A stretch of DNA of 64,000 bases from an uncultured Bacteroidales bacterium (lineage in GTDB: Bacteria; Bacteroidota; Bacteroidia; Bacteroidales; Bacteroidaceae), in contig CACZSQ010000073.1 in assembly GCA_902783885.1 (NCBI GenBank), positions 1,439 through 65,438 of the forward strand, in the 5' to 3' direction. Of the stretch, positions 1 to 64,000 are shown piece after piece. The notes under the pieces are model-generated. The model was not told the DNA's origin. It saw nothing but the letters and a program-made list of their open reading frames with translations, and ran no database searches. The translations under genes were made by a program, and so were the position numbers. Within the stretch, counting starts at the first letter, position 1; the number at the start of each line of letters is the position of its first letter.

Positions 1-2523
1 GGTTGCATTAGTCAGTGCATTGACGATAGCATCAAGGTCTGTCTGAGACATGGCCACGCTTTGATCAACGGCCTTGGCAGCTCTGAGTGCTGCAATTGCT
101 TCAACATTGTTGTATGGAGCATACTCACCTTCGTCAAAACCAAGAACCTTGTCATTAGTTGCATCGATAGCAGCGTTCAGAGCTGTATAGTCATCTGTTG
201 TGACATCGCCTGCAGTCAGTCTAAAGTTGTCAGCCTTGATAAAGCTGGCATCACTGCCATCCTGACTCTTCGTATTGCTGGCCTTGATGACAACATCATC
301 AGCATCTGCAAGCGTGAACACTACGTGCACCGTATTGCCCACTGTCTTGTCACCAGTAACGGTTATAGAATTGGTAGTTTCGTTGGCGGCAAGAACCAGA
401 GACTCACCATTGAAACCTGCGAGGAGAGCGCTCAAGGTATAAGTGCCTGCAGGCAGGTTCTTGATGGTCTGAGAAACATTGTTTTCAGCAGTACCGCCCC
501 AAGAGTTAAAGAGGTAGCTGCCATCCACACCAGAGGTGGTGTATGTAACATTGCTATTAGGGCATACTTTAGTGTCATAGCGGCTTTCAGCACTCCATCC
601 TGTCATGTCTCCTGTCTCGAAGCTAGGGTTGATGATAGCGGAAGTGTAATCAGTAGCAGATGCAGCAGCCAAAGCAGCTATCTCGGCAGCCTGATACTCT
701 GCGTAAATGTCGTCTGCTGTAGTCTCATTGGTATAGGTTCCGCTGTTATATTTTGCGCGAATGCCTGCAGCAGCTGTTGTTGCCGTCCATCCTTCAACCT
801 TTGTGATGGCTGCATCGAGAGCTGTATATACGCTCTTACTTTCATTAGCGGCTATCAGAGCTCCATTCAAAGCATTGTAATTATCAAGAGTCTTGCTGCC
901 AATGAAGGTGCTCTTGGCTGTGGCTAAAGCGCTCTTGATGGTGGCATTATAGACAGCATCATCAAGAGCTTCAACGTTAGCGATGATGGTATTAGCGTCA
1001 GCCTCTGACACGATTACATCACCGATGCGATACACGAGGTAATTGTCAATCCACAACTTGGCACCATTACCAGAACCTGCAGTAGAGGTGGTGAAGCCGA
1101 CATTGAAGTTGATATCAGCAGTCTTGGCCACATCGAACTCAAAGGCTTGAGCAATCCATTCGCCCGTAGCTGCGCTGTTGAGACTGGAGAAAACGAATGC
1201 ATTGGTTGTGCCATAGAAGTCGCCTGCAGCGCCGCTCACACCCGTGTAGTTGCTTGCTATACCCGTATTGGTGTGTTGATTGATGACTTCATAGTAAAGC
1301 AGATAACGACCAGAAGGGAGTTCATTTATTGTCTGCTGATAGCGGGCTTGGTCTCCCCAACCTGCAGAGAGGTGTAATGCGGCGCCATCGCTTTCACCGA
1401 GCATGTCAGCTGCAGGAGGTGTGGTAGAGTTTGTACTCCATCCATTGGCAGGCATTGCAGTACCATATTCAGAGGTGGTACCCTGAGCTGCAGTATTGTT
1501 GAACTTTGAGTACTGAGTCCATCCTGTGACATCATAGAGATAACCATGATCACCAGTGTTGGCACTCATATCCTTCGTGTTATCAGGATTGGAAGTAGCA
1601 GTAGAGAGGGTGCCACTATAAATGGTGTTGCCCTCGCCGTCAAGAGTGTTGTTAGGTGTTGTATCAAAATTTCCGTTTGCCAAAGCAACAGGAGTTGCTC
1701 CGCTCAAAGCGGTTGTAATTGCTGAGCTAAGAGCATCACTTGCATCGTTGCACTCGGCAGAGGTGGTTGCCGCATCAAGCACTCCCTGTGCTGTCGTAAT
1801 AGCAGTACCTAGGGTTGCATCACTCAGTACACTGTTCAAGGCCGTGGCCTTCTTGATATATCCGCCAAGTTTTGTTCGGGCAGCAGCAAGATTGGGATCT
1901 GTCCAAGTGATAGTTATGTCATCATAGAATACGGCAGGGGCACCACTTCCTGTTTTATTGTTTCCTTGTACGCCAATTTGTATCTTACCCGTAGTTTCTT
2001 CCGTAAGAGTAAATGAAACACTCTCGGTAGTCCACGTTGATGATGTGAACGTTGTGCTGGAAACCAGGTATTCTTTACTAGCAGTTACAAAACCAAAACG
2101 GGAAGTACCGTAATTATTGGTTTCAGAGCTAAGATAGTGGTCAACAGTAAGAGTATAATAACCTGCAGGCAAAGTAATATTACCACTTTGGATCTTGACA
2201 TCATCCGCCCATCCAGCTATAATGCCAAGGGTATTGCCAGAAACCGTTGAACCGTCCTTCTTGGTGCTGGGAGTAGTGGAATTTGCCACCTTCACTCCGC
2301 CACCATAAGCGGTCACAGCAATTGTGGTGTAACTGCCACTACTAGTCTTAGTCCATCCGCTAGAGGAGTAGTCTTTCATTGTCTTGGCGGCTACATTAGA
2401 AGTTTCTGCTGTACAGTCGTCAAAACCGGCATTTGTCAAATACGTAGACGTTACGTCAGTTTGCGCCCACGTGGCGACGGAGCATAGGAATGCGCCAATC
2501 GCGAAAAGTAGTTTTCTTTTCAT
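1..2523 (-). CDS. Secreted surface repeat protein, first 841 codons only (3' end lies beyond the window start)
   Basis: Missing from the ORF track because its stop is off-window. I scanned plus-strand triplets 1-3 ... 2521-2523 and found no TTA/CTA/TCA, so the minus frame is open. ATG at 2523-2521 gives MKRKLLFAIGAFLCSVATWAQ (signal peptide). Interior NPSFETGDMTGWS and QTIKNLPAGTYTL motifs match modules in the 3087..6791 and 7287..10727 products. Confidence 0.75.
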   Translation of the reverse strand, partial: MKRKLLFAIGAFLCSVATWAQTDVTSTYLTNAGFDDCTAETSNVAAKTMKDYSSSGWTKTSSGSYTTIAVTAYGGGVKVANSTTPSTKKDGSTVSGNTLGIIAGWADDVKIQSGNITLPAGYYTLTVDHYLSSETNNYGTSRFGFVTASKEYLVSSTTFTSSTWTTESVSFTLTEETTGKIQIGVQGNNKTGSGAPAVFYDDITITWTDPNLAAARTKLGGYIKKATALNSVLSDATLGTAITTAQGVLDAATTSAECNDASDALSSAITTALSGATPVALANGNFDTTPNNTLDGEGNTIYSGTLSTATSNPDNTKDMSANTGDHGYLYDVTGWTQYSKFNNTAAQGTTSEYGTAMPANGWSTNSTTPPAADMLGESDGAALHLSAGWGDQARYQQTINELPSGRYLLYYEVINQHTNTGIASNYTGVSGAAGDFYGTTNAFVFSSLNSAATGEWIAQAFEFDVAKTADINFNVGFTTSTAGSGNGAKLWIDNYLVYRIGDVIVSEADANTIIANVEALDDAVYNATIKSALATAKSTFIGSKTLDNYNALNGALIAANESKSVYTALDAAITKVEGWTATTAAAGIRAKYNSGTYTNETTADDIYAEYQAAEIAALAAASATDYTSAIINPSFETGDMTGWSAESRYDTKVCPNSNVTYTTSGVDGSYLFNSWGGTAENNVSQTIKNLPAGTYTLSALLAGFNGESLVLAANETTNSITVTGDKTVGNTVHVVFTLADADDVVIKASNTKSQDGSDASFIKADNFRLTAGDVTTDDYTALNAAIDATNDKVLGFDEGEYAPYNNVEAIAALRAAKAVDQSVAMSQTDLDAIVNALTNAT

Positions 2524-2577
2524 AGATTAACAGAATTAAATGAGTTATTTAGTTTGTAGTTTATGCAAAAAATCGTA

Positions 2578-2585
2578 CAAAAATA
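2578..2585 (-). promoter_or_regulatory. Bacteroidota -7 promoter motif (TAttTTTG on minus strand)
   Basis: Plus-strand caaaaata, 55 nt upstream of the ATG at 2523. Matches the TAnnTTTG consensus known for Bacteroides/Prevotella sigma-A promoters. Confidence 0.4.
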
Positions 2586-2744
2586 CTCATTAAGTGTGAG
2601 TTGGACAACAAAAAAGCAAAAAAAATGCACCTTCTCCTACCTTTTTGCCCTCGACACCAAACATTGCCCGCACTCGGGGATACGGAAAGGAACTTAAATC
2701 CAACATAAATCAAAACTTAAATGATTTTATGATCATATGACCTG

Positions 2745-2931
2745 CCTACATACACTGGCGACGTATTGGGTTGTGCATCAGGTGATTAAGTCTCAAACAG
2801 TGGTTATTTAGGGTACACTCAGGGTACACTGAGGTTACACGGGGAATGATACTTGAGTGTAGCCTGAGTGTACCCTAAATCGGTATTTAATCAACAGAGA
2901 ATCACCCGACTAGATGTCGAATGTATGTAGG
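2745..2931. repeat. Long imperfect palindrome (~187 bp) with a perfect 18-bp inner stem
   Basis: atttagggtacactcagg (2806-2823) is the exact reverse complement of cctgagtgtaccctaaat (2863-2880). Outer arms cctacataca (2745-2754) / tgtatgtagg (2922-2931) and ggtgatt / aatcacc extend the symmetry. The inner part is a tandem gggtacactca / gggtacactga word. Confidence 0.7.
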
Positions 2932-2982
2932 CTGTTCGCATTGCCATAAATTTCTTCAGTTCATGAACGAGCGGTCTTGTGC

Positions 2983-3070
2983 GCTGAAGATGCAGATCTT
3001 ATGGCCTGAAGATCTAGGTCTTCATCGCTTAAGACCTGCATCTTATGGCCGTAAGACCTAGGTCTTCATA
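2983..3070. repeat. Tandem array of 4 x 22-bp hairpin-forming units (gaaga-N-tctt family)
   Basis: Units are gctgaagatgcagatcttatgg, cctgaagatctaggtcttcatc, gcttaagacctgcatcttatgg and ccgtaagacctaggtcttcata. aagacctaggtctt is a perfect palindrome. The array lies 17 bp beyond the 3' end of the GH53 gene. The same family recurs at 46527-46702. Confidence 0.75.
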
Positions 3071-3086
3071 GTATTTCCTGGCAATA

Positions 3087-6000
3087 CTATCTTACAATCA
3101 GTTTCTTGCCGTTAACGATGTTGATGCCTTTCTGCAACTGCTGCAGCCGCTGACCGGCGAGATTGTAAACAGAGCCCCCAAGCCCACTGAAGGGCTGTGT
3201 AAGGTCTTTGTCCGTTGTCCTTGGTCCATCCTCAATGTCTGTGATGCCCACGGGGAGTATGCCCGCAGCAGCATCGCCGCTGACCTCACGCACGCTGGCA
3301 GGACCATAGCCCGTCAGCGTGAAGTCGTCGAACGTACACCATACATCTCCCTCGTTATAGACCATGACGCCGATGGCGAGCGTGCCGTCGGTCACCTTGG
3401 TGGTCACCTCGTAGCGATGGGCATTGCCGGGCAGGGCGTCAGCAGCCTCCACGAGTACATTGTCGTTGCCGGCAAAGACAACAGTCGTCTGAGCCCTGTT
3501 GGTATATGCGGTTACACCCAGCGTATAGGTGCCGTTGGGCAGGCCGGTAAGCGTTTGCTCCACGCGGTACGCCTGCGGCCAAGAATCCCACAGGTTCAGG
3601 TAGGCACTGCCGTGGTCGGACATGGCGCTCACGCCATCCCCCCAGCTGCCTGCAGCCTCGAAGGTGTCCATGTCGCCGTTCACATTCTCCCAGCCCGTAG
3701 TGCCGTCCTCGAAGTCGGGATTCACGATATATACGGTATAATCCATGGGGTTCTCGTCCGATGCCTCGCCTGCCGGCAAGCGCAGGTCGTGGACGGCAGC
3801 CTCAATCTGGTTCATGGCCGTCTGCATCTGCTCGCTGTTCTCAAAGCTCTCTTCGGCCAGTTTCTTCTCCACCTCTGCGTAGAGGGTTTCTGCTCTCTGG
3901 TAAGCATCGGGGGCACTGCTGGTGGCATAAGTCTCAAGACACTGCTTCAGATAATCCTTCAGCTCCACGAGCTGGTCGAAGAGATTGAGCGTAGCCTGAC
4001 CTTTGCTCATGGCGTCCTTGAGTCCCTGGATCACCGCCTCCACCTCTTGCGTGGAACTCTCTACAGCCTCGAGTGTCGGCGTTGCCGTCTTGGTGATGTA
4101 GTCGTCCAGCTGGTTCTGGTCGAACTCCCAGTAGGAATACTTCTCCTCGTTGGCCGTATTGATGGTAGCCTCCAGCTTGTCGTAGGCGGCCACATTGTCG
4201 TTGCATGCTCCCAGCGCATCCAGGAAAGCCTGCACGTAGGTCATGAGCGTCTCGTCCAGTGCAGCATTCTTCAGGTTCTCCAGCGCCTGCTCATAGGCCG
4301 CCACGAGGGTAGCCTGACAGCGCGCGCCGTCGAAGCTGGGCGCCTGTTCGATGCTCTTCTGCACCCAGGCGGCGTAGGCATCCTCGCCGGCACCGAAGTA
4401 GAGCAGACGGACGTTGTCCATCGCGCCCCAGAGGGCTCCTGTGAGCTCGCCGTAGTAACCAAGCTGCAGGGTGCCGTCGGTGACGAGTGTGGTCATCGTG
4501 TAGTCCTGGCCATACTGAGTATCGCCGATTTTACCGTTGTTGACAGGTGTCTTCACATCGCCTGCGAAGACATAGCCGCCCTCCGCATCGGCGAAGGCAG
4601 CGATGGTCACCTCATACACGCCGTTGGGCAGACCCGTGATGGTCTGCGAGGCCATGGGGCCTGTGAAAGCGTCGCCGTGCCAGAGGTTCAGATAGCACTG
4701 GCCCGTGAAGCTGGTGCCGTCAACGACGTCGGCCCATCCCTTGCTGACGGTGTCGTAATGCTCGAAGGTGCTGACCCCGCCGTTCACCCAGCCGTCGATG
4801 CCGTCTTCGAAGCCGGGGTTCTGGATGTAGCGCGTCATGTCGATGGGGTTCTCGGGTGTCACGTTCTCCTGATAGTATTCGCTGAAGCGCTGCAGCAGGG
4901 CGCTGATAGCCTCGGACAGCTGTTCGTAGCTCAGGCTCAGGTTATGGTAGGCATTGTAGGCATCATCGAGGTCGCTGATGCCTATCTCCTCGGCCTCCTG
5001 GATGAGCGCCAGCAGTTCCTGCGAGCGGTCGTAGATGCGGAGCTGGTACTCGTAGGTACGGTAGTCTTCCTCCAGCACCACCATCCACTCGTTCTGGTCG
5101 AACTCCGATGCGGCGGCATAGATGATACCCGTTCCGGTAGCTATGCCCTCGCCGGTTTCCTCATCCGCGTGGTAAGTGTCAACGTAGTTGGGATCGAGCG
5201 CCACATAGTAGTCCTCGAAGTCGCCGCTGTGCTTCACAGTGGCGTTTGTCTCGGCGCCATAGATGCGAAAGGCTTTGTTCTCAGTAGGCTCCACACAGAA
5301 ATAGTGGTCCTCGCGCGTACGTGCGCCGTCGGTATATAGGTGGTATGTCAGCGTGCTTGGGTCAGCCTCCTTGTCATATTCCAGGAAAGCATAGTACCAC
5401 TGCCCCTTCTGGGGGTGATAGTTGCTGATTTCGTAGATATATACTTCGTCGCCCTGGGTCTCGCCTGTGGGGTTGAAGGAGAGGGGGATGCCGCGCTCCG
5501 AGAGCGAGACATGTGTTCCCCAGTCGTTGCCATAGCTGTAGAACAGGTTGGTGGCCTTGTGCAGGAGATAGACGACCTGGTTGGAGCGGAAGTCCGACAC
5601 GGGGCCTCTGTAGGTGGGTACCGTGCGGTCGCCTATCACATCGCCGCCGCTGCCTACGAAAGCCTTCAGCTCGGTCAGGGCAGCCATGGCGCGATGCGAC
5701 GTGTTGTCCCACAAGCCGCGGTTCAGCCAGTAGGACAGCACGCCGTCTTCGGGGCCGGTGCCGTTCTCTTCGGGGAACCAGTAGTAGAGGCCGTTGACAT
5801 TGGCGTGCTTCTTCAGTTCTGCCACGAGGTCGCGGATGAACGCGGCCTGGCCCGCCGGCGTAATAGGCCATGTGGAAGAGAAATCGTATTTCGTGCCGGC
5901 GTCGGCTCCGGGCTGATGCTGGTAGTAATAGCCCGTCTCCACAATCTGCACCTTCTTGTCGGGGAAGTCGGTGGCCAGCATATTCAGCGACTGCGAGAGC

Positions 6001-6791
6001 ACATCCAGCGAGTTGTGCCAGAAGGGATAGTACGAAAGGCCGATGACGTCGTAGTCCACGGCTGCCAGCTTGTTATAGAACAGCTTCAGGATGCTGGGCT
6101 GGCCGGAGCGCTCGCAATGGATCATGACCTTGGCCTGCGGGCACACCTCACGGCAGGCACGCGAAGCCTGGTTCAGGAGATTCACGAAGCGCGTCCAGTT
6201 GGCCTCGGGAGAGTTGGAGAGGCAACGGTTGGCGCTCGACGTATGGTCGGCGCTCCACAGCATACCATAGCTAATCTCATTACCCGTCTGGATGAAGTCG
6301 GGTGCCGCGCCCTCGTCCACGAGTCGCTGCAGGCACTCCTTAGTATAATCGTACACGCGCGCGAGGAGCTGTGTCTCGGTCAGGTCGGCCCACGCCGCAG
6401 GTATCCACTGGTTCGAGGGGTCTGCCCAGCTGTCGGTGTACTGGATATCCAGCAGGACGGCGAAGCCCTCAGCCTTCAGGCGCTTGCAGAAGCGCACCAC
6501 ATAATCCAGGTCCTGGCACACCTGCACATCGGCGTTGCCGTCGTTATCCACCCCCTTGGGGTTCACGAACAGTCGCACGCGGGCAGCATTCCAGCCCACC
6601 TCGACGCCTCCCAAGTACTTCACCACATCGCTGATGCGCCGGTTCTGGAGGTCGTAGTAATCCACTCCATGATCCTCGTAGCTCTGTAACAAGGATATGT
6701 CACCTCCGACGTACATCTCCTGTGCGCGGAGCGACAGCCCCTGCCCACCTACCATAGCGAGCAGGAACCATACAAATAACAATTTTTTCAT
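3087..6791 (-). CDS. GH53 endo-beta-1,4-galactanase with two CBM-like modules and a T9SS-type C-terminal sorting tail
   Basis: GGDISLLQSYEDHGVDYYD, YTDSWADPSNQWIPAAW, GNEISYGMLW and VQIVETGYYY fit the GH53 (clan GH-A) pattern with two catalytic Glu. Two later modules start NPGFEDGIDGW and NPDFEDGTTGW. The protein ends VYNLAGQRLQQLQKGINIVNGKKLIVR. I moved the start to MKKLLFVWFLLAMVGG (ATG at 6791), downstream of the promoter motif. Confidence 0.85.
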   Translation of the reverse strand: MKKLLFVWFLLAMVGGQGLSLRAQEMYVGGDISLLQSYEDHGVDYYDLQNRRISDVVKYLGGVEVGWNAARVRLFVNPKGVDNDGNADVQVCQDLDYVVRFCKRLKAEGFAVLLDIQYTDSWADPSNQWIPAAWADLTETQLLARVYDYTKECLQRLVDEGAAPDFIQTGNEISYGMLWSADHTSSANRCLSNSPEANWTRFVNLLNQASRACREVCPQAKVMIHCERSGQPSILKLFYNKLAAVDYDVIGLSYYPFWHNSLDVLSQSLNMLATDFPDKKVQIVETGYYYQHQPGADAGTKYDFSSTWPITPAGQAAFIRDLVAELKKHANVNGLYYWFPEENGTGPEDGVLSYWLNRGLWDNTSHRAMAALTELKAFVGSGGDVIGDRTVPTYRGPVSDFRSNQVVYLLHKATNLFYSYGNDWGTHVSLSERGIPLSFNPTGETQGDEVYIYEISNYHPQKGQWYYAFLEYDKEADPSTLTYHLYTDGARTREDHYFCVEPTENKAFRIYGAETNATVKHSGDFEDYYVALDPNYVDTYHADEETGEGIATGTGIIYAAASEFDQNEWMVVLEEDYRTYEYQLRIYDRSQELLALIQEAEEIGISDLDDAYNAYHNLSLSYEQLSEAISALLQRFSEYYQENVTPENPIDMTRYIQNPGFEDGIDGWVNGGVSTFEHYDTVSKGWADVVDGTSFTGQCYLNLWHGDAFTGPMASQTITGLPNGVYEVTIAAFADAEGGYVFAGDVKTPVNNGKIGDTQYGQDYTMTTLVTDGTLQLGYYGELTGALWGAMDNVRLLYFGAGEDAYAAWVQKSIEQAPSFDGARCQATLVAAYEQALENLKNAALDETLMTYVQAFLDALGACNDNVAAYDKLEATINTANEEKYSYWEFDQNQLDDYITKTATPTLEAVESSTQEVEAVIQGLKDAMSKGQATLNLFDQLVELKDYLKQCLETYATSSAPDAYQRAETLYAEVEKKLAEESFENSEQMQTAMNQIEAAVHDLRLPAGEASDENPMDYTVYIVNPDFEDGTTGWENVNGDMDTFEAAGSWGDGVSAMSDHGSAYLNLWDSWPQAYRVEQTLTGLPNGTYTLGVTAYTNRAQTTVVFAGNDNVLVEAADALPGNAHRYEVTTKVTDGTLAIGVMVYNEGDVWCTFDDFTLTGYGPASVREVSGDAAAGILPVGITDIEDGPRTTDKDLTQPFSGLGGSVYNLAGQRLQQLQKGINIVNGKKLIVR

Positions 6792-6815
6792 GTTCAAAAA
6801 ACCATATTTATGCTG

Positions 6816-6823
6816 CAAAGGTA
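6816..6823 (-). promoter_or_regulatory. -7 promoter motif (TAccTTTG on minus strand)
   Basis: Plus-strand caaaggta, 25 nt upstream of the ATG at 6791. Confidence 0.5.
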
Positions 6824-6870
6824 ACGCCTTTCCCCCACCCGACCAAATTTTCATTCCATTTTTCACAAAC

Positions 6871-6906
6871 GAAGCCCTGCGGACAACCTCGTGTCCGCAG
6901 GGCTTC
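6871..6906 (-). terminator. Perfect 15-bp stem hairpin ending the 7287..10727 / small-ORF transcription unit
   Basis: gaagccctgcggaca - acctcg - tgtccgcagggcttc. It sits 51 nt downstream of the small ORF stop. The trailing T-run is weak (gtttgtg on the minus strand). Confidence 0.6.
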
Positions 6907-6956
6907 TATTACCAATAGCCAATAGCCAAAAGCTAACAGCTAATTGCCCAAATCGC

Positions 6957-7160
6957 TTACTTACTCCAGTCGTCGTTCCAGACGTTATAGTCCGAACGGC
7001 TGCCGCGGTCGCCTTTAACGTCACTGGTCATGCCACCACCGGAGTGACCACCATAGGTTACATTAACGTTTCCTACCATGTTAGCAGAGACATCAAGGAC
7101 ATGCTCCTGAGCGCTCAGCTGCATGATCTCTGTGCTGGGGATGATATATGTCTTTTTCAT
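6957..7160 (-). CDS. Small conserved hypothetical protein (67 aa), paralogue of 40403..40579
   Basis: MKKTYIIPSTEIMQLSAQ...GGHSGGGMTSDVKGDRGSRSDYNVWNDDWSK. It shares the N-terminus, a Gly-rich centre, a VK.DR motif and a W.DD.W end with the 58-aa ORF downstream of the GH95 gene. No signal peptide. Confidence 0.55.
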   Translation of the reverse strand: MKKTYIIPSTEIMQLSAQEHVLDVSANMVGNVNVTYGGHSGGGMTSDVKGDRGSRSDYNVWNDDWSK

Positions 7161-7286
7161 AATCGTATTACCTTAATATTATATTATTCTTTCACACGAA
7201 TGTCCACGAATGGGTACACTAATAATCATCAATATTTTTGGTCATTACATGTATCTAATTCATGGCCATTTGTGTGAAAACTAATT

Positions 7287-10200
7287 TTATTTCACGAGCA
7301 CTTTCTTGCCATTGACAATATTGATGCCCTTCTGCAGCTTCTGCAGACGCTGGCCAGCCAGATTGAAGATAGTAGCATCATTGTCATTGTTGACATCAGC
7401 GCTAATACCCTCGATAGCGGTAGCTACGCCGTCGATGAACAAAGCAGCCTTCACATTACCACCAACCTTCTTCTTGAAGTATGCGCGGAAAGGCTTAGCA
7501 GTATCGTTGATGCCCTCTGACTGGAAGACTTTCTGGACATTATCCTTCGTAGCGAGGAAGAAGTCACCTGCAGCAAATGTGGTAAGCTCATAGACACCGA
7601 CATAGTCAAAGTTAGTACCCTCGGCGATAGTCGTTGCAGGAGCCTCAGGAGCCTCGATGGTCACACCTTCAATCACCTTTTTTGTTGCAGCGGAAGTAGC
7701 CTTAACCAAAACAGGAACGTTAGCTGTGATAGCACCAGAGCCGACTGTGGTGAAGGTAAGTTCAATAGAGTTCGTATTTGCGCTGTTCTCACTGTAGCTA
7801 TAAACCTCAGCACCAGAGCCAAAGACAGCCTGAACCTGAACAGCGGTGAGGTCGAAGGGCAGAACAACAGTGTTATAACCCTCCTTGATACCGCGCTGTA
7901 AGGTCACGGTAGCCAGTTCACCATCATTGGAAGCGATAGTGGAAGCCATATTGTCGTCATCGGAGAGCGTAATCTTCGTGGTCTTGTCCTCATCGGAAAG
8001 GAGTTCAGCATCTGCGAGAGAAACCCAATTCCACTTCAAATCGGAACTTACATTGATAGTCAATGTAACATCACCAGCCTCGCTGACGGTGAAGGGCAGG
8101 AAACGCCACTGCCAACCAGCACCCTTGTTGTCCTCGGTATTAGCACCAGCGCTCTTGCGGAAAGTGTCACTGTCAGACCAGCTTGCAACACCAGCAGTGG
8201 TAATACCACGTGTGTTGTTACCTGCAGTCGGTAAAGTAACGGTGTTGGCTGTAGCAGATGAGGCTATCGTACCATTACTGTCAACAGAGCCACGGGCAGC
8301 AAGCTTCAGTACATAGTTACCTGCGGGCAGATTGTTGGCAACCTTCGTATAGGTTACAGACCAGTTACTGCTATACCATCCACGTGCTGATTGCTCATAA
8401 TAAGTACGGGTGGTGTTGCTCCAGTGTTCGGAGTTGAGAGTCTGAGGATCAACAGGTGTGTCTCCATGCTCAGCATCAAGAGCTGTTCCTGTCCATGTGC
8501 TAAAGTCACCAATCTTTGAAGTGAGAGAGTACTGGTACTCAGTAGCTACCTTATTATACTGAGCCACGTTCAGGTTCTGAACAGCCGTAACGGCCTCAGC
8601 AGCTGTGGTGGGAGCAGCAACATCGAGGTCTGAGCCCCAGAGTGTGATGGTCTCCTGCTTGTATGCTACGTAAGCATTATAGGATGGAGCAGCAGCATTG
8701 AATGTCTGAAGAGCAGTTTGCAGCGCGTTAATCTTAGCGGTGTATGTAGCCTTGAGGTTGGAACCTGCTGGAGTGTCTGCAATAGCGGCATTAAGTGCTG
8801 TAAGTTCAGTTCCTGTCACATTGGCATTAGTGGTCTTTGCCGTGTTTGCATCATTGACAAGTGCTGTCCATTGATCCTCATAAACAGAATAGTCAGGAGC
8901 GCCATAGTACTTCAGCGTGAAGTCGCGGAAGATGGTCCATTTGTCGGTCTGGGTGTCTTGGTTGTCGATACCAATCTCAACATCGCCAGCGGTCTCAATA
9001 AGGAACTTCAGAGCGACCTTACCATTGCCATTATCGAAATAGGTTTTGGCATCAGCCATGGTATTCACAACTGTGCTCGCTACACCAGGAATCAAAATCT
9101 TATCCTCGCCAGCATAGAAATAAGTGCTGAAGTCACCTTGTCCGCCACGGTGGAAACCGGTTACGCCGAACTCCCATGTACCAGGGGTGAGAGCAAGCGT
9201 CTGATAGAACTTGAAGTTAGCATTATAAAACTCTGTCTCGCCGTAGTTGGTGGTAGGACCATTACCTGATTGCTTCTCTGTTGTCCAGAATTCTGTGTTC
9301 TGGCTAACAGATGCATTGTCAACCATGACGGCAGTTACGTCAATACCTGCTGCGGGAACTGTCACGTTGGGCAGTTCATCAAGGAATGCAGCGCGAAGGG
9401 TGGGGATAGCAGCGTCTATAGCAGCTGTTGTGGTAGCAGCATTGACTGCCGCATCGGCTGAAGATGTGTCAGTTGAAGGAGCAATAGCCAGAGCGGCTGT
9501 CTTAATGCTGTTGTAACGAGCATAGCTTGCAATAATAGCGGCATCAGCGTTAGCGCTGACAGCATTGTTGATAGCAGTGATAGCTGCGCTATATTCATCA
9601 CCAGTCTCGTACTCTTTGTTATTTGCCGTGATTGCAGCAGAGATGTTTGCGTAAACTGCTGCGGGGAGCTGAGATTCATAAGCTTGAGCAGCTGAGACAG
9701 CAGCAGCAAGAGCATTCACATATTCAGTCAAATCAATAGGACCATAGTATTGAATCTGAATATTATCCCAAATACACCAGAGAGCCGTATTGTTGTCAAG
9801 GTGAGTGCCTACTTTGAGATCACCACCAGCATAGGTGGTCTTTGCGCTCCAGTTTGTCATATATGAGCCAGCTGTAAAAGAAGTAGAAGCAGCACTCATA
9901 CTGCCTTCATCACCAGTTTTTGCAGGGAATGTCACCTTTGCATCACCTACATAAAAATAAGGAAGGTCTGTATTATTGCTGCCATCCTGGCGATAGAAAG
10001 CCTGACCACGAACAGCATAATAGCCTTTGGGGGCATCAGCAACAGTCTGAGCGAAATCGAAAGCTACATGGAAAGACTCAACACAGAAATTGGTATTGTC
10101 ACCCGCATTGTTTTTGTTTGTTGCGCCAGGGAAAGTCCAAGTCCAAGCTGCATCATAAGCAGGCAACTTATAGCGACCAAACTCAGCATTTTTGAGCAAG

Positions 10201-10727
10201 AATGTTGCATCTACAGGATTACTGTCATCGGCATTAGCCATAGCGTTCAGACGATCTTGTTTAGATACAAGAACCCATTGAGCATTATCACCTGTTTGAG
10301 TGTTGAATACCACAGTAGTACCCGTACCAGAATAAGACAAGTTATCAGAACCATTCTGTATGTAGTATGCTTTAACACCATCTGAACGAGTTGCTGCTGT
10401 AAAAGTGAAATAAGCGGCACTCTCGCCATCCATATAGCCACCTGTACTCAAATAGCCAGGACCGTTATCTTTGCTATTTGTTCGCGTCTCAGTGTTCATG
10501 ATAGCATACTTACCATCAGACAATTCAAGCGTTGAATAGAAGCCGCCAGCTTCAACAAGGGAAGCTTGAGTGCCCCAGCTATTACCACTTGAGAGCCACT
10601 TTCCAGTTCCGATGTTATAGAGGTAGAAGTTACCTGCTGCAACATCATTGCCTGTCCACGTCTGAGCGCTTGCGCCCATCGTGACCATAGCCGCGATAGC
10701 GGCCAAGAAGAGTTTGATTTTCTTCAT
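7287..10727 (-). CDS. Large T9SS-type surface protein with CBM-like modules and Ala-rich helical linkers
   Basis: Signal peptide MKKIKLFLAAIAAMVTMGASAQ. Has LLKNAEFG / NLPAGNYVL type modules and long Ala-rich repeats. Ends IFNLAGQRLQKLQKGINIVNGKKVLVK, nearly identical to the GH53 tail. Confidence 0.8.
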   Translation of the reverse strand: MKKIKLFLAAIAAMVTMGASAQTWTGNDVAAGNFYLYNIGTGKWLSSGNSWGTQASLVEAGGFYSTLELSDGKYAIMNTETRTNSKDNGPGYLSTGGYMDGESAAYFTFTAATRSDGVKAYYIQNGSDNLSYSGTGTTVVFNTQTGDNAQWVLVSKQDRLNAMANADDSNPVDATFLLKNAEFGRYKLPAYDAAWTWTFPGATNKNNAGDNTNFCVESFHVAFDFAQTVADAPKGYYAVRGQAFYRQDGSNNTDLPYFYVGDAKVTFPAKTGDEGSMSAASTSFTAGSYMTNWSAKTTYAGGDLKVGTHLDNNTALWCIWDNIQIQYYGPIDLTEYVNALAAAVSAAQAYESQLPAAVYANISAAITANNKEYETGDEYSAAITAINNAVSANADAAIIASYARYNSIKTAALAIAPSTDTSSADAAVNAATTTAAIDAAIPTLRAAFLDELPNVTVPAAGIDVTAVMVDNASVSQNTEFWTTEKQSGNGPTTNYGETEFYNANFKFYQTLALTPGTWEFGVTGFHRGGQGDFSTYFYAGEDKILIPGVASTVVNTMADAKTYFDNGNGKVALKFLIETAGDVEIGIDNQDTQTDKWTIFRDFTLKYYGAPDYSVYEDQWTALVNDANTAKTTNANVTGTELTALNAAIADTPAGSNLKATYTAKINALQTALQTFNAAAPSYNAYVAYKQETITLWGSDLDVAAPTTAAEAVTAVQNLNVAQYNKVATEYQYSLTSKIGDFSTWTGTALDAEHGDTPVDPQTLNSEHWSNTTRTYYEQSARGWYSSNWSVTYTKVANNLPAGNYVLKLAARGSVDSNGTIASSATANTVTLPTAGNNTRGITTAGVASWSDSDTFRKSAGANTEDNKGAGWQWRFLPFTVSEAGDVTLTINVSSDLKWNWVSLADAELLSDEDKTTKITLSDDDNMASTIASNDGELATVTLQRGIKEGYNTVVLPFDLTAVQVQAVFGSGAEVYSYSENSANTNSIELTFTTVGSGAITANVPVLVKATSAATKKVIEGVTIEAPEAPATTIAEGTNFDYVGVYELTTFAAGDFFLATKDNVQKVFQSEGINDTAKPFRAYFKKKVGGNVKAALFIDGVATAIEGISADVNNDNDATIFNLAGQRLQKLQKGINIVNGKKVLVK

Positions 10728-10788
10728 TTGTTTGTTAATTAATAATTAGTTTTTATGATTATTTTCAATGTCTTCGACAAAAACGGCG

Positions 10789-10796
10789 CAAAAGTA
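10789..10796 (-). promoter_or_regulatory. -7 promoter motif (TActTTTG on minus strand)
   Basis: Plus-strand caaaagta, 62 nt upstream of the ATG at 10727. Confidence 0.4.
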
Positions 10797-10894
10797 CAAA
10801 TAAAGTGTGAAATATACAATAAATAATACAAACTTTTTTCAAAAGACACCTATTTAGATAATAAAGAGCAATGAAAAATGAAGAATGAATTAAA

Positions 10895-11008
10895 CCACGA
10901 ATTACACAAATATCACGAATCACATGTCCTATTGATAGGATTCAATTATATCGAATTTCTCAAATTCTTAGCGCGCTCGGCTCGAAGAGACGCTTGACAC
11001 TTCAAGAA
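10895..11008 (+). mobile_element. Degenerate copy of the cacgaatt-word MITE-like element with a nested cgctcggc...cttcaagaa module
   Basis: ccacgaattacacaaatatcacgaatcacatgtcctattgataggattcaattatatcgaatttc aligns with the left half of 14025-14283. Relative to that copy it carries an extra segment, cgctcggctcgaagagacgcttgacacttcaagaa (10974-11008). Confidence 0.55.
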
Positions 11009-11186
11009 AGGCTGCGCGGCTTTCGAGTGAGAGAAAACAATCCACAACAATATCCAACAATTTATTGCAACAATAATCAATAATTAAATTTCTGCGCTCT
11101 CTGCAAGCAAACATTAGCACAATTCGCACAATTCGCCGACAAATACACCAACGGCTAAACCGAAAAACATAACGGTTAATTACACT

Positions 11187-11219
11187 CGCTCGGCCAAAGG
11201 ACGCTTGACACTTCAAGAA
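11187..11219 (+). repeat. Second intergenic copy of the cgctcggc...gacgcttgacacttcaagaa module
   Basis: cgctcggccaaaggacgcttgacacttcaagaa. Compare 10974-11008 and the coding copy at 59587-59621. Confidence 0.7.
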
Positions 11220-11260
11220 TTATGCGAATTAATTTCAGAACAAGGATACACGGTTAATTT

Positions 11261-11344
11261 ATCAAGAATTAGAGAATTGGAGAATATTTCTCAAGATGCA
11301 ATACTCTGTCTTATGAATTGATGAGAATGAATAGAATGTCTTTT
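11261..11344 (+). repeat. 84-bp direct repeat R1, copy a
   Basis: atcaagaattagagaattggagaatatttctcaagatgcaatactctgtcttatgaattgatgagaatgaatagaatgtctttt is identical by eye to 11979-12063. Its first 18 nt recur inverted at about 11370-11388. Confidence 0.8.
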
Positions 11345-11408
11345 GCTTTGCAAAAGCTGGTAAAATCTTTAATTCTCTAATTCTTGATAATTGAAGTTTC
11401 GGATAAAA

Positions 11409-11462
11409 TTCTCCACCACAGATTGCACGGATTACACTGATTCTTGTCCTCTTGATTTCAAA
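11409..11462 (+). repeat. cacagatt-word repeat Y, copy 1
   Basis: ttctccaccacagattgcacggattacactgattcttgtcctcttgatttcaaa. It has the same architecture as the MITE left end (ccac + 3 x 9-bp words + tgtcct.ttgat core). Confidence 0.7.
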
Positions 11463-11556
11463 GTTAGAAAAGGAAAGCAGTCTTCTACAACTGCCAGTGC
11501 TGTTACGCAGTTTGGACTTTTCACACCGTTTTTTTGGCCGTTCGAAAGATTATCTC

Positions 11557-11564
11557 TACCTTTG
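11557..11564 (+). promoter_or_regulatory. -7 promoter motif TAccTTTG
   Basis: 29 nt upstream of the ATG at 11593. Confidence 0.45.
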
Positions 11565-11592
11565 TGGCGGAAAGTCATTAAATGAGCACTTT

Positions 11593-11832
11593 ATGACACA
11601 GACTTATCAAGAAAAGGCGACTGCTTTTAATCCTATGCAACTACAGTTGCTTCGGATGTTCTCTTATGTCAAGACCGAAGAACAGCTCAAGGAAATCAAG
11701 ACTGCCTTATGTGATTTTTTCTTCAAGCGTGTGGAGGAAGGTATGGATAGGCTAACAGAGCAAGGCGAATGGAGTCAAGAGAAGGAGGAGGCCATCCTGA
11801 CAGAACATCTACGAACCCCATACAAATATTGA
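11593..11832 (+). CDS. Small antitoxin-like protein (79 aa)
   Basis: MTQTYQEKATAFNPMQLQLLRMFSYVKTEEQLKEIKTALCDFFFKRVEEGMDRLTEQGEWSQEKEEAILTEHLRTPYKY. It resembles the small helical proteins I recall upstream of PIN-domain toxins in Bacteroidota. Its stop overlaps the next ATG (TGATG). The track start at 11452 lies inside repeat Y, so I used the ATG after the promoter motif. Confidence 0.5.
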   Translation: MTQTYQEKATAFNPMQLQLLRMFSYVKTEEQLKEIKTALCDFFFKRVEEGMDRLTEQGEWSQEKEEAILTEHLRTPYKY

Positions 11833-11969
11833 TGAAAAGAATTGTTCTTGATTTCTCCACCACAGATTACACAGATTACACTGATTCTTGTCCTCTTGAT
11901 TTCAAAAATTCATTCTATATTACACTGATTCAAGTTTCGGATGTAAACAACTTGTTGTCTGTAAGGTAA
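11832..11969 (+). pseudogene. Probable remnant of a PIN-like toxin gene, reduced to MKRIVLD then repeat sequence
   Basis: The ATG overlaps the antitoxin stop. The first 7 codons, MKRIVLD, look like a VapC/PIN N-terminus. From codon 8 onward the sequence is repeat Y copy 2. Confidence 0.3.
11853..11906 (+). repeat. cacagatt-word repeat Y, copy 2
   Basis: ttctccaccacagattacacagattacactgattcttgtcctcttgatttcaaa. Two mismatches to copy 1. Confidence 0.7.
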
Positions 11970-11978
11970 TTTATTGCT

Positions 11979-12063
11979 ATCAAGAATTAGAGAATTGGAG
12001 AATATTTCTCAAGATGCAATACTCTGTCTTATGAATTGATGAGAATGAATAGAATGTCTTTTT
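11979..12063 (+). repeat. 84-bp direct repeat R1, copy b
   Basis: Identical by eye to 11261-11344. Confidence 0.8.
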
Positions 12064-12205
12064 GGATTCGCCTCAACATCGCGATGTTATAAAGATCACT
12101 TCGCCGTATTGTGCGGTGTGCGTTACTTTCGTGTTAAAAAATTATTTTGTTCGGCTGCGTTTTCTCTTTTCACCTTGAATTTTTCCTTATTAACTAATTA
12201 TTCCG

Positions 12206-12213
12206 TACCTTTG
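12206..12213 (+). promoter_or_regulatory. -7 promoter motif TAccTTTG, only 8 nt before the ATG
   Basis: gtacctttgcggcgaaATG. This implies a leaderless or very short-leader transcript. Confidence 0.35.
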
Positions 12214-12220
12214 CGGCGAA

Positions 12221-13999
12221 ATGCAGAAGCAATGGAGCGATATCATTGAGTGGCGGCAGCGCCATGTGCGGGACAAGCAGTTCATGCTCTTCCTGGCATT
12301 CGTCATCGGCGTACTCACGGCGCTGGCGGGCCTGCTGCTGAAATGGATTATCCACCAGATAGGCTACCTGCTGACCCACCAATTCTCCATCACGGGCGCC
12401 AACTGGCTCTACCTGCTCTACCCCGTCATCGGTATCCTGATAACAGGACTCTTCGTGCGCTACGTGGTGCGCGATGATATCGGCCACGGCATCACCAAGA
12501 TTCTCTATGCCATCGCCCGCAAGAAAAGCCGCATCAAAGGGCACAACACATGGTCCAGCGTCATCGCATCGGGTATCACCATCGGCTTCGGCGGCTCGGT
12601 GGGCGCCGAGGCTCCTATCGTGCTCACCGGCTCAGCCATCGGCAGCAATCTGGGGCAGCTGTTCCGCCTCGACTCCAAGAAGATGATGCTCCTCGTGGGC
12701 TGCGGGGCGGCAGGTGCCGTGTCGGGCATCTTCAAGGCACCCATCGCAGGTCTGGTGTTCACGCTGGAGGTGCTGATGATCGACTTCACGCTGGGCAGCC
12801 TGCTGCCTCTGCTGGTGTCGTGTGTGACAGCGGCGGCCGTGACCTTTGCCATCTCCGGCATGGGTAACCTCTTTGAGTTCCATCTGGTGAACGCCTTCAC
12901 CATCGAGCGCGTGCCGGCCTACCTGCTGCTGGGCATCTTCTGCGGACTGGTATCACTGTATTTCACGAGGGTGATGAACTGGCTCGAGGACCAGTTCCGA
13001 CGGCTTGGGGCACCATGGAAACGCTTCCTGGTGGCAAGCCCCATCCTGAGCGTGCTCATCTTCCTGTTCCCGTCGCTCTACGGCGAGGGCTACGAGATGA
13101 TACGCCTCCTGCTCAACGGCCAAGGGCCTGCCGACTGGAACCAGGTGCTGGAGGGCTCTTTCTTCTATGCTGCACCACAGTTGCTGCTGCTCTATCTGGC
13201 GGGCATCATCCTGTTCAAGGTGTTTGCCACCACGGCCACCAACAGCGGAGGCGGCTGCGGCGGTACCTTCGCCCCCAGCCTCTTCCTCGGCTGCGTGTCG
13301 GGCTTCCTCTTCGCCTCGCTCTGGAACCTCATGGACGACGTACCCGCCGTGCCGGAGAACAACTTCGCCCTGCTGGGCATGGCCGGACTGATGAGCGGCG
13401 TCATGCACGCACCTCTGACGGGCATCTTCCTCATCGCCGAACTCACGGGCGGCTACGGTCTGTTCCTGCCGCTGATGATGGTGGCCACAACGGCCTACCT
13501 GACCATCATCATGTTCGAGCCCCACAGCATCTACACGATGCGACTGGCACGCAAAGGACAGCTGGTGACCCACAACAAAGACCACGCCATCCTCACACTG
13601 ATGTCGATGGATTCGGTCATTGAGCGCTATGAGGAGCACCTGCACCCGGGCGATGACCTCCGTGAAATCGTACGACAGATATCATCCTCGGAACGTGACA
13701 TCTTCCCCGTGGTAGATGACGCCGGCAAGCTGCTGGCGGTGCTGGTGCTGGACCGCGTGCGCCACGTGATGTTCCGCACCGAACTCTACCATCGCCTCCA
13801 CGTAAGCGACCTGATGTCACCCTGCGCAGGCCGCCTCAACGTGGGCGACCCCATGGAGGTGGTCGTCAGCGCCTTCGACAAGACCAAAGCATGGACGCTG
13901 CCCGTCGTGGATGACGAGGGTGTCTTCGTGGGCTTCATACGCCGCAGCCACGTCTTCGCCGCCTACAGAGCTATGATGCAGGACCTATCAGAAGAATAG
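12221..13999 (+). CDS. ClC family voltage-gated chloride channel / H+-Cl- antiporter with a C-terminal CBS pair
   Basis: GSVGAEAPIVLTGSAIG, GIFKAPIAG and GGGCGGTFAPSLFLG are ClC selectivity-filter type motifs. Multiple TM segments. The C-terminal ~140 aa look like a CBS pair. Confidence 0.85.
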   Translation: MQKQWSDIIEWRQRHVRDKQFMLFLAFVIGVLTALAGLLLKWIIHQIGYLLTHQFSITGANWLYLLYPVIGILITGLFVRYVVRDDIGHGITKILYAIARKKSRIKGHNTWSSVIASGITIGFGGSVGAEAPIVLTGSAIGSNLGQLFRLDSKKMMLLVGCGAAGAVSGIFKAPIAGLVFTLEVLMIDFTLGSLLPLLVSCVTAAAVTFAISGMGNLFEFHLVNAFTIERVPAYLLLGIFCGLVSLYFTRVMNWLEDQFRRLGAPWKRFLVASPILSVLIFLFPSLYGEGYEMIRLLLNGQGPADWNQVLEGSFFYAAPQLLLLYLAGIILFKVFATTATNSGGGCGGTFAPSLFLGCVSGFLFASLWNLMDDVPAVPENNFALLGMAGLMSGVMHAPLTGIFLIAELTGGYGLFLPLMMVATTAYLTIIMFEPHSIYTMRLARKGQLVTHNKDHAILTLMSMDSVIERYEEHLHPGDDLREIVRQISSSERDIFPVVDDAGKLLAVLVLDRVRHVMFRTELYHRLHVSDLMSPCAGRLNVGDPMEVVVSAFDKTKAWTLPVVDDEGVFVGFIRRSHVFAAYRAMMQDLSEE

Positions 14000-14024
14000 G
14001 AAAACACTCTTATATTTGTAGCAC

Positions 14025-14283
14025 CACGAATTTCACGAATTTCACGAATTAGTTAAAATACATGTCCTATTGATATGATTCAATTTATATCGAATTTCAC
14101 GAATTCTTGGCGAAAGGCTTCGCGGCTTTCGAAGGACAAGCATCGGGTAGCTCCTTGGTTAGGTAACATTACGGCTTCACTCGGAGCCCCCCCCGCGTAG
14201 CGGCTCCGCTAAAATTCGTGAAATTCGTTATAATCAGCACTATGCGCCAGCCAAGAAATTTGTGTAATTCGTGAAATTCGTGG
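14025..14283. mobile_element. MITE-like element (~259 bp) whose terminal inverted repeats are tandem cacgaatt words
   Basis: The left end ccacgaatttcacgaatt is the exact reverse complement of the right end aattcgtgaaattcgtgg (14266-14283). The acatgtcctattgata core is shared with 10895 and 15358. The element has no coding capacity. Confidence 0.7.
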
Positions 14284-14328
14284 TATAGAAAGAACATCCA
14301 AAACTTTAATCTTTGATATTTAAGCAGT

Positions 14329-15348
14329 ATGTTGCGTATTATATTCATGGGCACACCGGAGTTCGCGGTGGAGAGCCTGAGGAAATTAGTTGAGAACAAG
14401 TACAACGTGGTGGCAGTGGTCACGATGCCCGACAAGCCGGTGGGGCGCCATCACGACACGTTGCAGGCATCGCCCGTCAAGCAATACGCGGTGGAGCACG
14501 GCATCCCCGTGCTGCAACCGGAGCGTCTGAAGGATGAGGCGTTTCTGGAGGAACTGCGCAGCTACCATGCCGACCTGCAGGTGGTCGTGGCCTTCAGGAT
14601 GCTGCCTGAGGTCGTGTGGGCCATGCCCCCGAAGGGGACCTTCAACCTCCATGCAGCGCTGCTGCCACAGTACCGCGGCGCAGCGCCCATCAACTGGGCA
14701 GTCATCAATGGCGAGACGGAGACGGGCGTGACGACGTTCTTCCTCGATCACGACATCGACACTGGACGCATCATCCATCGCGTGCCGGCACCCATCGGCG
14801 AGCGCGACACCGTAGGCGATGTCTATGAGCGGCTGATGAACCTCGGCGCCGACCTGGTGCTGAAAACCATCGATGAAATCGAAGCTGGTGACGTGCAGAC
14901 AACAGACCAGGAGGCTCTGATACAAGCATCAGCTGCAGAACAGGATTCTGCATCCGACAGCGCGGGTGTCCTACGCCCTGCGCCCAAGCTCACCCGCGAG
15001 AACACGCGCATCTGCTGGGCAGAACACACGGTGAAATCGGCTTACGACTTCATCCGTGGCCTGTCACCCTACCCCGCAGCATGGACCATCCTCCGCACCG
15101 CCGACGGCAAGGAGACACCGCTCAAGATCTATTTCGCCGAGAAAGTTTCTGAAGAAGAAGCCGCGCACATCAACGCAGAGCTGCAGCCACAGCCCCAATC
15201 TTCATTATTCATTATTCATTGTTCATTAGTTATCTCACTCCGCGACGGCTACCTGCGCCTCACCGACATCCAACTGGCAGGCAAGAAACGTATGCCCGCC
15301 AGCGACTTCCTGCGAGGCGCACACTTAGACGGTGCCACCCTCATCTGA
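14329..15348 (+). CDS. fmt: Methionyl-tRNA formyltransferase
   Basis: MLRIIFMGTPEFAV, VVTMPDKPVGR, FNLHAALLPQYRGAAPINWAVINGETETGVTTF and LAGKKRM are classic Fmt motifs. Confidence 0.9.
   Translation: MLRIIFMGTPEFAVESLRKLVENKYNVVAVVTMPDKPVGRHHDTLQASPVKQYAVEHGIPVLQPERLKDEAFLEELRSYHADLQVVVAFRMLPEVVWAMPPKGTFNLHAALLPQYRGAAPINWAVINGETETGVTTFFLDHDIDTGRIIHRVPAPIGERDTVGDVYERLMNLGADLVLKTIDEIEAGDVQTTDQEALIQASAAEQDSASDSAGVLRPAPKLTRENTRICWAEHTVKSAYDFIRGLSPYPAAWTILRTADGKETPLKIYFAEKVSEEEAAHINAELQPQPQSSLFIIHCSLVISLRDGYLRLTDIQLAGKKRMPASDFLRGAHLDGATLI
15201..15229 (+). repeat. 7-bp word array (ttcatta x4) inside fmt
   Basis: ttcattattcattattcattgttcatta encodes SSLFIIHCSLV in the Fmt C-terminal domain. Related aatgaa words occur intergenically at about 10868-10890 and 11320-11335. 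Confidence 0.6.
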
Positions 15349-15357
15349 CTCAAAGCA

Positions 15358-15462
15358 CCACGAATTTCACGAATTGCACGAATTACATGTCCTATTGATA
15401 TCATTCTAATAATCATAGGTATCAGCTTGCTAAGAAATTCGTGCAATTCGTGTAATTCGTGG
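15358..15462. mobile_element. Short MITE-like element (~105 bp), same family as 14025-14283
   Basis: The left end ccacgaatttcacgaattgcacgaatt is inverted at the right end aattcgtgcaattcgtgtaattcgtgg. It has the same acatgtcctattgata core and the same flanking tatagaaagaacat. It lies between the convergent fmt and xylanase genes. Confidence 0.7.
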
Positions 15463-15488
15463 TATAGAAAGAACATTCGATAGTTCAA

Positions 15489-21502
<6,014 letters not shown>

Positions 21503-21536
21503 CGCTAAAAGAGCGGTCGTGGAGACATTTACATCG

Positions 21537-21544
21537 CAAAAATA
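21537..21544 (-). promoter_or_regulatory. -7 promoter motif (TAttTTTG on minus strand)
   Basis: Plus-strand caaaaata, 35 nt upstream of the ATG at 21502. Confidence 0.45.
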
Positions 21545-21758
21545 GCACAAATTCGATGAAAGTGTGTCATATTCGTCGGCAAAATGTATCTTTTTGTAAA
21601 AAAAAAGCTTTTTTGTTTGGCAGTTTCGCGAAAAACCTAGACCTTTGCCGCCGATATGCGGTAAAAAACGCCGATTATCACCAGAACATTATCAATTATT
21701 CACCAAATTCGTCATTGCCTATAGAAAGACATTACTCCAAACCAACTTGTAGAAAGTA

Positions 21759-22355
21759 ATGCAAAACTTGAACACAGAGACAGACGCACTCCTCGTCAAG
21801 CTCTATGAAGAAGGTAATGATGAAGCATTTGATGTTCTTCTCGCCCGCTACCAGAAAGCCATCTTCGGATATATCTATTCGATGGTGAAGGACCGTGAAT
21901 GGGCCAACGACCTTTTCCAAGACACTTTCGTGCGCGTCATTACGCGAATCCGCAGCCATCAATATACCGAGAATGGCAAGTTTGCGTCGTGGGTCATGCG
22001 CATCGCCCATAACCTGATGATTGATAGTACGCGTCAGCGCAAACCCTTCGTGGAGCCCAGCGATCAGCAGGAGAAAGAACGTCTCTTCGACAAAGCCGGC
22101 CTGATGGTAGGGAATGTAGAAATGGACTATCACAACGAGCAGACCTTCAATACGCTCGCCGAGATGATCAGCCGCCTGCCGAAGCCTCAGCAGGAGATTG
22201 TGCAGATGCGCATGTACGACCAGATGTCCTTCAAGGAGATTGCCGAGAAACTCGGCTGCAGCATCAACACCGCCCTCGGTCGTATGCGCTATGCCATCCT
22301 CAACCTGCGCAAGATGTCTGCCACCAGAGATCTTACTCTCATGGAAATGGAATGA
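21759..22355 (+). CDS. ECF-type sigma-70 family RNA polymerase sigma factor
   Basis: 198 aa. Region 2-like FDVLLARYQKAIFGYIYSMVKDREWANDLFQDTFVRVI and region 4-like QQEIVQMRMYDQMSFKEIAEKLGCSINTALGRMRYAILNLRK. Confidence 0.85.
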   Translation: MQNLNTETDALLVKLYEEGNDEAFDVLLARYQKAIFGYIYSMVKDREWANDLFQDTFVRVITRIRSHQYTENGKFASWVMRIAHNLMIDSTRQRKPFVEPSDQQEKERLFDKAGLMVGNVEMDYHNEQTFNTLAEMISRLPKPQQEIVQMRMYDQMSFKEIAEKLGCSINTALGRMRYAILNLRKMSATRDLTLMEME

Positions 22356-22371
22356 CACCTATATTATATAT

Positions 22372-22600
<229 letters not shown>

Positions 22601-22785
22601 AAATATGGCGGGAATGTGAAGCTTAGGCATCACATTCCCGTTTCTTTTGTTGCAGGTTTGATAAAATGCACACAAAAACCCACTTTTTGATGCCAAAATG
22701 ATTCAATTATTACGTCTTTTCATGATTTTTTGTATCGAAAAGGCAATTTTTTTACATTTATTATGGTTCTTTTATAAAAATGTTA

Positions 22786-22793
22786 TACTTTTG
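22786..22793 (+). promoter_or_regulatory. -7 promoter motif TActTTTG
   Basis: 45 nt upstream of the SusC ATG at 22838. Confidence 0.5.
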
Positions 22794-22837
22794 CCACGTT
22801 TTTTGTAAAAACTACACTCAATAATAATTATTCATCT

Positions 22838-25800
22838 ATGAAAAAAAGAGTAACAATGCTTTTGGCAAGCCTCTTCCTCTTCGTGGGGGGAGCCCTTGCT
22901 CAAGAGACCATCAAGGGCACCGTCATCTCTGCCGATGACGGTGAACCGCTCCCTGGTGCGTCTGTTAAGATTCTCGGTGAAAAAACCGGCACCATCACAA
23001 ACATCGATGGTGAATTCACAATCGAAGTGCCCAACAGCGACACTCGTCTGGAGTTCTCGCACATCGGCATGAAGAGCCGCATCATCCGTGGCCGCACGGG
23101 TATGCGCATCGCCCTCGACTCCGACAATCAGTTGCTGGACGAGGTGATGGTTGTGGCATACGGTACGGCTAAGAAGTCGTCTTTCACGGGTTCTGCTGCC
23201 ATGGTGAAGTCTGAGGACATCGCCAAGATGCAAGTGAACAACCCTGTGGACGCCCTGCGCGGCAAGGTGGCCGGCGTGCAGCTGACCAACAGCAGCGGCG
23301 CCCCCGGACAGACGTCACCGACCATCCGCATCCGCGGTATCAACTCCATCAATGCCGGCACAGCTCCTTTGTATGTCATCGACGGCGTGCCCACAGGTTC
23401 TAACTTCGACCTCAACAACCTCAATGCTCAGGATATTGAGAGCATGAGCGTGCTGAAGGATGCTGCCGCCAGTGCCCTTTACGGTGCACGCGGTGCCAAT
23501 GGTGTCATCCTCATCACCACCAAGAAAGGTCGCCAGGGCAGCACCAGCATCACCGTAGATGCCAAGTGGGGTTCCAACTCCAGAGGCGTGCCCAACTACG
23601 ACGTCATCACCGACCCGGGCCAGTACTACGAGATGTGGTACGGTGCTTTGAACTCCTATGCCAAGAACGGTCTCGGCTACAACGACAACCAGGCATACAT
23701 CTGGGCCAACCAGCATCTGACCACCAACGATGCTCCCGGTCTGGGTTATAACGTCTTTACCGTTCCCGACGGCCAGAACCTCATCGGACGCAGCGGCCGC
23801 CTCAACCCCAATGCCACTCTCGGTCGCCTGCACACCTATAAAGATAAGCAGTATATGCTTTATCCCGATAACTGGGCAGATGAGACCTATCGCAACGGCC
23901 TGCGCCAGGAATACAGCGTCACCGCTAATGGCAGCAACGACAAGGCCAGTTTCTACACATCAGCCAACTACCTGAAGAACGAGGGTATCGTTCGCGAGTC
24001 AAGCTTCGAGCGCTTCACCGGCCGTTTGAAGGCCGACTATCAGCTTCGCCCCTGGTTGAAGCTCGCCGGCAACTTCGGCTACACCCACTACAAAACCAAA
24101 CAGAGCACGCCCGATGACGAAGGTTCTGCCGGTTCCAGTGGCAACCTGTTCGCCGTCAACACGATGGCTCCTATCTATCCCCTGTATGTCCGCGATGCCG
24201 CCGGCAACATCATCCACGATCCCCTCACGGGCATCTCCATGTATGACTACGGTACAAGCGCTGTCACCAACAACACCATTATCGGTCTGGACCGCCCTGC
24301 TACGGCTATGGGCTCGGGCAACCCCGTTGCTGCCAGCCAGCTGGACAAGGTGTACTATATCGGTAATGCCTTCAATGCTAACGGTACCGCCGAGATTCGC
24401 TTCCTCAAGGACTTCAAGTTCACAAGCTCCAACTCTGTCTTCATCGACGAGAGCCGCTCTACATCGACATCCAACCCCTATTATGGACAGTATGTTGCCA
24501 ATAACGGCACCATCTACAAGTCTCAGGGACGCACCATCAGCACCAATTTCCTGCAGCAGTTAGACTGGAGCCACAGCTTTGGCAAACACAATGTAGATCT
24601 GATGGTCGCTCACGAGTCTTACCGCTTCGTTAGTGATGTTGTCAGCGGTAACAAGAGTAATCAGTTCAACCCCGACAACGACGAGCTCTCCGGCGCTGTC
24701 ATCGTAGGTTCCACGAACTCTTCTGAAAGCGAGTACAACACCGAAGGTTTCCTCGGTCGCGCACAGTACAACTTCAACGAGAAGTACTTCCTGAGCGGCA
24801 GCTTCCGTCGCGATGCATCCTCACGCTTCCACCCCGACCACCGCTGGGGTAACTTCTGGAGCGCAGGTGCAGCCTGGCTGCTGAACAAGGAGAGTTTCCT
24901 GAAGAATGTGAAGTGGATTGATGAACTGAAATTCAAGGCCAGCTACGGTGAGCAGGGTAACGACAACCTGCCTTACAGCTACCTCTACACCACCACCTAC
25001 GCTATCGAGAACTCCAACGACAACGTCTCTCTCGTGCCCAACATCAAGGGTAATGAGAATATCACCTGGGAAACCGTGAGCACGTTCAACACGGGCTTCG
25101 ACTTCAGCCTGTGGAAAGGCCGTCTCTCCGGTGGCATCGAGTTCTACTACAAGAAGACGCGCGATATGCTCTACGCCTTCTCACTCCCGACCTCCTTCGG
25201 CTTCACCTACTATTATGATAACATCGGTGATATGCGCAACAGCGGTATTGAGTTGGAACTCCGTGGCGACCTCATTCGCACACAGGACATCACCCTCAGC
25301 CTCTATGCCAACGCTGCTTCGAACAGCAACAAAATCACCTTCATGCCCGAGGAGAACAAAACCACAGAGTGCGACGGCGTTCAGGGTTACGTCAGCGGTA
25401 GCTATTTCATCGGTGAGGGCGAGAGCATGTACAACTACCGCCTCCGCAAGTTTGCAGGCGTTGACCCCGAAACCGGTGTGGCACAATACTGGCGCGACGT
25501 GAAAGACGCCAGCGGCAATGTCATCGGCGAGGAGAAGGTCACCAATCCCTCTGACGCCACCTATCACCTCTGCGGCAGCGCCCTGCCCACATGGACCGGC
25601 GGCTTCGGCCTGAACTTCGAGGCCAAGGGCATCGACTTCAGCATGGACTTCGGCTACCAGCTCGGCGGCCAGATGTACGACAACGGCTATGCCGACGTGA
25701 TGGGCGTGGACAAAGGACAGGCCATCCACAAGGACATGATGAACGCCTGGAACCCCACCAACAAGTACTCCGACATTCCCCGTTATTACTACAACGAGAA

Positions 25801-26065
25801 ATATGCCCCCAATTATGCTTCCGACCGCTTCCTCATCAGCTCCAACTACCTCAGCCTGAACAACATCACACTGGGCTACACCCTTCCTGTGACGCTGACC
25901 AGCAAGATTGGTCTCTCCAAGGTTCGCTTCTATGCCACTGCAGACAATGTCTGGGTATGGAGCAAGCGCAAGGGCCTCGACCCCCGCATGAGCCTGACAG
26001 CAGGTTCTAGCGCCTACTACACAGCTGTTCGCACCATCTCTGGCGGTGTCAGCGTAACCTTCTAA
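22838..26065 (+). CDS. SusC/RagA family TonB-linked outer membrane protein
   Basis: 1075 aa. Signal peptide, then a CarboxypepD_reg-like IKGTVISADDGEPLPGASVKILGEKTGTITNIDGEFTIEV, a TonB-box-like DEVMVVAYGTAKK, a plug and a large barrel. Ends GGVSVTF. No STN signalling domain. Confidence 0.9.
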   Translation: MKKRVTMLLASLFLFVGGALAQETIKGTVISADDGEPLPGASVKILGEKTGTITNIDGEFTIEVPNSDTRLEFSHIGMKSRIIRGRTGMRIALDSDNQLLDEVMVVAYGTAKKSSFTGSAAMVKSEDIAKMQVNNPVDALRGKVAGVQLTNSSGAPGQTSPTIRIRGINSINAGTAPLYVIDGVPTGSNFDLNNLNAQDIESMSVLKDAAASALYGARGANGVILITTKKGRQGSTSITVDAKWGSNSRGVPNYDVITDPGQYYEMWYGALNSYAKNGLGYNDNQAYIWANQHLTTNDAPGLGYNVFTVPDGQNLIGRSGRLNPNATLGRLHTYKDKQYMLYPDNWADETYRNGLRQEYSVTANGSNDKASFYTSANYLKNEGIVRESSFERFTGRLKADYQLRPWLKLAGNFGYTHYKTKQSTPDDEGSAGSSGNLFAVNTMAPIYPLYVRDAAGNIIHDPLTGISMYDYGTSAVTNNTIIGLDRPATAMGSGNPVAASQLDKVYYIGNAFNANGTAEIRFLKDFKFTSSNSVFIDESRSTSTSNPYYGQYVANNGTIYKSQGRTISTNFLQQLDWSHSFGKHNVDLMVAHESYRFVSDVVSGNKSNQFNPDNDELSGAVIVGSTNSSESEYNTEGFLGRAQYNFNEKYFLSGSFRRDASSRFHPDHRWGNFWSAGAAWLLNKESFLKNVKWIDELKFKASYGEQGNDNLPYSYLYTTTYAIENSNDNVSLVPNIKGNENITWETVSTFNTGFDFSLWKGRLSGGIEFYYKKTRDMLYAFSLPTSFGFTYYYDNIGDMRNSGIELELRGDLIRTQDITLSLYANAASNSNKITFMPEENKTTECDGVQGYVSGSYFIGEGESMYNYRLRKFAGVDPETGVAQYWRDVKDASGNVIGEEKVTNPSDATYHLCGSALPTWTGGFGLNFEAKGIDFSMDFGYQLGGQMYDNGYADVMGVDKGQAIHKDMMNAWNPTNKYSDIPRYYYNEKYAPNYASDRFLISSNYLSLNNITLGYTLPVTLTSKIGLSKVRFYATADNVWVWSKRKGLDPRMSLTAGSSAYYTAVRTISGGVSVTF

Positions 26066-26090
26066 CACGAACTCTCATTCCATTTAAGAT

Positions 26091-27713
26091 ATGAAGACAA
26101 TGAAAAAATATATTTATTCACTTCTCACGGTGGGGGTTGCATCGATGGCGCTTGTCAACACAAGCTGCATCGAGGAAGTAGTGCCCACCACCGTCGCCAC
26201 GACAGAGCAGGTTGGCGCCAGCGCCAAGTCCACGGAAGGACTGCTCTTCGCCATGCCGCAGTACCTCAATGCCGGTAACGATGACTATCACTTCCAGTTC
26301 GGCTACGGCTGCATGATTCACGTCCGCGACGTGATGACAGGTGATATGCCTATCACCTTCCATGACTACGACTGGTTCTCACCTTGGACTGAGAACGATG
26401 GTCTCTCCAAGAACCTGGCCCGTTCCAGCTACATCTACAACTACTATTACAAGCTTGTGCAGACGGCCAACAACCTCATCAGCGTTGTCAATCCCGAGTC
26501 TGCCAGCGAAGAGACGCTCGGCAACCTGGGTGCTGCCCTCGCCTATCGCGCCATGACCTATCTGGATCTCGCACGTATGTATGAGTTCCTGCCCAACGAC
26601 AAAATCAATGGTGTGAACGCCGACGGCAACAATGTCACAGGCCTCACTGTTCCTATTGTCCGCGAGACCACTACAGAGGAGCAATCCCGCAATAACCCGC
26701 GCGTGACACACCAAGCCATGTACGACTTCATCCTGGCTGACCTGGAGAATGCCGAGAAGTACATCGTCGGCTTCAAGCAGACGAGCAAGACGTTCCCGCA
26801 TCTCGATGCCGTCTATGGTCTGAAAGCCCGCCTCTATATGTGGAACGAGGACTATGCCAATGCAGAGAAGTATGCCCGCCTGGCTATCAACGAGGCCAAG
26901 AATCTGAAGACTGTTCCCATGACAGAAAAGGAATGCCTCGACACCAAGACTGGCTTCAACGACATCACCAAGTGGATGTGGGGTGCACAGCAGACCTCCG
27001 AGGACTACACCGTCCAAACCGGTATCATCAACTGGACCAGCTGGATGAGCAACGAGACCTCCTTCGGCTACGCATCTGCCGGTCCGTACGTGATGATTGA
27101 CAAGAGCCTCTACGACAAGATTGCCGGCTCCGACTTCCGCAAGCGTATGTTCAAGGCCCCCAAGGGCTCACCCCTCTACGGCAAGAGCGAATATCTGGAT
27201 GCTGAAGCCGCAGAGAGCTATCCCGACTATGCCTCCCTCAAGTTCCGTCCCAATGCCGGCGAGATGGAGGACTACAAGACCGGTGCTGCCAGCGCCTTCC
27301 CCCTCATGCGTGTTGAGGAGATGTACCTCATCGAGGCCGAGGCTGCTGCCCAGCAGGATCCCGGACGTGGCGTCAGCCTGATTAACTCGTTCATGAAGAA
27401 CTTCCGCGACCCAAGCTACAACTGCAAGGCCGCTACGAAGGACGATGTGGTTCAGGAAATCGTGCTTCAGAAGCGCATCGAGCTCTGGGGCGAAGGCCAC
27501 ACCTTCTTTGACATCAAGCGTCTGAATATGCCTGTCACCCGTTCCTATCCCGGTACGAACTACGACGACAGCAAAGCTTGGTTCAACACCACGACACGTC
27601 CGGCATGGATGAACTTCGTGATTTCACAGAGCGAGGAAGACAACAACAACGGCGTTGTCGGATGGAACAACCCCGACACCAGCGGTTGCTACGATGTTGT
27701 CGCTCAGGAGTAA
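26091..27713 (+). CDS. SusD/RagB family nutrient-binding outer membrane lipoprotein
   Basis: 540 aa, immediately after SusC. Lipoprotein-type signal (LVNTSC). Helical TPR-like composition with motifs such as AYRAMTYLDLARMY and LQKRIELWGEGHTFFDIKR. Confidence 0.8.
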   Translation: MKTMKKYIYSLLTVGVASMALVNTSCIEEVVPTTVATTEQVGASAKSTEGLLFAMPQYLNAGNDDYHFQFGYGCMIHVRDVMTGDMPITFHDYDWFSPWTENDGLSKNLARSSYIYNYYYKLVQTANNLISVVNPESASEETLGNLGAALAYRAMTYLDLARMYEFLPNDKINGVNADGNNVTGLTVPIVRETTTEEQSRNNPRVTHQAMYDFILADLENAEKYIVGFKQTSKTFPHLDAVYGLKARLYMWNEDYANAEKYARLAINEAKNLKTVPMTEKECLDTKTGFNDITKWMWGAQQTSEDYTVQTGIINWTSWMSNETSFGYASAGPYVMIDKSLYDKIAGSDFRKRMFKAPKGSPLYGKSEYLDAEAAESYPDYASLKFRPNAGEMEDYKTGAASAFPLMRVEEMYLIEAEAAAQQDPGRGVSLINSFMKNFRDPSYNCKAATKDDVVQEIVLQKRIELWGEGHTFFDIKRLNMPVTRSYPGTNYDDSKAWFNTTTRPAWMNFVISQSEEDNNNGVVGWNNPDTSGCYDVVAQE

Positions 27714-27745
27714 ATAATGTGTAATACCGTAAAAAAGAAAGAACG

Positions 27746-29662
27746 ATGAAAAAATTATATATTTATCCTCTTGCATTGGCATTTGCCGCCTTCGCTCTTG
27801 CTGCCTGCTCCGGCGACGACGACGAACTGGCTCCAGGCGAATGGAATGCTGCTGAGAACTATGCCAATGTAGCGTTCGAGAAGCTGCAGACCAGCGAGGA
27901 ACTGGACCCTGCTGATGCCACCGATGCCTTTATCAAGGTAACACGCCAGAACACCAGTGGCGCTATCACAGTCCCCGTCAAGATTGTCACCAACACTGAC
28001 GATGTCTTCACCGTGGATCCCCTCACCTTCGCCGATGGCGAGGCCGAGGCCAACCTGTCCTTCCACTTCCCCGATGCCGAGGTGGGCAAGCCCTACACCT
28101 TGGAAGTTGAGATTAGTGACCCGAAATTCGTATCTGAATACACCTCTGTTTCCACCTATTCCTACACGGTGACTCGTGTGAAGTGGAACGATGTCAGCTA
28201 CATTATCAACAACGGGCAGAAGATATACGGCTATGCAGCCTATACCGAAGATTTGGTAACAACCTTCTTTGCAGTACCCAACATCACGTTCCCTACACGT
28301 TTGCAGGAGCGCGATGATATGCCCGGCTACTTCCGTATGGTGAACACCTACGGTGCCAACTATCCCGCCCTTGAAGAAGGCCAATGGGATCCGGAGAATG
28401 ATTACTACATCTACATCGATGCCACCGATCCTGACAAAGTATATATTCCAGAAGCTTGCAACACCGGTATGGATGTGAACTATGGCTTCTGCTATGTATG
28501 GAGTATGGTAGGTCTCGGCATGAAGCGTGAAAGACAGGATTACATTGACGGTAACTATGGCACCTATGAAAATGGTGTCATCACCTTCCCGAAGGGTGCC
28601 CTGCTCTTTGGTATGGAAAAATATAACGACCTCGGCTTCTATGATTCCAATAACAATGGCGCTTTCAGACTTGTTGTAGATCCTGACAAGGACCTCTACG
28701 TGGCAGATCCGAGAACAGACTTCACCTTTGAGAACGAATTCCTTGGAACGTTGAACTCCTCGCTGTTGGTGGCCAAACGCGACGCCATGTTCCAGAAAGG
28801 CACTTGCGTCAATGACAAGGATGACTGCGACAAGCGCTTTGAAGAAGAGTATGGCACTCTCTATCGCCTGCAGGCACCCTACGCCAATGGCTACGACCTC
28901 CTGTTCGCCATCGATGACAAGGGCATCGTGAGTGTTCCCACAGGTCTGGAGAAGCAAATCACTGGCATGAAATCCGTCAACAAGGACGTGTTCGCAGCCA
29001 TCAACGGCGGAGCTTCATCCTACGATGCAGAAGGACAATACCTCAAACTCACTATCGAATTCTTCGATGAGAACGGTCTGAGTCTCGGCGAGTTCGTTGA
29101 AGAGCTCACCTACAAGCCCGTCTGGAATCAAGTAGGAACAGGCACCTACACCTATTGGGCGTGGGACGGCGAAGAAGCTGAACCCGATCCTGGTTACACC
29201 TTCTCCAAGCGCCCCGATAAGGATGATGCATACCGCATTGACGAGTGGTTCTATGGCGCACCATTGGAGTTCACCTGGGATCAAGAGACCAATGCCTTGA
29301 CAGTTCCTTTCCAAAGCACAGAACACAAGGAGGAAGGTGAAATGATATACGTGGCTGACTACAACACCTGGACTGGAAGCGATAGTGAGCAAACGCAGAG
29401 CTACTTCGATTCCGAAAAGAATACGTTCATGTTCTTCATGGTTTATGGAACAGAAGAACAAGGATGGTATGCGGACTGGGAAACCTTCGAAGTCGAATTC
29501 ACAGAAGGCGGTAACGTCAAGGCGAAGTTAATCAGCAGCCGTCCCGCCTTCAGGGGAATGAAACTCCAGAAGAAATACAAGTGGAATCCTCTGGCACGTC
29601 TTACTCCTAAGAAGAATTTGAAGCAGATTCGTCTTCGCAAAGACGCTCAACCCCTGAGATAA
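27746..29662 (+). CDS. Surface lipoprotein of unknown function (third gene of the SusC/D locus)
   Basis: 638 aa. Lipobox LAACSGDDDE. No catalytic motif recognised. Its position matches SusE/F-like accessory glycan- or protein-binding lipoproteins. Confidence 0.6.
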   Translation: MKKLYIYPLALAFAAFALAACSGDDDELAPGEWNAAENYANVAFEKLQTSEELDPADATDAFIKVTRQNTSGAITVPVKIVTNTDDVFTVDPLTFADGEAEANLSFHFPDAEVGKPYTLEVEISDPKFVSEYTSVSTYSYTVTRVKWNDVSYIINNGQKIYGYAAYTEDLVTTFFAVPNITFPTRLQERDDMPGYFRMVNTYGANYPALEEGQWDPENDYYIYIDATDPDKVYIPEACNTGMDVNYGFCYVWSMVGLGMKRERQDYIDGNYGTYENGVITFPKGALLFGMEKYNDLGFYDSNNNGAFRLVVDPDKDLYVADPRTDFTFENEFLGTLNSSLLVAKRDAMFQKGTCVNDKDDCDKRFEEEYGTLYRLQAPYANGYDLLFAIDDKGIVSVPTGLEKQITGMKSVNKDVFAAINGGASSYDAEGQYLKLTIEFFDENGLSLGEFVEELTYKPVWNQVGTGTYTYWAWDGEEAEPDPGYTFSKRPDKDDAYRIDEWFYGAPLEFTWDQETNALTVPFQSTEHKEEGEMIYVADYNTWTGSDSEQTQSYFDSEKNTFMFFMVYGTEEQGWYADWETFEVEFTEGGNVKAKLISSRPAFRGMKLQKKYKWNPLARLTPKKNLKQIRLRKDAQPLR

Positions 29663-29690
29663 GCAGGACATTATCAGACCCTATCATCAA

Positions 29691-29732
29691 GAGGCTGTGT
29701 CATGGAAGTGGCACAGCCTCTTTCGTTGTTTT
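29691..29732 (+). terminator. Rho-independent terminator
   Basis: gaggctgtg - loop - cacagcctc, followed by tttcgttgtttt. Confidence 0.65.
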
Positions 29733-29856
29733 ATGTCCCGTATAGATGTTAAATTGTGTTTTTATTCGTTTTTTCTTGCATCATTCAAGAATTTTACCGA
29801 ACTTTGCCACGATAATATGCCAAAATAGGGTTTAATACAATTAATTTTCTATACTT

Positions 29857-31650
29857 ATGAAGAAACTGATTCTTTCCGCCCTCGTTCTGTTGTGCGCCAG
29901 CAGCCTCATGGCTACCGACCGCACCACCAACGAGATGAAGGCCATTGCCGCCCAACAGCTTCTGGGTGCCGGCGTGAAGGCCGCAGGCAAGGGGCAAGCC
30001 CTCAAACTGACCTGTGTGCAGGAGGATTCCTCTTTCGCCATCTATACTCCCGAGAACAATGCCGGCTTCGTCATCGTGAGCCGCGATGACTCGGTATTAC
30101 CGGTTCTGGCTTACTCCACAACCTCTTTTGATGCCAATAATGTGCCTTCCGACCTGCAATGGTGGCTCGAACGTACGTCAAAATGTCTGGAGACATACCG
30201 TGCCAAGGGTCGGAAAGTTCCTGTGTGGGAATCTGGTTTTGAACCCATTGCTCCCATGATGACGACGAAATGGGGACAAGAAGACTTCTTCAATACCATG
30301 ACTCCAATATTCAGCGATAAACATGCCATGACAGGTTGCGTGGCTACGACCATGGCGCAGGTCATGAACTACAACCAGTGGCCCACAAGCGCCAACTTCA
30401 CTGGTTATTATTTCACCGAAACACCTAATGATCCATACAACCCGACGAATTATGAGACGGCCACCGTCAGCAGCACCTATGTCTGGCCGCTGCCAGACTT
30501 TTTCGGGCAGTATTATCCTGATGGTTATGCGCCTGGTACGGGGCCGTCATATATGAATCAAGGGAAGACACCGAGCAAAAGGGTTGCCACACTGATGCGC
30601 GACTGCGGTTACTCTGTCGGCATGCAGTATTCACCCAATGGCAGCGGTGCACAAATCCGCGATGCCGCCTATGCATTTGTCAGCTTTTTCGGATATCCTG
30701 CAGAGAGCGTCAAATACAGGATGAAGAATAATCGGTTTCAAGATAGCGCTCCCTTCTACAGAGACCGCGAATGGCTGCAGATTATTGCCAATGAGCTCAG
30801 ATGCGGTTCACCTGTCATCTACGGCGCTCAGGATGATTCAGGAAAGGGCGGACACGCTTTCGTGTTCCATGGAATGGACGAGGACGGACGTGTCTATGTC
30901 AACTGGGGATGGAACGGAAGGAATGATGGTTATTATGCTTTCAACTATCTAAATACCGACATCGGAGATTTCAATACCGATATGGACATGGTTACCGGTA
31001 TCCGTCCGAAAGCAGAGGAAACAGACGGAATCGAATCGTTGTTCGTATCTTTGGATACATACTCCTTCAAATGGGATCCCACACAGCCTTATCCTTTGCA
31101 ATTAGAAGTTCCAGGCGATCTATATTACTATTCCACCAATAACGACTTCTTCGGGCAAATCTATGTTGTCTTTGAGGATCTCACCGACGGTAGCGTCATT
31201 CATGAGGTTTACGTGGACATTATTTCCCTGGGTTGGGAACCGATGGCTATCGGAAGCGGTTTGATTGGTCTTGACGGTGGGTGTGAGACAGAGTTAGTCG
31301 AAGGTCACCACTATCGTGCCTACTTGGCCAGCAAAACACAAGGTGAGAAAGGCTACAGCCCTGTGCGCATTCCCGGTGGTGCTGTTGCTCACACCCTCTA
31401 CGTAGATACCGAAGGAGTTGTCAGCGTTGTAGGAACCGAGTTTATGGAAGTGCCGGAAATCATTCCCACAGCCGTGAAGGATGTGCGCAACGCCGAAGAG
31501 ACCGTCAATGCGGACGTCACCTACGTGTATGACCTGCAGGGCCGCCTCGTACACCGCGCACCCACCTCTTCGTTCAACCTCTGGAACGTTCCCGCCCGCG
31601 GCGTCCTTGTCATCAAGCAAGGCAACAAGACCCGCAAGGTCGTACGCTAA
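29857..31650 (+). CDS. C10 family cysteine peptidase (streptopain/interpain-like) with a T9SS-type C-terminal tail
   Basis: KWGQEDFFNTMTP, MTGCVATTMAQVMNYNQWP (catalytic Cys context), GGHAFVFHGMDEDGRVYVNWGWNG (catalytic His context). Ends VYDLQGRLVHRAP...GVLVIKQGNKTRKVVR. Confidence 0.8.
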   Translation: MKKLILSALVLLCASSLMATDRTTNEMKAIAAQQLLGAGVKAAGKGQALKLTCVQEDSSFAIYTPENNAGFVIVSRDDSVLPVLAYSTTSFDANNVPSDLQWWLERTSKCLETYRAKGRKVPVWESGFEPIAPMMTTKWGQEDFFNTMTPIFSDKHAMTGCVATTMAQVMNYNQWPTSANFTGYYFTETPNDPYNPTNYETATVSSTYVWPLPDFFGQYYPDGYAPGTGPSYMNQGKTPSKRVATLMRDCGYSVGMQYSPNGSGAQIRDAAYAFVSFFGYPAESVKYRMKNNRFQDSAPFYRDREWLQIIANELRCGSPVIYGAQDDSGKGGHAFVFHGMDEDGRVYVNWGWNGRNDGYYAFNYLNTDIGDFNTDMDMVTGIRPKAEETDGIESLFVSLDTYSFKWDPTQPYPLQLEVPGDLYYYSTNNDFFGQIYVVFEDLTDGSVIHEVYVDIISLGWEPMAIGSGLIGLDGGCETELVEGHHYRAYLASKTQGEKGYSPVRIPGGAVAHTLYVDTEGVVSVVGTEFMEVPEIIPTAVKDVRNAEETVNADVTYVYDLQGRLVHRAPTSSFNLWNVPARGVLVIKQGNKTRKVVR

Positions 31651-31658
31651 GAGCTTAA

Positions 31659-31724
31659 CGCTTTTGCCATTGGTGGCAAATGCTTTTGCCATTGGTGGTA
31701 AATGCTTTTGCCATTGGTGGAAAA
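31659..31724. repeat. 3 x 22-bp tandem hairpin units
   Basis: cgcttttgccattggtggcaaa, tgcttttgccattggtggtaaa, tgcttttgccattggtggaaaa. tttgcca-ttgg-tggcaaa is a palindrome. The array starts 9 nt after the C10 stop. Confidence 0.85.
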
Positions 31725-31728
31725 ACCA

Positions 31729-31774
31729 AACACGTATATACGTTATTGCAAAAACGTATATACGTGTTTTTTTT
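31729..31774 (+). terminator. Rho-independent terminator (15-bp perfect stem plus T-run)
   Basis: aacacgtatatacgt - tattgcaaaa - acgtatatacgtgtt, followed by tttttt. Confidence 0.8.
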
Positions 31775-31994
31775 AACCCGTTGCACAATAAAGGCATTTG
31801 TGTGCGCGTTGTACCTATATAAAATATATTCACCTACACTCACATCTGCCTATGGAGCAAGATTTACTCGTTACCGTGGAGCTGGATCCCTTCATCTTCA
31901 CACAAGACTTATCGGATTACGACGCCTTAGGGCTTGAACCAGAAGAATCGTCTGTGCAGTATGTGCGCAATTTCGCCCGTCAATTCCGCCCGTT

Positions 31995-32648
31995 ATGAAT
32001 CTGATAGCACCCTCTCTCTTAGCAGCCAACTTTGCCAATCTGCAAGGTGAAATGGAGTGGTTCAACCGTTCCGAGGCCGACTGGCTGCACCTCGATGTGA
32101 TGGACGGTGTTTTCGTCCCCAACATCTCTTTCGGTTTCCCCGTACTGGAGCACGTGGCACGCCTGACCGACAAGCCTCTGGATGTGCATCTGATGATTGT
32201 ACAGCCCGAGAAATTCATCTCACAGGTGCGCGACCTCGGCGCGGCTGTCATGAACGTTCATCAAGAGGCCTGCGTGCACCTTCACCGCACCATCCAACAG
32301 ATTCACGAAGCAGGCATGAAAGCTGCCGTGACGCTGAATCCATCGACCTCCATCACGACCTTGGAAGATATCATCTGCGATGTCGATGTGGTGATGCTCA
32401 TGACCGTGAACCCAGGCTTCGGCGCTCAGAAGTTCATCGAGCACAGTCTGGACAAAGTGCGTCGTCTGCGTCAGATGATACAAGCCACCGGTTCAAAGGC
32501 GCTCATCGAAGTAGATGGCGGTGTCAACCGCAAGACAGCACCGCTGCTGGCACAGGCCGGCGTTGATGTCTTTGTCACGGGCAGCGCTGTCTATGGTGCT
32601 GAAAATCCTGTGGAAGAGGTAAAACTATTGAAGCAGCTCACGGCTTAA
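31995..32648 (+). CDS. rpe: Ribulose-phosphate 3-epimerase
   Basis: IAPSLLAANFANLQGE, WLHLDVMDGVFVPNISFG, MTVNPGFGAQKF, VDGGV. Confidence 0.9.
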   Translation: MNLIAPSLLAANFANLQGEMEWFNRSEADWLHLDVMDGVFVPNISFGFPVLEHVARLTDKPLDVHLMIVQPEKFISQVRDLGAAVMNVHQEACVHLHRTIQQIHEAGMKAAVTLNPSTSITTLEDIICDVDVVMLMTVNPGFGAQKFIEHSLDKVRRLRQMIQATGSKALIEVDGGVNRKTAPLLAQAGVDVFVTGSAVYGAENPVEEVKLLKQLTA

Positions 32649-34379
32649 CCCCACGCGCAAGGCTCCCTGCACAGCCACGTCATAGACGTGCCAATGAACA
32701 CGCCATGCCTCATGCGCCAATGCCCTGCGCTGCCAACGCGGCAGGCTGGCATCCAACACTAACAGGCGTGGGACATAGAGCGCTGTCAGACATCCTAAGC
32801 GTCCTCCCTTGAAGCCGCGCGTGATCCATACGACATCTGTCTTTTCGGCTTTTCGATCCGCAGAAAAGGCTTTCTCCCCTACTCTGTGGTTCACCATCAC
32901 CACTCGCAGGCGTCCCATCACAAAGCCCCGACTTCCCCGCAGGAGTCGGGGCTTTGCCGTCAGACGACGCTGCCAAAAGTCGCGACGGATGTAATAGAGT
33001 CCCGAGTCAGCCTTTTCGGGTTCCGGCATCAGCAGCCAGCTTTGTGAGGGCGAAGCTATGAGATGAAGCGCGGGACATGAACGGCGGTTGTAAATCACCA
33101 GTTGCGGTTCAGCCTTCCGGCTCCAAAAGTCCTTGACCACCGCACCGGGCCAATGGCTCACGGATGTCATCATCCACATCATGGCATAGACAATCCATGA
33201 CAAAGGCACAGACAAGAGCGAAGCTGCTGCCGGCCACAACACTGACAGCACAAGCACGGTGAATGCGAGGACGATAAACAGCGTTGTAAATGGTATCAAC
33301 GCGATGCTCACCACGGCACCATAGACGGGTATCTGATGGAAATAAAATGCCACGAGCGGAAAGGTCAGCAACTGCGCACAGAGCGAGACGGCAAAGGTGG
33401 TGAAGGGCCACAGCAGCCAGTAACGCTCCAGCCAGAAAATCTGATAGCGCCAACGGTCGAAGAACCACATATACAAAGGTCTATAGAACAGCAGGATGCC
33501 TGCCACAGAGAGGAAAGAGAGCTGAGCACCCACATCAAACAGGTACATCGGACGCACAAGCAGCAGGATGATACCTGTCAGCAGGAGATGCTGCAACGGG
33601 TCACCATAACGGTTCAGCAAGCTGGCACAGATGAACAGCGAGGTCATCGTAGCTGCGCGAACGAGGGAGGTGGGCATACCCGTGAGCCAGGCGTACATCC
33701 ACGCAAACATCAACACCGATACGCCGAGGACATAGCGCCAACGGGAGCAGAGGAAACGACCGTTCATGAGTTGCAGAAACAGTCCCACAATGATTCCTAA
33801 ATGCAGTCCCGAGAGCGCCAGCAGATGGCTGGCTCCGGCATCGGCAAACAGTTCGCGCGTGTCACGCGTCAGCAACGAACGGTCGCCAAGAGTCATCGCG
33901 GCAACCACAGCACGGGTCTTTTCCTCCATCCCAAGAGCACTCATTCGCTGCAGCAAACGCCGTCCTATCTCCGTTCTATCTCCGTGGTTACTCCGTGTTT
34001 GCGCCCCTTTCACCCAGCACCATCGCACGTAGTCAAATTCATCAGGGTTTCCAGGATTCACGGGGCGGCCTTCTACTGCCCACGCCTGATGCTGACGCTC
34101 GGCGGCCAGCGCATAGCGTCCGAAACCGAGCACAAGGAAAAACACGAAGGTCAGAAGCGGGAACCATGTGCGCTGCGAGAAGATGGAGGATTGTTCTTCT
34201 GAGCGATAGCAAAACCAAGCCACGACAGTCAGCAGGACGCTGGCCATCCAAGGCGCTGTCACCACACAATCCGAGCGACGGGACGGGACGCCGAGCCATA
34301 AGGCATCGTAAAGCAGGAAATCAGCAAGGACCACTCCGGCTATCAGTGCAAAGAAAGCTATGACAACCGGGCGGCTCAT
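32625..34379 (-). CDS. comEC: ComEC/Rec2 family competence membrane protein (no metallo-beta-lactamase domain)
   Basis: Polytopic membrane protein containing FADAGASHLLALSGLHLGII, the ComEC competence-domain signature. 584 aa. Confidence 0.75.
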   Translation of the reverse strand: MSRPVVIAFFALIAGVVLADFLLYDALWLGVPSRRSDCVVTAPWMASVLLTVVAWFCYRSEEQSSIFSQRTWFPLLTFVFFLVLGFGRYALAAERQHQAWAVEGRPVNPGNPDEFDYVRWCWVKGAQTRSNHGDRTEIGRRLLQRMSALGMEEKTRAVVAAMTLGDRSLLTRDTRELFADAGASHLLALSGLHLGIIVGLFLQLMNGRFLCSRWRYVLGVSVLMFAWMYAWLTGMPTSLVRAATMTSLFICASLLNRYGDPLQHLLLTGIILLLVRPMYLFDVGAQLSFLSVAGILLFYRPLYMWFFDRWRYQIFWLERYWLLWPFTTFAVSLCAQLLTFPLVAFYFHQIPVYGAVVSIALIPFTTLFIVLAFTVLVLSVLWPAAASLLSVPLSWIVYAMMWMMTSVSHWPGAVVKDFWSRKAEPQLVIYNRRSCPALHLIASPSQSWLLMPEPEKADSGLYYIRRDFWQRRLTAKPRLLRGSRGFVMGRLRVVMVNHRVGEKAFSADRKAEKTDVVWITRGFKGGRLGCLTALYVPRLLVLDASLPRWQRRALAHEAWRVHWHVYDVAVQGALRVGLSRELLQ

Positions 34380-34391
34380 CAGGAATAGGAA

Positions 34392-34970
34392 CTAAAAGAG
34401 CAGAAGCCCCACAAGAGCGCAGAAGAGAATGACGCGAATGGCATTCATCTTATAGTATTGGCACGCGATAAACGTCAGCAAGAAGATTGCGACGCTAATC
34501 CAGAAGTGCCAGGGCGACTCTGCAGGCGTGGAGAAGTTGTCAGGCGTCATCAGCAGCAAGCAGGCTGCTGCCAACAAGCCGACGACCGCAGGGCGAAGGC
34601 CCATAAACACGTGCTCCACCACCGGATGATGCTTGTACTTCATCAGGAACTTGGAAATCAGAATCATCAGGATCAGGGACGGCAGGATGACCGCGAACGT
34701 AGCCGTAGCGCTGCCAAGGATGCCCATCCAATGGGTGCCGCCGGCATTGACAATCGCGGTGTAGCCTACATAAGTGGCGGAATTGATACCGATAGGCCCG
34801 GGTGTCATCTGCGAGATGGCCACGATGTCCGTGAACTCGCCCATCGTCATCCACTGGTGGGCAGTGACCACTTCGCCCTGAATCATCGACAGCATGGCAT
34901 AGCCGCCGCCGAAGCCGAACAGTCCGATGAGAAAGAAGGTATAGAAAAGCTGAAGATAAAGATAAAGCAT
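34392..34970 (-). CDS. Chromate transporter family protein (half-size)
   Basis: FGGGYAMLSMIQGEVV...MTPGPIGINSATYVGY. Typical ChrA-family half, paired with the upstream half. Confidence 0.8.
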   Translation of the reverse strand: MLYLYLQLFYTFFLIGLFGFGGGYAMLSMIQGEVVTAHQWMTMGEFTDIVAISQMTPGPIGINSATYVGYTAIVNAGGTHWMGILGSATATFAVILPSLILMILISKFLMKYKHHPVVEHVFMGLRPAVVGLLAAACLLLMTPDNFSTPAESPWHFWISVAIFLLTFIACQYYKMNAIRVILFCALVGLLLF

Positions 34971-34982
34971 AGGAAAAGGCTT

Positions 34983-35540
34983 CTATTGAGGATTAAGGCC
35001 TAACTTTCCGTACAAATAGCCGCCGAGGCCGGCTACGACAATCACCCATACGGGCGAGACGCCGAAGGCCCAGATGAAGAAGGCGCAGAGGACGGGAATC
35101 CAGAAATTGTATCGGTTGATCTGTGCCGTTTGAGCCATCCTGAACGTAGGCGCAGCAATGAGAGCGACGACACACGGACGGATGCCGCGGAAGGCACGTG
35201 CCACCCAGACATTATCCTGGAACTGACGGAAAAAGAGAGCTATGGACAGGATGATGAGGAACGACGGCAGAGCGCACCCCAGCGTAGCGAGGAGAGCACC
35301 CCAAGTGCCCTTGAGCTTGTAGCCGATGAAGATGGCTATGTTCACGGCAAAGACACCCGGGCACGACTGCGCGACAGCCATCAGGTCGAGCAGTTCCTCA
35401 CGCGAGAGCCATTGCTTCTCCTCAACCACCTTCTGCTCAATCAACGGTATCATGGCATAGCCGCCCCCGATGGTGAAGAGGCCGATGTGAAAGAACGTGG
35501 AGAACAGAGATACGTTATGAAAGGGGGATGTCATAGACAT
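34983..35540 (-). CDS. Chromate transporter family protein (half-size)
   Basis: IGGGYAMIPLIEQKVVEEKQWLSREELLDLMAVAQSCPGVFAVNIA. Confidence 0.8.
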   Translation of the reverse strand: MSMTSPFHNVSLFSTFFHIGLFTIGGGYAMIPLIEQKVVEEKQWLSREELLDLMAVAQSCPGVFAVNIAIFIGYKLKGTWGALLATLGCALPSFLIILSIALFFRQFQDNVWVARAFRGIRPCVVALIAAPTFRMAQTAQINRYNFWIPVLCAFFIWAFGVSPVWVIVVAGLGGYLYGKLGLNPQ

Positions 35541-35556
35541 TTTTACTTAAACGTGA

Positions 35557-35564
35557 CAAAGGTA
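35557..35564 (-). promoter_or_regulatory. -7 promoter motif (TAccTTTG on minus strand)
   Basis: Plus-strand caaaggta, 17 nt upstream of the ATG at 35540. Confidence 0.4.
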
Positions 35565-35667
35565 GTGCAAATCCCACATATTGGCAAAAGAACACGCATT
35601 TTTTTCTTTTTTAGATGAGGTGAAAAGGAAAGTGGTAAAAAAATTTGCCGTTATCGACGAATCCGCT

Positions 35668-35675
35668 TATCTTTG
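35668..35675 (+). promoter_or_regulatory. -7 promoter motif TAtcTTTG
   Basis: 34 nt upstream of the ATG at 35709. Confidence 0.5.
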
Positions 35676-35708
35676 CACCAATTGAAACCTCAAAAACATT
35701 ATAACCTC

Positions 35709-38700
35709 ATGAAAAGTCTAACACGTATTCTTACTACACTTTGTATGCTGTTTGTCTGCACAACAGCTTGGTCGGTGGATTATCTCCTGTCTGTAGGCGA
35801 CAAGGGAAATACCATGACCCCAGCCACCTCCACCTCGGATGATACCCATTGGTATCTGGTCACCCAGATCAGAGGAGGCGAATCCGTGATGTACGATGCC
35901 GGTGCAGGTACAAAGTTGATGCGTGCTTCAACAGAACAGACCGCCGCGTCATTCAATGGCACGCTGAAATCCGATGCTGGCAACTACCTCGTGCGATTCC
36001 TCGAAACAGGAACAACGGGCGTCTATAACATTCAGTTTGCCAACGGACGTTATATTACCAGCAGCCTGACTACTGGCACAACGCCTGGCAACTATTTCTT
36101 CTACAACATCAACGACGAGGCCGGCCACTTTGGATGGAACCTAACCACCGACGGAACAACCTACGGAAGCATCGTTGACAACAATGGAGCAACCTACACA
36201 CTTGCTTTCTGGGAAAGTGGTAAGGTCACCTCGACTGGTGGCAACAACGACTGGTATATCTATCCTGTAGAATTAGCTGAAGTCACGACAGCTACATTCG
36301 ACGTTGTCATCACTGGTGCGCCGTCAGGCGGTGGACTGATCTATAAAGGGACGACGTACCTGCATGGCGGAACGATGGTAGCGCCCATCAATCTTTCTGC
36401 AGATGCCCTCACAGCCTTAAGTATCAACGGATACGCTGGTGTTGCGAGCATCAGCGGCACCACCATCACCGTCACCTACTACGACCAATCCATTTACAAG
36501 TGGTACACGATCAAGAACCACAATGGTGCCTACCTCAGCCTGAACAGCGACTACACGGATGGCAGCGGCAACCTGAAGATTACTAACACCACTACTCCCA
36601 CCGACCTCAAAGCCCTGTGGCGCGTAGAGGACCAGGGTAACGGCACCGTCCGCTTCTACAACTACACAACTGGCCCCGTCAAGGTGCTGGGTATGTCGGG
36701 CAGCGAAGCCAATGCCCGCGCCACGATGGTGGACGCATCGCTCACGGCTAGCGATGCCACCTACACCACATATTTCTCCTTCTACGACGCTTCGAAATAT
36801 CCTACGGGCGAAGCCTCATACATTCGAAAGGGCAGTTCGGGCAACAACTACTGGAACAAGCGCGGCGACTATCTCGCTTTGTGGAACGCGGGCGGTGCCG
36901 TAGGCGATAACGGTTCCACCTTCTACTTTGAAGTGCAAAGCGTTCACACCGATGCTGATTACTTCTCGACATCGGCAGAGACAGCTAAGTACTTCGGCAT
37001 AAAGTTCAAAGCCGGAACTGTGTATATCGGCGAGGGTGAGAGCCTTGGCGACCTGCTTATCACCAAGGGGGTATTCAATACCGTATGGGCGCTGATTGGC
37101 GATGCTTCAAGTTTCAAGCTCCTCAGCCGCGACGGACATTATGTCGCTGTCAAGCACACCACGAGCGACTTCTGCTACACGGTAGCCACCGCAGCCCAGG
37201 CCACAAACTTCACGCTCATTAGCAATTCCGATGGCTCGTTTGAGATTGCACGCAAGGGCAACACGGGCACCACTTTTAATCCTTGGGGCGGCATGGCTGC
37301 CGGCAAGAACATCGGCTTCTGGAGTGCCGGCGACAACAGCAACAAGCTGACGCTGATAGATGAAGCTGAAATGCCTATCTTCGACTACCATTTGGTGAAC
37401 GGCGGCACGCGTCCAACAGACATCAGCACGCTGAGCCTATGGTATGACTTCCCTGCCACACTGGCCGGTTCCGCCCATCCCTGGATGGAATATGGCCTGC
37501 CCATCGGTAATGGGCAGGTGGGAGCCACGCTGCTGGGCGGCGTAATGCAGGACGAAATCATCCTCAACGAGAAGACCCTTTACAACGGCTCACCGACAGA
37601 CTGGGGCGAGCACGGCAAATACGCCTGCTTGGGCAAAATCCTCGTGGACGACCTCAGCGGAATGGGATCTATTATGGATAATAGCAAGCCCATCAACGAC
37701 TACACACGCTATCTCGACATAGAGAAGGGCGTGGCAGGTGTTGACTTCACCAGCTCGACAGGCACACACTACACACGCCGCTATCTCGTCTCAGCTCCCC
37801 ACCGCGTGATGGCTGCCCGCTACGTGGCCGACGGCAGCGAGCCGTTGCACTTGCGTTTCAGCTACGAGCCCGATGCTTACATCAATGCTTCGGCAGCGAC
37901 CTACAGCGGCAATAGTGGAACCTTCGGCGGCAAACTGAAGACCGTCAGCTACAGCACGGAAATGCGTGTCGTGGCCACAGGAGGCACGGTGACCACAACT
38001 AGCGAAGGCATAGAAGTGGATGGGGCTACAGAGATTGTTCTTTACATGACCGCGGCCACCAACTTCGATGACAGCACACCAACATTTGTCAATGGTACAC
38101 GCAATGACGTAGCGGCTGCCAACAGCCTGTTGCTTGATGCTGCTATTTCCGATGGATGGGGCAAGGTGTACAATGATCATGTGGCACAGTTCTCTGAGCT
38201 CATGGGACGCGTGAGCCTGCAACTGGGCGATGCAGCCAGCACAATGATTACCAAGGATTTGGTTGACAATTATGCTACAGCAGCCAATCGCACGAAAGCA
38301 GATGGCCTCTTCCTCGAGCAACTCTACTTCCAGTATGGTCGTTATCTCGAAATCAGTTGCAACAACGTGCTCATCAACGCACCTGCTAACCTGCAAGGTA
38401 TCTGGAATGACGACAGTAACACCAATTTCTGGCACTGCGACATTCACACCGATGTAAACGTGCAGATGAACTACTGGCCTGCTGAAATCACCAACCTTAG
38501 CACCATGCACCTGCCCTTCCTAAACAACATCATCAGCAACGCAGGCGATGACTATAACTTCCACACCGTGGCAAAACGCTACAAAAGCGGCGTGCGCGGT
38601 TGGATGGTTCCCACCGAGACAAATATCTTCGGCGGCACATCGTCGTGGATGGCATTCCAAATTAAGAGCCTCGCAGCGTGGAACTGCTCGCATCTCTGGC

Positions 38701-40382
38701 AACACTACCGCTACACACTCGACCGCGATTTCCTGCGTCGTGCCTTGCCCGCAATGCTCACAGCTGCACAATTCCTCAAAGATATCAGTACCAAGGCTAC
38801 CGACGGCACATACTTTGTTGCCGACGAATACTCACCTGAGCACGGGCCTTCCGGCCACTCCACGGCTTTTGCACAGCAGAACACCGCAGAGGTCGTGCGC
38901 AGCGTCATCGAAGGTGCCGAGGCATTAGGAACTGACTCTCCCATCTCCGCTACCGACCTACAGGAAATGCGCGACTTCTGGGAGGTGCTTGACAAGGGAC
39001 TCCACACCGAAATATATAATGGAAAGACCTGCTTAAGTGAATGGGCAGACCTCACGCTGAACTCACAAGGCGATGCCGCCGGTCACCGCCACCTCAGTCA
39101 CCTCATGGCCCTCTATCCTTATAGCCAAGTGTCTGCTTACGCCAAGGATGACGAAGGCAAACGACTCTACGAGGCGGCCGTGAACTCTCTGCTCGTGCGC
39201 AATGCCACCGACGTCACTGGTTGGTCTGGCGGATGGAAGGTGAATCTTTTCGCCCGCGCCCTGAAAGGAGACGATGCACGCGCTGTGTTCGCTCTCATGC
39301 TCAAGCATAGCAGGAGCTACGTCATCGCAATGTCGGGTCAAGGCGGTTGCTACTATAACCTCTGGGATGCCCATTCTCCCTTCCAGATCGACGGAAACTT
39401 TGGCTACACTTCCGGCGTAGCAGAGATGCTCCTGCAGAGTTATGATGGAGCTATCCACTTGTTGCCGGCACTGCCAACCGCATGGGCCAGCGGTAGCGTC
39501 AATGGCCTCAAAGCTGTGGGCGATTTCACCGTGGATCAGGCTTGGACAAACAGCAAGCTGACCTCTGCCACCATTACAAGTTGCAAAGGTCAAAAATGTA
39601 CCGTTAACTATCCTGGTATAGCCAAAGCCACAGTCACATACGCAGGCGAGCGCATTGCTGTCGAAGTGATTTCGGCTGATGAGATTGCCTTCGACACACA
39701 AGTTGGAGCCTCCTACGCCCTCGACATGCAGCACCTCACCATTCGCGAGAGCGACACCACACCGGCAACCGCTGCCGCTGGCGTCGATGTAACCCTTGAG
39801 CGCACGCTGGCTGCAAATGTCTGGCAGGGCTTCTCCATCCCTTTTGCCCTCACGGAGGAACAAATAGCTTCCTCCGCGCTGGCAGGAACTGATATTGTAG
39901 AGCTGACCAGCGAAGATGAGAACACGCTGAACTTCTCTGTTACTAAAGCCATCAGTGCTGGAATGCCATACTTCGTCCGTCCTATAGCCGATGTTGAGAA
40001 CCCTGAATTTAACGGAGTCAACATTACCGAACCGGAAGGAAAATCCGTTGACACAGGAACTTTCAGTTTCGTAGCACAGACCTACAAGAAAGTTCTGCCT
40101 ACTGACGGCTCTGTGGCCTATCTCAGCAAGGACACGGGCGCTCTGAAGAAGTTGACATCGGGAGGACTGTCAGGACTGCGTTCCTATTTTCTGCTGCCCA
40201 TAGGCGCAGAAGTCAAACTGATGATTAACGGCATTGAGACCGGCATCGGAAAGATTGACGGTAATCAGAATCTGCGAATGAACACAAAGCCTTGGTTCAC
40301 CCTCAGTGGTGCGCGCCTCAACGGACAGCCTACCCAGAAAGGAATCTATATCCAGCGCAGTAATAAGATGTTGGTTAAATAA
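35709..40382 (+). CDS. GH95 family glycoside hydrolase (alpha-L-fucosidase/galactosidase type) with a ~560-aa N-terminal extension and a T9SS-type tail
   Basis: LWYDFPA...[20 protein letters not shown]...LNEKTLYNG and [10 protein letters not shown]...[19 protein letters not shown] are GH95 signatures. Signal peptide [22 protein letters not shown] (ATG at 35709; the track start is a TTG at 35673). Ends [29 protein letters not shown]. Confidence 0.8.
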
Positions 40383-40402
40383 ATCTTAAATAAGGACCGA
40401 CT

Positions 40403-40579
40403 ATGAAGAAGACATATTTGTCACCCACTACAAACGGGTTGACCATCGAAGCACAATGCCAGCTCCTTGCCAACAGTTTCGTTGACAACAAGATCAACGT
40501 TGACACCTCCAAAATGGAAGGTGGCGACGGAAGCGATGGTGTAAAAGCAGATCGCAACTGGGATGATATTTGGGAATGA
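40403..40579 (+). CDS. Small conserved hypothetical protein (58 aa), paralogue of 6957..7160
   Basis: Below the ORF-track size cut-off. My translation is MKKTYLSPTTNGLTIEAQCQLLANSFVDNKINVDTSKMEGGDGSDGVKADRNWDDIWE. It starts 20 nt after the GH95 stop and is followed by a strong terminator. Confidence 0.5.
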   Translation: MKKTYLSPTTNGLTIEAQCQLLANSFVDNKINVDTSKMEGGDGSDGVKADRNWDDIWE

Positions 40580-40604
40580 TTGATAACATAAGCCCTAAAA
40601 GAAG

Positions 40605-40639
40605 AAGTCGGGAGCATTGTTCAGATGCTCCCGACTTTT
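40605..40639. terminator. Bidirectional hairpin terminator between the small ORF (+) and purL (-)
   Basis: aagtcgggagcat - tgttcag - atgctcccgactt, followed by tta. Confidence 0.7.
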
Positions 40640-40649
40640 ATTCTATCAC

Positions 40650-43600
40650 CTAAGCGTGTTCTTCGCACCACTTACGGGCGTTGACAAATGCCTCAATCCA
40701 AGGCGTAAGCTCATCACGGCTGCGGTTGGAAGGATAGAAAGCGCATTGCCAAGGGAAGATCGCACGTTCCAGGTGAGGCATCATCGCCAGATGACGGCCG
40801 TCAGCCGAGCAGAGGCCTGCCACGCTATAATCAGAACCATTGGGATTGCCAGGATATTCGTCGTAGCTGTACTTGGCCACCACATGATATGCGCTCTCGG
40901 GTTGCGGCAAATGGAACTTGCCCTCGCCGTGAGCCACCCAAATGCCGAGTTTGCTGCCAGCCAGAGAGCACAGCATCACGCTGTTGTTCTCAGGGATGGT
41001 GACGCCGAGGAAGGCGGACTCAAACTTGTGCGAAGTGTTGTGGAGCATTGTGGCCCCCCTTACGGCCCCCGAGGGGGCTTCTATTGTTTTGCTATTAGAG
41101 GACTTTACATCCGTGTCCCCCTCGGGGGATAACAGGGGGGCCAGCTCTAGGAGCCCCAACTCCACCATCAGCTGGCAGCCGTTACAGATACCGAGCGAAA
41201 GGGTGTCTGGACGAGCATAGAAGCGGTCGAGTGCTGCCTTGGCTTTGGGATTATACAGGAAGGCACCTGCCCACCCCTTCGCTGAGCCGAGGACGTCAGA
41301 GTTCGAGAAACCGCCGCAGAAGACAATCATCTGCACCTCATCCAGCGTCTCGCGGCCAGTAATGAGGTCGGTCATCATGACATCCTTCACGTCGAAGCCT
41401 GCAAGATAAAGGCTGTAGGCCATCTCGCGCTCACCATTCGTGCCTTTCTCACGGATGATGGCAGCACGAGGAGACCCAGCCCTCTGCCCCATACGAGGGA
41501 GGGAGATGGGGGTGGGTTTTATTTTCCACACGAGTGGCTGCTGCTTATAATTCTTATAGCGGGCATCAGCGCAGCCGTTCATGCTTTGCTTCGTATCGAG
41601 TTGATAGGAAGGACGATACCAGATGTCACGCAGTTCATCTATGTCAAGGGTTTCCTCAAAACCGCCCTTGCGGATGCGCAGCGAGCGTTCCCTTGCAGGT
41701 ACACCTATATATATATAGCCTACACCAGCCTCATCCATCAGCTTCTTGAATTCATCTTCGTGCTTGGTGCTGACCTGCACAACGACGCCAGGATTCTCGG
41801 CAAAGAGAATCTTCGTGATGTCCTCGCTTGCAAAATTGTTGAGATTCACTTTCATGCCACCCTTCGTATTGGCAAAGCACATCTCCAGAAGAGTGGTGAT
41901 GAGACCGCCGGCGCTGATGTCGTGTCCCGCCAGCAGCAAACCCTTCTTCACGCATTCCTGCACGGCATCAAAGGCATCGCGGAAATACTCAGGATTTGTG
42001 CACGTGGGCACATCTGAGCCCACTTTGCCATGAGCCTGGGCATAAGCGCTACCACCGAGGCGCAACTCGTCAAACGAGAAGTCGATATGATAGAGGGCAC
42101 TTTTGGGCTCGTCAGCCAGCACTGGGCTCACCACCTTGCGGATATCGCTGACCTCGCTACCGGAGGTGACGATGACGGTTCCAGGGGCAATAACCTTCGT
42201 GCCATCGGGATATTTCTGAGTCATGGAGAGGCTGTCCTTGCCTGTCGGGACATTGATTTCCAAAGCACAGCAGAATTCGGAGAGCGCTTCAACAGCTTTA
42301 TACAAGCGGGCGTCCTCACCCTTCTGTGAGCGGCACGGCCACATCCAGTTGGCACTGAGGCTGACGCTGTCAAGGCCTTCAGCCAACGGTGCCCACACGA
42401 TATTCGTCAAGCTCTCAGCCACAGAGAGGACAGAGCCTGCTGCGGGGTCTGCAAGGCCTGCCTGCGGGGCATGGCCCAAGGCGGTAGCGATACCCTTGCG
42501 CCCCTGATAGTCAAGGGCAACGACACCGCAATCCGACAGCGGCAGTTGCAGTTCGCCCTGGCACTGCTGGCGTGCCACCTTGCCCGTCACCGAGCGATCG
42601 ACCTTGTTCGTCAGCCAATCTTTGCAGGCAACAGCTTCGAGCGAGAGAACGCTCTCTATCATAGGCCCAATGGGGCTCATGGGGCTTATAGGATATTCAA
42701 CAGGCTGGTATTTACGCTCGACGGTCTCATCGACCATCACCGTCTTAGGCGAATGGCCGAACATCTGAGCCACGTCAAGGTCGAAGGGGCGAACGCCGTC
42801 GGCCTGTTCGAATGCGAAATGGGCATCGCCCGTGGTCTCACCGACGACATAAAGCGGAGCACGTTCGCGCTCAGCAATCTTGCGCACATGGTCGAGATGC
42901 TCTTCCTGAATGAGCAGTCCCATGCGCTCCTGGCTCTCGTTGGCAATAATCTCTTTGCTGGAGAGCGTAGGGTCGCCGATAGGGAGCTTTGACATATCAA
43001 TGAGTCCGCCGCACTCCTCCACCAGCTCGCTGAGGCAGTTGACGTGGCCTGCCGAACCGTGGTCGTGAATGCTGACGATGGGATTCACATCCTCTTCGCA
43101 CAAAGAGCGAACAAGGTTGTAGGCGCGCTTCTGCATCTCGGGGTTGGCTCGCTGGACAGCATTCAGCTCGATGCCGCTGCTGTAGCGACCTGTATCCACG
43201 CTGGACACAGAGCCTCCACCCAAGCCGATGCGGTAGTTGTCACCGCCAACGACGACAATCTTATTGCCCTTCTCAGGTGTGCCCTTCAAACAGTCGCGTT
43301 TGGTGCCATACCCCACGCCGCCTGCCAGCATGATGACCTTGTCGTAGCCATACTGCTCACCATTCTCTTCATGTTCGAAGGTGAGCACAGAGCCTGTTAT
43401 CAGCGGCTGACCGAACTTATTGCCGAAGTCGCTGGCTCCGTTGGAAGCCTTGATGAGAATCTGTTCAGGGGTCTGATAAAGCCATTTGCGAGGAGCCATC
43501 CCCTGCCCATCAAGGGCTAGGGGCTTCGGATAGGAAGTCATGTACACCGCCGTTCCGGCAATAGGCCATGAACCGACGCCACCGCCCATGCGGTCACGGA

Positions 43601-44417
43601 TTTCTCCGCCCGTGCCTGTGGAGGCTCCGTTGAAAGGTTCCACCGTCGTAGGGAAGTTGTGTGTCTCGGCCTTAATGCTGATGACACTCTCAATCTCCTT
43701 CACGCGGAACCAGTCGCTGGTGGAGTGGTCGGCAGGAGCGAACTGCTCCACGACAGGCCCCTCAGCAAAAGCCACATTATCTTTATAAGCAGAGATGATC
43801 TTGTGGGGGTTCTCCTGCGTCGTGCGCTTAATCATCTGGAAAAGGCTGCTGGGCATCTCCTTGCCGTCGATGATGAACGTGCCGCCGAAGATCTTGTGGC
43901 GGCAGTGCTCGCTGTTGATCTGAGCGAAGCCAAACACCTCGCTGTCCGTGAGCTTGCGTCCGAGCTGCCCCTCCACCTTGTGCAGGTATTCTATTTCCTC
44001 GGGCGAGAGCGCCAAGCCTTCCTGCTCGTTGTACTCCTCCAGATTCTCAATCGTCAGAATAGGAGCCGGCTCAATATCCACCGTGAAAATATTCTGGTCG
44101 AGCCCGTCGTACAGGCGCTGAAGCATAGGATCGTAATCCTCTCCCCCACGGGGAGAGTTAGAGAGGGGCCAATATTCCTCTATTCTCTGGATACCCTGAA
44201 TGGCCATGTTCTGGGTGATTTCCACAGCGTTGGTGCTCCAAGGGGTTATCATCTCGCGACGAGGTCCTACGAACCGCCCGTCGATTGCCTGGACTTCCAA
44301 GAACGTGGCATCGCCGTAGAGCCAGCAAAGTTTCTGAATATCCTCAGCGGTGAGCTGACGGCCTGCCTGAGTGGCGATAATGGACTGCTGCGGAGTCCTG
44401 AAAAAGAATATAGCCAT
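40650..44417 (-). CDS. purL: Phosphoribosylformylglycinamidine synthase, single-chain large form
   Basis: 1255 aa. [41 protein letters not shown] and the C-terminal amidotransferase GICNGCQLM ... HNTSHKFES ... AHGEG. I moved the start to [11 protein letters not shown] (ATG at 44417), downstream of the promoter motif. Confidence 0.9.
   Translation of the reverse strand: [1255 protein letters not shown]
41052..41142. mobile_element. ~90-bp palindromic (MITE/RPE-like) element in frame within the purL amidotransferase domain
   Basis: The left end ggcccccct tac ggcccccgagggggc and the right end gtccccctcgggggat aac aggggggcc are inverted copies. The segment encodes about [30 protein letters not shown], between [17 protein letters not shown] and [12 protein letters not shown]. 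Confidence 0.6.
42658..42693. repeat. 4 units of the 9-bp CNTATRRGG word, in frame inside purL
   Basis: atcataggc ccaatgggg ctcatgggg cttatagga. It encodes [12 protein letters not shown], a different reading frame of the word from the helicase copy. Confidence 0.75.
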
Positions 44418-44458
44418 TATATATGAGATATTTATGTGTCTGGTGGTTATTTTGTGCG

Positions 44459-44466
44459 CAAAGATA
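44459..44466 (-). promoter_or_regulatory. -7 promoter motif (TAtcTTTG on minus strand)
   Basis: Plus-strand caaagata, 42 nt upstream of the purL ATG at 44417. Confidence 0.5.
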
Positions 44467-44562
44467 CGGTTAAAAAGTGAGAAAAACACACGGACACGGC
44501 GGTTTTTGGGCGGAAAAAGGAAAAAAAACGATGAATTGTTTGGAGTGAAACTCATTTTAACA

Positions 44563-44570
44563 TACCTTTG
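44563..44570 (+). promoter_or_regulatory. -7 promoter motif TAccTTTG
   Basis: 46 nt upstream of the ATG at 44616. Confidence 0.5.
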
Positions 44571-44615
44571 CGCCTATAAGTATTAATTTTTTTAATCATT
44601 AACACTTCTCTTCCT

Positions 44616-45404
44616 ATGAAAAAAATCTCCTCTTGCATCGTTCTGTTGCTGATGATTACCAGCAGCGCGAAGGCACAGTACGTAGATGACAACATGCTCT
44701 TCAACCATCTTGGTGCTAGTGTTTCGTTGGGTCTTGACGGTATCGGCATCGAAGTCTCCACGACTGCTACACAATGGGCAGGTGTTCGTGCGGGTATCAG
44801 CTTCTTCCCGAACATCTCTTACAGCCTTAGCGACATTAACTATAAACGCCACAACAAAGATGGTAAGTTAGGTCTGGATGCCACATTCAAGAAAGTCGAT
44901 GGTAAGATCCTCATTGACGGTTATCCTTTTGGTTCGAAGTCATCTTTCCACATTACCGCAGGTCTGTTCTTCGGTAACAGCGAATTCTTGACTGTTGACT
45001 TGAAGGAAGATCCCAATGTACCCATCGATGGTGGTATTGTTCCACCTGCGGACCGCAACCCCATCGGTTATGCCATTGACCCTGATGAGAACGGTATTAT
45101 CAAACTTCGCATGAAGTACAACAGCGTCAAGCCATACATCGGTATCGGTATCGGTCGTGCTGTTCCCAAGGCTGGCAAGCGCATAGCTGTCGCAGCAGAC
45201 CTCGGCGTGCAGTTCCATGGAACTCCGAAGGTACAAGCCTATTCACCTGAAGGCACTGGCTGGATGGACATTGAAGCTGAAGACTTCTATAGCATTGTGG
45301 AGAAAGAGAAGGATCAGGAAGACATCAAAGATGCTTTCGACATCATCGAAAAGGTTAAAGTATGGCCTGTCCTGAACATCCGTATCACAGGTCGTATTTT
45401 CTAA
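44616..45404 (+). CDS. Putative outer-membrane beta-barrel protein
   Basis: Signal peptide MKKISSCIVLLLMITSSAKAQ. Alternating beta-strand pattern. C-terminal ...NIRITGRIF with a terminal Phe, typical of OMPs. Confidence 0.55.
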   Translation: MKKISSCIVLLLMITSSAKAQYVDDNMLFNHLGASVSLGLDGIGIEVSTTATQWAGVRAGISFFPNISYSLSDINYKRHNKDGKLGLDATFKKVDGKILIDGYPFGSKSSFHITAGLFFGNSEFLTVDLKEDPNVPIDGGIVPPADRNPIGYAIDPDENGIIKLRMKYNSVKPYIGIGIGRAVPKAGKRIAVAADLGVQFHGTPKVQAYSPEGTGWMDIEAEDFYSIVEKEKDQEDIKDAFDIIEKVKVWPVLNIRITGRIF

Positions 45405-45448
45405 TCTCAAATTGATTTCATTTTTAACCCTTAAAAATAAAGTAAACT

Positions 45449-46438
45449 ATGAAACTGAACAAAATTTTCTGGGCTCTGATGGTAGTAGCTCTGCCTCTCA
45501 GCTTTACTGCGTGCAGCAGCAGCGATGACGATGGAGTAAACAATGACACTACTCCATATACGTATCAAACCCCTAAGAACAAAGCCGCTCAGGGTAAATA
45601 CGTCTTTCCCATAAACAACAATACTTATGAAGGCTATGCCTCTGTGAGCTTAGATGCTAACAAGACTATCGCCATGAAGTTCCCGAAGAAACAAAGCCTC
45701 GTAAAGGCTTTCACACGCACTGAAGGACAAGAAGAATTTGATTATCTCTTCGGTGACTACGTGAAAGCCGGCAACGTATATACCATCTATGTTGGTGGAG
45801 CCAAATGGGGAACGGTGACTATCACAAGCTCTAATGGAAAATATTACATCAAGATTGAGCCAGTGAAGACAGAAGATGCCGACATGCAAGTCAGCGATGT
45901 TGAAGCTGATAAAGCTAAAACCGTCGAACAAAGTGATGATACTGACAAACTGTGCCGCACATGGCGTCCTATCGGCATACGCATACTTGTTTTAGAAAAA
46001 GGTAAAGCCTATGACACCAGTAAATTCAAAGCTGTCAATGAATGTAGCTTTGAAGCTGTGAAAAAAGCTGCTGCAGACGAAAACTGTACCATTGACGAGG
46101 AATTCGGCGATGGTTACCTGATGACAGCAGTAAGCTTTAACAATGCTGGTGATATGACTATCAAGTTCAACGAAGAAAAAAACAGCTATGTAGCTAATTG
46201 GAGTTGGAAGAACAAAGATGCAGGTGCTAACCCCAGATACATCAATACCACCTGGAGCAAGAAGCAATCCAACAACACCGAGGACAACCAATTCATTCCT
46301 AACGAGGCTTCCATTCTGTACCAGACAGGAAACTTCAAAGGAGAATGCTGGGTTCAGTTCAGAAAGGATATTGAGAGCAATGATAAGAAGACTTATGACG
46401 TCACACTCATCGTTCGCCTGAGAGATATGGCAGAATAA
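45449..46438 (+). CDS. Hypothetical lipoprotein
   Basis: Lipobox LSFTACSSSDDDG. 329 aa. No recognisable catalytic motif. Confidence 0.55.
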   Translation: MKLNKIFWALMVVALPLSFTACSSSDDDGVNNDTTPYTYQTPKNKAAQGKYVFPINNNTYEGYASVSLDANKTIAMKFPKKQSLVKAFTRTEGQEEFDYLFGDYVKAGNVYTIYVGGAKWGTVTITSSNGKYYIKIEPVKTEDADMQVSDVEADKAKTVEQSDDTDKLCRTWRPIGIRILVLEKGKAYDTSKFKAVNECSFEAVKKAAADENCTIDEEFGDGYLMTAVSFNNAGDMTIKFNEEKNSYVANWSWKNKDAGANPRYINTTWSKKQSNNTEDNQFIPNEASILYQTGNFKGECWVQFRKDIESNDKKTYDVTLIVRLRDMAE

Positions 46439-46465
46439 TCCACACCATCATCCCATCAATAAATT

Positions 46466-46492
46466 GCCCCGCTCGTTTGAGCGGGGCTTTTT
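46466..46492 (+). terminator. Rho-independent terminator
   Basis: gccccgctc - gtttg - gagcggggc, followed by ttttt. Confidence 0.8.
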
Positions 46493-46526
46493 GTTGATGT
46501 CTTTCGGAAGACAAAAATCTTAGAGG

Positions 46527-46702
46527 GTGAAGGATGAATCCTTATGGCGAGAAGATTTAAACCTTATCGGCAGAAGGATTAAACCTTATGGGCAGAGGAT
46601 TTATATCTTACGGTATGAAGATGCGGGTCTTACGGCTTGAAGATATAGGTCTTCAGGCCTGAAGACCTGCATCTTCTGCCATGAAGACCTGCACCTTAGA
46701 AC
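46527..46702. repeat. Tandem array of 8 x ~22-bp hairpin-forming units (gaaga-N-tctt family)
   Basis: gtgaaggatgaatccttatggc, gagaagatttaaaccttatcggc, agaaggattaaaccttatgggc, agaggatttatatcttacggt, atgaagatgcgggtcttacggc, ttgaagatataggtcttcaggc, ctgaagacctgcatcttctgcc, atgaagacctgcaccttagaac. The last unit supplies the stop codon of 46696..47037. Confidence 0.8.
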
Positions 46703-47037
46703 TCAAGCTCGTCGAGCTTGATATCGGTGCGATCGTATTCGGGGCGCTGTTCCACGGGACCTTGCTGCTCGTTGATGAACTTCATGGCATCGGCAAGGCT
46801 GGTGGTGAACTTCTCAAAATCCTCGGGATAGACGAAAATCTTGTGCTTCTCAAAGTTGAACTGAGGCATGTCAGGGTCACCGCTGACAATCTTCTTGCTC
46901 TCTGTAAGCGAGAGATACATATCCCCACGGCTATTCTGCTTGACATCCACATAATAAATGCGCTTTCCTGCTTTCACGGCACGTGAAAAGAGGATGTCTT
47001 TCTCCCCATGCCCGAACGTGTTCTGATTTTCTTTCAT
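46696..47037 (-). CDS. PUR-alpha-like / DUF3276 nucleic-acid-binding protein
   Basis: ILFSRAVKAGKRIYYVDVKQNSRGDMYLSLTESKK...KHKIFVYPEDFEKF matches the Bacteroidota PUR-repeat family as I recall it. Confidence 0.6.
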   Translation of the reverse strand: MKENQNTFGHGEKDILFSRAVKAGKRIYYVDVKQNSRGDMYLSLTESKKIVSGDPDMPQFNFEKHKIFVYPEDFEKFTTSLADAMKFINEQQGPVEQRPEYDRTDIKLDELEF

Positions 47038-47072
47038 GTTTTGAATACTAATGATTATAGGATTTCAAGTGC

Positions 47073-47080
47073 CAAAAGTA
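47073..47080 (-). promoter_or_regulatory. -7 promoter motif (TActTTTG on minus strand)
   Basis: Plus-strand caaaagta, 36 nt upstream of the ATG at 47037. Confidence 0.5.
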
Positions 47081-47154
47081 CGTATAAATTGCCAAACACC
47101 ATAAAAATATTGAAAAAAAATGGCGGTGAAGGCTATTTTTTGCCTTATAATATG

Positions 47155-47162
47155 TACTTTTG
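47155..47162 (+). promoter_or_regulatory. -7 promoter motif TActTTTG
   Basis: 32 nt upstream of the nusB ATG at 47194. Confidence 0.5.
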
Positions 47163-47193
47163 CACGCTAAAACATTGATAGCAGTCGATCATT

Positions 47194-48150
47194 ATGATAA
47201 ATAGAGAACTCATCCGCCTGAAGGTCGTACAGATGACCTATGCGTATTACCAAAACGGTAACAACAAGTTAGACGCTGCTGAGAAAGAATTGTTCTTCAG
47301 TCTCTCCAAGGCATACGACCTGTATCTGTATATGCTGGAGCTGATGGTGGAGATTACCCGCATGGCGGAGCGTGCATTGATTACCGCTACGCAACGTGCA
47401 CAGCGTCTGGGCGAGAGCGAGATGCCTGACGCACGCTTCGTGAACAACCAGTTTATTGCTCAGTTGCGCGTGAACCACCAGCTCACGGATTTCATCGAGA
47501 GTCAGAAGAAAACGTGGGCCGACGAGGAAGATTTTGTCCGTCGGATGTACAAACTGGTGATTGAGAGCGACATCTATAAGGAATGGATGCAGAAGACGAC
47601 TCCCCCCACCTACGATGAAGACCGCGAGCTGTGGCGCAAGCTGTACAAGGAACTGCTTGTCGATAACGATGATTTGGATCAGTTGCTTGAGGAGAAGAGT
47701 GTCTATTGGAACGACGACCGCTTTATCGTGGACACGTTTGTACTCAAGAGCATCAAGCGTTTTGAGAAGAAGAACGGCGCCAATCAACAACTCTTGCCCG
47801 AATATCGCGACGAGGACGACAAGGAGTTTGCCCGCCGGCTGTTCCGCGCTTCGCTCTTGGGCGCCGACAACTATCGCATGATGATTACGCAATCGCTGCA
47901 TAACTGGGAATTGGAGCGTGTGGCCCTCATGGATCTCGTCATCCTGCAGACAGCGCTGGCGGAGATGATGACGTTCCCGCAGATACCTCTCGTGGTGACC
48001 ATCAACGAATATGTGGATATAGCCAAATTCTATTCCACTCCCCGCAGCGGCGGCTATATCAACGGCACACTCGACACGATTGCCCGCCGACTCATAGAGG
48101 AAGGGAAGCTGAAGAAGACGCTCTCGCAGGGAGAGAAGAGTGAGAAGTAA
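47194..48150 (+). CDS. nusB: Transcription antitermination factor NusB (long Bacteroidota form)
   Basis: MINRELIRLKVVQMTYAYYQ N-terminus and the C-terminal NusB fold segment ...INEYVDIAKFYSTPRSGGYINGTLD. Conserved nusB-yajC-ybbR-coaE gene order. Confidence 0.8.
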   Translation: MINRELIRLKVVQMTYAYYQNGNNKLDAAEKELFFSLSKAYDLYLYMLELMVEITRMAERALITATQRAQRLGESEMPDARFVNNQFIAQLRVNHQLTDFIESQKKTWADEEDFVRRMYKLVIESDIYKEWMQKTTPPTYDEDRELWRKLYKELLVDNDDLDQLLEEKSVYWNDDRFIVDTFVLKSIKRFEKKNGANQQLLPEYRDEDDKEFARRLFRASLLGADNYRMMITQSLHNWELERVALMDLVILQTALAEMMTFPQIPLVVTINEYVDIAKFYSTPRSGGYINGTLDTIARRLIEEGKLKKTLSQGEKSEK

Positions 48151-48180
48151 CAAATATAACAAAATAATATTCAAACACTT

Positions 48181-48492
48181 ATGACTTTATTGCAAGCAAC
48201 TCAAGGCGACGGCGGCATGGGCATGATCCTGATGCTGGTGGCCATGTTCGCCATCATGTATTTCTTCATGATTCGTCCGCAACAGAAGAAACAGAAGGAA
48301 ATACAGAACTTCCGCAAGAGCATCGAGAAGGGGCAGGAAGTGGTGACCGCCGGCGGCATCTACGGCATCGTTCGCGACATTGACGATGTGAACAACATCC
48401 TCATCATCGAGGTGGCAAACGGTGTCCGTCTGCGCGTCGATCGCAACTCCGTCTTCGCTTCAGCAGCAGCCACGGAGAACTACGCCAAGTAA
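48181..48492 (+). CDS. yajC: Preprotein translocase subunit YajC
   Basis: MFAIMYFFMIRPQQKKQKE...GQEVVTAGGIYGIV. Confidence 0.85.
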   Translation: MTLLQATQGDGGMGMILMLVAMFAIMYFFMIRPQQKKQKEIQNFRKSIEKGQEVVTAGGIYGIVRDIDDVNNILIIEVANGVRLRVDRNSVFASAAATENYAK

Positions 48493-48507
48493 GCACCTCC
48501 CCAGCTT

Positions 48508-49506
48508 ATGGATCGCGAACGCCTCCATTTCATCAGCGAGAGCATCAAAACCTTCCTGCTCAGCAAGAAAAGCAGGGAGCTCCTGGTGTTTTTATTTTTC
48601 CTGGCCGTGTCAGCTACCTTCTGGCTGATGCAGACGCTGCATGAGGAATATGAGATGGAAGTGCACATTCCTCTGACGCTGACAGACATCCCTGTGGGCG
48701 TGGTCGTCACCACGGAACCTCCGTCGGAAATTTCCGTGAGGGTCAAGGATCGCGGGTCCTCGCTGCTGAACTACTATTTCAACCGTTCCGAACGCGTGGT
48801 GGAACTGCCTTTTGCGAGCCACGACCGCGGCATAGGCGACGACCATGTGCTGCTCAGCCACTCCGAGGTGCAGAAGCTGATTCTGCCCAAGCTGCTCCCT
48901 TCGACGCGCATCATAGCCATCCGCCCCGACACATTGGATTACTACTACACGCGCGGCATCGAGAAGCGCGTTCCCGTGACCTTCCGCGGACACATCGTCA
49001 CCGACCCGCTGCACTATCTGGCCGGAGTGAAACTCAATCCCGACACCGTCACTGTGTGGGGAAGTGCCGCGATGCTCGACTCGCTGCACAGCGTCTCCAC
49101 CGCAGCCACGAACCTGCTCGACCTCACGGAGAGCACAACACGCATGATTCCCATAGCTACCCAGCGAGGCATCAAAACCAAGCCTGTTGAGGTGTTGGTC
49201 ACGGCAGAGGTGGATTTTCTGGTGGACAAGCAAGTCAAGGTTCCCGTCGTGGGGACAAACTTCCCCGGCGGCTATGTGCTGCGCACATTCCCTCCCACAG
49301 TCACCGTGTCATTCTGCGTGGGTTCCCGCAACTACAAGAGCATCACAGCCGACAACTTTGTCCTCACAGCCACCTATGAGGATCTGATAGCGCAAAAAGA
49401 CTCCCTGCTGACGCTACAGCTACGCTCCATCCCCGAAGGTGTCAGCCAGGTGAAGATATCTCCCGACCGGGTACAATTCCTCATCGAGCAGTCAGACAAC
49501 GAATGA
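48508..49506 (+). CDS. YbbR-like domain-containing protein
   Basis: A single N-terminal TM segment followed by repeated beta-rich domains. The position between yajC and coaE matches other Bacteroidales as I recall them. Confidence 0.55.
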   Translation: MDRERLHFISESIKTFLLSKKSRELLVFLFFLAVSATFWLMQTLHEEYEMEVHIPLTLTDIPVGVVVTTEPPSEISVRVKDRGSSLLNYYFNRSERVVELPFASHDRGIGDDHVLLSHSEVQKLILPKLLPSTRIIAIRPDTLDYYYTRGIEKRVPVTFRGHIVTDPLHYLAGVKLNPDTVTVWGSAAMLDSLHSVSTAATNLLDLTESTTRMIPIATQRGIKTKPVEVLVTAEVDFLVDKQVKVPVVGTNFPGGYVLRTFPPTVTVSFCVGSRNYKSITADNFVLTATYEDLIAQKDSLLTLQLRSIPEGVSQVKISPDRVQFLIEQSDNE

Positions 49507-50105
49507 GAATCGGTCTCACAGGCGGAATTGGAGCAGGCAAGAGTTATGTATCACGCCTGCTGACAGCAGAATGCGGGATTCCCGTATATGACTGCGACCG
49601 CGAAGCCAAACGCCTCATGACCGCCTCGCCGGCTATTCAGCAACAGCTGAGGGCGCTGGTGGGCACCGAAGCCTATCTGCCAGACGGAGAGCTCAACAAG
49701 CCGCTTATGGCAGCCTACCTCTTCACCAACGAAGAGCATCAGAAGGCCGTGAACGCTATCGTTCATCCTGCTGTCAGAGCCGACTTCAAGCGATGGGCAG
49801 CCGAGCAGGAACAGGCAGGAGCGCCTGCCGTAGCTATCGAAAGCGCCATCCTTGTGGAAGCCGGCTTCACAGACCTGGCTGAGAAGATTATCGTCGTGGA
49901 AGCGCCTCTTTCCTTACGTCTGCAACGCGTCATGCAACGCGACGGAGCCACCGAGCAGCAGGTTCGCGCCCGCATGGCTCGACAGTTGAGCGATGAAGAG
50001 CGACGACAGGCAGCCGACTTCATCATCGAGAACGACGGCAGAGACATTACCGAACAACTGAAACATTATACATCAACAATCATACAACAAAAACATCATG
50101 CTTGA
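49503..50105 (+). CDS. coaE: Dephospho-CoA kinase
   Basis: MRIGLTGGIGAGKSYV P-loop. 200 aa. ATGA overlap with the upstream gene. Confidence 0.85.
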   Translation: MRIGLTGGIGAGKSYVSRLLTAECGIPVYDCDREAKRLMTASPAIQQQLRALVGTEAYLPDGELNKPLMAAYLFTNEEHQKAVNAIVHPAVRADFKRWAAEQEQAGAPAVAIESAILVEAGFTDLAEKIIVVEAPLSLRLQRVMQRDGATEQQVRARMARQLSDEERRQAADFIIENDGRDITEQLKHYTSTIIQQKHHA

Positions 50106-50538
50106 GACAATTTTAGCTATCGCAGGCAAGCCAGGCCTCTATAAACTGGTTTCACGCGGCAACCGCAGCCTCATCGTGGAAAGTATCGATGATAAGCACC
50201 ATCGTATGCCCGCCTTCGCCACCGACCGCGTCATCTCCCTGGCCGATATCGCCATGTATTCTGACACCGAAGAGGTGCCCTTGGCTGACATCCTGACCAG
50301 CATGAAAGAGAAGGAGAAGGGTGCCGTGTGCAGCCTCGACTGCAAGAAGGCTTCCAAGGAACAGCTCTTCGACTATTTCGCAGAAATCCTTCCCAACTTC
50401 GACCGCGACCGCGTGCACCCCTCTGACGTGAAGAAACTCATCCAGTGGTATGACATCCTCATCGGCGCCGGCCTCGACGACTTCTCGAAGATGGCTCCCA
50501 CCGAGGGCGACAACATCGACGACCGGAAGGAGAAATAA
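50098..50538 (+). CDS. DUF5606-like hypothetical protein
   Basis: The MLETILAIAGKPGLYKLVSRGNRSLIVESI N-terminus resembles the conserved Bacteroidales protein found after coaE. From memory only. Confidence 0.45.
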   Translation: MLETILAIAGKPGLYKLVSRGNRSLIVESIDDKHHRMPAFATDRVISLADIAMYSDTEEVPLADILTSMKEKEKGAVCSLDCKKASKEQLFDYFAEILPNFDRDRVHPSDVKKLIQWYDILIGAGLDDFSKMAPTEGDNIDDRKEK

Positions 50539-50542
50539 AAAG

Positions 50543-51688
50543 TTGGCTGGTATCTACGTACACGTCCCGTTCTGCCGCTCCCGCTGCATCTACTGCGACT
50601 TCTACTCCACCACGAGAGAGGAGGAGATGGCAGCCTACACGGATGCTCTGTGCTGCGAACTCAAAGGACGGCAGGCAGAGCTTGCGAACGAGCACGTAGG
50701 AACCATCTATTTCGGCGGGGGAACACCTTCGCTCCTGCCCTCTTCACTACTTCAGCGGATAATAGACACTATCTGTATCCATTATGATGTAGCCGAGGAT
50801 GCTGAAATCACGCTGGAAATGAATCCAGACGATTCTGTTGATGTGGCCACTTTGAGCCGCATCAACAGAATTTCTTTAGGTGTCCAGACCTTCAACGACA
50901 AACTGCTGCGCCTGCTCCGCCGGCGACACGACAGCACCACCGCAATAGCAGCGGTAAAGAAGTTGCAGGCAGCAGGCATAGGCAATATCAGCATCGACCT
51001 CATCTACGGCCTTCCAGGGCAGACAATGGAGACATGGGAGCATGATCTCCAGCAGGCTTTCGCTTTAGGAATCCAGCATCTGTCAGCCTATGCGCTAAGC
51101 TACGAGGAGGGCACGCTGCTGAGCCGCTGGCGAGAGGCAGGGAAAATTCAAGAGGCCAGCGACGAGCTGGAAGTGGCGATGTTCGAACGTCTGTGCCAAT
51201 GCGCCCGCAAAGCAGGCTTCGAGCACTATGAGATCTCTAACTTCGCCCTGCCGCATTTCTACTCCCACCACAACAGCAGCTACTGGACAGGCAGTCCCTA
51301 CGCCGGCTTCGGTCCCGGAGCCCACAGCTACGACGGTGTCCGCACGCGACGAGCCAACCGCCCAGACCTGAGCCGTTATCTGCAACTGATGACTCATGAA
51401 GGCGTTAATCCCATGACCGATGAACAGTTGGCTGATTTTGAGCAGCTGAGCACAGCAGAGCTCTATGACGAAGCTGTGATGTGCGGATTGCGCACAAGCA
51501 GAGGCATCAACCTTGCACACTTGAAGGAGCGGTTCGGAGAGGCACGCCTTCAAGAACTATTGAGCCAAGCTCAAACGCATCTGCGCCAAGGGCGCCTGAA
51601 ACTGACAGACGGTTGCCTGCGCCTGACAGAACAATCGCTCATGATCTCCGATGACATCATGAGCGACTTGATGGCAGTCTCTGCCTAA
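50543..51688 (+). CDS. hemW: Radical SAM heme chaperone HemW / oxygen-independent coproporphyrinogen oxidase-like protein
   Basis: AGIYVHVPFCRSRCIYCDFYS (CxxxCxxC), GGGTPS, HISAYALSYEEGT. I prefer the TTG start at 50543 just after the upstream stop. The track start at 50450 would overlap DUF5606 by 89 nt. Confidence 0.75.
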   Translation: MAGIYVHVPFCRSRCIYCDFYSTTREEEMAAYTDALCCELKGRQAELANEHVGTIYFGGGTPSLLPSSLLQRIIDTICIHYDVAEDAEITLEMNPDDSVDVATLSRINRISLGVQTFNDKLLRLLRRRHDSTTAIAAVKKLQAAGIGNISIDLIYGLPGQTMETWEHDLQQAFALGIQHLSAYALSYEEGTLLSRWREAGKIQEASDELEVAMFERLCQCARKAGFEHYEISNFALPHFYSHHNSSYWTGSPYAGFGPGAHSYDGVRTRRANRPDLSRYLQLMTHEGVNPMTDEQLADFEQLSTAELYDEAVMCGLRTSRGINLAHLKERFGEARLQELLSQAQTHLRQGRLKLTDGCLRLTEQSLMISDDIMSDLMAVSA

Positions 51689-51708
51689 AACAAAACTTTT
51701 AAGGGAGC

Positions 51709-54279
51709 TTAGAAAGGATAACCTACGGCTATGTGGAAGCCGAGGCTGTCCCAGAAGCGCCGCATGTTGTAATATCCCTTGCGCCCCGTGTCGTATGGCG
51801 CATGAATACCCACACCTATATCGAAGCGGAGGACAAGGAAGTCCAGATCATAGCGGAAGCCGAGGCCAGTGCCCAGCGCCAGATCCTCGGCAAAGCGCTT
51901 GGCATCGATAGCACCACCGGGACGAGCCTCATCGGGTTGCATGAGCCATACATTACCCACATCAAGAAAGACGGCTCCATCCAGGCCGCCGACGAGCGGG
52001 AAGCGGTACTCCACGTTGGCCTCCAGCTTGAGGTCGCCCACCTGATCCACATAGCTCCAGCTGGTGTTAGCGGGATGATAGCGTCCAGGGCCTATGGAGC
52101 GTACGGCAAAAGCGCGGATGCTGTTGGCGCCGCCGACATTGAAGAGGTCTGCATAGGGCGCCATGGTGCTGTTTCCATAACTCCAGACAGCTCCTGCAAA
52201 GAGGCGTGTGGCAATCGCCGAACGCGGTGTCAGCTGGAATGTCTCGCGCCACTCTCCCGTAAGCTTGAAGAACTGTGCAAAAGGCACATTGAAGAGCTTC
52301 TTATTGCGTTCTTGGCGTCCCTCACCGGCTAACGAATAAAGCGTGTTCGTGATATTACCTGCTTGCTTGGTGCCCAGGATGATTGTGCGTTGATGCCCGT
52401 CGCGCCAGCGTCGCTGATAGGTGAGCGAATAGGCCATGGACGGCACGAGCTGGTCGCGCATAGAGACGTAAAGAGCCTGATTGGTATTTAGGATTTCGTC
52501 GAAGCGGGCCGAGCGGTGCGCGAGCATCGTGTAGTCGAGGCGGAAAGGTGTCAGCTCATGGCGGAAGCGTCGCGAGCGTCGGTAAGTGTAGGTGACGCGC
52601 GTGCCCATGCTCACCATCTGGAAATAACCGGAACGATTGAGCCAGTTGACATCAAGTTTATAGTTTGTCGTTGCCTCGGCACGGCGGTTGAGCGCATCAG
52701 CCAATCCGAAGAACTGGATGCGAGGATAGGTGAGCGTGGTGGAAGCCCCGAGCTCATAGGAGTTGAGGAGGCTGCGGTCGGACTCTGCTTCGAGCACCGT
52801 AGCGCCAGTCTGCCATTCATAGCTGCCATAAATCTTGAAGTTGACCGTCTCGGCACCACGGAAAGCATTGCGCTTGGTCATGCCGTAGGAAAGACCCGGC
52901 CCGAGGAGTCCGTTGCTCTTGTTGGTCACCTTGGCTTCGAACTCGCTGTCCCAGGGCTTGTCGAGAATGGCAAAGATGTTGACATCGAGCGTGTCGCAGG
53001 TGGCCGAGGTGTCACGCGGCACATAAGTCATCTGCACATTGGAGAAGACGCCCATGCCCGCGAGTTTGTCCTGAATCAATTCATGGAGTCTCTGGCGGTA
53101 GAGCGAGCCGCGCTTGTAGAACAAGTTGTGGCGGATGGCGGCCAGGCGTATGGGCTGGCGCCGTGACTGATGCTTATACGCCCAATAGTAGGTGAAGTCG
53201 TGGTCGGTTAAGCTGTCGTTGACCTCCCGTGCAGCGTAGGGAAACACGGTGACGGTGGTCTTTCCCATATAGAACTGGTTGCGTGCCTGTGCTGGCATGT
53301 CGGCACGCGGTCTCACCTGCAAGTGTACGGTTTGCGGCGTCTGCAACGTATCAGCGCGAAAGGCAATAAACTCGGGACGGAAGAAATAGTAGCCATTGTT
53401 GCGGAAGTGCCCGCTCAAGCGTGTACGCTCGGCGTCGAGATTGATGATGCTGAATCCTTCGCCCGTATGAAGCGTTGTCTCGGGCATTGTCCGGCGGATG
53501 ATGCTGTCGGTGAGCCCTGTGAAATTCTGGTATTCGATGTTTCCGAGCCTGAAGAGGGGGCCGGGGTAGATAGAGTATCCGATAGAAGCCTGCAGCGAGT
53601 CACGCTCGTCGGTGAAGACCTCATAAGCGGCACTGCCATGAAAGAATCCATAGTTGCGCAGCGTCTGCTGTGCCACCTGTGTGCGCAGACGCGGGTTGGC
53701 CATCGTGATGGTGCGTGGCGTGGAGGCGAAGGTGTTGAGCATCCATCGTCCGAACTTGGTATGTGAGTCAGCATAGCGGTTGTGTATTCCGAGACCGATA
53801 CTGAACGGCCACCGCGTGGTGGAGCTTCCGAATATGGCTCCATTGGGGGCGTAGGCCAATGCCGCATCCACCTCCTCGCGCACAGTAGCGGTAGCCTCGC
53901 TAAGCAGTTCTGCCTCGCGCAGGAGCGAGTCGCGCTGGTCGCGTGTAAGCTGTTCGCTATGGCGTATCGTCTCACGAATCTGCTTGGCATCCATCTGTCC
54001 GCTAAAGAGACCGTCCACCATCTTGTAAGCATCAGCCATAGCGGTGATAACACCTGTGGAATCCCTCGCCGTACGCCCTTTCCTGCCCTCGGCACGATGG
54101 CCATAGGCAATCTCACTGATGCCCGTATAGAGTTGCTCTCCCTCACCCAGATGCAGCTGCGAGGAGCACGATGCAAGAAAAAGCGCGAGGAGCAGAATGG
54201 CTGCACGGCCACTCCACCTGAAGGCGGGAAATGAAGACCCTCGAAGGTTCGCTGTTATATGTCTCTTGTTTAAAAACAT
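51709..54279 (-). CDS. BamA/TamA family outer membrane protein
   Basis: 856 aa from MFLNKRHI (ATG at 54279). Lipoprotein-like LFLASCSS, then POTRA-like repeats and a surface-antigen barrel ending IAVGYPF. It starts 2 nt after the TamB-like gene. Confidence 0.7.
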   Translation of the reverse strand: MFLNKRHITANLRGSSFPAFRWSGRAAILLLALFLASCSSQLHLGEGEQLYTGISEIAYGHRAEGRKGRTARDSTGVITAMADAYKMVDGLFSGQMDAKQIRETIRHSEQLTRDQRDSLLREAELLSEATATVREEVDAALAYAPNGAIFGSSTTRWPFSIGLGIHNRYADSHTKFGRWMLNTFASTPRTITMANPRLRTQVAQQTLRNYGFFHGSAAYEVFTDERDSLQASIGYSIYPGPLFRLGNIEYQNFTGLTDSIIRRTMPETTLHTGEGFSIINLDAERTRLSGHFRNNGYYFFRPEFIAFRADTLQTPQTVHLQVRPRADMPAQARNQFYMGKTTVTVFPYAAREVNDSLTDHDFTYYWAYKHQSRRQPIRLAAIRHNLFYKRGSLYRQRLHELIQDKLAGMGVFSNVQMTYVPRDTSATCDTLDVNIFAILDKPWDSEFEAKVTNKSNGLLGPGLSYGMTKRNAFRGAETVNFKIYGSYEWQTGATVLEAESDRSLLNSYELGASTTLTYPRIQFFGLADALNRRAEATTNYKLDVNWLNRSGYFQMVSMGTRVTYTYRRSRRFRHELTPFRLDYTMLAHRSARFDEILNTNQALYVSMRDQLVPSMAYSLTYQRRWRDGHQRTIILGTKQAGNITNTLYSLAGEGRQERNKKLFNVPFAQFFKLTGEWRETFQLTPRSAIATRLFAGAVWSYGNSTMAPYADLFNVGGANSIRAFAVRSIGPGRYHPANTSWSYVDQVGDLKLEANVEYRFPLVGGLDGAVFLDVGNVWLMQPDEARPGGAIDAKRFAEDLALGTGLGFRYDLDFLVLRFDIGVGIHAPYDTGRKGYYNMRRFWDSLGFHIAVGYPF

Positions 54280-54280
54280 A

Positions 54281-57200
54281 TCATTTCTTCTTTCTAAAGA
54301 GGAACAAGTCACCGACGCGCTCGGTCTTGCGACGAAGCACCAAGCCGGCGCCCATCTCCGTGATTTCGCCGTCGAGGAGGCTCTCGTAGTTCTTGTCGTA
54401 GAACACGTTGACATAGCGGCTGCCGCCCTGATCGAGGCGGTACTCGATGCTGATATTGTCAATCATGCTCTGCCCCGTGTTGGTGGCATTCTCGCCGGTG
54501 CTGACCTTTCCGCCCACGATGACGCTGATGCGGTTGCCCCAGAAGCGCTTGGCAAATCGGAAGCTGTAGTCAGTGGTGGTGGCGCCCGTGGCCGCATTGG
54601 TTCCCTGTTCTACGCCCATACTGATATCGACGCTCTTGAGCGCTTTGTTGGTGATGTTCGAAATCTGACTCTGGAGGAACGAGTTGAGGGCGTTCTGCCC
54701 TGTGACGCCGCCTCCTGTCAGCGAACCGGCATCGTTGATGTACATACCCGTGGCCAGCATCGTCACAGCCAGACGCCCACGCTGCTCAGGGCTCATGGTG
54801 CTCAGTTCATTCTGTATGTAGGAGTCTTCGGGCGCTTCCAGGGTAAACTCGAGCCCGAGGTCCTGCAGAGTGCGTGTGATGTTCATACCCACGTCGAAGT
54901 TGACGCTTCGCGGCTGCTCGTTCTCGGTGATGGTAGTGCGCACACGCTCACTGGCCGACAAGTTGAGCGACGGGTTCATCAGCGGTCCCCGGAACTCCAC
55001 GTAGCTGCCACTCTTGATAACGAACTCCTTGAGGGGGATAACCATCATGGTGTACTTCATCATACCTCGGTTGATGGTGTAGCGTCCGTTCAGCTGCAGG
55101 TCTTTATCCGGCGAATATGTCATCAACAGGTCTCCGCCGCCCTCTACATCCACATAGCTGGAGCCATCGGGGCTCAGGAGGCAGTGCGCCACAGCCGCAT
55201 CGGCAATATTGACGCTCATGGAGATGTTCAGGTGCTGCGGATTTGCGGTAGCAGCGGGGGCCACATAGAGCGTGTCGGTGAAATCCACGAACTCCACGAG
55301 CTCCGAGAGGTGGTCGGTAGTAGTGAGCGGTGAATCGGTGAGCAGATAGGTGACATCTGTGCTGCCCAGTACGCCGAGCTTACCCTTGATGTTCAAGTCG
55401 TCAAGTGTGCCCCGGAGCATGGCACTGAAATCCACAAACACCTTACCATAGGCAATGGCTTTTGGTGACTTGGGGGCATTGATGAGTTCGAAGTTATGTG
55501 CCGCCATCGTGGTGTTGACGGTGATGCGCTCGGTGTCGGAAAAGTTGATGGTGCCGTCCATCGTGAAAGGCGTAGCGCCTGTGGAATAGATGTTGATGCG
55601 GTCGAGGTTGAGTTGGCTATTACGGATGGTGATGGTGTCATCCTCTACCCTCAGATTGAGACTGTACGGGTCGGAGAGGATCTTCAAGCCAGAAGTGGTC
55701 AGGAGTCCGTCAACCGAGGGCTTGGACGTGCTCCCGCCCACGTGAATATTGCCGATGGCCACGCCTTCGAGACGCGCCATGTTGTCGGGGATGAAGCCGT
55801 TGGCCAGCGCAAAGGGCAATCGGTTCAGTTCTGCATCCACGTCGATGACGCCATCGGTTTCGTTGGGCGTGTAGGAACCGCGGAAGGCCGCCACGGGAAC
55901 GCCCATCTGCAACAGGTTTCCATCGATGAAATGGGTCCCGTCGGCATTGGGGAGATAGACGGCCTCAAGGCCCACGGGTCCGAGCGTTGCCTGCTCATAG
56001 CGCAGGTTATCGATGCTGAGGTCTGTGGAGACGCTTATGGCTTCGCCCTTCTGGATGAGGTGGGCATCACCCTCGAGGAAGCCACCTAAACGCGGCATAT
56101 AAGGTACTACGCTCGACAACTCTCCCAAGTTGAAATGGGAGATGGCCACGGAGAGGTCTTGCAGCGCCTCGCTGTTGGGCGAAGAGTAGATCTTCAATCC
56201 CGTGCCGTCGTCGGCCACGAGATTGATATCTGCGTCAATGCGGTTGCCTTTGGTGAGCATGATATAGTTGTCGGCATTGAGCCGGAAACTGCGGTAGGCA
56301 AGCATGGGAGAGAGCGGTGTCAGGTGGAGCCGCAAGGTGTCGTTGGCCACACGTCCTTGCAAGCCCATGTCAACGCCCTTGCGCCCCTTGTCGTCGAAAT
56401 AGACAAGGTTGGCACTGGCAACGCCATCGCGGTCAATGCTGGCATTGAGGCGGCTGTCAAAGGTGAAATGTGGGTTACGCCGCCCGTTGTGGACGCGTGC
56501 ATCCATTCTCACACTGGTGGAATCCTGATAGAGATGAGCCTGAATCGTGTCGAGTTGCATCCCCGGCAGGGCAAACTTGTAGATATGTCCTCCTCCATTG
56601 ATGCCGATGAGCGGGTCGAGATTGATGCCCATGCGAATGTCCTCAAAGCCGTAGCCCATAGCCGAGAGGAAGTCGTGGACGATGTTCTGTTCGCCCATCT
56701 GCAGGCGCATATCAATCTGCGGCAGGCGCTTCGTCAGTGCCTCCTCATCGAAGCGGCGCTCCTCCATCTGCCGGTTGAGTTCATCCATGAAGTGGCCCAG
56801 CTGTCCGGCCAGGCGGTCGTAGCCGGTGTGCCCTCTCAGGCGCAGGCTCATATCTCCGCTGTTCAATGTGGCATAAGTGGTGTCAGAGGCCAGATAGGCT
56901 TCCAGCCCCACGTCCTCCGGTCGGAAGACGGAGTCCTGATGCATCAGCACGATATCGTTGATGAATCCCTCGATGCGGTGGCGGTCTTTCAGGTTAGTAC
57001 TTCCGTCCATGTGCAGGCACATGGATGCTTTGACGGGCTGTTCCACCAATCCAAGCGCCTGCAGGTCGGCACGTGAGAGGTCGAGGCCAAAGGTGAGGTG
57101 GCAGAGTGCATCGCGGAAACTGTTGGTAAGCATAGTACTCACGTCGGCCTGAGCTATCAGAATCGGATTGTCGATGCTCAGGCGTGCCGTTCCCTTGCCG

Positions 57201-58771
57201 TCGCGCAGCAGCGCCTGCATGGCCGTCCCATGGAGTTGGAGACTGTCATAGGTGAGTTCCTGCACGAGCGCCTCTGCCTCCAGACGTGTGGCACGGCTGA
57301 AGAAATCAGTTCCTACGCCGCGTGCCGAAGCGGTGGCGGAAAGCGGACCCAGCGGCAAACCGGGCATGAAATGTGTCAGTTGCAGGCGCTGCAGTTGCAG
57401 GCGTGCATCGTAGGTCATGGGGTCACTGATGTCCAGCTGAACGTCGAGGTTGGCGATTCCCCTGTCCTCGCGCAGATGACTCTGGGTAGCTATGCGTGAG
57501 CCGTGAACCGTAGCCTTACCGCCCAACTGCATCGGCGGCAACAGGATTCCGTCCAGGGCTCCATCGGCCATGCCGCGCACCCATGCGATATCCCGTGTCT
57601 GAATATTATATAGGATGTCACCGCCACGGGCCAGCGAATCCATCAGCTGTTCCAAAGAGCCGCGCGCGTCAGCATGAATGCTGCCAGGCAGGTTCGCCTC
57701 GGCCTGGGTAAGGATCAGATGATCTACATTCCCTGCCAACGCCACGCTGACGTGCAGCAACCGGTCGGGATAGGCCTTAGCGAATGAGGCGGGTAGCATA
57801 TCTCCCGCTGCACGCAGAAGGTCGGCCTTGGCCAGTGTTGTCCGCAAGCTAACATCCAATCCCCCACCCTGTCCGGCTTCCAGCGCACGGAAATCGATGT
57901 CGGCGGCAGCGTTTACCTTGGAGCCGGGCAGCGTGAGCGCCATCGACGGCAGTGCCAAGTGGGCCCTTTCGCCGTCGAAAGCGATGTTCTTGGCCGTGAG
58001 TAGCAGCGAGTCTGCGCGCATGGGCAAAGCGTCCCGCACGGCATCGCCTGCCATCCACAGCGCAGCACGCTCTGCCTGCAAACGTGCCTCGCCAACCTGA
58101 TAAAGCTGACTCCCAAGGTCCAGCTGTATGTCTTGCGCTGAAAAATGCTCCACCGCCGCGCGCGCCACCATGGCCGAGTCGCCAGGCATGGCAAATCGTA
58201 TGCGAGCATCCTCGATGTGTGCTTCAGCAAGTCCAATCACCCACTCCAAGGGTGCGCTCTCGGTGGTGTCCACTACGGTCGTGTCGCGCATCTCAATGTC
58301 TATGTTCAGCCCTCTGGCAAGCAGATGATCCATGTTCACCTTCTGGTCAGCAAGTTCAACGTCGTCCTTGAGTGTAAGCAAGTCGAGGCGCCCGCGGATG
58401 CCTGCAACGGCTATCATGTCCTTGGTGTCGAGAGCTACGTCATGGAGGCTCAGCTCTTCCACGTTGATGCTGCCGTTTAAGATGCGCGTGAACGCCAGAT
58501 CCACGACAGCCTGGCGCGCTGCCACTACCGTGTCCCCATCGGTGTCGAGCACCATGAAGTCCTGCAGGCGCAGGTCCGCAATCGGCTGGAGACGCAGTCG
58601 CCCGATGCGTATGTCCAGGCCAGTGATCTCAGAGGCATAAGCCGTAGCCTTCCGCACTGCGAAGTCCTGTACGGGGGGGATATATAGAAGTATTGCGACC
58701 AGGAGCAGCAGCCCGAAGGGGATTGCCACCGCTATACCTGCCCACATGAGGAAACGTTTCATTAGTTTCAT
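54281..58771 (-). CDS. Translocation and assembly module TamB-like protein
   Basis: ~1496 aa. N-terminal TM anchor MKLMKRFLMWAGIAVAIPFGLLLLVAILLYIPP, a long beta-rich body and a DUF490-like C-terminus. Paired with the TamA-like gene. Confidence 0.75.
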   Translation of the reverse strand: MKLMKRFLMWAGIAVAIPFGLLLLVAILLYIPPVQDFAVRKATAYASEITGLDIRIGRLRLQPIADLRLQDFMVLDTDGDTVVAARQAVVDLAFTRILNGSINVEELSLHDVALDTKDMIAVAGIRGRLDLLTLKDDVELADQKVNMDHLLARGLNIDIEMRDTTVVDTTESAPLEWVIGLAEAHIEDARIRFAMPGDSAMVARAAVEHFSAQDIQLDLGSQLYQVGEARLQAERAALWMAGDAVRDALPMRADSLLLTAKNIAFDGERAHLALPSMALTLPGSKVNAAADIDFRALEAGQGGGLDVSLRTTLAKADLLRAAGDMLPASFAKAYPDRLLHVSVALAGNVDHLILTQAEANLPGSIHADARGSLEQLMDSLARGGDILYNIQTRDIAWVRGMADGALDGILLPPMQLGGKATVHGSRIATQSHLREDRGIANLDVQLDISDPMTYDARLQLQRLQLTHFMPGLPLGPLSATASARGVGTDFFSRATRLEAEALVQELTYDSLQLHGTAMQALLRDGKGTARLSIDNPILIAQADVSTMLTNSFRDALCHLTFGLDLSRADLQALGLVEQPVKASMCLHMDGSTNLKDRHRIEGFINDIVLMHQDSVFRPEDVGLEAYLASDTTYATLNSGDMSLRLRGHTGYDRLAGQLGHFMDELNRQMEERRFDEEALTKRLPQIDMRLQMGEQNIVHDFLSAMGYGFEDIRMGINLDPLIGINGGGHIYKFALPGMQLDTIQAHLYQDSTSVRMDARVHNGRRNPHFTFDSRLNASIDRDGVASANLVYFDDKGRKGVDMGLQGRVANDTLRLHLTPLSPMLAYRSFRLNADNYIMLTKGNRIDADINLVADDGTGLKIYSSPNSEALQDLSVAISHFNLGELSSVVPYMPRLGGFLEGDAHLIQKGEAISVSTDLSIDNLRYEQATLGPVGLEAVYLPNADGTHFIDGNLLQMGVPVAAFRGSYTPNETDGVIDVDAELNRLPFALANGFIPDNMARLEGVAIGNIHVGGSTSKPSVDGLLTTSGLKILSDPYSLNLRVEDDTITIRNSQLNLDRINIYSTGATPFTMDGTINFSDTERITVNTTMAAHNFELINAPKSPKAIAYGKVFVDFSAMLRGTLDDLNIKGKLGVLGSTDVTYLLTDSPLTTTDHLSELVEFVDFTDTLYVAPAATANPQHLNISMSVNIADAAVAHCLLSPDGSSYVDVEGGGDLLMTYSPDKDLQLNGRYTINRGMMKYTMMVIPLKEFVIKSGSYVEFRGPLMNPSLNLSASERVRTTITENEQPRSVNFDVGMNITRTLQDLGLEFTLEAPEDSYIQNELSTMSPEQRGRLAVTMLATGMYINDAGSLTGGGVTGQNALNSFLQSQISNITNKALKSVDISMGVEQGTNAATGATTTDYSFRFAKRFWGNRISVIVGGKVSTGENATNTGQSMIDNISIEYRLDQGGSRYVNVFYDKNYESLLDGEITEMGAGLVLRRKTERVGDLFLFRKKK

Positions 58772-58786
58772 ACTACTTTTCGAGTG

Positions 58787-58794
58787 CAAAAGTA
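58787..58794 (-). promoter_or_regulatory. -7 promoter motif (TActTTTG on minus strand)
   Basis: Plus-strand caaaagta, 16 nt upstream of the ATG at 58771. Confidence 0.4.
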
Positions 58795-58837
58795 GTGATT
58801 TTTTTTAGCTTATGTGAAAAAAGTGTGAGTTTTTACA

Positions 58838-58845
58838 TACCTTTG
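58838..58845 (+). promoter_or_regulatory. -7 promoter motif TAccTTTG
   Basis: 20 nt upstream of the ATG at 58865. Confidence 0.45.
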
Positions 58846-58864
58846 TCGCAAAATCGTGTTTTCT

Positions 58865-60604
58865 ATGGTTCAAGACATACAATTACGCGTGCTGCCGCGT
58901 GTTGCAGCCACCGATGCCAGCATTCGTGAGCTGGTGCTTCAGGAACTGGGATCTGGTGCACAAGAGTTACGTGACCTACGGGTGATTCGCCGCAGCATCG
59001 ATGCGCGCCAGCGACAGGTGATGGTGAATCTCACGGTGCGTGCGTGGCTGAACGAGGAGCCCACGGCAGCATTCCCACAGGTGGAGTACCGCGATGTTTC
59101 AGGGTGTCCGCAGGTGATTGTCGTGGGCGCGGGCCCAGGTGGCCTGTTCGCAGCACTGCGCTTGATAGAACTAGGGTTGCGCCCCATCGTCGTTGAACGC
59201 GGCAAGGATGTTCACGCGCGCAAACTCGATTTGGCACGAATTGCCCGCGAGCACAGTGTCAACCCCGAAAGCAACTACAGCTTCGGCGAAGGCGGCGCAG
59301 GAGCCTACTCCGACGGCAAGCTCTACACGCGCTCCAAGAAACGTGGCTCAGTGGAGAAGATCCTGAACGTGTTCTGCCAGCATGGGGCCTCCACCAACAT
59401 CCTCATTGATGCCCACCCCCACATCGGCACCGACCGCCTGCCGCGCGTCATCGAGAACATACGCAACACCATTCTCCGCTGCGGCGGCGAAGTGCATTTC
59501 CAGACCCGCATGACCCGTCTCATCATCGAGGGTAACCGCGTCATCGGCATCGAGGCACAAAGTTCTTTGACCGGCGAAGGACTCTCCGCTCGGCCCAACG
59601 GGACGCTTGACCCTTCAAGAACTATTAACTCTCCGCTCGGCGCTTGCGACGCTTTGCTCTGCGAAGAACTATTAACCTTCACTGGCCCCGTCATCCTCGC
59701 CACAGGCCATTCCGCTCGCGATGTCTATCGCCTGCTGGCCAACAGCGGCATCGAGATTGAAGCCAAAGGCATCGCCGTGGGCGTGCGCCTAGAGCATCCT
59801 GCACAGCTCATCGACCAGATACAGTATCACAGCCGCGAAGGTCGCGGACGCTGGCTTCCGGCAGCGGAATATGCCTATGTACAGCAGTGCGGCGGGCGTG
59901 GTGTCTATAGTTTCTGCATGTGTCCGGGCGGCTTCGTGGTTCCTGCGGCCACAGGTCCCGAGCAGGTCGTCGTCAACGGCATGAGCCCCAGTAACCGAGG
60001 CGGGCGCTGGAGCAACTCTGGCATGGTCGTGGAGATACGCCCCGAGGACCTCATGGAAATAGACAATGGGCAATGGGCCATGGATCATGGAGAGAATCAT
60101 TGTCAGCCATCAGTTGACAATCCTCAATTACAAATGCTCCTCTTTCAGGAACATCTCGAGCATCTCGCCTGGCAGCAGGGCGGGCGCCGGCAGACAGCCC
60201 CCGCACAGCGCATGGCTGACTTCGTGAACGGAAGACTGAGCGCCGACCTGCCCGCGAGCAGCTATGCCCCTGGCCTCGTGGCCTCACCCCTCCACTTTTG
60301 GATGCCCCGCTTCATCAGCGAGCGCCTGCAAGAAGGCTTCCGTGCCTTCGGGCGCAAGAGCCATGGTTTCCTCACCAACGAGGCCACCCTCATCGGTGTG
60401 GAGACGCGCACCTCTTCGCCCGTGAGAATCCTGCGAGATGCTGACACCCTGCACCACATCCGCCTCGAAGGCCTCTACCCCTGCGGCGAGGGAGCCGGCT
60501 ATGCCGGCGGTATCGTCAGTGCCGCGATCGACGGGGAACGCTGTGCCGATGCCGTGGCTCAATCATACCGCCTACAAACATTCGGCATTGTACAGAGATC
60601 CTAG
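58865..60604 (+). CDS. NAD(P)/FAD-dependent oxidoreductase (COG2509-like)
   Basis: VIVVGAGPGGLFAALRL dinucleotide-binding motif, FGEGGAGAYSDGKLYTRSKKRG, ILATGHSARD, GEGAGYAGGIVSAA. Confidence 0.7.
   Translation: MVQDIQLRVLPRVAATDASIRELVLQELGSGAQELRDLRVIRRSIDARQRQVMVNLTVRAWLNEEPTAAFPQVEYRDVSGCPQVIVVGAGPGGLFAALRLIELGLRPIVVERGKDVHARKLDLARIAREHSVNPESNYSFGEGGAGAYSDGKLYTRSKKRGSVEKILNVFCQHGASTNILIDAHPHIGTDRLPRVIENIRNTILRCGGEVHFQTRMTRLIIEGNRVIGIEAQSSLTGEGLSARPNGTLDPSRTINSPLGACDALLCEELLTFTGPVILATGHSARDVYRLLANSGIEIEAKGIAVGVRLEHPAQLIDQIQYHSREGRGRWLPAAEYAYVQQCGGRGVYSFCMCPGGFVVPAATGPEQVVVNGMSPSNRGGRWSNSGMVVEIRPEDLMEIDNGQWAMDHGENHCQPSVDNPQLQMLLFQEHLEHLAWQQGGRRQTAPAQRMADFVNGRLSADLPASSYAPGLVASPLHFWMPRFISERLQEGFRAFGRKSHGFLTNEATLIGVETRTSSPVRILRDADTLHHIRLEGLYPCGEGAGYAGGIVSAAIDGERCADAVAQSYRLQTFGIVQRS
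59561..59677 (+). repeat. Repeat-derived segment in frame inside the oxidoreductase ORF
   Basis: It contains cgctcggcccaacgggacgcttgacccttcaagaa (59587-59621), about 30/35 identical to the intergenic copies at 10974 and 11187. It also has a 13-bp perfect direct repeat, aagaactattaac, at 59617-59629 and 59664-59676. It encodes about SSLTGEGLSARPNGTLDPSRTINSPLGACDALLCEELL. Confidence 0.65.
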
Positions 60605-60627
60605 TCAGGACAAGTGATTACGAGAAA

Positions 60628-61080
60628 TTAGAGGTCCTGCTTGTCGATATCTATCTTGCGGAGATAGAACTTCACTTTGGCACACAACTCGTCGAAGTGG
60701 CGCTCCATCTCCATCACCGTGCGCTGCTGTGCGTAGTAGGCCTGGTTCGTTTGCCCGTTCTCGCGAGGAAGCATCTGCTTGAAGTCGGCGCGGGCGGCAT
60801 CAAGCATCTGTTCATAGTGCGCTACGCTGTCGCGGGTGGCCAGAAGCTCCACGCTGTCGAGCGTCAGAATGGCTGCGCGGCGCGTCTGTAGCGCTGTGGG
60901 ATGTTGTTTGCGCAAGTCGAGGATAGTGGCACGCGCGCTGTCATAGTTCTTTTCGGAGAGCTGTTGACGGGCATCGGCGAGCATCTGCTGGGCGGCCACC
61001 TCTGCAACATTGGAGGCAGGTTTGCAGGCGAAGATAGCCAGCGTGGCCATGGCGAGACCTATGGTGTGACGGATTTTCAT
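60628..61080 (-). CDS. Hypothetical helical lipoprotein
   Basis: MKIRHTIGLAMATLAIFACKP lipobox (ATG at 61080). 150 aa. Confidence 0.5.
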   Translation of the reverse strand: MKIRHTIGLAMATLAIFACKPASNVAEVAAQQMLADARQQLSEKNYDSARATILDLRKQHPTALQTRRAAILTLDSVELLATRDSVAHYEQMLDAARADFKQMLPRENGQTNQAYYAQQRTVMEMERHFDELCAKVKFYLRKIDIDKQDL

Positions 61081-61088
61081 TTCGGACA

Positions 61089-61096
61089 CAAATGTA
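61089..61096 (-). promoter_or_regulatory. -7 promoter motif (TAcaTTTG on minus strand), 9 nt before the ATG
   Basis: Plus-strand caaatgta. Would give a leaderless or very short-leader mRNA. Confidence 0.3.
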
Positions 61097-61175
61097 GCCG
61101 ATTCTTCTGAGACCGCAGATGGGCGACCGCATCTTTTATCCTCGTTTAACGTTGAAGGCAACGCTTTAACGTTTT

Positions 61176-62780
61176 TTAGGTGGTGATGCCGAGTTTTTTT
61201 GCCTTTTCGATGATGAAGGCAAGGGCGGCGTCGTGGTCGTTGGGGATGAGGCCGTCGAGGATGGCGTCCTTGACGGCTGTCTTGAGGGTGCCCACCTCAC
61301 GGGAGGGCGGCAGATGGAAGTGCTCCATGATCTCCTCGCCGCTGACGGGCGGCTGGAAGTTGCGGATACGGTCGCGTTCCTCGAGGTCGATGAGCTTCTG
61401 GCGCACGAGCTTGAAGTTGTCGAGGAAGCGTTGCTTGCGCTGCTCGTTCTTGCTGGTGATGTCCGCCTCGCACAGCAGCATCAGGTCGTCAATGTCGTCG
61501 CCCGCCTCAAACAGCAGGCGTCGCACAGCGCTGTCAGTCACTTCGTCGTCAGCGATGGCGATGGGGCGCATGTGCAGCGACACCAGCTTCTGCACATACT
61601 TCATCCGCTCGTCCATCGGCAGCTTCAGGCGCCGGAAAATCTGCGGCACCATCTTCTCGCCAATATAATTATGGTTATGGAACGTCCAGCCCAGCTGCGG
61701 GTCCCAACGCTTCGACTTCGGTTTCCCGATATCGTGCAGCAGCGCCGCCCAGCGCAGCCAGACAGACTCCTCTTTATCTCCCCTTCCTGACGGGAGGGGT
61801 TGGGTCTGCTGTTTCTTCACGACATTCGTCAGCACCTCAAGCGTGTGCCAGAAGTTGTCTTTGTGGGCGCGGCCGTTGACAGTGTCTATACCCTGGAGAG
61901 CGTAGAGCTCGGGGAAGATGAGTTCCAGGAGGCCGCATTGGAACAACAGCTCAAAGCCTCGTGCGGGGCTGTCAGAAGCCATGATTTTCTGCAGCTCGTC
62001 AATGATGCGCTCGCCGGAGATGATCTTGATGCGCTCGCGGTTGCGGTTGAGCGCCTCGAACGTCTCGGGCTCAATCTCGAAATTCAGCTGCGTGGCAAAG
62101 CGGATGCAGCGCATCATGCGCAGCGGGTCGTCGGAGAAGGTTACGTCGGGGTCCAGTGGTGTCGCTATGAGACGGTCCTGCATGTCCCACACACCGTCGA
62201 AGGGATCTACCAACTCGCCGAAGCGCGCCGTGTTCAGGCAGATGGCCATGGCGTTGATGGTGAAGTCGCGCCGCTGCTGGTCATCCTCCAAGGTGCCGTC
62301 CTCAACAATGGGCTTGCGGGAGTCGTGGCTGTAGCTCTCGCGGCGCGCGCCGACAAACTCCAGCTCGATAGTTGCTTCGCAACGGTCAGAGTCGCTTCGC
62401 GACGGTGAAGGTTGCTTCGCAACGGTGAGTAGTTCCTCACCCTTCTCACCTCTAACCGCACCGCAGGTGCTTTCACCTCTCACCGCGCAGAAGGCGCTTT
62501 CACCAATAAAAGCTTTCACCTGCGCCGTGCCGAAGTTCCTGAAGACGCTCACGTGTGCGCCGCGCCCAAGGCGCCTGGCCACAGCCTTGGCCAGCTCTAT
62601 GCCGCTGCCCACGCACACCACATCGATGTCCTTGGACGGCCGTTCCAGGAACAGGTCGCGGACATAACCGCCCACGACATAACACTCCACGCCCTGTTCA
62701 TCGGCCACCTGCCCAATGAGTTCAAACACAGGGTTTTCGCGAAGCAGAAGAGTCAACTGTTGCCGGTCTAAAAGTCTCAT
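61176..62780 (-). CDS. CCA tRNA nucleotidyltransferase / poly(A) polymerase family protein with an HD domain
   Basis: YVVGGYVRDLFLERPSKDIDVVCVG, FGTA...IELEFVGARRESY, RDFTINAMA, LLHDIGKP (HD). Confidence 0.8.
   Translation of the reverse strand: MRLLDRQQLTLLLRENPVFELIGQVADEQGVECYVVGGYVRDLFLERPSKDIDVVCVGSGIELAKAVARRLGRGAHVSVFRNFGTAQVKAFIGESAFCAVRGESTCGAVRGEKGEELLTVAKQPSPSRSDSDRCEATIELEFVGARRESYSHDSRKPIVEDGTLEDDQQRRDFTINAMAICLNTARFGELVDPFDGVWDMQDRLIATPLDPDVTFSDDPLRMMRCIRFATQLNFEIEPETFEALNRNRERIKIISGERIIDELQKIMASDSPARGFELLFQCGLLELIFPELYALQGIDTVNGRAHKDNFWHTLEVLTNVVKKQQTQPLPSGRGDKEESVWLRWAALLHDIGKPKSKRWDPQLGWTFHNHNYIGEKMVPQIFRRLKLPMDERMKYVQKLVSLHMRPIAIADDEVTDSAVRRLLFEAGDDIDDLMLLCEADITSKNEQRKQRFLDNFKLVRQKLIDLEERDRIRNFQPPVSGEEIMEHFHLPPSREVGTLKTAVKDAILDGLIPNDHDAALAFIIEKAKKLGITT
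62370..62507. repeat. 138-nt in-frame repeat segment inside the CCA-enzyme ORF, built from tandem words in inverted arms
   Basis: gttgcttcgcaacggt occurs twice and agtcgcttcgcgacggt once. These face ttctcacctctaaccgcaccgcaggtgc and tttcacctctcaccgcgcagaaggcgc, which are about 75% reverse-complementary. The segment encodes IGESAFCAVRGESTCGAVRGEKGEELLTVAKQPSPSRSDSDRCEAT, between FGTAQVKAF and IELEFVGARRESY. Confidence 0.7.
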
Positions 62781-62799
62781 GATGCGTTCTTAACGGCCG

Positions 62800-62807
62800 C
62801 AAAGATA
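62800..62807 (-). promoter_or_regulatory. -7 promoter motif (TAtcTTTG on minus strand)
   Basis: Plus-strand caaagata, 20 nt upstream of the ATG at 62780. Confidence 0.45.
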
Positions 62808-62870
62808 CAACTTATTCAGTAAAAAGTTTTCTCTAATCGCACTTTTCTTCGTGATTTCTTTTGTGTGAAA

Positions 62871-62972
62871 GCGATTAATCGCTCTGCTACCCTCCACGTT
62901 CCAGCCGAATCTTTGGATGCCTATCGGAATACTGCGCCTTGGAGCGGCTTCGGAGCAAAAGTAGCACTATAG
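62871..62972 (+). pseudogene. C-terminal fragment of a BspA-like leucine-rich-repeat surface protein
   Basis: The frame reads AINRSATLHVPAESLDAYRNTAPWSGFGAKVAL then stop, and has no start codon (an in-frame TAA sits at 62820). The L.VPA.S...Y....W..F motif is the usual end of Bacteroidota BspA-type LRR proteins. Confidence 0.4.
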
Positions 62973-63080
62973 AAAAGCGGGGCAATGTCGTTCAACCGAC
63001 ACGGCCCCGTTTCATTGCCCATTGATGAAAAACGCAATTTGTGACATTTGAGATTGTGACAAATGAGACGCTGGCCGCCC

Positions 63081-64000
63081 TCATGCATCATGCGTGGTTT
63101 TCTGCCATCGACCGTCGTCGGTGGGGCGCAGCCACCCCGCCTTGCACCATCTCCACACGATGGTGCGCATCGCTGAAGGCGCGAATCCGTCGCCCTTCAA
63201 TGAAGCCAGTTCGCTGAGCGTGAACGTGGACGGCAGGCGGTCGAAGATGCGGCTGTTGCGCGTGTTGTATCTGCTCTGGCTAGCGGCTTCGGTGTAGTTC
63301 TGCATCAGGGTAGGGCCGAACAGCTCCATCTGTTTCTCCAGCACATAGTCGGCCATCATCAGGGCAAAATCCACGGCAGCTTTCGTCTCGCGTTGCGACA
63401 GCAGCACATGCACCACTCCGCAACGGAATCCGATGACGGCGGCACGCTTGCGGTAGATGTCCTTCACGCGGTCCAGGTCGCGTGCAGCCTCCAGACGCTT
63501 CTCCTCCACCCATGTCGCCATAGCGCGGCGCAGGCGTGGGGTGTCGATGAATCCATTTGCCGCGCGCAGCAGCTCCACAGCCCGTTCCACGTTCTCCTCT
63601 GCCTGTGGCGGCAGGGCGCAGTACTTAGGCATCTCGGCGAACAGCCCGCTGGGCATTTCCGCCACCATCACGCGCGAGGAAAGTCCGTTCTCAATATTGT
63701 CGCGTGTGAAACACTTCCTGAAAGCGCCGTAGGTGCCGAGGATGCTCCAGTTGTAGGCCACGCGCACCATGCCCGACTCTGCCTGGTCCGAGTTGTAGTC
63801 CTGCCCCCATATACCGTGGTCGAAGGCCATGCGGTAGATGTCGTATTTGGCAGCCCATGAGCCGGCACCATTGCTCTTGCGCAGCGTGTCCAGCTCCTCG
63901 CCGAAGCTGTAGAGGGTGTGCTCCTGGGCGTTCTTCATCCGTCGCAACAGCGTGGAGCAGGAGATGGTCACGGGCACTTCCCTCACCAGCACCTTCGGGT
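63081..64000 (-). CDS. DUF3987-like (mobile-element primase/helicase-associated) protein, 5' end beyond the window
   Basis: The frame is open to position 64000. YSFGEELDTLRKSNGAGSWAAKYDIYRMAFDHGIWGQDY and the later helical part resemble the DUF3987/VirE-associated proteins of Bacteroidales integrative elements. From memory only. Confidence 0.45.
   Translation of the reverse strand, partial: PKVLVREVPVTISCSTLLRRMKNAQEHTLYSFGEELDTLRKSNGAGSWAAKYDIYRMAFDHGIWGQDYNSDQAESGMVRVAYNWSILGTYGAFRKCFTRDNIENGLSSRVMVAEMPSGLFAEMPKYCALPPQAEENVERAVELLRAANGFIDTPRLRRAMATWVEEKRLEAARDLDRVKDIYRKRAAVIGFRCGVVHVLLSQRETKAAVDFALMMADYVLEKQMELFGPTLMQNYTEAASQSRYNTRNSRIFDRLPSTFTLSELASLKGDGFAPSAMRTIVWRWCKAGWLRPTDDGRWQKTTHDA

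Follow-up and report, generated by a model that had tools for sequence, protein, structure and literature searches.

INTRODUCTION

Rickettsia palindromic elements (RPEs), reportedly described in 2000 by Ogata et al., are said to be repeats of ~100 bp dispersed in coding and non-coding DNA, and those in housekeeping genes reportedly lie in frame, keep the ORF, encode fixed-phase peptides and occupy surface regions of the proteins. We know of no nuclease partner for RPEs, and to our knowledge in-frame selfish repeats have so far largely been treated as a Rickettsia curiosity without a known mobilising enzyme. Passages of PMC1458961 and PMC1779305 mention RPEs. Bacterial MITEs within ORFs include the enterobacterial RU-1/2/3 (PMC2759123) and the Coxiella MITEs (PMC5896051; review PMC10969869), REP/BIME elements have been studied together with RAYT transposases, REPs being extragenic by definition (PMC3733652, PMC3184786), and Vsr-like homing endonucleases have been found in fractured genes (PMC2677866) and as I-Bth0305I (PMC3239194).

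Here we analysed a 64,000-nucleotide stretch of contig CACZSQ010000073.1 from an uncultured Bacteroidales bacterium (the window), in which a sequence-only reading had flagged six repeat segments within five housekeeping ORFs. We confirm that short DNA repeats, which also occur in intergenic DNA, lie as in-frame insertions in loops of five or more essential enzymes, with the genes left unbroken. The elements appear to work like RPEs, to which we liken them by behaviour without claiming membership, the host being a member of the Prevotellaceae. Our literature search, made outside subscription journals, found no published description of them.

RESULTS

Repeat segments of four kinds lie in five essential enzymes

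All six flagged segments proved to be present (6/6), and each is a lineage-specific length gain in its host protein, weakly supported for fmt, which is the weakest of the flagged cases. Pfam matches bore out the five hosts as fmt, a PD-(D/E)XK plus SF1 helicase, PurL, an FAD-dependent protein (PF21688) and a CCA/poly(A)-polymerase-type enzyme with an HD domain. Five segments that had not been flagged were added, three in PurL and one each in the FAD protein and the CCA enzyme, and a peptide-motif scan of all long ORFs in the window revealed no terminal-repeat-type insert beyond those described below. A GC palindrome at 32935 in ComEC, which looks like a terminal repeat, was rejected because it is not an insertion. 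Repeat coordinates were taken from TRF and repeat searches, hairpin strength is given as a DNA fold z, and recurrence is compared with an expected count. The source is a metagenome scaffold and repeats cause misassembly, so that chimeric joins might be suspected; however, the ORFs run uninterrupted through the segments over up to 1255 codons, and the same elements occupy the same sites in independent assemblies from ENA, NCBI, JGI and Logan, which leaves an assembly artefact with hardly any probability.

The segments are of four kinds, namely GC-rich palindromic elements, tandem-word-arm hairpins, a mosaic "core" module and a 9-bp minisatellite. In-frame residence was supported, but the repeats differ in kind and do not show one behaviour. 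The proposed tandem words were found as well. A hairpin fold was seen only for the PurL segment at 41052 and the CCA segment, and neither the fmt and 9-bp arrays nor the FAD segment gave one. Lengths in multiples of three hold for the net inserts but not for every repeat tract as delimited.

Palindromic elements occupy loop hot spots of PurL

PurL lengths range from 1217 to 1374 aa among 120 orthologues (77-99% identity), in which five loop hot spots are filled by the same element families in differing combinations. Modules found at one hot spot in one orthologue occupy another hot spot in a second, and the PurL of P0091 has two nearly identical copies in different loops of one gene. In the window, the GATase loop (hot spot 5; 41052..41142, minus strand) contains a complete GC-rich palindromic element, with a 39-nt loop and a pair of terminal repeats, each of which has an inner C5-G5 hairpin (inverted repeat 41051-41143, arms of 27 nt). 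The segment folds as a hairpin (z -5.35), encodes APLLSPEGDT…EAPSGAVRGA and adds 26 aa relative to the empty site in P0005. Its copy in P0002 is 88/91 identical, compared with a gene average of 83% and 61% at third codon positions, and no other 91-nt stretch of the gene is as conserved between the two; this high conservation could reflect DNA-level constraint rather than recent arrival.

Newly found at hot spot 1 (44133..44168, minus strand) is a solo terminal repeat, CCCCTCTCTAACTCTCCCCGTGGGGGAGAGG (PLSNSPRGGEDY), which agrees at 27/28 positions with that of the full element in orthologues; P0002 has native sequence there. Hot spot 2 (43492..43527, minus strand; +21 nt versus P0002) holds another new case, a degenerate remnant (KPLALDGQGMAP) of a PLSDSPRGGE-type terminal repeat, and orthologues form a graded series from KPLSDSPRGGESMPP through KPLSDSQGMAP to the form in the window. 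A probable degenerate terminal-repeat remnant (KPTPISLPRMGQRAGS) was assigned with low confidence to hot spot 4 (41472..41519, minus strand), where the DNA was compared with P0005 and orthologues carry TPNPSRxGGE-type elements. Hot spot 3 (42657..42698, minus strand) is a 9-bp minisatellite that encodes YPISPMSPIGPM, the word being located at 42659-42693 by repeat search, with 4 units in the window versus 5 in P0005 and P0007. A native linker has been replaced here, and since the net gain is only 3 aa, the event is mostly a replacement.

Word arrays and a core module recur in coding and non-coding DNA

The helicase contains ~6 units of the 9-bp minisatellite (20480..20536, minus strand; TRF 20480-20535, 9 bp x 6.2), which encode 19 aa and amount to an insert of +17 aa missing in 69/69 GTDB orthologues; fmt is present at 1/69 of these helicase loci. 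A non-coding array of ~12 units lies at 18004..18117, and the helicase ORF terminates in the end of this array, which provides its final codons and its stop. Like coding minisatellites or VNTRs, the 9-bp arrays have a three-codon period and a unit number that varies between relatives. What sets them apart is that one and the same array, 15-nt end included, is present at three loci, one of them non-coding, as ATGGGGCTTATNGGA occurs 3 times (18103, 20522 and 42679) versus 0.00 expected. The word is read in different codon phases, P-Y-x in the helicase versus S-P-M in PurL, and the likeness is therefore one of DNA and not of peptide.

The fmt array (15201..15229, plus strand) is (TTCATTA)x4 (TRF 15201-15228, 7 bp x 4) and encodes SLFIIHCSLV, about +7-9 aa versus 4iqf and two orthologues at 51-55% identity in a poor alignment. 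In form it resembles a single arm of a tandem-word hairpin; the DNA fold test detected no hairpin in the segment itself. The TTCATTN word is found at 15201-15227 and, on the opposite strand, at 10870-10889 within a non-coding array of the fmt family (10863..10889, minus strand). Directly past the fmt stop codon lies an intergenic tandem-word hairpin (15357..15463; z -8.65), composed of (CACGAATTN)x3, a loop and (NAATTCGTG)x3.

In the FAD protein, hot spot 1 (59558..59686, plus strand) consists of two tandem 47-bp units (TRF 59581-59676, 47 bp x 2) with the core CGCTCGGC…GACGCTTGAC.CTTCAAGAA, and the insert, a net gain of 34 aa, is absent from 3NLC. The core module occurs at 10974 and 59587 versus 0.00 expected, with further copies at ~11187 and ~59634; its non-coding copies span 10974..11008 (plus strand), adjoining CACGAATT word arrays, and 11187..11219 (plus strand; repeat search). 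The near-identical non-coding copies reported earlier were thus verified for both the 9-bp word and the core module. The core (SARPNGTLDPSRT) is also present in PurL hot spot 3 of P0006 and P0011. Newly found at hot spot 2 (60053..60136, plus strand) is a degenerate tandem-word hairpin (MEIDNGQWAMDHGENHCQPSVDNPQLQM, +20 aa), which corresponds to a gap in the 3NLC alignment and is similar to the hot spot 3 insert MENGQWKMDN…IVNCQLSIIN in PurL of P0029.

Could these segments be low-complexity linkers that drifted, with microsatellites expanded in place by replication slippage and no mobile element involved? The varying copy number of the 9-bp array between orthologues, the variability of the PurL 9-bp site and of fmt in all homologues, and the lack of hairpins in the 9-bp, fmt and FAD segments agree with such an origin. 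However, slippage does not account for an array end common to three loci, for one core module common to the FAD protein, intergenic DNA and PurL of other genomes, or for palindromic elements that keep their terminal repeats at many unrelated sites, and we regard this explanation as unlikely. Nor do orthologues support ancestral linkers, a possibility left by the sequence-only reading, as they lack homologous residues at the insert positions: the insert is absent in the 69 Bacteroidales helicases and in 118 FAD-protein representatives, CCA relatives have 3 versus 48 residues, and the PurL site is empty in an orthologue at 90% identity. Extra copies of the modules, looked for elsewhere, were found in non-coding DNA of the window and in the next gene on the same contig, at other PurL loops in relatives and in dozens of unrelated rumen-metagenome proteins. 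In 1.3 Mb of Bacteroidales loci that are more distant, the window modules hardly occurred, and the repeat families are therefore lineage-restricted.

Models predict disordered loops at the inserts of the CCA enzyme and the FAD protein

Hot spot A of the CCA enzyme (62370..62513, minus strand) contains a 45-aa hairpin insert whose tandem-word arms are 27 bp x 2 and 20 bp x 3, with a small palindrome in each word (TRF 62370-62504, 20 bp x 3 plus 27 bp x 2.2); the segment folds as a hairpin with z -3.0. The gain of 45 aa follows from 48 aa versus 3 aa in Aquifex 4wby, and the whole region has 65 aa versus 20 aa in relatives. No second copy of this hairpin was found in any DNA compared, and its place among the tandem-word-arm hairpins is therefore given by architecture only. 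Hot spot B (61767..61805, minus strand) is a newly found solo terminal repeat (TQPLPSGRGDKEE) of +13 aa (31 aa versus a baseline of 18 aa), which matches the terminal repeat of the TPNPSRQGGE family at 22/23 positions.

When the CCA enzyme and the FAD protein were modelled with AF2, pLDDT was <50 nowhere but at the inserts, which are located between paired strands: at aa 98-135 of the CCA enzyme, between two strands, and at aa 240-263 of the FAD protein, in a beta-hairpin loop, with low pLDDT also around aa 400-420 at FAD hot spot 2. The models of these two proteins thus agree with surface loops, the question raised by the sequence-only reading: they place the inserts on the outside of the protein and leave its fold undisturbed.

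Terminal repeats flank a DUF559 endonuclease gene

The CCA relatives, retrieved at 58-66% identity, revealed inserts with a DUF559 domain. In some orthologues, repeat-DUF559-repeat elements lie in frame at the CCA hot spots, with 4 clusters for hot spot A and 2 (P0185 and P0127) for hot spot B, while most relatives are empty; the Pfam DUF559 match in these inserts is full length (E 1e-32 to 1e-35). Stand-alone and other in-frame DUF559 copies have the same repeat design, and in L141 a DUF559 (Vsr-like) endonuclease gene is flanked by the window's own terminal repeat (25/26 bases). A tblastn search found no DUF559 gene in the window, in L001 or in the 10 kb beyond the window. Terminal repeats were present around 3/68 DUF559 genes on viral contigs, and all three rank within the top seven relatives in E-value and identity. 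No transposase was found between such terminal repeats, and the only larger partner found encodes DUF559. From its co-occurrence with the repeats in eight loci, we infer that DUF559 may drive the mobility of the elements.

A nuclease-bearing in-frame insert shares the layout of an intein, and the hairpins would fold in mRNA, which raises the question of whether splicing, at the RNA or the protein level, takes the inserts out so that the mature protein lacks them. The DUF559 inserts start with APSNLPP or APLPSP and end with …EGACI|E or …RGAS|L, however, and thus lack the intein splicing motifs (an N-terminal Cys/Ser, and a C-terminal His-Asn followed by Cys/Ser/Thr). At gathering thresholds the window matched neither an intron nor any other RNA family of Rfam, and whole-codon lengths with a single phase are what selection for translation through the element would produce. 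Splicing is accordingly very improbable.

The PurL terminal repeat is dispersed among unrelated proteins

A metagenome scan with the terminal repeat of the PurL 41052 element as the query returned 86 sites, of which 69 (80%) are within long ORFs, compared with 71% of random sites in the same loci. Such a coding share means no more than that genes are open to the element, and implies no preference for them. The hosts are unrelated proteins from 140 Pfam families. All sense copies (55/55) are in one codon phase, read as "APLSSPEGDT…EAPSGAVGGA", although all three phases are open. Matches to a full-element regular expression had a length that is a multiple of three in 53/61 cases, a few of the 61 being duplicate offset matches of one element; by inspection, the flanks of these 61 matches contained no target-site duplication or clear target motif.

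The strict phase preference and the hydrophilic, Pro/Gly/Ser-rich peptides might point to protein-level modules, such as flexible spacers or binding motifs, favoured by selection for their function and carried from gene to gene by recombination. Yet the hosts have no common function, the inserts are predicted to be disordered, the 9-bp word is used in two phases in two genes, and the elements are DNA palindromes that also occur in non-coding DNA and flank a nuclease gene, so that this origin is improbable, more so than slippage.

DISCUSSION

With a probability of about 0.8, the best explanation is that a rumen Prevotellaceae genome has been colonised by several short interspersed repeat families, that the flagged segments are lineage-specific insertions, and that the GC-rich palindromic kind is putatively mobilised by DUF559. 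The segments are dispersed, reside in frame, vary in presence between close orthologues and are located in loops. The first kind comprises GC-rich palindromic elements of ~63-110 bp with two terminal repeats of ~27-32 bp, each with an inner C5-G5 hairpin; it is represented by the PurL element at 41052 and, as single or decayed repeats, in three further PurL loops and a loop of the CCA enzyme. The second kind, tandem-word-arm hairpins built like the abundant intergenic hairpins, includes CCA 62370, FAD 60053 and a half in fmt, the third is the mosaic core module at FAD 59558, and the fourth the 9-bp minisatellite of the helicase and PurL 42657, whose copy number presumably shifts by slippage. 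We propose that the first kind is a miniature, non-autonomous version of larger elements of ~460-590 bp, whose gene for DUF559, a Vsr-like PD-(D/E)XK nuclease, is bordered by these same terminal repeats. The nuclease would cut DNA and the element would be copied in during repair, mobilising both full and miniature forms. The inserts probably survive in essential genes because they sit in surface loops, use a stop-free phase and add whole codons.

A further reading is somewhat less likely to be right than wrong: these would be an undescribed class of mobile element, a DUF559 gene within hairpin-bearing terminal repeats together with its miniatures, adapted to in-frame residence, widespread in rumen Prevotellaceae and remodelling loops of core enzymes. 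The adaptation would consist in being stop-free, codon-quantised and confined to one fixed reading phase.

Similar to RPEs, the elements are dispersed hairpin-folding repeats, with >86 copies of the PurL family, a description that the 9-bp, fmt and FAD segments do not fit; they have in-frame copies in open ORFs as well as non-coding copies, and the inserts are at the protein surface in the AF2 models. They differ from RPEs in belonging to another phylum with unrelated sequences, in the co-residence of several kinds including minisatellites and tandem-word hairpins, in looking recently active (empty sites at 90% protein identity, near-identical copies) and in one family having a candidate nuclease partner. 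MITEs are likewise short and non-autonomous with terminal inverted repeats, and some copies in genes add peptide sequence; in contrast, the elements here lack a target-site duplication by inspection, their larger partner encodes DUF559 instead of a transposase, and their 80% coding share is as high as that of random positions and not exceptional. REP/BIME elements resemble them as small GC-rich palindromic units, often paired or in mosaics, that flank an enzyme gene, whereas the elements here are mostly within ORFs (69/86 sites) and flank DUF559 rather than a Y1 transposase. With Vsr-like homing endonucleases they share a Vsr-fold nuclease gene at recurrent sites in conserved enzyme genes, and these endonucleases offer a precedent for mobility driven by this fold; DUF559 at CCA is, as expected of a homing endonuclease, an ORF at one conserved site with intact and empty alleles. 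Known Vsr-like homing endonucleases, however, are in introns or split inteins or split the gene, while DUF559 here is in frame, read through, without splicing motifs and bounded by hairpin terminal repeats, with miniature derivatives at many sites.

RPE-like behaviour is thus found in an abundant gut and rumen lineage, seemingly active, on a large scale and with a testable candidate nuclease. It accounts for the big length gaps between close orthologues of core enzymes such as PurL, and it confounds orthologue alignment, gene calling and domain annotation, as in DUF559 "fusions" with CCA, RNase HI, LeuRS and Acs. If true, our reading would give RPE-like 'selfish DNA in proteins' its first candidate enzyme, and would offer a natural example of a nuclease expressed within a host protein as one of its internal domains. 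The inserts provide a natural map of insertion-tolerant loops and bear on the origin of new peptide segments and domain insertions.

Host genes and in-frame insertions

The window belongs to a rumen metagenome scaffold of 132 kb (ENA STEW19-1, scaffold_56), and its nearest GTDB species, judged by helicase identity, are uncultured rumen Prevotellaceae. Pfam searches confirmed the five host genes as fmt, a PD-(D/E)XK + SF1 helicase, purL, an FAD-dependent protein (PF21688) and a CCA/poly(A)-polymerase-type enzyme with an HD domain. The longest PurL ORF includes 46 codons ahead of the probable true start, MAIFFFRTPQQ… (window 44417-44555); judged from the sequence, the start is most likely 44417, not 44555, and the upstream extension looks non-coding.

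To check for lineage-specific insertion, we aligned the hosts with their orthologues, which revealed extra encoded residues in the CCA enzyme, the FAD protein, the helicase and the PurL GATase loop. The CCA enzyme has 48 residues at a position occupied by 3 in Aquifex 4wby, and the spacing from NFGTAQVK to ELEFVGAR is 65 residues versus 20 in relatives. The FAD segment adds 34 aa relative to both 3NLC and 118 representatives, and the 17-residue helicase insert is absent in 69/69 orthologues. The PurL GATase loop comprises 56 residues against a baseline of 29-30, and the site is empty in P0005, an orthologue with 90% identity to the window's PurL. At the PurL 9-bp site the net gain is just 3 aa, and the segment is therefore a replacement; P0005 and a second orthologue, P0007, have one extra unit of this array. 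The fmt segment adds about 7-9 aa within a poorly aligned stretch. Elsewhere in fmt, the low-complexity interdomain linker (14914-14970, aa 196-214) is 10-13 aa longer than that of two orthologues (QASAAEQDSASDSAG), and no DNA repeat was detected in it. A surface-loop location of the inserts fits AF2 models of the CCA and FAD proteins, where pLDDT fell below 50 only at the inserts, each set between paired strands or helices.

Repeat structure and recurrence in the window

Every flagged segment shows the repeats that the sequence-only reading had described. Palindromic structure proved more restricted than proposed: hairpin folding is confined to PurL 41052 (z -5.35) and to the segment in the CCA enzyme (z -3.0), and the remaining flagged segments do not fold this way. 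Near-identical copies in non-coding DNA, also claimed, were recovered for the 9-bp word at 18004-18117 and for the core module (the mosaic repeat at FAD 59558) at 10974 and near 11187. These modules recur far more often than chance would predict. All three 9-bp arrays terminate in the 15-mer ATGGGGCTTATNGGA (at 18103, 20522 and 42679; 0.00 expected), and the core module has matches at 10974 and 59587 (0.00 expected), with more copies near 11187 and 59634. The fmt word TTCATTN is seen again at 10870-10889.

The 18004-18117 array is essentially non-coding: on one side is the helicase stop codon and on the other, near 17978, the probable signal-peptide start of the next gene. Its sequence also furnishes (18048-18119) the helicase stop codon with the two codons before it, and introduces an in-frame ATG (18050) upstream of what is probably the next gene's real start, the signal peptide MVKKSS….

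Hairpins with tandem-word arms crowd the intergenic DNA (2806-2880, 2973-3068, 7190-7279, 11254-11395, 14023-14282, 15357-15463 and 46529-46697); they are built of CACGAATTN, AGGGTACAC and 22-bp TCTTATGGCCTGAAGACCTAGG units and are often positioned directly 3' of stop codons. These hairpins may be terminators, and may also be a source pool of the in-gene hairpins. Further repeats were noted at 22372-22567, in non-coding DNA 5' of the gene that starts at 22838, where about 21 copies of a 7-bp unit (AGTTGAG) are followed by an 11-bp array, and at 31657-31774, downstream of a peptidase gene, where three tandem 22-bp units (GCTTTTGCCATTGGTGGAAAAT) run directly into a 26-nt perfect-type palindrome. 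In a water-buffalo rumen Bacteroidaceae MAG (L055 15980-17660), the core module and ATGCCGTAGGCAT mini-hairpins form tandem mosaics resembling E. coli BIMEs.

Probable mobility of the palindromic elements

Among 120 PurL orthologues (77-99% identity), length ranges from 1217 to 1374 aa. The variation gathers in five loops, and a given module occupies different loops from orthologue to orthologue. The recurring modules include PLSNSPRGGE…ALPPTGGAGRGA, TPNPSRxGGE…, IHNSQFTIHN…IMNYELSIMN, TNDELRMTNDE…SSFVTRHSS and SARPNGTLDPSRT, the last being the window's FAD core. In DNA, PLSNSPRGGE…ALPPTGGAGRGA corresponds to a palindromic element, about 110 bp long, whose terminal repeats are conserved and whose loop varies. 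Solo terminal repeats were located in PurL (44133-44168) and the CCA enzyme (61767-61805), decayed remnants in PurL (43492-43527 and, probably, 41472-41519), and a second insert, a degenerate hairpin, in the FAD protein (60053-60136).

The window's PurL element matches the copy in the orthologue P0002 at 88/91 positions and is the gene's best-conserved 91-nt stretch, while the whole gene is 83% identical and third codon positions 61%. In another orthologue, P0091, two loops of a single PurL gene hold near-identical copies. The contig's next gene (L001 7478-9700; window 63081 onward, past the window end) contains a solo EPPLSSPEGDT copy of the PurL-element terminal repeat together with a complete element, DSPPALPVREG…SLTGRAGGES, from a palindromic family also found in PurL orthologues. 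Its 740-aa product had no match in Pfam, and two D12 methyltransferases and an AlwI-type restriction enzyme are encoded farther along the contig.

A metagenome scan with the terminal repeat returned at least 120 stretches, and the 80 listed loci were analysed. Among these listed matches, 69/86 sites fell within long ORFs versus 71% of random sites, and the host ORFs spanned 140 Pfam families, among them radical SAM enzymes, glycoside hydrolases, ABC transporters, GTPases and PntB. In-frame residence in proteins, as originally claimed, held among the matches listed: one and the same codon phase was used in 55/55 sense copies, all three phases being stop-free in the repeat, and lengths were multiples of three in 53/61 regex matches to full elements (a few of them duplicate offset hits on a single element). 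The flanks of these 61 matches showed no target-site duplication. The P0002 match, the twin P0091 copies, the next-gene copies, the metagenome sites, the fixed phase and the codon-multiple lengths together speak for mobility of the palindromic elements.

A candidate nuclease

Six CCA orthologue clusters carry inserts of 151-168 aa at the window's own two CCA hot spots, the loops that take inserts. Each comprises a full-length DUF559 domain (a Vsr-like PD-(D/E)XK endonuclease) with terminal-repeat peptides at both bounds, and the DNA ends are perfect inverted repeats. The closest solved structure to DUF559 is 3HRL. Most DUF559 relatives are stand-alone genes (120-130 aa) in Bacteroidaceae, Prevotellaceae and Muribaculaceae, and some lie in frame within LeuRS, Acs, RNase HI and a cupin. 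The repeat design of the CCA inserts is also present in a stand-alone copy (L008) and an RNase HI-fused copy (L011). A further locus, L141, has a DUF559 gene bordered by the window's own terminal-repeat family, with 25/26 bases matching. On viral contigs, such repeats accompany three of the closest DUF559 genes, and most phage copies are without them. A DUF559 gene at L206 1314-1904 sits between nested double terminal repeats, as though a miniature element lay on each side, which hints at the origin of composite forms.

By tblastn, no DUF559 gene was found in the window or 10 kb beyond, and a search of the literature outside subscription journals found no description of these elements. Vsr-like nucleases are already established as homing endonucleases (PMC2677866, PMC3239194). 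From their co-occurrence with the repeats, we infer that DUF559 nucleases are candidates for a role in moving the elements.

Follow-up and report, generated by a model that had tools for sequence, protein, structure and literature searches.

How does a tandem run of a 9-bp word come to stand in frame within purL, the gene of an essential enzyme of purine biosynthesis, and is it the DNA word or the encoded peptide that is being propagated? The question arises from a 64-kb stretch of DNA (64,000 nucleotides, referred to here as the window) from an uncultured Bacteroidales bacterium, for which the preliminary description had proposed that the word spreads as DNA.

Results

Position and reading of the array in purL

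The purL gene is found on the minus strand at 40650..44417 and codes for an FGAM synthase of 1255 amino acids, its identity as PurL being confirmed by Pfam. The ATG at 44417 is likely to be the start codon, the mechanical open reading frame extending to 44555. On the plus strand positions 42658-42696 read ATC ATAGGCCCA ATGGGGCTC ATGGGGCTT ATAGGATAT. The array itself, which takes up 42661..42696 and is annotated on the minus strand with the gene, is made up of three full units (42661-42687) and one degenerate unit (42688-42696), confirming the earlier count of about four nonamers in frame. While the consensus of the plus strand is ATRRGSCNN, the peptide is read from the minus strand, in frame C1 (N NGC CYY AT.), as YPISPMSPIGPM. 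The minus strand of 42658-42693, TAT CCT ATA AGC CCC ATG AGC CCC ATT GGG CCT ATG, is translated as Y575-P-I-S-P-M-S-P-I-G-P-M586.

On the basis of the Pfam domain boundaries and sequence alignment to solved PurL structures, the array falls between the AIRS_C domain (aa 383-535) and the FGAR-AT PurM_N-like domain (aa 599-752), and so in the linker between FGAM synthetase subdomains where it had been guessed to lie. Modelling of residues 180-985 with AlphaFold2, from an alignment of 39 sequences, gave a poor structure (mean pLDDT 48), which was set aside. The same gene has another insert at 41045-41150, which forms a hairpin (DNA fold z -5.35 against shuffles).

Two further arrays in the window

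The pattern of three ATRRGSCNN units followed by ATRRG is matched three times in the 64 kb, at 18004-18116, 20486-20535 and 42661-42692, all in one orientation, and was matched in none of 100 dinucleotide-preserving shuffles. The 16-mer ATGGGGCTTATRGGAW forms the end of all three arrays and is absent from the rest of the window. The concern that the unit boundaries in purL might be a chance match, with no other genomic copies, can thus be set aside. Tandem Repeats Finder reports both of the longer arrays but not the one in purL, which lies under its score threshold.

One of the longer arrays (20480..20535, minus strand) is internal to the gene of an SF1 (DNA2/NAM7-like) helicase with a weak PD-(D/E)XK match (18110..21502, minus strand). 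Here the word is read in frame C0 (NNG CCY YAT) to give an xPY-type peptide, one base apart from the reading in purL, so that the difference in phase noted previously holds. Relative to an 86%-identical orthologue, L123, the array amounts to 45 bp of extra sequence, exactly five units, between GAT TCC TAT AAG CCC and CCC CAG. The empty site in L123 (TAT AAG CCC followed by CCC) is itself one unit, making a target-site duplication indistinguishable from the repeat. The second array, of about 13 units (18004..18120, minus strand), is intergenic and separates the helicase from a GDSL esterase / GH10 / SASA gene (15489..17978, minus strand), whose start codon is 25 nt downstream of it. The stop codon of the helicase (TAA of CCA TAA, 18110-18112) is within this array and is supplied by frame C2. 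In relatives the intergenic locus holds three units (L123 and L124) or none (L125 and L126).

The DNA of the three arrays folds no better than shuffled sequence (z -1.92, +0.07 and -0.24), giving no sign of a palindrome or hairpin. G-quadruplex formation was considered and rejected, since the canonical G3+N1-7 x4 motif occurs, among the three, only in the intergenic array and is missing from the purL and helicase copies. Rfam gave no match at the gathering score anywhere in the window, and the GC skew across it gave no indication of the direction of replication.

History of the purL linker

Amongst 120 PurL homologues the linker at the position of the array is hypervariable, and long insertions with sequence of other kinds are found there too. 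The array peptide is restricted to one clade, consisting of the window's protein, P0001, P0005, P0007, P0008 and the members of their clusters; more than 100 other homologues have unrelated sequence at the site, and the outgroup has an unrelated linker of 11 residues (e.g. STDRVALSRDI). A search for nonamer-type tripeptide repeats in other PurL and helicase homologues found them only in this purL clade. No PurL homologue was found that conserves the peptide while lacking the DNA repeat. In a neighbour-joining tree calculated with the columns of the site excluded, the array-bearing proteins form a clade together with P0253 (bootstrap 193/200). The array in purL was acquired once, in the ancestor of this small clade, one branch of which then differs by one unit. 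The gain was not a clean insertion. As some 10 ancestral linker codons have been replaced by 13-16, it must have involved either more than one step or something akin to conversion. Apart from the site P0253 and P0008 are 98% identical, yet P0253 has ..TYDNVLTERTALNQDITAV.. in place of the array, and this near-identical allele with an ordinary linker suggests that the array is not required.

The preliminary description had also called for a comparison of strains. In the window's own cluster EYPISPMSPIGPMI is read in each of ten full-length variants, with no variation in the number of units; among the three lineages compared nearly all differences are synonymous, and the purL array has either four or five units. 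Over the 13 aligned array codons, pairwise comparison of three lineages gives 2-3 synonymous and 0-1 non-synonymous codon differences, the flanks showing synonymous differences at 13-33 of 60 codons. The number of units that still match the DNA word is three in the window, three in L120 and one in L121, with the peptide unchanged. Since change after the gain has been mainly synonymous, the peptide is conserved in the relatives while the DNA word erodes. More generally, PurL homologues of this clade that are 77-99% identical range from 1217 to 1374 amino acids and have at least six hot spots of in-frame insertion. All the length variants seen keep the purL and helicase frames open, as expected of a 9-bp unit, and the array does not qualify as a phase-variable contingency locus.

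A dispersed family in Bacteroidales

Species-representative genomes were scanned for four tandem units, the loci being ascertained with the word itself. At least 119 loci were found, at least 65 of them in Bacteroidales, with Prevotella and Prevotellaceae, Muribaculaceae, Tidjanibacter and rumen Bacteroidaceae as hosts among the matches listed. Several genomes have multiple loci (at least five in MGBC139270 and at least four in RUG837, among the matches listed). The Bacteroidales arrays, among the same matches, are built of heterogeneous units of the form ATRRGGCNN on one strand and NNGCCYYAT on the other, in which A1, T2, G5, G6 and C7 are strongly kept and others are free. Matches in the PVC group (Victivallales, Lentisphaeria, Verrucomicrobia) have units closely resembling this type. 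The actinobacterial, proteobacterial and cyanobacterial matches consist of perfect, homogeneous repeats and were taken as background minisatellites that match the pattern by chance. The same scan of viral contigs gave 28 matches, nearly all perfect homogeneous 9-mers and some of them plausibly coding repeats; with two of the 28 resembling the heterogeneous Bacteroidales type, it gave no sign of carriage by phage.

Most arrays are outside genes. For the 65 Bacteroidales loci among the matches listed, 68 of 84 sampled arrays (~80%) lie outside long open reading frames, and greedy ORF calls place 16 of 73 arrays, again among the matches listed, inside genes; as these gene calls are crude, both fractions are approximate. 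The non-coding arrays concentrate at the 3′ ends of genes (17 convergent against 5 divergent contexts), many of them beginning within ~20 nt of a stop codon. The ends of the arrays are polar and degenerate (ATRGGA). In-frame copies occur in genes as unrelated as those for PurL, LeuRS, a GH2 enzyme, an RluA-like synthase, an SF1 helicase and an Omp85 protein, with translation inferred from the intact reading frames; in the last five, from the scan, the frames used are G2 and C1. Both strands and at least three frames are used by arrays in Pfam-verified genes, and the resulting peptides, SPI/SPM, xPY and [RGKE]A[NYH], are mutually unrelated. Amongst 73 arrays, frame C1 is open in 100%, G0 in 99%, G2 in 99%, C0 in 41%, C2 in 45% and G1 in 1%.

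Discussion

A probable tolerated passenger in PurL

It would seem probable that what purL carries is a copy of a minisatellite-like dispersed family typical of Bacteroidales, a frame-safe satellite borne as a tolerated passenger. The family resides mostly between genes and beside gene 3′ ends, and at the loci compared here relatives differ by whole 9-bp units. A unit of three codons leaves the reading frame intact wherever an array lies. With three of the six frames almost never interrupted by a stop, and a further two open in ~40-45% of arrays, an array that arrives in a permissive loop would simply be translated, as a tripeptide repeat with a sequence set by strand and phase. Units are presumably gained and lost through replication slippage or unequal recombination. 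New sites, we would guess, are seeded when slippage acts on a chance proto-unit, or else through template switching or illegitimate recombination that involves an array already present. Once in purL, the segment has evolved like any coding sequence subject to purifying selection, its DNA word decaying synonymously in relatives, and the peptide would be a tolerated proline-rich spacer without specific function.

The proposal that the DNA word is propagated and not the peptide is consequently upheld for the origin of the segment, given the non-coding arrays, the several frames and strands and the confinement of the peptide to one clade. It has to be qualified for its persistence, where there is constraint at the level of the peptide: the array evolves as coding sequence once it is in purL, so that the DNA word explains how the segment arose and peptide constraint why it has been kept. 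Conservation of the peptide within the clade points to some constraint, and a role for the proline-rich spacer in PurL is thus possible.

Alternative explanations

The account of a tolerated passenger overlaps in part with the idea that the arrays are produced or kept up by a dedicated process specific for the sequence, either through a DNA- or RNA-binding protein that selects the word or by templated addition of units, with the purL copy as a by-product; this idea concerns how arrays are seeded and maintained. The positions kept within the units and the recurrence of the word in several Bacteroidales families are not explained by slippage alone, and this hints at a sequence-specific process or at selection on the DNA or RNA. 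The polar ATRGGA ends and the clustering of non-coding arrays at 3′ ends and close to stop codons would also fit. However, no associated gene, flank or hairpin was found at the compared loci, nor any target-site duplication, though at the helicase site one would be masked by the unit already there. The bias towards 3′ ends could also be produced by selection against disruptive insertions, and the purL copy is decaying as DNA in relatives. On balance we regard a dedicated process as unlikely. Similarly doubtful is its boldest form, in which the nonamer is not passive slippage debris but the footprint of an active process, with a protein binding or laying down ATRGGGCNN units, or templated addition at breaks or gene 3′ ends, so that protein linkers, C-termini and intergenic regions would be systematically remodelled by a frame-safe satellite that is mobile.

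Selection for the peptide is rather less probable still. Here a proline-rich PxxPxx spacer would be favoured in the linker of PurL (and in the helicase), with the likeness at the DNA level as a by-product. Its retention in the clade while synonymous sites change, and its invariance in the ten variants of the window's cluster, are what would be expected. Yet the same DNA word gives xPY in the helicase and SPI/SPM in PurL, is found in non-coding arrays and on the opposite strand codes for [RGKE]A[NYH] repeats. PurL homologues outside the clade have unrelated linkers and a 98%-identical allele does without the array, while the third codon positions of the window's copy track the DNA word (AGC CCC ATG).

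We consider it very improbable that each locus arose independently, by slippage from chance seeds, with a likeness that is coincidental or due to a general mutational bias. The single unit already present at the L123 helicase site (TAT AAG CCC) is consistent with growth in situ or with contraction to one unit, but hundreds of units, across many loci and genera, are invariant at the same positions, the window's three arrays have the terminal 16-mer in common and the shuffles gave no match. Furthermore, these arrays are unlike the unrelated 9-bp minisatellites of other phyla and of viral contigs, in which the repeats are homogeneous and perfect. An assembly or sequencing artefact can for practical purposes be discounted, as the same array is found in independent assemblies from different samples and sources.

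Comparison with known repeats

The nonamer family shares with contingency loci and VNTRs the head-to-tail arrangement and a copy number that changes by whole units (four or five in purL; 13, three or none at the intergenic locus; a difference of five in the helicase). Contingency loci act as on/off switches through frame-shifting units or promoter action and have their own unit at each locus, whereas a 9-bp unit cannot switch frame and the same one is found at unrelated loci. Proline-rich tandem-repeat linkers, such as the XP repeats of the TonB type, are conserved traits of their protein families. The PurL array resembles them in having proline at every third residue and in its inter-domain position but is confined to one small clade and is replaceable. 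The STRRs of cyanobacteria (short tandemly repeated repetitive heptamers) reportedly have 7-nt units that would break reading frames; we know of no STRR that forms an in-frame protein insert. In both families a single short word is repeated head to tail at many unrelated loci of a lineage, mostly intergenic, with no known route of spread; the nonamer differs in its 9-nt unit and its Bacteroidales hosts.

No published description of this nonamer family was found in the literature searched, the nearest precedents being RPEs and BrickBuilt. RPEs are palindromic, hairpin-forming, single-copy inserts of ~100-150 bp that code for a conserved peptide (PMC10969869). They too are both intergenic and in frame in unrelated, often essential genes, where they are translated and tolerated, and they spread at the DNA level. 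The nonamer, with its 9-bp unit, differs in that it is arranged in tandem, is not palindromic and shows no significant fold (z -1.9 to +0.1); several frames are used to read it, and its arrays change length by whole units. The BrickBuilt minisatellite of Porphyromonas gingivalis, which has a 23-nt unit and is part of a MITE, is likewise dispersed in a Bacteroidales host; some positions of its unit are conserved and others variable, and its repeat number varies by strain (PMC4596501). It has a leader and tail with terminal inverted repeats and predicted long stem-loops, and is always intergenic and stop-rich (PMC4596501), while the nonamer has no such flanks and enters genes.

Significance

The nonamer family thus resembles known kinds of repeat, the RPE-like in-frame and the STRR-like dispersed repeats. 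It offers a simple route from repeat DNA to protein sequence in free-living gut and rumen bacteria: as the 9-bp unit is frame-neutral and most frames are without stops, arrays can enter essential enzymes at permissive loops and persist there. For annotation, the arrays give spurious extensions of open reading frames and supply stop codons, and homology-based checks of gene length in metagenome-assembled genomes will be misled by such inserts. The presence, absence and copy number of arrays may serve as lineage markers. Were a dedicated mechanism or binding protein to be involved, the family would amount to a new element of genome organisation in a dominant gut phylum.

The nonamer array within purL

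The purL gene is an ORF of 1255 codons on the minus strand (40650-44417) encoding all of the PurL Pfam domains (FGAR-AT_N, linker, AIRS_C, PurM_N-like and GATase_5), and its product is 99% identical to a 1255-residue phosphoribosylformylglycinamidine synthase from several metagenome assemblies. The mechanical ORF runs 46 codons (44418-44555) upstream of the likely start (MAIFFFRTPQ..), and some database entries (P0245 and P0247) adopt this longer form of 1301 residues, probably as an artefact of annotation. At 42658-42696 the plus strand reads ATC ATAGGCCCA ATGGGGCTC ATGGGGCTT ATAGGATAT and the segment is translated as Y575-PISPMSPIGP-M586. The ORF, the domains and the translation together confirm the in-frame nonamers of the preliminary description.

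Within the window the pattern ATRRGSCNN x3 + ATRRG has only three matches, which share one strand (18004-18116, 20486-20535 and 42661-42692), and it had none in 100 dinucleotide-preserving shuffles. The 16-mer ATGGGGCTTATRGGAW is present in exactly three copies in the window, one per array and always at the same end. Taken together, these observations argue that the purL segment is a real, non-chance instance of the word common to the three arrays, as had been proposed.

On the gene strand the word has the form NNGCCYYAT. In the SF1 helicase (18110-21502, minus strand; Pfam AAA_11/AAA_12 with a weak PD-(D/E)XK match) it is read as NNG CCY YAT, giving a 19-letter repeat peptide, whereas the purL reading starts from the next base (N NGC CYY AT.) and gives SPM/SPI/GPM; the earlier claim that the two phases differ was therefore correct. 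The third phase, GCC CYA TAA, has stop codons. The helicase stop, CCA TAA (18110-18112), sits within a 13-unit intergenic array (18004-18120) that fills the spacer between the helicase and the next gene, encoding a GDSL/GH10/SASA enzyme. A canonical G-quadruplex motif (G3+N1-7 x4) is found at 18007-18036 on the G-rich plus strand of this array and is absent from the purL and helicase arrays.

A hypervariable linker in PurL

The best 120 PurL homologues (77-99% identical), whose few named members are labelled as metagenome-assembled genomes of Bacteroidaceae, Bacteroidales or Paraprevotella, span 1217-1374 residues in length. In-frame insertions make their alignment hypervariable at six or more sites, near residues 83, 298, 577, 917, 973 and 1087 of the window protein. 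The nonamer array occupies the 577 site, between AIRS_C (383-535) and PurM_N-like (599-752), and on alignment with Salmonella PurL (1t3t and related entries) it pairs with the residues directly before 'ITIADAVKRVLHLPTVAEK'. The Pfam boundaries and this alignment place it in the linker joining the two halves of the FGAM-synthetase domain, where it had been guessed to lie. Most homologues have a linker of 11 residues at this site (e.g. STDRVALSRDI, ITDSKTLWQDI, SSQLSSLNAQL) and many others have long unrelated inserts; the nonamer peptide is found only in the window protein, P0001, P0005, P0007, P0008 and their cluster members.

Many of the PurL inserts resemble translated inverted repeats (SPRGGE...PPTGGAGRG; IHNSQFTI...NYELSIMNS; PSTLNPQPSTLN), which suggests that several repeat families heavily colonise an essential gene. 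The purL gene of the window itself has a second in-frame insert, a 93-bp palindromic element on the minus strand (41051-41143). Its 27-nt arms are complementary at 81% of positions, and its DNA fold is at -28.4 kcal/mol (z -5.35). It reads ..LELAPLLSPEGDTDVKSSNSKTIEAPSGAVRGAT.. in the glutaminase domain, is missing from many close homologues, which have ..LLGLKGNEKM.., and has the appearance of a hairpin element of RPE- or MITE-like type that has become part of the protein.

History of the purL array

Two other lineages (L120 and L121), each ~90% identical in protein, were found by codon alignment to have the same array at this purL position, in both cases one unit longer than in the window (YPMSPMSPMSPIGPMI and YPISPMSPMSPIGPMI respectively). 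A third locus (L122, encoding P0002) has unrelated codons at the site. In a neighbour-joining tree made with the site and its flanks removed (1163 columns left) the array-bearers and P0253 form one clade (bootstrap 193/200), which indicates that the purL array was gained once. The array is no clean insertion, as 13-16 codons stand in place of 10 in the outgroups; this replacement of codons suggests a conversion-like or multi-step event.

P0253 nests within the array clade and is 98% identical to P0008 outside the array site; 18 of their 42 differences fall within one 50-column block at the linker, where P0253 reads ..ERTYDNVLTERTALNQDITAV.. The simplest reading of these sequences is that a short replacement tract removed the array. 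Such a loss suggests that the array is dispensable.

Pairwise comparison of the lineages over the 13 array codons that can be aligned shows synonymous differences in 2-3 codons and non-synonymous ones in 0-1, the one amino-acid change being I to M, and in the flanking 60-codon blocks there are synonymous differences in 13-33 codons and non-synonymous in 2-3. Three units match G[GC]C[CT][CT]AT in the window and three in L120, and only one does so in L121. The mostly synonymous differences and the fall in matching units point to constrained coding evolution after the gain, with the DNA word eroding in relatives. The suggestion that the DNA word rather than the peptide is propagated is supported for the origin of the array, with one qualification: in purL itself it is the peptide that is conserved, and the word is eroding in relatives. 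Ten full-length variants sampled from the window's own 90% cluster all contain EYPISPMSPIGPMI, and no strain-level length polymorphism was seen among them. In all likelihood the purL copy is a passenger, neutral or close to it, tolerated because the 577 site would be an exposed, hypervariable linker, and its peptide would act solely as a proline-rich spacer.

Length differences in the helicase and intergenic arrays

Both remaining arrays of the window are far more changeable than that of purL. In an 86%-identical helicase orthologue (L123) the site reads GAT TCC TAT AAG CCC|CCC CAG, and the window helicase is exactly 45 bp (5 units) longer at the bar; a 96%-identical helicase (L125) has a diverged array of equal length, and the proline-rich segment is absent from more distant helicase homologues. 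The intergenic locus has ~13 units in the window, 3 in L123 and L124, which match the first unit and the last two in the window's array, and none in L125 and L126. The helicase ends in ..LLNSIP* where the intergenic array is present and in ..LLKTVQWNPKPDNL* or ..LLDHIQRLR* where it is not. Units would be gained and lost via replication slippage or unequal recombination. Because the empty helicase site already contains one unit, in-situ growth and contraction are both compatible with the helicase difference.

The nonamer family in other genomes

A scan for runs of four ATRRGGCNN units in a single genome from each species gave at least 119 loci, at least 65 of them in Bacteroidales. Among the matches listed, the Bacteroidales hosts are Prevotella and Prevotellaceae, Muribaculaceae, Tidjanibacter and rumen Bacteroidaceae or Bacteroidales, with several genomes supplying 4-5 loci each. 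Their arrays are heterogeneous: A alternates with G at positions 3 and 4, and variation is also seen at position 8 (T in 64%) and position 9 (A in 55%) in the listed matches. A1, T2, G5, G6 and C7 are almost invariant, but all five are fixed by the search pattern. The array ends fade via degenerate ATRGG[A/C] units. Most matches in actinobacteria, proteobacteria, cyanobacteria and viral contigs consist of homogeneous repeats without mismatches, and the matches in these groups were regarded as unrelated minisatellites picked up by the search pattern. Those in Victivallales, Lentisphaeria and Verrucomicrobia have units very similar to the Bacteroidales ones; at L008, L047, L048 and L094 (Lentisphaeria, Victivallales) and L107 (Luteolibacter) the unit is ATGGGGCTT, ATAGGGCTC or ATAGGGCTT, nearly identical to that of Bacteroidales in more homogeneous arrays. 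This resemblance may reflect coincidence, shared function or horizontal transfer.

When an array was called coding only if its ORF reached at least 60 codons beyond it on both sides, 68 of 84 arrays (the 65 listed Bacteroidales loci and the window) were not in such an ORF. The 16 arrays called coding include at least one false call, that of the intergenic array in the window. Pfam checks placed arrays in genes for LeuRS (L039; RANEANEANRTNEAN..), a GH2 enzyme (L056; EANRANRANRAN), an RluA-type pseudouridine synthase (L106; 13 units of GAN/EAN), an SF1 helicase (L101; KAHEAHEAHGAD) and an Omp85 protein (L019; a 15-residue repeat segment), so translation of the word is predicted for either strand and for three phases or more. 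Further in-frame repeat inserts are seen in the GH2 gene (TRPTRPTRPTPSPSLTGRGG) and in the L101 helicase (PQPLPVGRGGESPRTANNDVLANYSPPYREGQGEGLS). Over 73 arrays the purL phase (C1) is open in 100%, the helicase phase (C0) in 41% and the third phase (C2) in 45%; on the other strand G0 and G2 are each open in 99% and G1 in 1%.

Crude gene calls put 24 non-coding arrays of the listed Bacteroidales loci in tandem contexts, 17 in convergent and 5 in divergent ones; the tandem ones mostly begin no more than ~20 nt from the upstream stop codon. The 17 convergent against 5 divergent contexts, again from crude ORF calls, represent an excess at gene 3' ends. This bias fits tolerated insertions near gene 3' ends, some bringing their own stop codon, though the arrays may also have a role there.

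Comparison with known systems

A contingency locus was rejected, as 9-bp steps are unable to switch the reading frame. In consisting of short tandem repeats that are dispersed, the family is like the STRR of cyanobacteria, which are heptamers. It is in the same respect like BrickBuilt of Porphyromonas gingivalis, a strictly intergenic 23-nt minisatellite with inverted-repeat flanks and many stop codons (PMC4596501). Reminiscent of BrickBuilt (PMC4596501) too are tandem arrays of a 22-bp unit (e.g. TCTTATGGCCTGAAGACCTAGG) at two loci of the window, 2997-3066 and 46529-46697. Between ORFs the window also has ~21 copies of the heptamer AGTTGAG (22372-22515) followed by ~3.7 copies of the 11-mer ATAGAGATAGC (22527-22567).

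Rickettsia palindromic elements are described in PMC10969869 as repeat DNA in frame within unrelated, often essential genes, a likeness that the nonamer arrays share. The three arrays of the window, however, are neither palindromes nor able to fold (z -1.9 to +0.1), which rules out an RPE- or MITE-type element. Short MITE-like elements do occur in the window (14025-14282 and 15352-15468; also 11113-11136, 11417-11442 and 11861-11886), and their terminal inverted repeats consist of three tandem 9-mers (CACGAATTT x3 ... AAATTCGTG x3), a different word from the purL nonamer.

Our literature searches found no description of the nonamer family. Slippage alone does not account for the position-specific conservation of the word across genera, and a sequence-specific process may lie behind the arrays, as may selection that acts on DNA or RNA. 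The family, together with the extreme in-frame plasticity of PurL in this clade, is of more interest than the purL copy itself.

Follow-up and report, generated by a model that had tools for sequence, protein, structure and literature searches.

A nested palindrome inside the PurL gene of an uncultured Bacteroidales bacterium is, with a probability of roughly 0.8, one copy of a dispersed, non-autonomous repeat family of ruminant-gut Prevotella-group Bacteroidales that resembles the Rickettsia palindromic elements (RPEs). The family has not been described before, and the copies sampled lie almost all inside genes, many of them encoding housekeeping enzymes. The family shows features that define an RPE-like element: the copies stand in frame in unrelated genes, where the open reading frames (ORFs) remain intact, and a conserved peptide module is encoded.

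A nested palindrome in the reading frame of PurL

The window, i.e., the whole 64-kb stretch of DNA that was analysed, contains a large PurL gene with the palindrome near its 3' end (Table 1). The stop-to-stop ORF spans 40650-44555(-) without interruption, and the true start is probably at 44417. An inverted-repeat search found two arms of 27 nt each, 81% complementary and 39 nt apart; the 5' arm consists of an outer C-run, a spacer of 5-6 nt, and then an inner self-palindrome. The GC content is 74-81% in the arms and 36% in the core. An earlier sequence-only reading had described inverted G/C-rich ends around an AT-richer core; its strings agree with these arms, and the limits that it gave, 41052-41142, are exactly those of the single match in the window to a profile HMM built from 124 family copies (E = 1.9e-19). 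The codon-aligned extent is 41052-41144 on the minus strand, or 31 codons. The insert reads as LAPLLSPEGDTDVKSSNSKTIEAPSGAVRGA, bracketed by GICNGCQLMVELGLLE and TMLHNTSHKFES, and the ORF is not interrupted. About 30 extra residues had been claimed for it, but the net gain over the closest element-free relatives is 26 residues.

The palindrome is not a product of chance, as shuffled controls of the fold and of the inner 12-mer show. The predicted RNA fold of 41045-41150(-) has an energy of -57 kcal/mol (z = -6.4), and none of 200 shuffles was equally stable; the DNA fold gave z = -5.4. Exact matches to CCCCCTCGGGGG occur in the window only at 41066-41077 (- strand) and 41117-41128 (+ strand), and a third site at 14626 has one mismatch. 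Chance alone would give 0.23 matches, and none of 100 shuffles had as many as these three.

Table 1. Features of the palindromic element and its host gene (window coordinates)
Feature	Coordinates	Strand	Description	Basis
Host gene, large single-chain PurL / FGAM synthase	40650..44417	-	1255 aa, intact	
Whole element	41051..41143	-	93-nt nested palindrome, equal to 31 PurL codons	inverted repeat, profile match, fold, translation
5' arm on coding strand ('B-type' end)	41117..41143	-	TGGCCCCCC-TGTTAT-CCCCCGAGGGGG, encodes APLLSPEG	inverted repeat, end profile, end types
Variable core	41078..41116	-	39 nt, 36% GC, encodes DTDVKSSNSKTIE	
3' arm on coding strand ('A-type' end)	41051..41077	-	CCCCCTCGGGGG-CCGTAA-GGGGGGCCA, encodes APSGAVRGA	inverted repeat, end profile, end types
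Mini-hairpin CTCTCCCCGTGGGGGAGAG in PurL	44139..44157	-	peptide PLSNSPRGGE; solo arm of a sister palindromic family	

The PurL loop and its alleles

The element is part of the C-terminal GATase_5 domain, a placement supported among other things by the Pfam domains of homologues, and it follows the GICNGCQ nucleophile motif at a distance of 14 residues. Salmonella PurL (1T3T) has just ~10 residues at this position, consistent with the short spacing between the CNGCQ and N.S..FE blocks that had been cited for E. coli, and in human PFAS (9N9W) the loop at the same point is ~10 residues shorter than that of the window's PurL. Variation in length is therefore tolerated at this position. Structural modelling of the domain had been suggested as a check. 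In the AlphaFold model, the 27 central insert residues (134-160) are coil with pLDDT < 50, located between helix 120-127 (the nucleophile-elbow helix) and the next strand; the remaining domain is well folded and superposes on the solved structures (TM 0.73-0.76 to 9N9W and 1T3T). According to this model, the insert probably forms a disordered protrusion, and the predicted site meets the expectation of a loop compatible with the host fold in PurL, the one host modelled. The element enlarges a naturally variable loop just past the nucleophile-elbow helix of the amidotransferase domain.

Alignment of orthologues, a further check that had been proposed, revealed filled, empty, and scarred alleles. 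Most PurL relatives at 77-90% identity have a loop of 7-9 residues (GLLGYKSGEKMLHN and variants) at the element position, and one 90%-identity cluster mixes alleles, with P0133 empty and 12 cluster-mates filled. DNA comparison with the empty allele (L124, L001) revealed the replacement of a 21-22-nt loop segment, not a clean insertion. Deletion scars are present in other PurL lineages; the scar of L123, CTGGCCCCC|GCGGGGGCCGTAAGGGGGGCCAC, can be derived from the intact form of L128 and L134 by the loss of 54 nt between GCCCCC repeats. The PurL of another species carries a family copy at a different site. The closest "empty" allele of UxuA (L138) resembles a degenerate solo arm and has the appearance of an old scar. 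A virgin target site could not be derived from the empty alleles of PurL (L124, L001) or from that of UxuA.

All of the data come from metagenome-assembled genomes (MAGs), and one might suspect that assembly or binning had produced a chimeric contig or had collapsed a repeat into the PurL gene. The likelihood of such an artefact is negligible: the same PurL with its insert is found in 11 cluster members from ENA, NCBI, and JGI assemblies as well as in independent JGI metagenome contigs, with the ORF intact and the insert in frame in every case.

Distribution of the family

The consensus of the family is R-GCCCCCC(C)-[T(A/T)C-type spacer]-CCCCCGAGGGGG - variable core (27-45 nt, in steps of 3) - CCCCCTCGGGGG-[spacer]-(G)GGGGGGC-Y. 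Its ends are sharp, with conservation beginning abruptly 14-15 nt outside the inner palindrome. A search of 596 Gb of species-representative genomes with the pattern CCCCCGAGGGGG-N20-50-CCCCCTCGGGGG yielded at least 119 stretches in 56 assemblies, against a calculated ~0.1 expected by chance. The matches listed come almost without exception from ruminant MAGs of Prevotella, Prevotellaceae, or Bacteroidaceae, and a single genome can have 10 or more copies. Since perfect inner palindromes were required, the proportions given below describe well-preserved copies only. The genes carrying the element encode mostly conserved enzymes, for example, MutS2, a topoisomerase, PFL, GcvP, CTP synthase, GuaA, AlaRS, MetRS, BipA, and several glycoside hydrolases; 20 hosts examined belong to 19 different protein families. 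On metagenome contigs, UxuA and a YfhO-like gene carry the core subtype of the window as well. Near-identical copies occur in unrelated genes of one genome, with 0 differences in 87 positions (UBA3837) and 1 in 93 (RUG12065), and it is these copies that demonstrate copying to new places.

The same results decide against ordinary, lineage-specific growth of the PurL loop by local duplication or slippage, in which the palindromy would be coincidental and no mobile element involved. Loop length does vary across PurLs (long in human PFAS, short in Salmonella), and the PurL copy stands alone in the window, the profile HMM finding no other in the 64 kb. Against this, the same 27-nt ends recur in at least 124 copies in unrelated genes of 56 related genomes, some of the copies being identical within single genomes, and the shuffled controls reject chance. 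Loop growth of this kind is refuted by the dispersed and identical copies, and we consider it extremely improbable. The sequence-only reading had asked for other copies in the genome, and would have been refuted by their absence together with an equivalent loop in PurL of unrelated Bacteroidota; this combination was not encountered.

The same pattern gave no match in 2.9 million viral contigs; no phage vector was seen there. An underpowered phmmer search with the 31-aa peptide against 1.84 billion representatives returned three matches, of which P0268 alone is a true copy; the two others were rejected as unrelated repeat proteins.

Other palindromic families also occur in these genes. The sister family represented in the window by the mini-hairpin is full-length in relatives at the 44139..44157 site, and in P0011 it is also found at the 41.1-kb site. 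Sister families are apparently ~8-10 in number.

Adaptation to coding sequences

The copies are strongly associated with reading frames. Open frames of at least 150 codons contain 118 of the 124 copies, as compared with 87% of random 93-nt windows (p = 0.002). One relative frame is used by 109 of the 118 intragenic copies (p = 2e-41), and the core length is a multiple of 3 in 111 of 124 (p = 8e-39). The favoured frame is open on both strands (116 and 114 of 124 copies, respectively), the other frames mostly carry stops, and the peptide pattern AP..(S/A)PEG...(A/S)PSG...GA is encoded in both orientations. Both the shared frame and the core lengths reveal selection on the translated product. That the insert is translated and kept in the protein is an inference, drawn from frame, length, and stop-codon statistics only.

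Conservation of intact copies and turnover of cores

Intact copies are far more conserved than the synonymous sites of the genes around them. The PurL genes of the window and of L002 are 82% identical overall and 60% identical at third codon positions; their elements are 95% identical, with 30 of 31 third positions the same, which places the element in the top 0.2% of 31-codon windows. Likewise, of 14 pairs of orthologous sites, 7 have elements with 94-100% identity, including the core, between 300-nt flanks that are 72-93% identical. The base just outside the outer run covaries with its partner (A..T 46 and G..C 17, vs A..C 9 and G..T 16), and beyond this outermost pair pairing is no more frequent than independence predicts.

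This conservation, the covarying outermost pair, and the very stable predicted structure are in favour of a functional nucleic-acid element that is selected at each site, either as an mRNA structure with an influence on translation, folding, or stability or as a DNA site for a host protein, with mobility as its route of arrival only. REP/BIME elements, for example, are bound by gyrase or IHF. However, the host genes and the positions within them are heterogeneous, and the cores vary widely among copies and differ in 7 of the 14 orthologous-site pairs. The two arm spacers almost never complement each other (3 of 97 copies), and no covariance model of Rfam 15 matched window positions 40000-45000 with E <= 1. 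In addition, copies have been deleted in some lineages while the gene was retained, and the coding statistics point to the translated product. Selection for such a nucleic-acid function at each site is thus unlikely to be the main explanation. A hairpin-templated origin of the arms was also considered and rejected, on the grounds of the same 3 of 97 copies with complementary spacers. For the RPE-like family itself, the high conservation of intact copies hints at selection or re-templating, which a simple selfish-DNA model does not predict.

Mode of mobilisation

The sequence-only reading had assigned the segment to a MITE or RPE architecture. The inverted repeats, the preserved frame, the lack of an ORF of its own, and the dispersed copies agree with this assignment, but neither target-site duplications (TSDs), about which it had asked, nor a parent element was seen. 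No direct repeat of 2-8 nt was enriched beyond the conserved ends at any boundary offset in 121 copies. In 941 kb of flanking DNA, no arm pairs more than 160 nt apart were found that could represent an autonomous parent; the arms were paired in 133 cases and solo in 22. A transposase is absent from the 25 listed Pfam families (of 41) that match ORFs of the window. TSDs and an autonomous parent were not seen in these sequences, and the evidence therefore favours the name "RPE-like in-frame palindromic element" over that of a strict "MITE".

The architecture also recalls REPINs: the element might be a pair of inverted REP-like units that a single-copy RAYT (Y1 tyrosine transposase) moves and maintains, and that has spread into coding regions. 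As in REP doublets, two G/C-rich, nearly palindromic arms stand in inverted orientation on either side of a short core. The absence of TSDs is in keeping with this origin, the distinct end types and an orientation bias of ~5:1 relative to the host gene fit strand-specific single-stranded DNA transposition, and CC-GTAG-GGGGGGC is found in about half of the arms. Intragenic REPs have been documented in some genomes (PMC3733652). However, the GTAG tetranucleotide lacks conservation (of 242 ends, 109 have a TAC and 116 a TTC spacer), and membership in the GTAG-tagged REPs was rejected for this reason. The tag lies 3' of the inner stem, opposite to classical REPs; 95% of the sampled copies are intragenic, whereas REPs are overwhelmingly extragenic; and no Y1 transposase was seen in the 64-kb window or in the 8-kb snippets around copies, to which the search was confined. 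A REPIN-type origin is therefore rather doubtful. With regard to mechanism, the lack of TSDs, the two end types, the orientation bias, and the differing cores at the same site lead us to infer that a hairpin-recognising single-strand mechanism (IS200/IS605 or REP-RAYT type) or copying from one existing copy to another by way of arm homology is likelier than cut-and-paste DDE transposition.

Discussion

On the basis of these results, the following course is proposed for the RPE-like family. The element is copied and inserted at new chromosomal places, as the identical copies in unrelated genes of one genome show. Because it is a palindrome with a length that is a multiple of three, one frame is open on both strands, encoding a Pro/Ser/Gly/Ala-rich hydrophilic peptide, AP-x3-PEG...(A/S)PSG-x3-GA, either way. 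In-frame insertions in permissive surface loops would leave the host protein functional and so persist; other insertions are presumably purged, although this is inferred. Copies are later lost when the stretch between their direct C-runs is deleted in frame, and short Pro/Gly scars remain; this route has been shown for one PurL lineage.

A more far-reaching possibility, which we put forward only tentatively, is that rumen Prevotella-group bacteria host an active, directional nested-palindrome system adapted to coding sequences. Such a system would have fixed landing loops in housekeeping enzymes, where elements are repeatedly re-templated or overwritten via their arms and maintained at the nucleotide level beyond neutral expectation, possibly with the help of a hairpin-recognising single-stranded DNA enzyme that has so far not been associated with them. 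Several sister families that share GGCCCC...GGGGCC termini would compete for the same codon positions. Both the identical elements in diverged genes and the differing cores at orthologous sites would follow from arm-mediated re-templating.

The family differs from known systems in several respects. RPEs are mostly old and diverged, whereas intact copies of the Prevotella-group family are nearly identical across species. Both are small dispersed palindromes that lie in frame in many unrelated, often essential genes, lack a transposase of their own, and encode a conserved peptide which the host protein tolerates, translation being inferred for the Prevotella-group family. The latter occurs in free-living gut anaerobes of the Bacteroidota, as opposed to the reduced intracellular genomes of Alphaproteobacteria; it is shorter (81-99 nt against ~100-150 nt), G/C-rich, and built as a nested double palindrome with a core varying in steps of 3, and its intragenic share reaches 95% of the sampled copies. 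Homology to the Rickettsia elements RPE-1 to RPE-10 (Ogata et al. 2000, cited after PMC10969869 and PMC3733652) is very unlikely; this is inferred from phylum, base composition, and length alone.

With REP, BIME, and REPIN sequences the family shares G/C-rich imperfect palindromes, inverted doublets that form a long hairpin, the absence of TSDs, high homogeneity within genomes, and intragenic copies, which are occasional for REPs (PMC3733652). It differs in having no conserved GTAG or CGTC tag, in being almost exclusively intragenic and adapted to the reading frame, and in that no RAYT was identified for it (64-kb window and 8-kb snippets). Bacterial MITEs reviewed to date include Correia, ERIC, Nezha, Coxiella QMITE1, and the cyanobacterial MITEs (PMC10969869). 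They too are below 100-300 bp and multi-copy, with terminal inverted repeats and no transposase-coding capacity, and occasional in-frame fusions with host ORFs have been noted (PMC10969869). The Prevotella-group family meets the MITE criteria of terminal inverted repeats, small size, lack of an ORF of its own, and dispersed copies. It does not meet that of TSDs, no parent IS could be identified for it in 941 kb of flanks, and it is mainly intragenic, whereas MITEs are mainly intergenic.

Palindromic "selfish DNA" that sits in frame within protein genes has so far counted as a speciality of Rickettsia. A literature search found RPEs, intragenic REPs, and Coxiella QMITEs, and no report of such an element for Prevotella or rumen Bacteroidales. 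A 2024 review of MITEs still singles out the RPEs, and Prevotella and Bacteroidetes are not mentioned there (PMC10969869).

In sum, the family and apparently ~8-10 sister families pepper essential enzymes of one of the most abundant rumen genera, and orthologues differ by up to ~150 insert-derived residues. Such differences affect orthologue clustering, MAG quality checks, protein-language and structure models, and strain typing. The copies amount to an extensive experiment of nature that reveals which loops of a protein can accommodate 30 inserted residues, and they offer a tractable case of a mobile element becoming compatible with translation on both strands. A further question that they pose is why the sequence of intact copies changes more slowly than the surrounding synonymous sites. 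If an active, coding-adapted system does exist, it would be a general generator of loop diversity in the core proteins of a dominant gut genus.

The palindrome and its host gene

The sequence-only reading described a palindromic element lying in frame in the amidotransferase domain of PurL, and a repeat search agreed with it: inverted arms (74-81% G+C) enclose an AT-richer core (36% G+C). Each arm comprises an outer run (TGGCCCCCC / GGGGGGCCA), a spacer of 5-6 nt and an inner, almost palindromic 12-mer (CCCCCGAGGGGG / CCCCCTCGGGGG). The RNA fold of the segment reaches -57 kcal/mol (z = -6.4; equally stable shuffles, 0/200), and the DNA fold gave z = -5.4. Exact matches to the inner 12-mer in the window are limited to the two arms; with one mismatch allowed, there are 3 matches against 0.23 expected. 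An HMM of 124 family copies found exactly one match in the window, at 41052-41142, the same bounds that had been assigned without searches. The full 93 nt are exactly 31 codons (LAPLLSPEGDTDVKSSNSKTIEAPSGAVRGA), consistent with the claim of a preserved frame.

The host protein is a full-length large PurL. Its homologues contain FGAR-AT_N, a linker, two AIRS_C, PurM_N-like and GATase_5 domains, and over its C-terminal 316 residues it gave matches to human PFAS (9N9W, E = 4e-66) and to Salmonella PurL (1T3T, E = 5e-44). The Met at 44417 is the probable true start and would give a protein of 1255 aa. A further 46 open codons (beginning MSFTPNNSSFFFLFPPKN...) precede the conserved MAIFFF start; this extension is probably not translated, and the 1301-aa form is annotated in two cluster members. 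Many relatives run beyond the ...CEEHA stop of the window, with short tails (such as KTPSPLPLVGGE or THPQPLP; alignment columns 1680-1709), as though palindromic elements lying immediately beyond had overlapped the PurL stop or taken its place.

The insert begins 14 residues past the GICNGCQ nucleophile motif. Modelled with AlphaFold2 from a 49-sequence alignment (mean pLDDT 78, pTM 0.81), the C-terminal 296 residues formed a confident amidotransferase fold with the insert in place, and this fold superposed on human and Salmonella PurL with TM 0.73-0.76. The middle of the insert (residues 134-160) was coil-like, with pLDDT < 50 and no secondary structure; it follows helix 120-127, which begins at the catalytic Cys motif. 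At this position, the loop of human PFAS is about 10 residues shorter than that of the window and the Salmonella loop is short, indicating that the position is naturally permissive.

Repeat-related features of the window
Feature	Position	Strand	Remarks
PurL ORF	40650-44555	-	1301 codons; contains the element
PurL upstream extension	44418-44555	-	46 codons
Inverted-repeat arms of the element	41051-41077 + 41117-41143	-	27 nt each, 81% complementary, 39 nt apart
Near-perfect 19-nt palindrome CTCTCCCCGTGGGGGAGAG	44139-44157 (context 44115-44183)	-	PurL N-terminal region; peptide WPLSNSPRGGEDYDP
Longer PurL loop	43473-43541	-	KPLALDGQGM; 3-7 residues longer than nearest relatives
Longer PurL loop	42636-42719	-	YPISPMSPIGPM; as above
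Longer PurL loop	41454-41528	-	TPISLPRMGQRAGSP; as above
Intergenic inverted-repeat element	14025-14282		Arms of tandem 9-mer CACGAATTT
Formyltransferase-like ORF	14329-15348
Intergenic inverted-repeat element	15357-15463		Arms of tandem 9-mer CACGAATTT
Intergenic long inverted repeat	2806-2880		Arms 26-40 nt
Intergenic long inverted repeat	11254-11395		Arms 26-40 nt
Intergenic long inverted repeat	46618-46697		Abutting 40-nt arms with GAAGACCTGCATCTTC-type subrepeats
Intergenic long inverted repeat	31723-31774		Arms 26-40 nt; ends in T-run, looks like a terminator

Filled, empty and scarred alleles

Alignment of 120 PurL cluster representatives (77-99% identity, 1217-1374 aa), all from uncultured Bacteroidaceae or Prevotella-group MAGs, supported the element as an insertion relative to close relatives. 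Most of these have a loop of 7-9 residues at the position (e.g., GLL-GYKSGEK-MLHN, NLL-GLKGNEK-MLHN); a loop 26 residues longer occurs in the window PurL and in the representatives P0001-P0004 and P0006, and P0013 shares the arms around a core that is shorter and has diverged. A single 90%-identity cluster, that of P0006, combines twelve filled members with one empty member (P0133). The DNA of the filled allele reads ...CTT-GAAGTG-[GCCCCCC...GGGGGGC]-CGCT-ATG and that of the empty allele ...CT-GGGCTACAAGAGCGGCGAAAA(A/G)-ATG; the difference is a loop replacement, not a clean insertion. Scarred alleles were also found. In the locus of P0034 (L123), CTGGCCCCC is joined to GCGGGGGCCGTAAGGGGGGCCAC, the sequence that results if the intact element, as in metagenome contigs L128 and L134, loses 54 nt between two direct GCCCCC runs. 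The locus of P0007 (L122) retains a degenerate right arm only.

A dispersed family

The search for other copies found none elsewhere in the window but many in related genomes. A pattern of just the two inner palindromes, 20-50 nt apart, matched at least 119 8-kb stretches, whereas about 0.1 would be expected by chance in 596 Gb by our own calculation. The listed matches come from 56 species-representative assemblies, nearly all of which are Prevotella-, Prevotellaceae- or Bacteroidaceae-named MAGs from the rumen, omasum or abomasum; one Sphingomonadaceae match and one Alloprevotella match differ in architecture. Copies per genome reach 10 or more among these matches (RUG13587). Anchored profiles gave the conserved end R-GCCCCCC(C/T)-T(A/T)C(G/T)(G/T)-CCCCCGAGGGGG-C/A-T/C-A/T-C-(T)ATAG. 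Conservation falls off sharply 14-15 nt outside the inner palindrome; the base immediately outside the outer run covaries between the ends, and positions beyond show no covariation. Within one genome, copies in unrelated genes can be nearly or fully identical (0/87 and 1/93 differences), and the core subtype of the window recurs in mannonate dehydratase and a YfhO-like membrane protein in JGI metagenomes. This indicates that the element has been copied to new loci.

Life inside coding sequence

Of the 124 listed copies, 118 sit in a frame that runs for at least 150 codons, and up to 1997, from stop to stop; 87% of random 93-nt windows drawn from those loci do so (p = 0.002). Genes are thus not depleted of the element, an uncommon trait for mobile DNA. 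Among the 20 hosts examined are MutS2, topoisomerase, pyruvate formate-lyase, GcvP, CTP synthase, GMP synthase, AlaRS, MetRS, BipA, a fucokinase-type enzyme, an NRPS-like protein, UxuA, an outer-membrane protein, GH31, GH94 and GH97 enzymes, and the PurL of another species, at a different site. One frame relative to the element is shared by 109 of the 118 intragenic listed copies (p = 2e-41). Core length is a multiple of three in 111/124 (27, 30, 33, 36, 39 or 45 nt; p = 8e-39). The shared frame is free of stops on the two strands in 116/124 and 114/124 listed copies, the other two frames usually holding stops, and both orientations give the peptide AP-x3-PEG...(A/S)PSG-x3-GA. Translation of the insert was not observed, and is a straightforward inference, because removal from RNA or protein would leave the constraints on frame, length and stops without a reason.

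Sister families

Among the PurL homologues P0001-P0144, about six sites proved to be hot spots for further palindromic inserts, likewise in frame and drawn from at least 8 sequence families. Example peptides are PLSNSPRGGE...LPPTGGAGRGA, TPNPSR.GGE...PLP.G.RG.GVGLP, SDEGLGFMDEG...PSTLNPHPSTMK, IHNSQFTIHNE...IMNYELSIMNS and TNDELRMTNDE...SSFVTRHSSL; some families are AT-rich, with arms of tandem 8-9-mers. Members of one 90% cluster are mosaics of sites filled or empty for such inserts. At exactly the codon position of the window's element, P0011 (L141 locus) carries a 120-nt element of the PLSNSPRGGE family (TGGCCCCTCTCTAACTCCCCCCGTGGGGGGGAG...CTCCCCCCCACGGGGGGAGCAGGGAGAGGGGCC, -95 kcal/mol) with the same layout of outer repeat, short spacer and inner self-palindrome, and GGCCCC...GGGGCC termini in common. 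The shared position, termini and nested architecture suggest a superfamily, or common machinery or site.

Probable traces of such families also occur elsewhere in the window. The 19-nt palindrome looks like a solo arm or scar of the PLSNSPRGGE family; relatives have FPVANAEAEHDP or a full 40-residue palindromic insert (WPLSDSPRGGE...ALPPTGGAGEGL) there. The three longer PurL loops lie at insert hot spots of relatives, and short repeats of the C-run/G-run or AAGCCCC type are present in the DNA encoding them; they are possibly smaller remnants of decayed elements. Among intergenic repeats, the two MITE-like elements built on the 9-mer (10 matches vs 0 expected) flank the formyltransferase-like ORF on both sides and are probably kin of the AT-rich PurL families.

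Another sister family, with inner palindrome CCCCCAAGGGGG / CCCCCTTGGGGG and similar outer runs, was seen at three loci: L002 (7823, starting right at a TAA stop codon), L087 (6383) and L104 (2560-2597, two adjacent arms). At L138, the locus of P0150, the DNA for the widespread F-x-F-P-E-G-V-G-E-G loop of UxuA reads GGCCACTTTCTGCTTCCCCGAAGGGGT...AGGTGAGGGTC. Since this DNA resembles a degenerate left arm plus right outer run, the ordinary-looking conserved loop may be an ancient scar.

Unexplained conservation

The PurL genes of the window and L002 share 82% of their nucleotides overall and 60% of those at third codon positions, whereas their elements are 95% identical, with 30/31 third positions the same, and the high-identity tract stops exactly at the element borders. 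When copies occupying orthologous sites of different species were compared in 14 pairs, identity was bimodal: 7/14 are 94-100% identical including the core, with flanks at 72-93%, and 7/14 have arms at 80-94% and cores of unequal length with only 47-63% identity. The scan required perfect inner palindromes, which inflates arm identity; core identity is unaffected, and the bias does not apply to the L002 comparison. Neither pattern is what neutral drift under simple vertical descent would predict. They could reflect purifying selection that acts on the nucleic acid, or resident copies may be repeatedly overwritten from other copies, with the conserved arms providing homology; these data do not discriminate between the two.

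Relation to known elements

The element had been likened to a MITE or a Rickettsia palindromic element (RPE). The RPE-like part is better supported than the classical MITE part: of the target-site duplications that might have marked its ends, none was found at any offset around the copies, and no long version with the same ends was present in 941 kb (133 paired arms vs 22 solo arms). No transposase was among the listed 25 of 41 Pfam families matching in the window, no family copies occurred in 2.9 million viral contigs, and Rfam gave no match for the element. The ends differ systematically: the two arm spacers proved complementary in just 3/97 copies, and about 83% of intragenic copies have the A-type end (...AAG-CCCCCTCGGGGG-CCGTA-GGGGGGGC) towards 3' in the sense strand. 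Distinct ends, missing duplications and strand bias are reminiscent of IS200/IS605 and REP-RAYT systems, although only about half of the family's arms have GTAG, the tag by which many REPs are defined, and there it is misplaced. Related cases are REPs within genes (PMC3733652) and MITEs that occasionally lie in frame (PMC10969869, PMC5896051), and a full-text literature search found no account for Prevotella or rumen Bacteroidales.

In sum, the closest analogue is the RPE, and the segment is classified as a genuine copy, in frame, from a new RPE-like family whose mobilisation mechanism is inferred. Specific to this family are the G/C-rich nested palindrome with a core quantised in steps of 3 nt and a frame open on both strands; the intragenic position of 95% of sampled copies, with two end types and an orientation bias; and a conservation exceeding that of the host gene's synonymous sites.

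Follow-up and report, generated by a model that had tools for sequence, protein, structure and literature searches.

Two in-frame 33-nt two-hairpin elements in a FAD-dependent protein gene: probable insertions of a very small mobile DNA family abundant in rumen Prevotella

A segment within the gene for a FAD-dependent protein, located in a 64,000-nt stretch of contig CACZSQ010000073.1 that was analyzed as a whole (the window), probably arose when a very small, non-autonomous mobile DNA element, of a family abundant in rumen Prevotella, inserted twice and independently. The two elements lengthen a surface loop of the enzyme by 22 aa and leave the gene unbroken. We observed precise insertion with matching empty alleles, membership in a family, covariation, a target preference, and presence or absence of the elements within species.

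The host gene (58856..60604, + strand) is an intact ORF of 582 aa in the COG2509 / VP0956 family, for which the ATG at 58865 (MVQD...) is a more likely start than 58856. Its product matched Pfam FAD-depend_C at 7e-68 and PDB 3nlc at E=7e-100, and is 96% identical to orthologue P0004, which is without inserts. An initial annotation had described an intergenic-type repeat module lying in frame in this gene, and this was borne out: the quoted sequence is correct, the copy at 59587 shares its core with a non-coding copy at 10974, and the insert lies directly 5’ of the conserved block GPVILATGHSARD inside the intact gene. The first element, I1, spans 33 nt at 59587..59619 (+ strand; cgctcggcccaacgggacgcttgacccttcaag) and translates to ARPNGTLDPSR (residues 245-255), while the second, I2, spans 33 nt at 59634..59666 (+ strand; cgctcggcgcttgcgacgctttgctctgcgaag) and translates to (P)LGACDALLCE (residues 260-270). 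Each corresponds to an exact 33-nt gap in the nearest allele without elements (L001/L002, 92.6% identical), which reads gactctc^aaccattaactctc^aaccattaac, and both gaps are precise, with unambiguous boundaries and no duplication. To the left of I1 is actctc (59581..59586, + strand), the pyrimidine-rich left part of the first 14-nt target unit. The segment between the elements (59620..59633, + strand; aactattaactctc) comprises the rest of target unit 1 and the start of unit 2; it belongs to neither element and is present in the empty allele as aaccattaactctc. To the right of I2, aactattaac (59667..59676, + strand) is the rest of target unit 2 and forms the AA(Y) flank.

Both elements recur elsewhere. 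L003 and L127 carry the identical I1 33-mer at this site, and it also occurs at the unrelated loci L086, L087 and L094. I2, which is missing from L127 (an allele with I1 only), had been read as a “half-module” but proved to be a complete 33-nt element of another subfamily, with a hairpin 2 of CTTTGC-TCT-GCGAAG (stem CTTTGC/GCGAAG) in place of CTTGA/TCAAG; its exact 33-mer recurs at the unrelated locus L121, and 30-nt relatives are present at L119, L120, L122, L123 and L125. The 13-bp direct repeat aagaactattaac, previously taken for a duplication or insertion scar, is neither, and there is no target-site duplication: it consists of the AAG end common to both elements plus 10 nt of the 14-nt tandem unit, which is already present twice in the empty allele. 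Where roughly 38 encoded residues had been assigned to the insert, 22 come from the two elements; the remainder of the 45-aa loop was already there before.

This loop of 45 aa in the window compares with 9-10 aa in the shortest orthologues, and the counterpart of the insert site in PDB 3nlc is a 9-residue connection. A structure prediction places the insert at pLDDT ~30, flanked by two confident strands; its mean pLDDT of 57.6 is low, and the model was used solely for the insert being unstructured between confident strands. The FAD gene stays open because each element is 33 nt long and has a reading frame without a stop codon. Since the 22 residues fall in a turn for which the solved homologue has 9 residues, the insertions are tolerated and probably neutral. 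An example of a junction peptide from the FAD protein insert is GLSARPNGTLDPSR.

Alignment of orthologues revealed clean filled and empty alleles at this locus. Within clusters of at least 90% identity, drawn from independent assemblies (ENA, NCBI, JGI and Logan), an allele series of I1+I2, I1 only and none was found; strains of one species differ in having both elements, the first only, or neither. The same insert is present in orthologues P0006, P0125, P0126 and P0132, which all belong to the clade where the DNA module is widespread and do not count against an origin of the insert from that module. Recombinant alleles (P0126 and L127) indicate that homologous exchange also carries inserts between lineages, so the presence of I1 in two lineages need not mean two separate insertions.

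A covariance model of the family detects exactly four copies in the window, with the next match at 10 bits. Two of these are I1 (59587-59621, 59.2 bits) and I2 (59634-59668, 32.0 bits, E=3e-12). The other two are non-coding, both on the + strand: a 33-nt copy of subtype TCGAAGAG at 10974..11006 (model match 10974-11008, 60.9 bits) and a 31-nt copy with a short hairpin 1 at 11187..11217 (model match 11187-11219, 54.4 bits). The core CGCTCGGC-N8-ACGCTTGAC occurs in the window at 10974 and 59587 (expected 0.03), and GACGCTTGACACTTCAAGAA with at most 3 mismatches occurs at 10989, 11200 and 59602 (expected 0.02). As had been suspected, the copy at 10974 sits within a MITE-like repeat, as a precise insertion: aligned with the paralogous repeat at 14018-14160, it shows as a gap of 33 columns, and that paralogue is itself empty and carries the site gcg^aaaggc at 14110..14118 (+ strand), with the junction between 14112 and 14113.

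Members of the family are 30-38 nt long, mostly 33 nt, and are composed of a conserved 5’ tail, CGCT, followed by hairpin 1 (CGG-C-xy/y’x’-G-A-CG) and hairpin 2 (CTTGA-NNNN-TCAAG or compensated variants) and then the flanking AA. Among the matches listed in a genome scan, they were found in more than 113 stretches, nearly all titled rumen Prevotella, Bacteroidaceae or Bacteroidales MAGs and one titled Ruminococcus, and at least 130 pattern-matched copies have exact ends in unrelated flanks. The family is abundant in rumen Prevotella-type genomes and mostly intergenic. Most of the listed matches occur singly or as direct tandem copies alternating with array units (for example in L015 and the window), and few are inverted pairs (L012, L075 and L108). 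Only one match was found among 2.9 million viral contigs, so phages are not an evident carrier. Literature searches returned no description of the element for Prevotella or Bacteroidota; it is a REP/RPE-like family that is new to Bacteroidota as far as the literature was searched.

Insertion is precise, without target duplication and without terminal inverted repeats: the termini, CGCTCG... and ...TCAAG, do not form an inverted repeat, and none of the junctions compared shows a duplication. For 52 of 141 dereplicated sites among the matches listed, a matching empty junction was found elsewhere. The right flank of the listed matches is A (97%), A (95%) and then C/T (86%), and position -1 is C/T in 74% of them. 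The base directly after the element is A in 97% of filled sites among these matches, whereas some of the matching empty sites have T or C there, so the 3’ boundary or the chemistry is incompletely defined. Array-like sites make up 36% of the listed matches as against 7% of control Y^AAY sites, and hairpin-loop sites 8% as against 1.3%. Arrays that host elements have 7-9-nt tandem units, with insertion often at unit boundaries, and one element is nested within the loop of another.

Homologous recombination or gene conversion between dispersed, element-bearing tandem arrays, rather than transposition, could in principle have produced this distribution. Such a process would fit the 36% of listed sites that lie in arrays of similar units, the recombinant alleles P0126 and L127 at the FAD locus, and the lack of a target duplication and of a known enzyme. 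We nevertheless consider it improbable, because exact-ended copies of the same subtype are found where the flanks are unrelated and non-repetitive (in hairpin loops, after hairpins, in unique sequence and within another element), and because I1 is identical over 33 nt in the window and in L003 although its flanks differ (ctctc/aactatt and ctctt/aactctt, respectively).

A spanning ORF surrounds 37 of 161 copies among the matches listed, so that about a fifth are intragenic, and the hosts are real enzymes. All 37 of these copies are 33 or 30 nt long, while none of the 62 listed copies of other lengths is intragenic (Fisher p=7e-10): a frame-preserving length filter acts on copies inside genes. 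The peptides encoded by intragenic elements include ARPxGTLDPSR, LGPxGRLTLQE, LEGSSVxxSRA and FLKGQAS. If selection acted on these peptides as parts of the protein, for instance as a functional loop motif, then the likeness of their DNA to intergenic copies would be secondary; several strains do keep the insert, and ARPxGTLDPSR recurs in many proteins. We regard this as very unlikely, given that ~77% of the copies among the matches listed are non-coding, that both orientations and every stop-free frame are used in genes and yield unrelated peptides, that conservation and covariation are at the nucleotide level, that the insert is absent in strains of one species, and that the host proteins are functionally unrelated.

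Among the matches listed, which were gathered with a strict pattern that inflates apparent conservation and were aligned by fitting to the model, 98.5% of hairpin cells are paired, as against 89.9% after shuffling. At four pairs, covering 40 cells, both sides change, and compensatory changes occur in both hairpins of the listed matches. The covariation score is 0.166 compared with 0.036 in shuffles (0 of 500 reach 0.166) and at most 0.017 in slid controls. DNA folding of the + strand gave the same two hairpins in 3 of the 4 variants tested, and for I2 an equivalent two-hairpin fold is weakly favored. Covariation of this kind fits a folded single strand and might reflect RNA folding, if the element were primarily an RNA-level structure (an mRNA-stabilizing or processing hairpin) copied for its usefulness; the excess of sense over antisense intragenic copies among the matches listed (28 versus 9, p=0.003, the counts not being independent) leans the same way. 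This account is also highly improbable: RNA folding energies are no better than those of shuffles (z -0.6 to +1.2) whereas + strand DNA reaches z -2.2, Rfam gave no match in the window or the repeat-rich spacer, and an RNA role leaves the precise, target-specific insertion unexplained.

It is extremely unlikely that a 47-nt unit of the FAD gene was duplicated in tandem in situ, or multiplied by slippage, and then diverged. TRF does report a 47-nt period x2.0 with 80% matches at 59581-59676, and the two units have 12 nt in common at their 5’ ends and 13 nt at their 3’ ends. Against this, the 14-nt unit is present twice even in the empty allele, which has neither element; only 24 of 34 aligned columns agree between I1 and I2, with hairpin 2 fully re-paired, while the whole genes of the window and L127 are 97.8% identical; identical copies of each 33-mer lie at unrelated loci; and I1-only alleles exist.

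Under the reading we prefer, two independent insertions, the surface turn of the FAD protein would first have carried two copies of the 14-nt array unit (ctctc^aacYattaa), each of which would then have taken one element, from two different subfamilies. Pasting would take place without target duplication, just 5’ of AA(C/T) and after a pyrimidine, and the preferred targets would be DNA that easily becomes single-stranded, that is, the boundaries of 7-9-nt tandem arrays and hairpin loops. We tentatively suggest that a hairpin-recognizing HUH/Y1-type enzyme may move the elements, acting in trans and by way of single-stranded DNA, as for REP/RAYT and IS200/IS605. A phmmer search of limited sensitivity, using three approximate Y1 transposase queries (IS200, IS608 and RAYT-type), gave no match when all ORFs of 80 aa or more were searched in ~1 Mb of loci that carry the element. 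When ORFs of at least 120 aa from these loci were clustered, no gene family recurred beside the element; what came up was limited to an ECF sigma factor and syntenic neighbors. Nor was a split-end autonomous version, with hairpin 1 and hairpin 2 apart and a gene between them, seen among the loci examined. These loci are 8-kb pieces of MAG contigs, and the enzyme and neighbor searches are weak because a single-copy enzyme will rarely lie within 8-kb flanks. The target-adjacent end of the element has no room for an IS608-like guide sequence. Each candidate “solo” half-element turned out to be either a complete copy whose stems vary or a match by chance within coding sequence, and a REPtron-like arrangement in L065 (an inverted pair 0.6 kb apart) holds AT-rich repeat DNA only.

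The closest resemblance is to several known classes of small repeat. REP and REPIN elements of Enterobacteria and Pseudomonas are moved by RAYT (Y1/HUH) transposases, and the single-copy RAYT gene is flanked by repeats. Like them, the present elements are in the 20-40 nt class, form hairpins, fall into subfamilies with compensated stem changes, are non-autonomous and have neither terminal inverted repeats nor a target duplication; they also likely number hundreds of copies, as REP/REPIN do. They differ in having two different 5-6 bp hairpins where REP has one long imperfect palindrome, in a consensus without REP’s unpaired 5’ GTAG tag on either strand, in occurring mostly as singletons or direct tandem copies rather than as inverted dimers (REPIN/BIME), in the ~1/5 of copies that are intragenic, and in that no RAYT was found in the ~1 Mb of loci. 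We found no literature description of a REPIN-RAYT system for Bacteroidota. IS200/IS605 are single-strand “peel and paste” transposons, of which PATEs are miniature derivatives, and their Y1 HUH transposase acts on one strand, with an orientation bias to the lagging-strand template. They share with the present family hairpins at the ends, the lack of target duplication and inverted terminal repeats, a short specific sequence on one side only and a preference for single-stranded sites; however, the target here is 2-3 nt (AAY; RTT on the other strand) rather than 4-5 nt, there is no guide-tetranucleotide spacing, the two hairpins are unlike each other, and no TnpA was detected. MITEs (Correia/NEMIS, RUP and ERIC) are 70-300 bp long with terminal inverted repeats and target-site duplications; they too are small and non-autonomous, may be nested in one another and are occasionally found in ORFs, but the present element has neither of those terminal features.

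Rickettsia palindromic elements (RPE), which Ogata et al. are said to have described in 2000, reportedly measure ~100-150 bp and add 30-50 aa to proteins of alphaproteobacterial intracellular bacteria. Both families are selfish palindromic DNA found in frame in many unrelated, still-functional genes, typically in surface regions, but the elements here are 33 nt, add 11 aa, reside in free-living gut anaerobes and show ongoing presence/absence variation inside species. RPE are an analogue of this family and not kin to it, as the sizes differ and there is no sequence relation. In-frame selfish palindromic DNA in housekeeping genes is classic for Rickettsia RPEs and sporadic for REPs; the same phenomenon is seen here in dominant rumen bacteria, as an 11-codon element with ~1/5 of its copies in genes and with alleles segregating within species. 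CGTC-tagged palindromic repeats, among them dRS3 of Neisseria and RPE-4/RPE-6 of Rickettsia, have a single stem of 8-9 bp that begins with A-T pairs, together with a loop of 4-5 nt, an unpaired CGTC tag and a CCA tail; they are not known to be associated with a transposase, some copies are intragenic and in frame, and they have been reported in Bacteroidetes (Di Nocera et al. 2013, PMC3733652). The present family likewise has no known transposase, some in-frame intragenic copies and CGTC on the minus strand of the element, but this CGTC forms part of hairpin 1 at the base of its stem, the stems are G+C-rich and 5-6 bp long, there is a second hairpin, and there is no CCA tail.

Three further classes were ruled out: integron attC sites, which measure 57-141 bp and would have G^TT as their crossover; integration of CRISPR spacers, which needs repeat duplication and would give spacers unrelated in sequence; and a self-splicing or otherwise RNA-removed element, because this contradicts the multiple-of-3 length filter.

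These elements provide a natural system for gauging how proteins tolerate loop insertions, a caution for annotation and for comparisons of orthologue length in Prevotella MAGs, and a well-defined substrate (33 nt, two hairpins, Y^AAY target) for tracing the mobilizing enzyme. A bolder proposal, which we think rather unlikely, is a previously unrecognized Bacteroidota transposition system with an ultra-small two-hairpin substrate and its own enzyme chemistry, still active in rumen Prevotella populations. Such a system would insert without duplication 5’ of AA, in single-stranded loops and at the boundaries of arrays, and might replace one base in doing so. If this were true, the elements, heptamer arrays and GGGAGGGG-hairpin repeats would jointly and continuously remodel surface loops of essential enzymes proteome-wide. 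The FAD gene itself has a second hypervariable loop, site 2 (60060..60135, + strand), which in the window is a degenerate CAATGGR-type array and in orthologues P0043, P0046, P0055 and P0132 holds an element of the 33-nt family.

The FAD-dependent protein gene (COG2509/VP0956 family; 58856-60604, + strand) is an intact ORF of 582 aa that encloses the repeat segment, and the initial annotation was right in its main reading that a repeat module lies in frame inside it. The sequence quoted there was confirmed: the core CGCTCGGC-N8-ACGCTTGAC is present at 10974 and 59587 (0.03 expected), and the 20-mer GACGCTTGACACTTCAAGAA is found at 10989 and 11200 and once more, with a single mismatch, at 59602 (0.02 expected). 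An empty allele, L001/L002 (protein P0004; DNA identity to the window gene 92.6%), reads gactctc^aaccattaactctc^aaccattaaccttcactgg at this place, a 14-nt unit present twice, where the carets mark the window insertion points. Exactly 33 nt are inserted at each caret in the window, with unshiftable boundaries and zero duplication: I1 at 59587-59619 (cgctcggcccaacgggacgcttgacccttcaag) and I2 at 59634-59666 (cgctcggcgcttgcgacgctttgctctgcgaag), which encode 11 codons each, ARPNGTLDPSR and (P)LGACDALLCE. What had been described as a half-module is thus a full element, and since both insertions fall in the twice-present unit, the 13-bp direct repeat taken for a scar is the AAG end common to both elements plus 10 nt of pre-existing unit. 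That I2 is a decayed copy of I1 was ruled out, as the two match at just 24 of 34 aligned columns and the exact I2 33-mer is also present at an unrelated locus, L121; a 30-nt relative occurs at five further loci.

I1 is found in the window allele, L127 and L003 and is missing from L001, L126 and L004, while I2 is confined to window-type alleles. DNA identity is 97.8% between the window allele and L127, 96.4% between L003 and L126, 84.5% between L003 and L004, and about 81.5% between the two allele groups. The window's 90%-identity protein cluster contains several alleles, some with both elements (1 to 7 contigs each, from ENA, NCBI and JGI assemblies) and some with I1 only, so assembly artefacts are excluded and recent gain, loss or exchange is evident. 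I1 is identical at 33/33 positions in the window and L003, with flanks at 80-83% (chance under equal divergence about 0.001); the recombinant alleles P0126 and L127 show that homologous exchange operates at this locus, which counts against reading these two I1 copies as separate insertions. In P0124, a protein of the same cluster, an 87-nt deletion takes out both elements and array units (SSLTGE|ELLTF); it is bounded by the 8-nt near-repeats GAAGGACT (59576) and GAAGAACT (59663), meaning that the end of the element itself aids microhomology-mediated loss.

The 120 FAD-protein orthologues compared are 515 to 835 aa long and differ in length mostly in two loops: site 1, directly before F.GPVILATGHSARD, where I1 and I2 are inserted, and site 2, after RPED. 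Pfam finds FAD-depend_C (7e-68) and an N-terminal FAD-binding Rossmann motif in the window protein, which keeps every invariant motif intact. The sole homologue with a solved structure is 3nlc (VP0956, E = 7e-100), where a 9-residue connection matches query residues 232-274. In the AlphaFold model, which is poor overall (mean pLDDT 57.6), residues 239-269 have pLDDT of about 30 and are flanked by two confident strands, 228-236 and 271-276. The simplest reading is that the turn is permissive and the insertions are neutral passengers in it. Site 2 holds the element in other lineages (P0043, P0046, P0055, P0132); in the window (60060-60135) it consists of degenerate heptamer-type array DNA (caatggg caatggg ccatgga). 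Among orthologues examined (P0008, P0060, P0025), some have long in-frame arrays at site 2, e.g. INHQSS about 10 times, and site 1 peptides such as STLNSQLSTLNSQ are (AACTCTC)n translated in all three frames. P0002, P0003, P0005 and P0035 (781, 835, 711 and 621 aa) contain large internal duplications of whole protein segments, which may reflect genuine tandem duplication or else assembly collapse/expansion. The neighbouring CCA-adding/poly(A) polymerase-family gene (61176-62780, minus strand) contains in-frame repeat DNA of its own at 62370-62504, where three 20-nt units, all hairpins of the GTTGC-GAA-GCAAC type, are accompanied by a 27-nt unit in 2.2 copies; its Pfam head domain spans residues 33-205 for 125 model positions, hence an insertion of about 48 aa.

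I1 and I2 belong to a family of 30-38-nt elements composed of CGCT, hairpin 1 and hairpin 2. Scanning one genome for each GTDB species with a strict pattern gave more than 113 stretches among the matches listed, nearly all titled rumen Prevotellaceae, Bacteroidaceae or Bacteroidales MAGs and one titled Ruminococcus; these loci and the window contain at least 130 copies that match the pattern (33 nt, 85 copies; 32 nt, 41; 31 nt, 4). A covariance model, which also recovers diverged copies, finds about 186 in 116 loci among the matches listed and only four within the 64-kb window. In diverged copies, compensated changes preserve both hairpins, CGGCxy/y'x'GACG becoming CGACC/GGTCG or CGAGC/GCTCG in hairpin 1, and CTTGA/TCAAG becoming CTCGA/TCGAG, CTTCA/TGAAG or CTTTGC/GCGAAG (the I2 type) in hairpin 2. 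In an alignment that was itself fitted to the covariance model, 58 distinct sequences pair in 98.5% of cells versus 89.9% in shuffles, with both-sided changes at four pairs (40 cells) and a covariation score of 0.166 versus 0.036 in shuffles (reached by 0/500) and at most 0.017 for slid partners. Selection on both hairpins is established. The + strand folds as DNA into ....((.(((...))).))(((((....))))).. in three of four variants tested; for I2 the equivalent two hairpins are weakly favoured (ensemble frequency 0.18, z = +1.1), and RNA folds are no improvement over shuffles.

Genic copies, defined by an ORF extending at least 50 codons to either side, make up 37 of 161 family copies among the matches listed. 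All are 33 nt (34) or 30 nt (3) long, and the 62 copies with lengths of 31, 32 or 38 nt include no genic one (Fisher p = 7e-10); the element is therefore translated rather than removed, and frame-breaking copies are purged. Hosts are ordinary enzymes, namely altronate dehydratase, cofactor-independent phosphoglycerate mutase, M3 peptidase, DNA topoisomerase (Topoisom_bac/Toprim), threonine synthase and GH2 glycosidases. All stop-free reading frames are used in either orientation, with 28 sense and 9 antisense copies, counts that are non-independent as some genes carry several. In the L008 TonB-dependent receptor ORF, the CTCGA/TCGAG variant of hairpin 2 abolishes the TGA stop of the third sense frame, and the element is translated in this otherwise forbidden frame as RSAQRDARHFE. 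A second in-frame gene-invading family, the hairpin TCCCCTCCCT-AAC-AGGGGAGGGG (for instance in L068, L110, L043, L040 and L108), encodes SPLPNRGG(A/D)GGG, PSLTGG(A/V)GGGS and peptides like these in many enzymes, and the 33-nt element is often nested in its loop, e.g. twice in the L108 DNA topoisomerase gene.

At 111 dereplicated sites among the matches listed, the element is followed by A (97%), A (95%) and C/T (86%) and preceded by C/T (74%). At 52 of 141 sites among the matches listed, the two flanks also occur joined and empty elsewhere, in an orthologue or in a paralogous copy of a repeat. Insertions lie at unit boundaries of 7-9-nt tandem arrays (36% versus 7% of control Y^AAY sites) and in perfect-hairpin loops (8% versus 1.3%), and one copy is nested in the AAA loop of another. 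The suspected nesting of the 10974 copy in a MITE-like repeat was borne out by an empty paralogue with its junction at 14112/14113. Filled sites almost always have AA, and matching empty sites only in about two-thirds: the host repeat CCAGCC-N7-GGCTGGC has TA in 9/9 empty copies and AA in 10/10 filled copies, the latter carrying at least three element subtypes, and the allelic pair L003/L126 has C versus A at the first base after the element. Either AA variants alone are targeted, or the first A arrives with the element, replacing one base.

These data establish a tiny non-autonomous mobile element whose insertion beside AA(Y) is precise and free of duplication, and which favours DNA that readily turns single-stranded. 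A single-strand, hairpin-guided HUH/Y1 system would be the most likely means of mobilisation, a tentative choice held at somewhat less than even confidence, because precise duplication-free pasting, single-stranded targets and selected hairpins resemble such systems. Y1 transposase queries of limited sensitivity detected no transposase among the ORFs of about 1 Mb of element-bearing loci, and these loci showed no recurrent neighbour gene and no autonomous version. Rfam gave no match to the family in the window and repeat-rich spacer, and no description for Prevotella or Bacteroidota was found in the searchable literature. The element lacks both the inverted repeats and the duplication that define MITEs. 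Stems of 8-9 bp, an unpaired tag and a CCA tail characterise the published CGTC repeats (PMC3733652), and the element shares none of these. Rickettsia RPEs likewise colonise genes in frame, but are about four times larger and unrelated in sequence. REP/RAYT and IS200/IS605 come closest in the three properties named for HUH/Y1 systems, although the GTAG tag and inverted-dimer organisation of REPs are absent and no RAYT was found in the ~1 Mb searched. The element is REP/RPE-like selfish palindromic DNA that stands out by its size, frequency in genes, nesting behaviour and ongoing polymorphism.

Other repeats are plentiful in the window. An AT-rich non-coding stretch at 10730-12220 (~1.5 kb, 39% G+C) is dense in several families, including an 85-nt perfect direct repeat (11260-11344, 11978-12062) and 9-nt arrays; the truncated MITE-like relative that hosts a 33-nt element lies here, at 10891-11040. 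The MITE-like elements at 14023-14284 and 15357-15463 have 28-nt terminal inverted repeats made of three tandem 9-mers, CACGAATTT. The long intergenic arrays at 22372-22515, 18004-18113 and 20480-20535 are (AGTTGAG)x21, which is AACTCTC-type on the opposite strand, the element's preferred target sequence, and the 9-nt arrays (ATAGGGCAT)x12 and x6; all of them are free of the element. Arrays of 22-nt units (TCTTATGGCCTGAAGACCTAGG-like; GCTTTTGCCATTGGTGGAAAAT x3) lie at 2997-3066, 46529-46697 and 31660-31724, the first two being mutually related and inverted, 43 kb apart.
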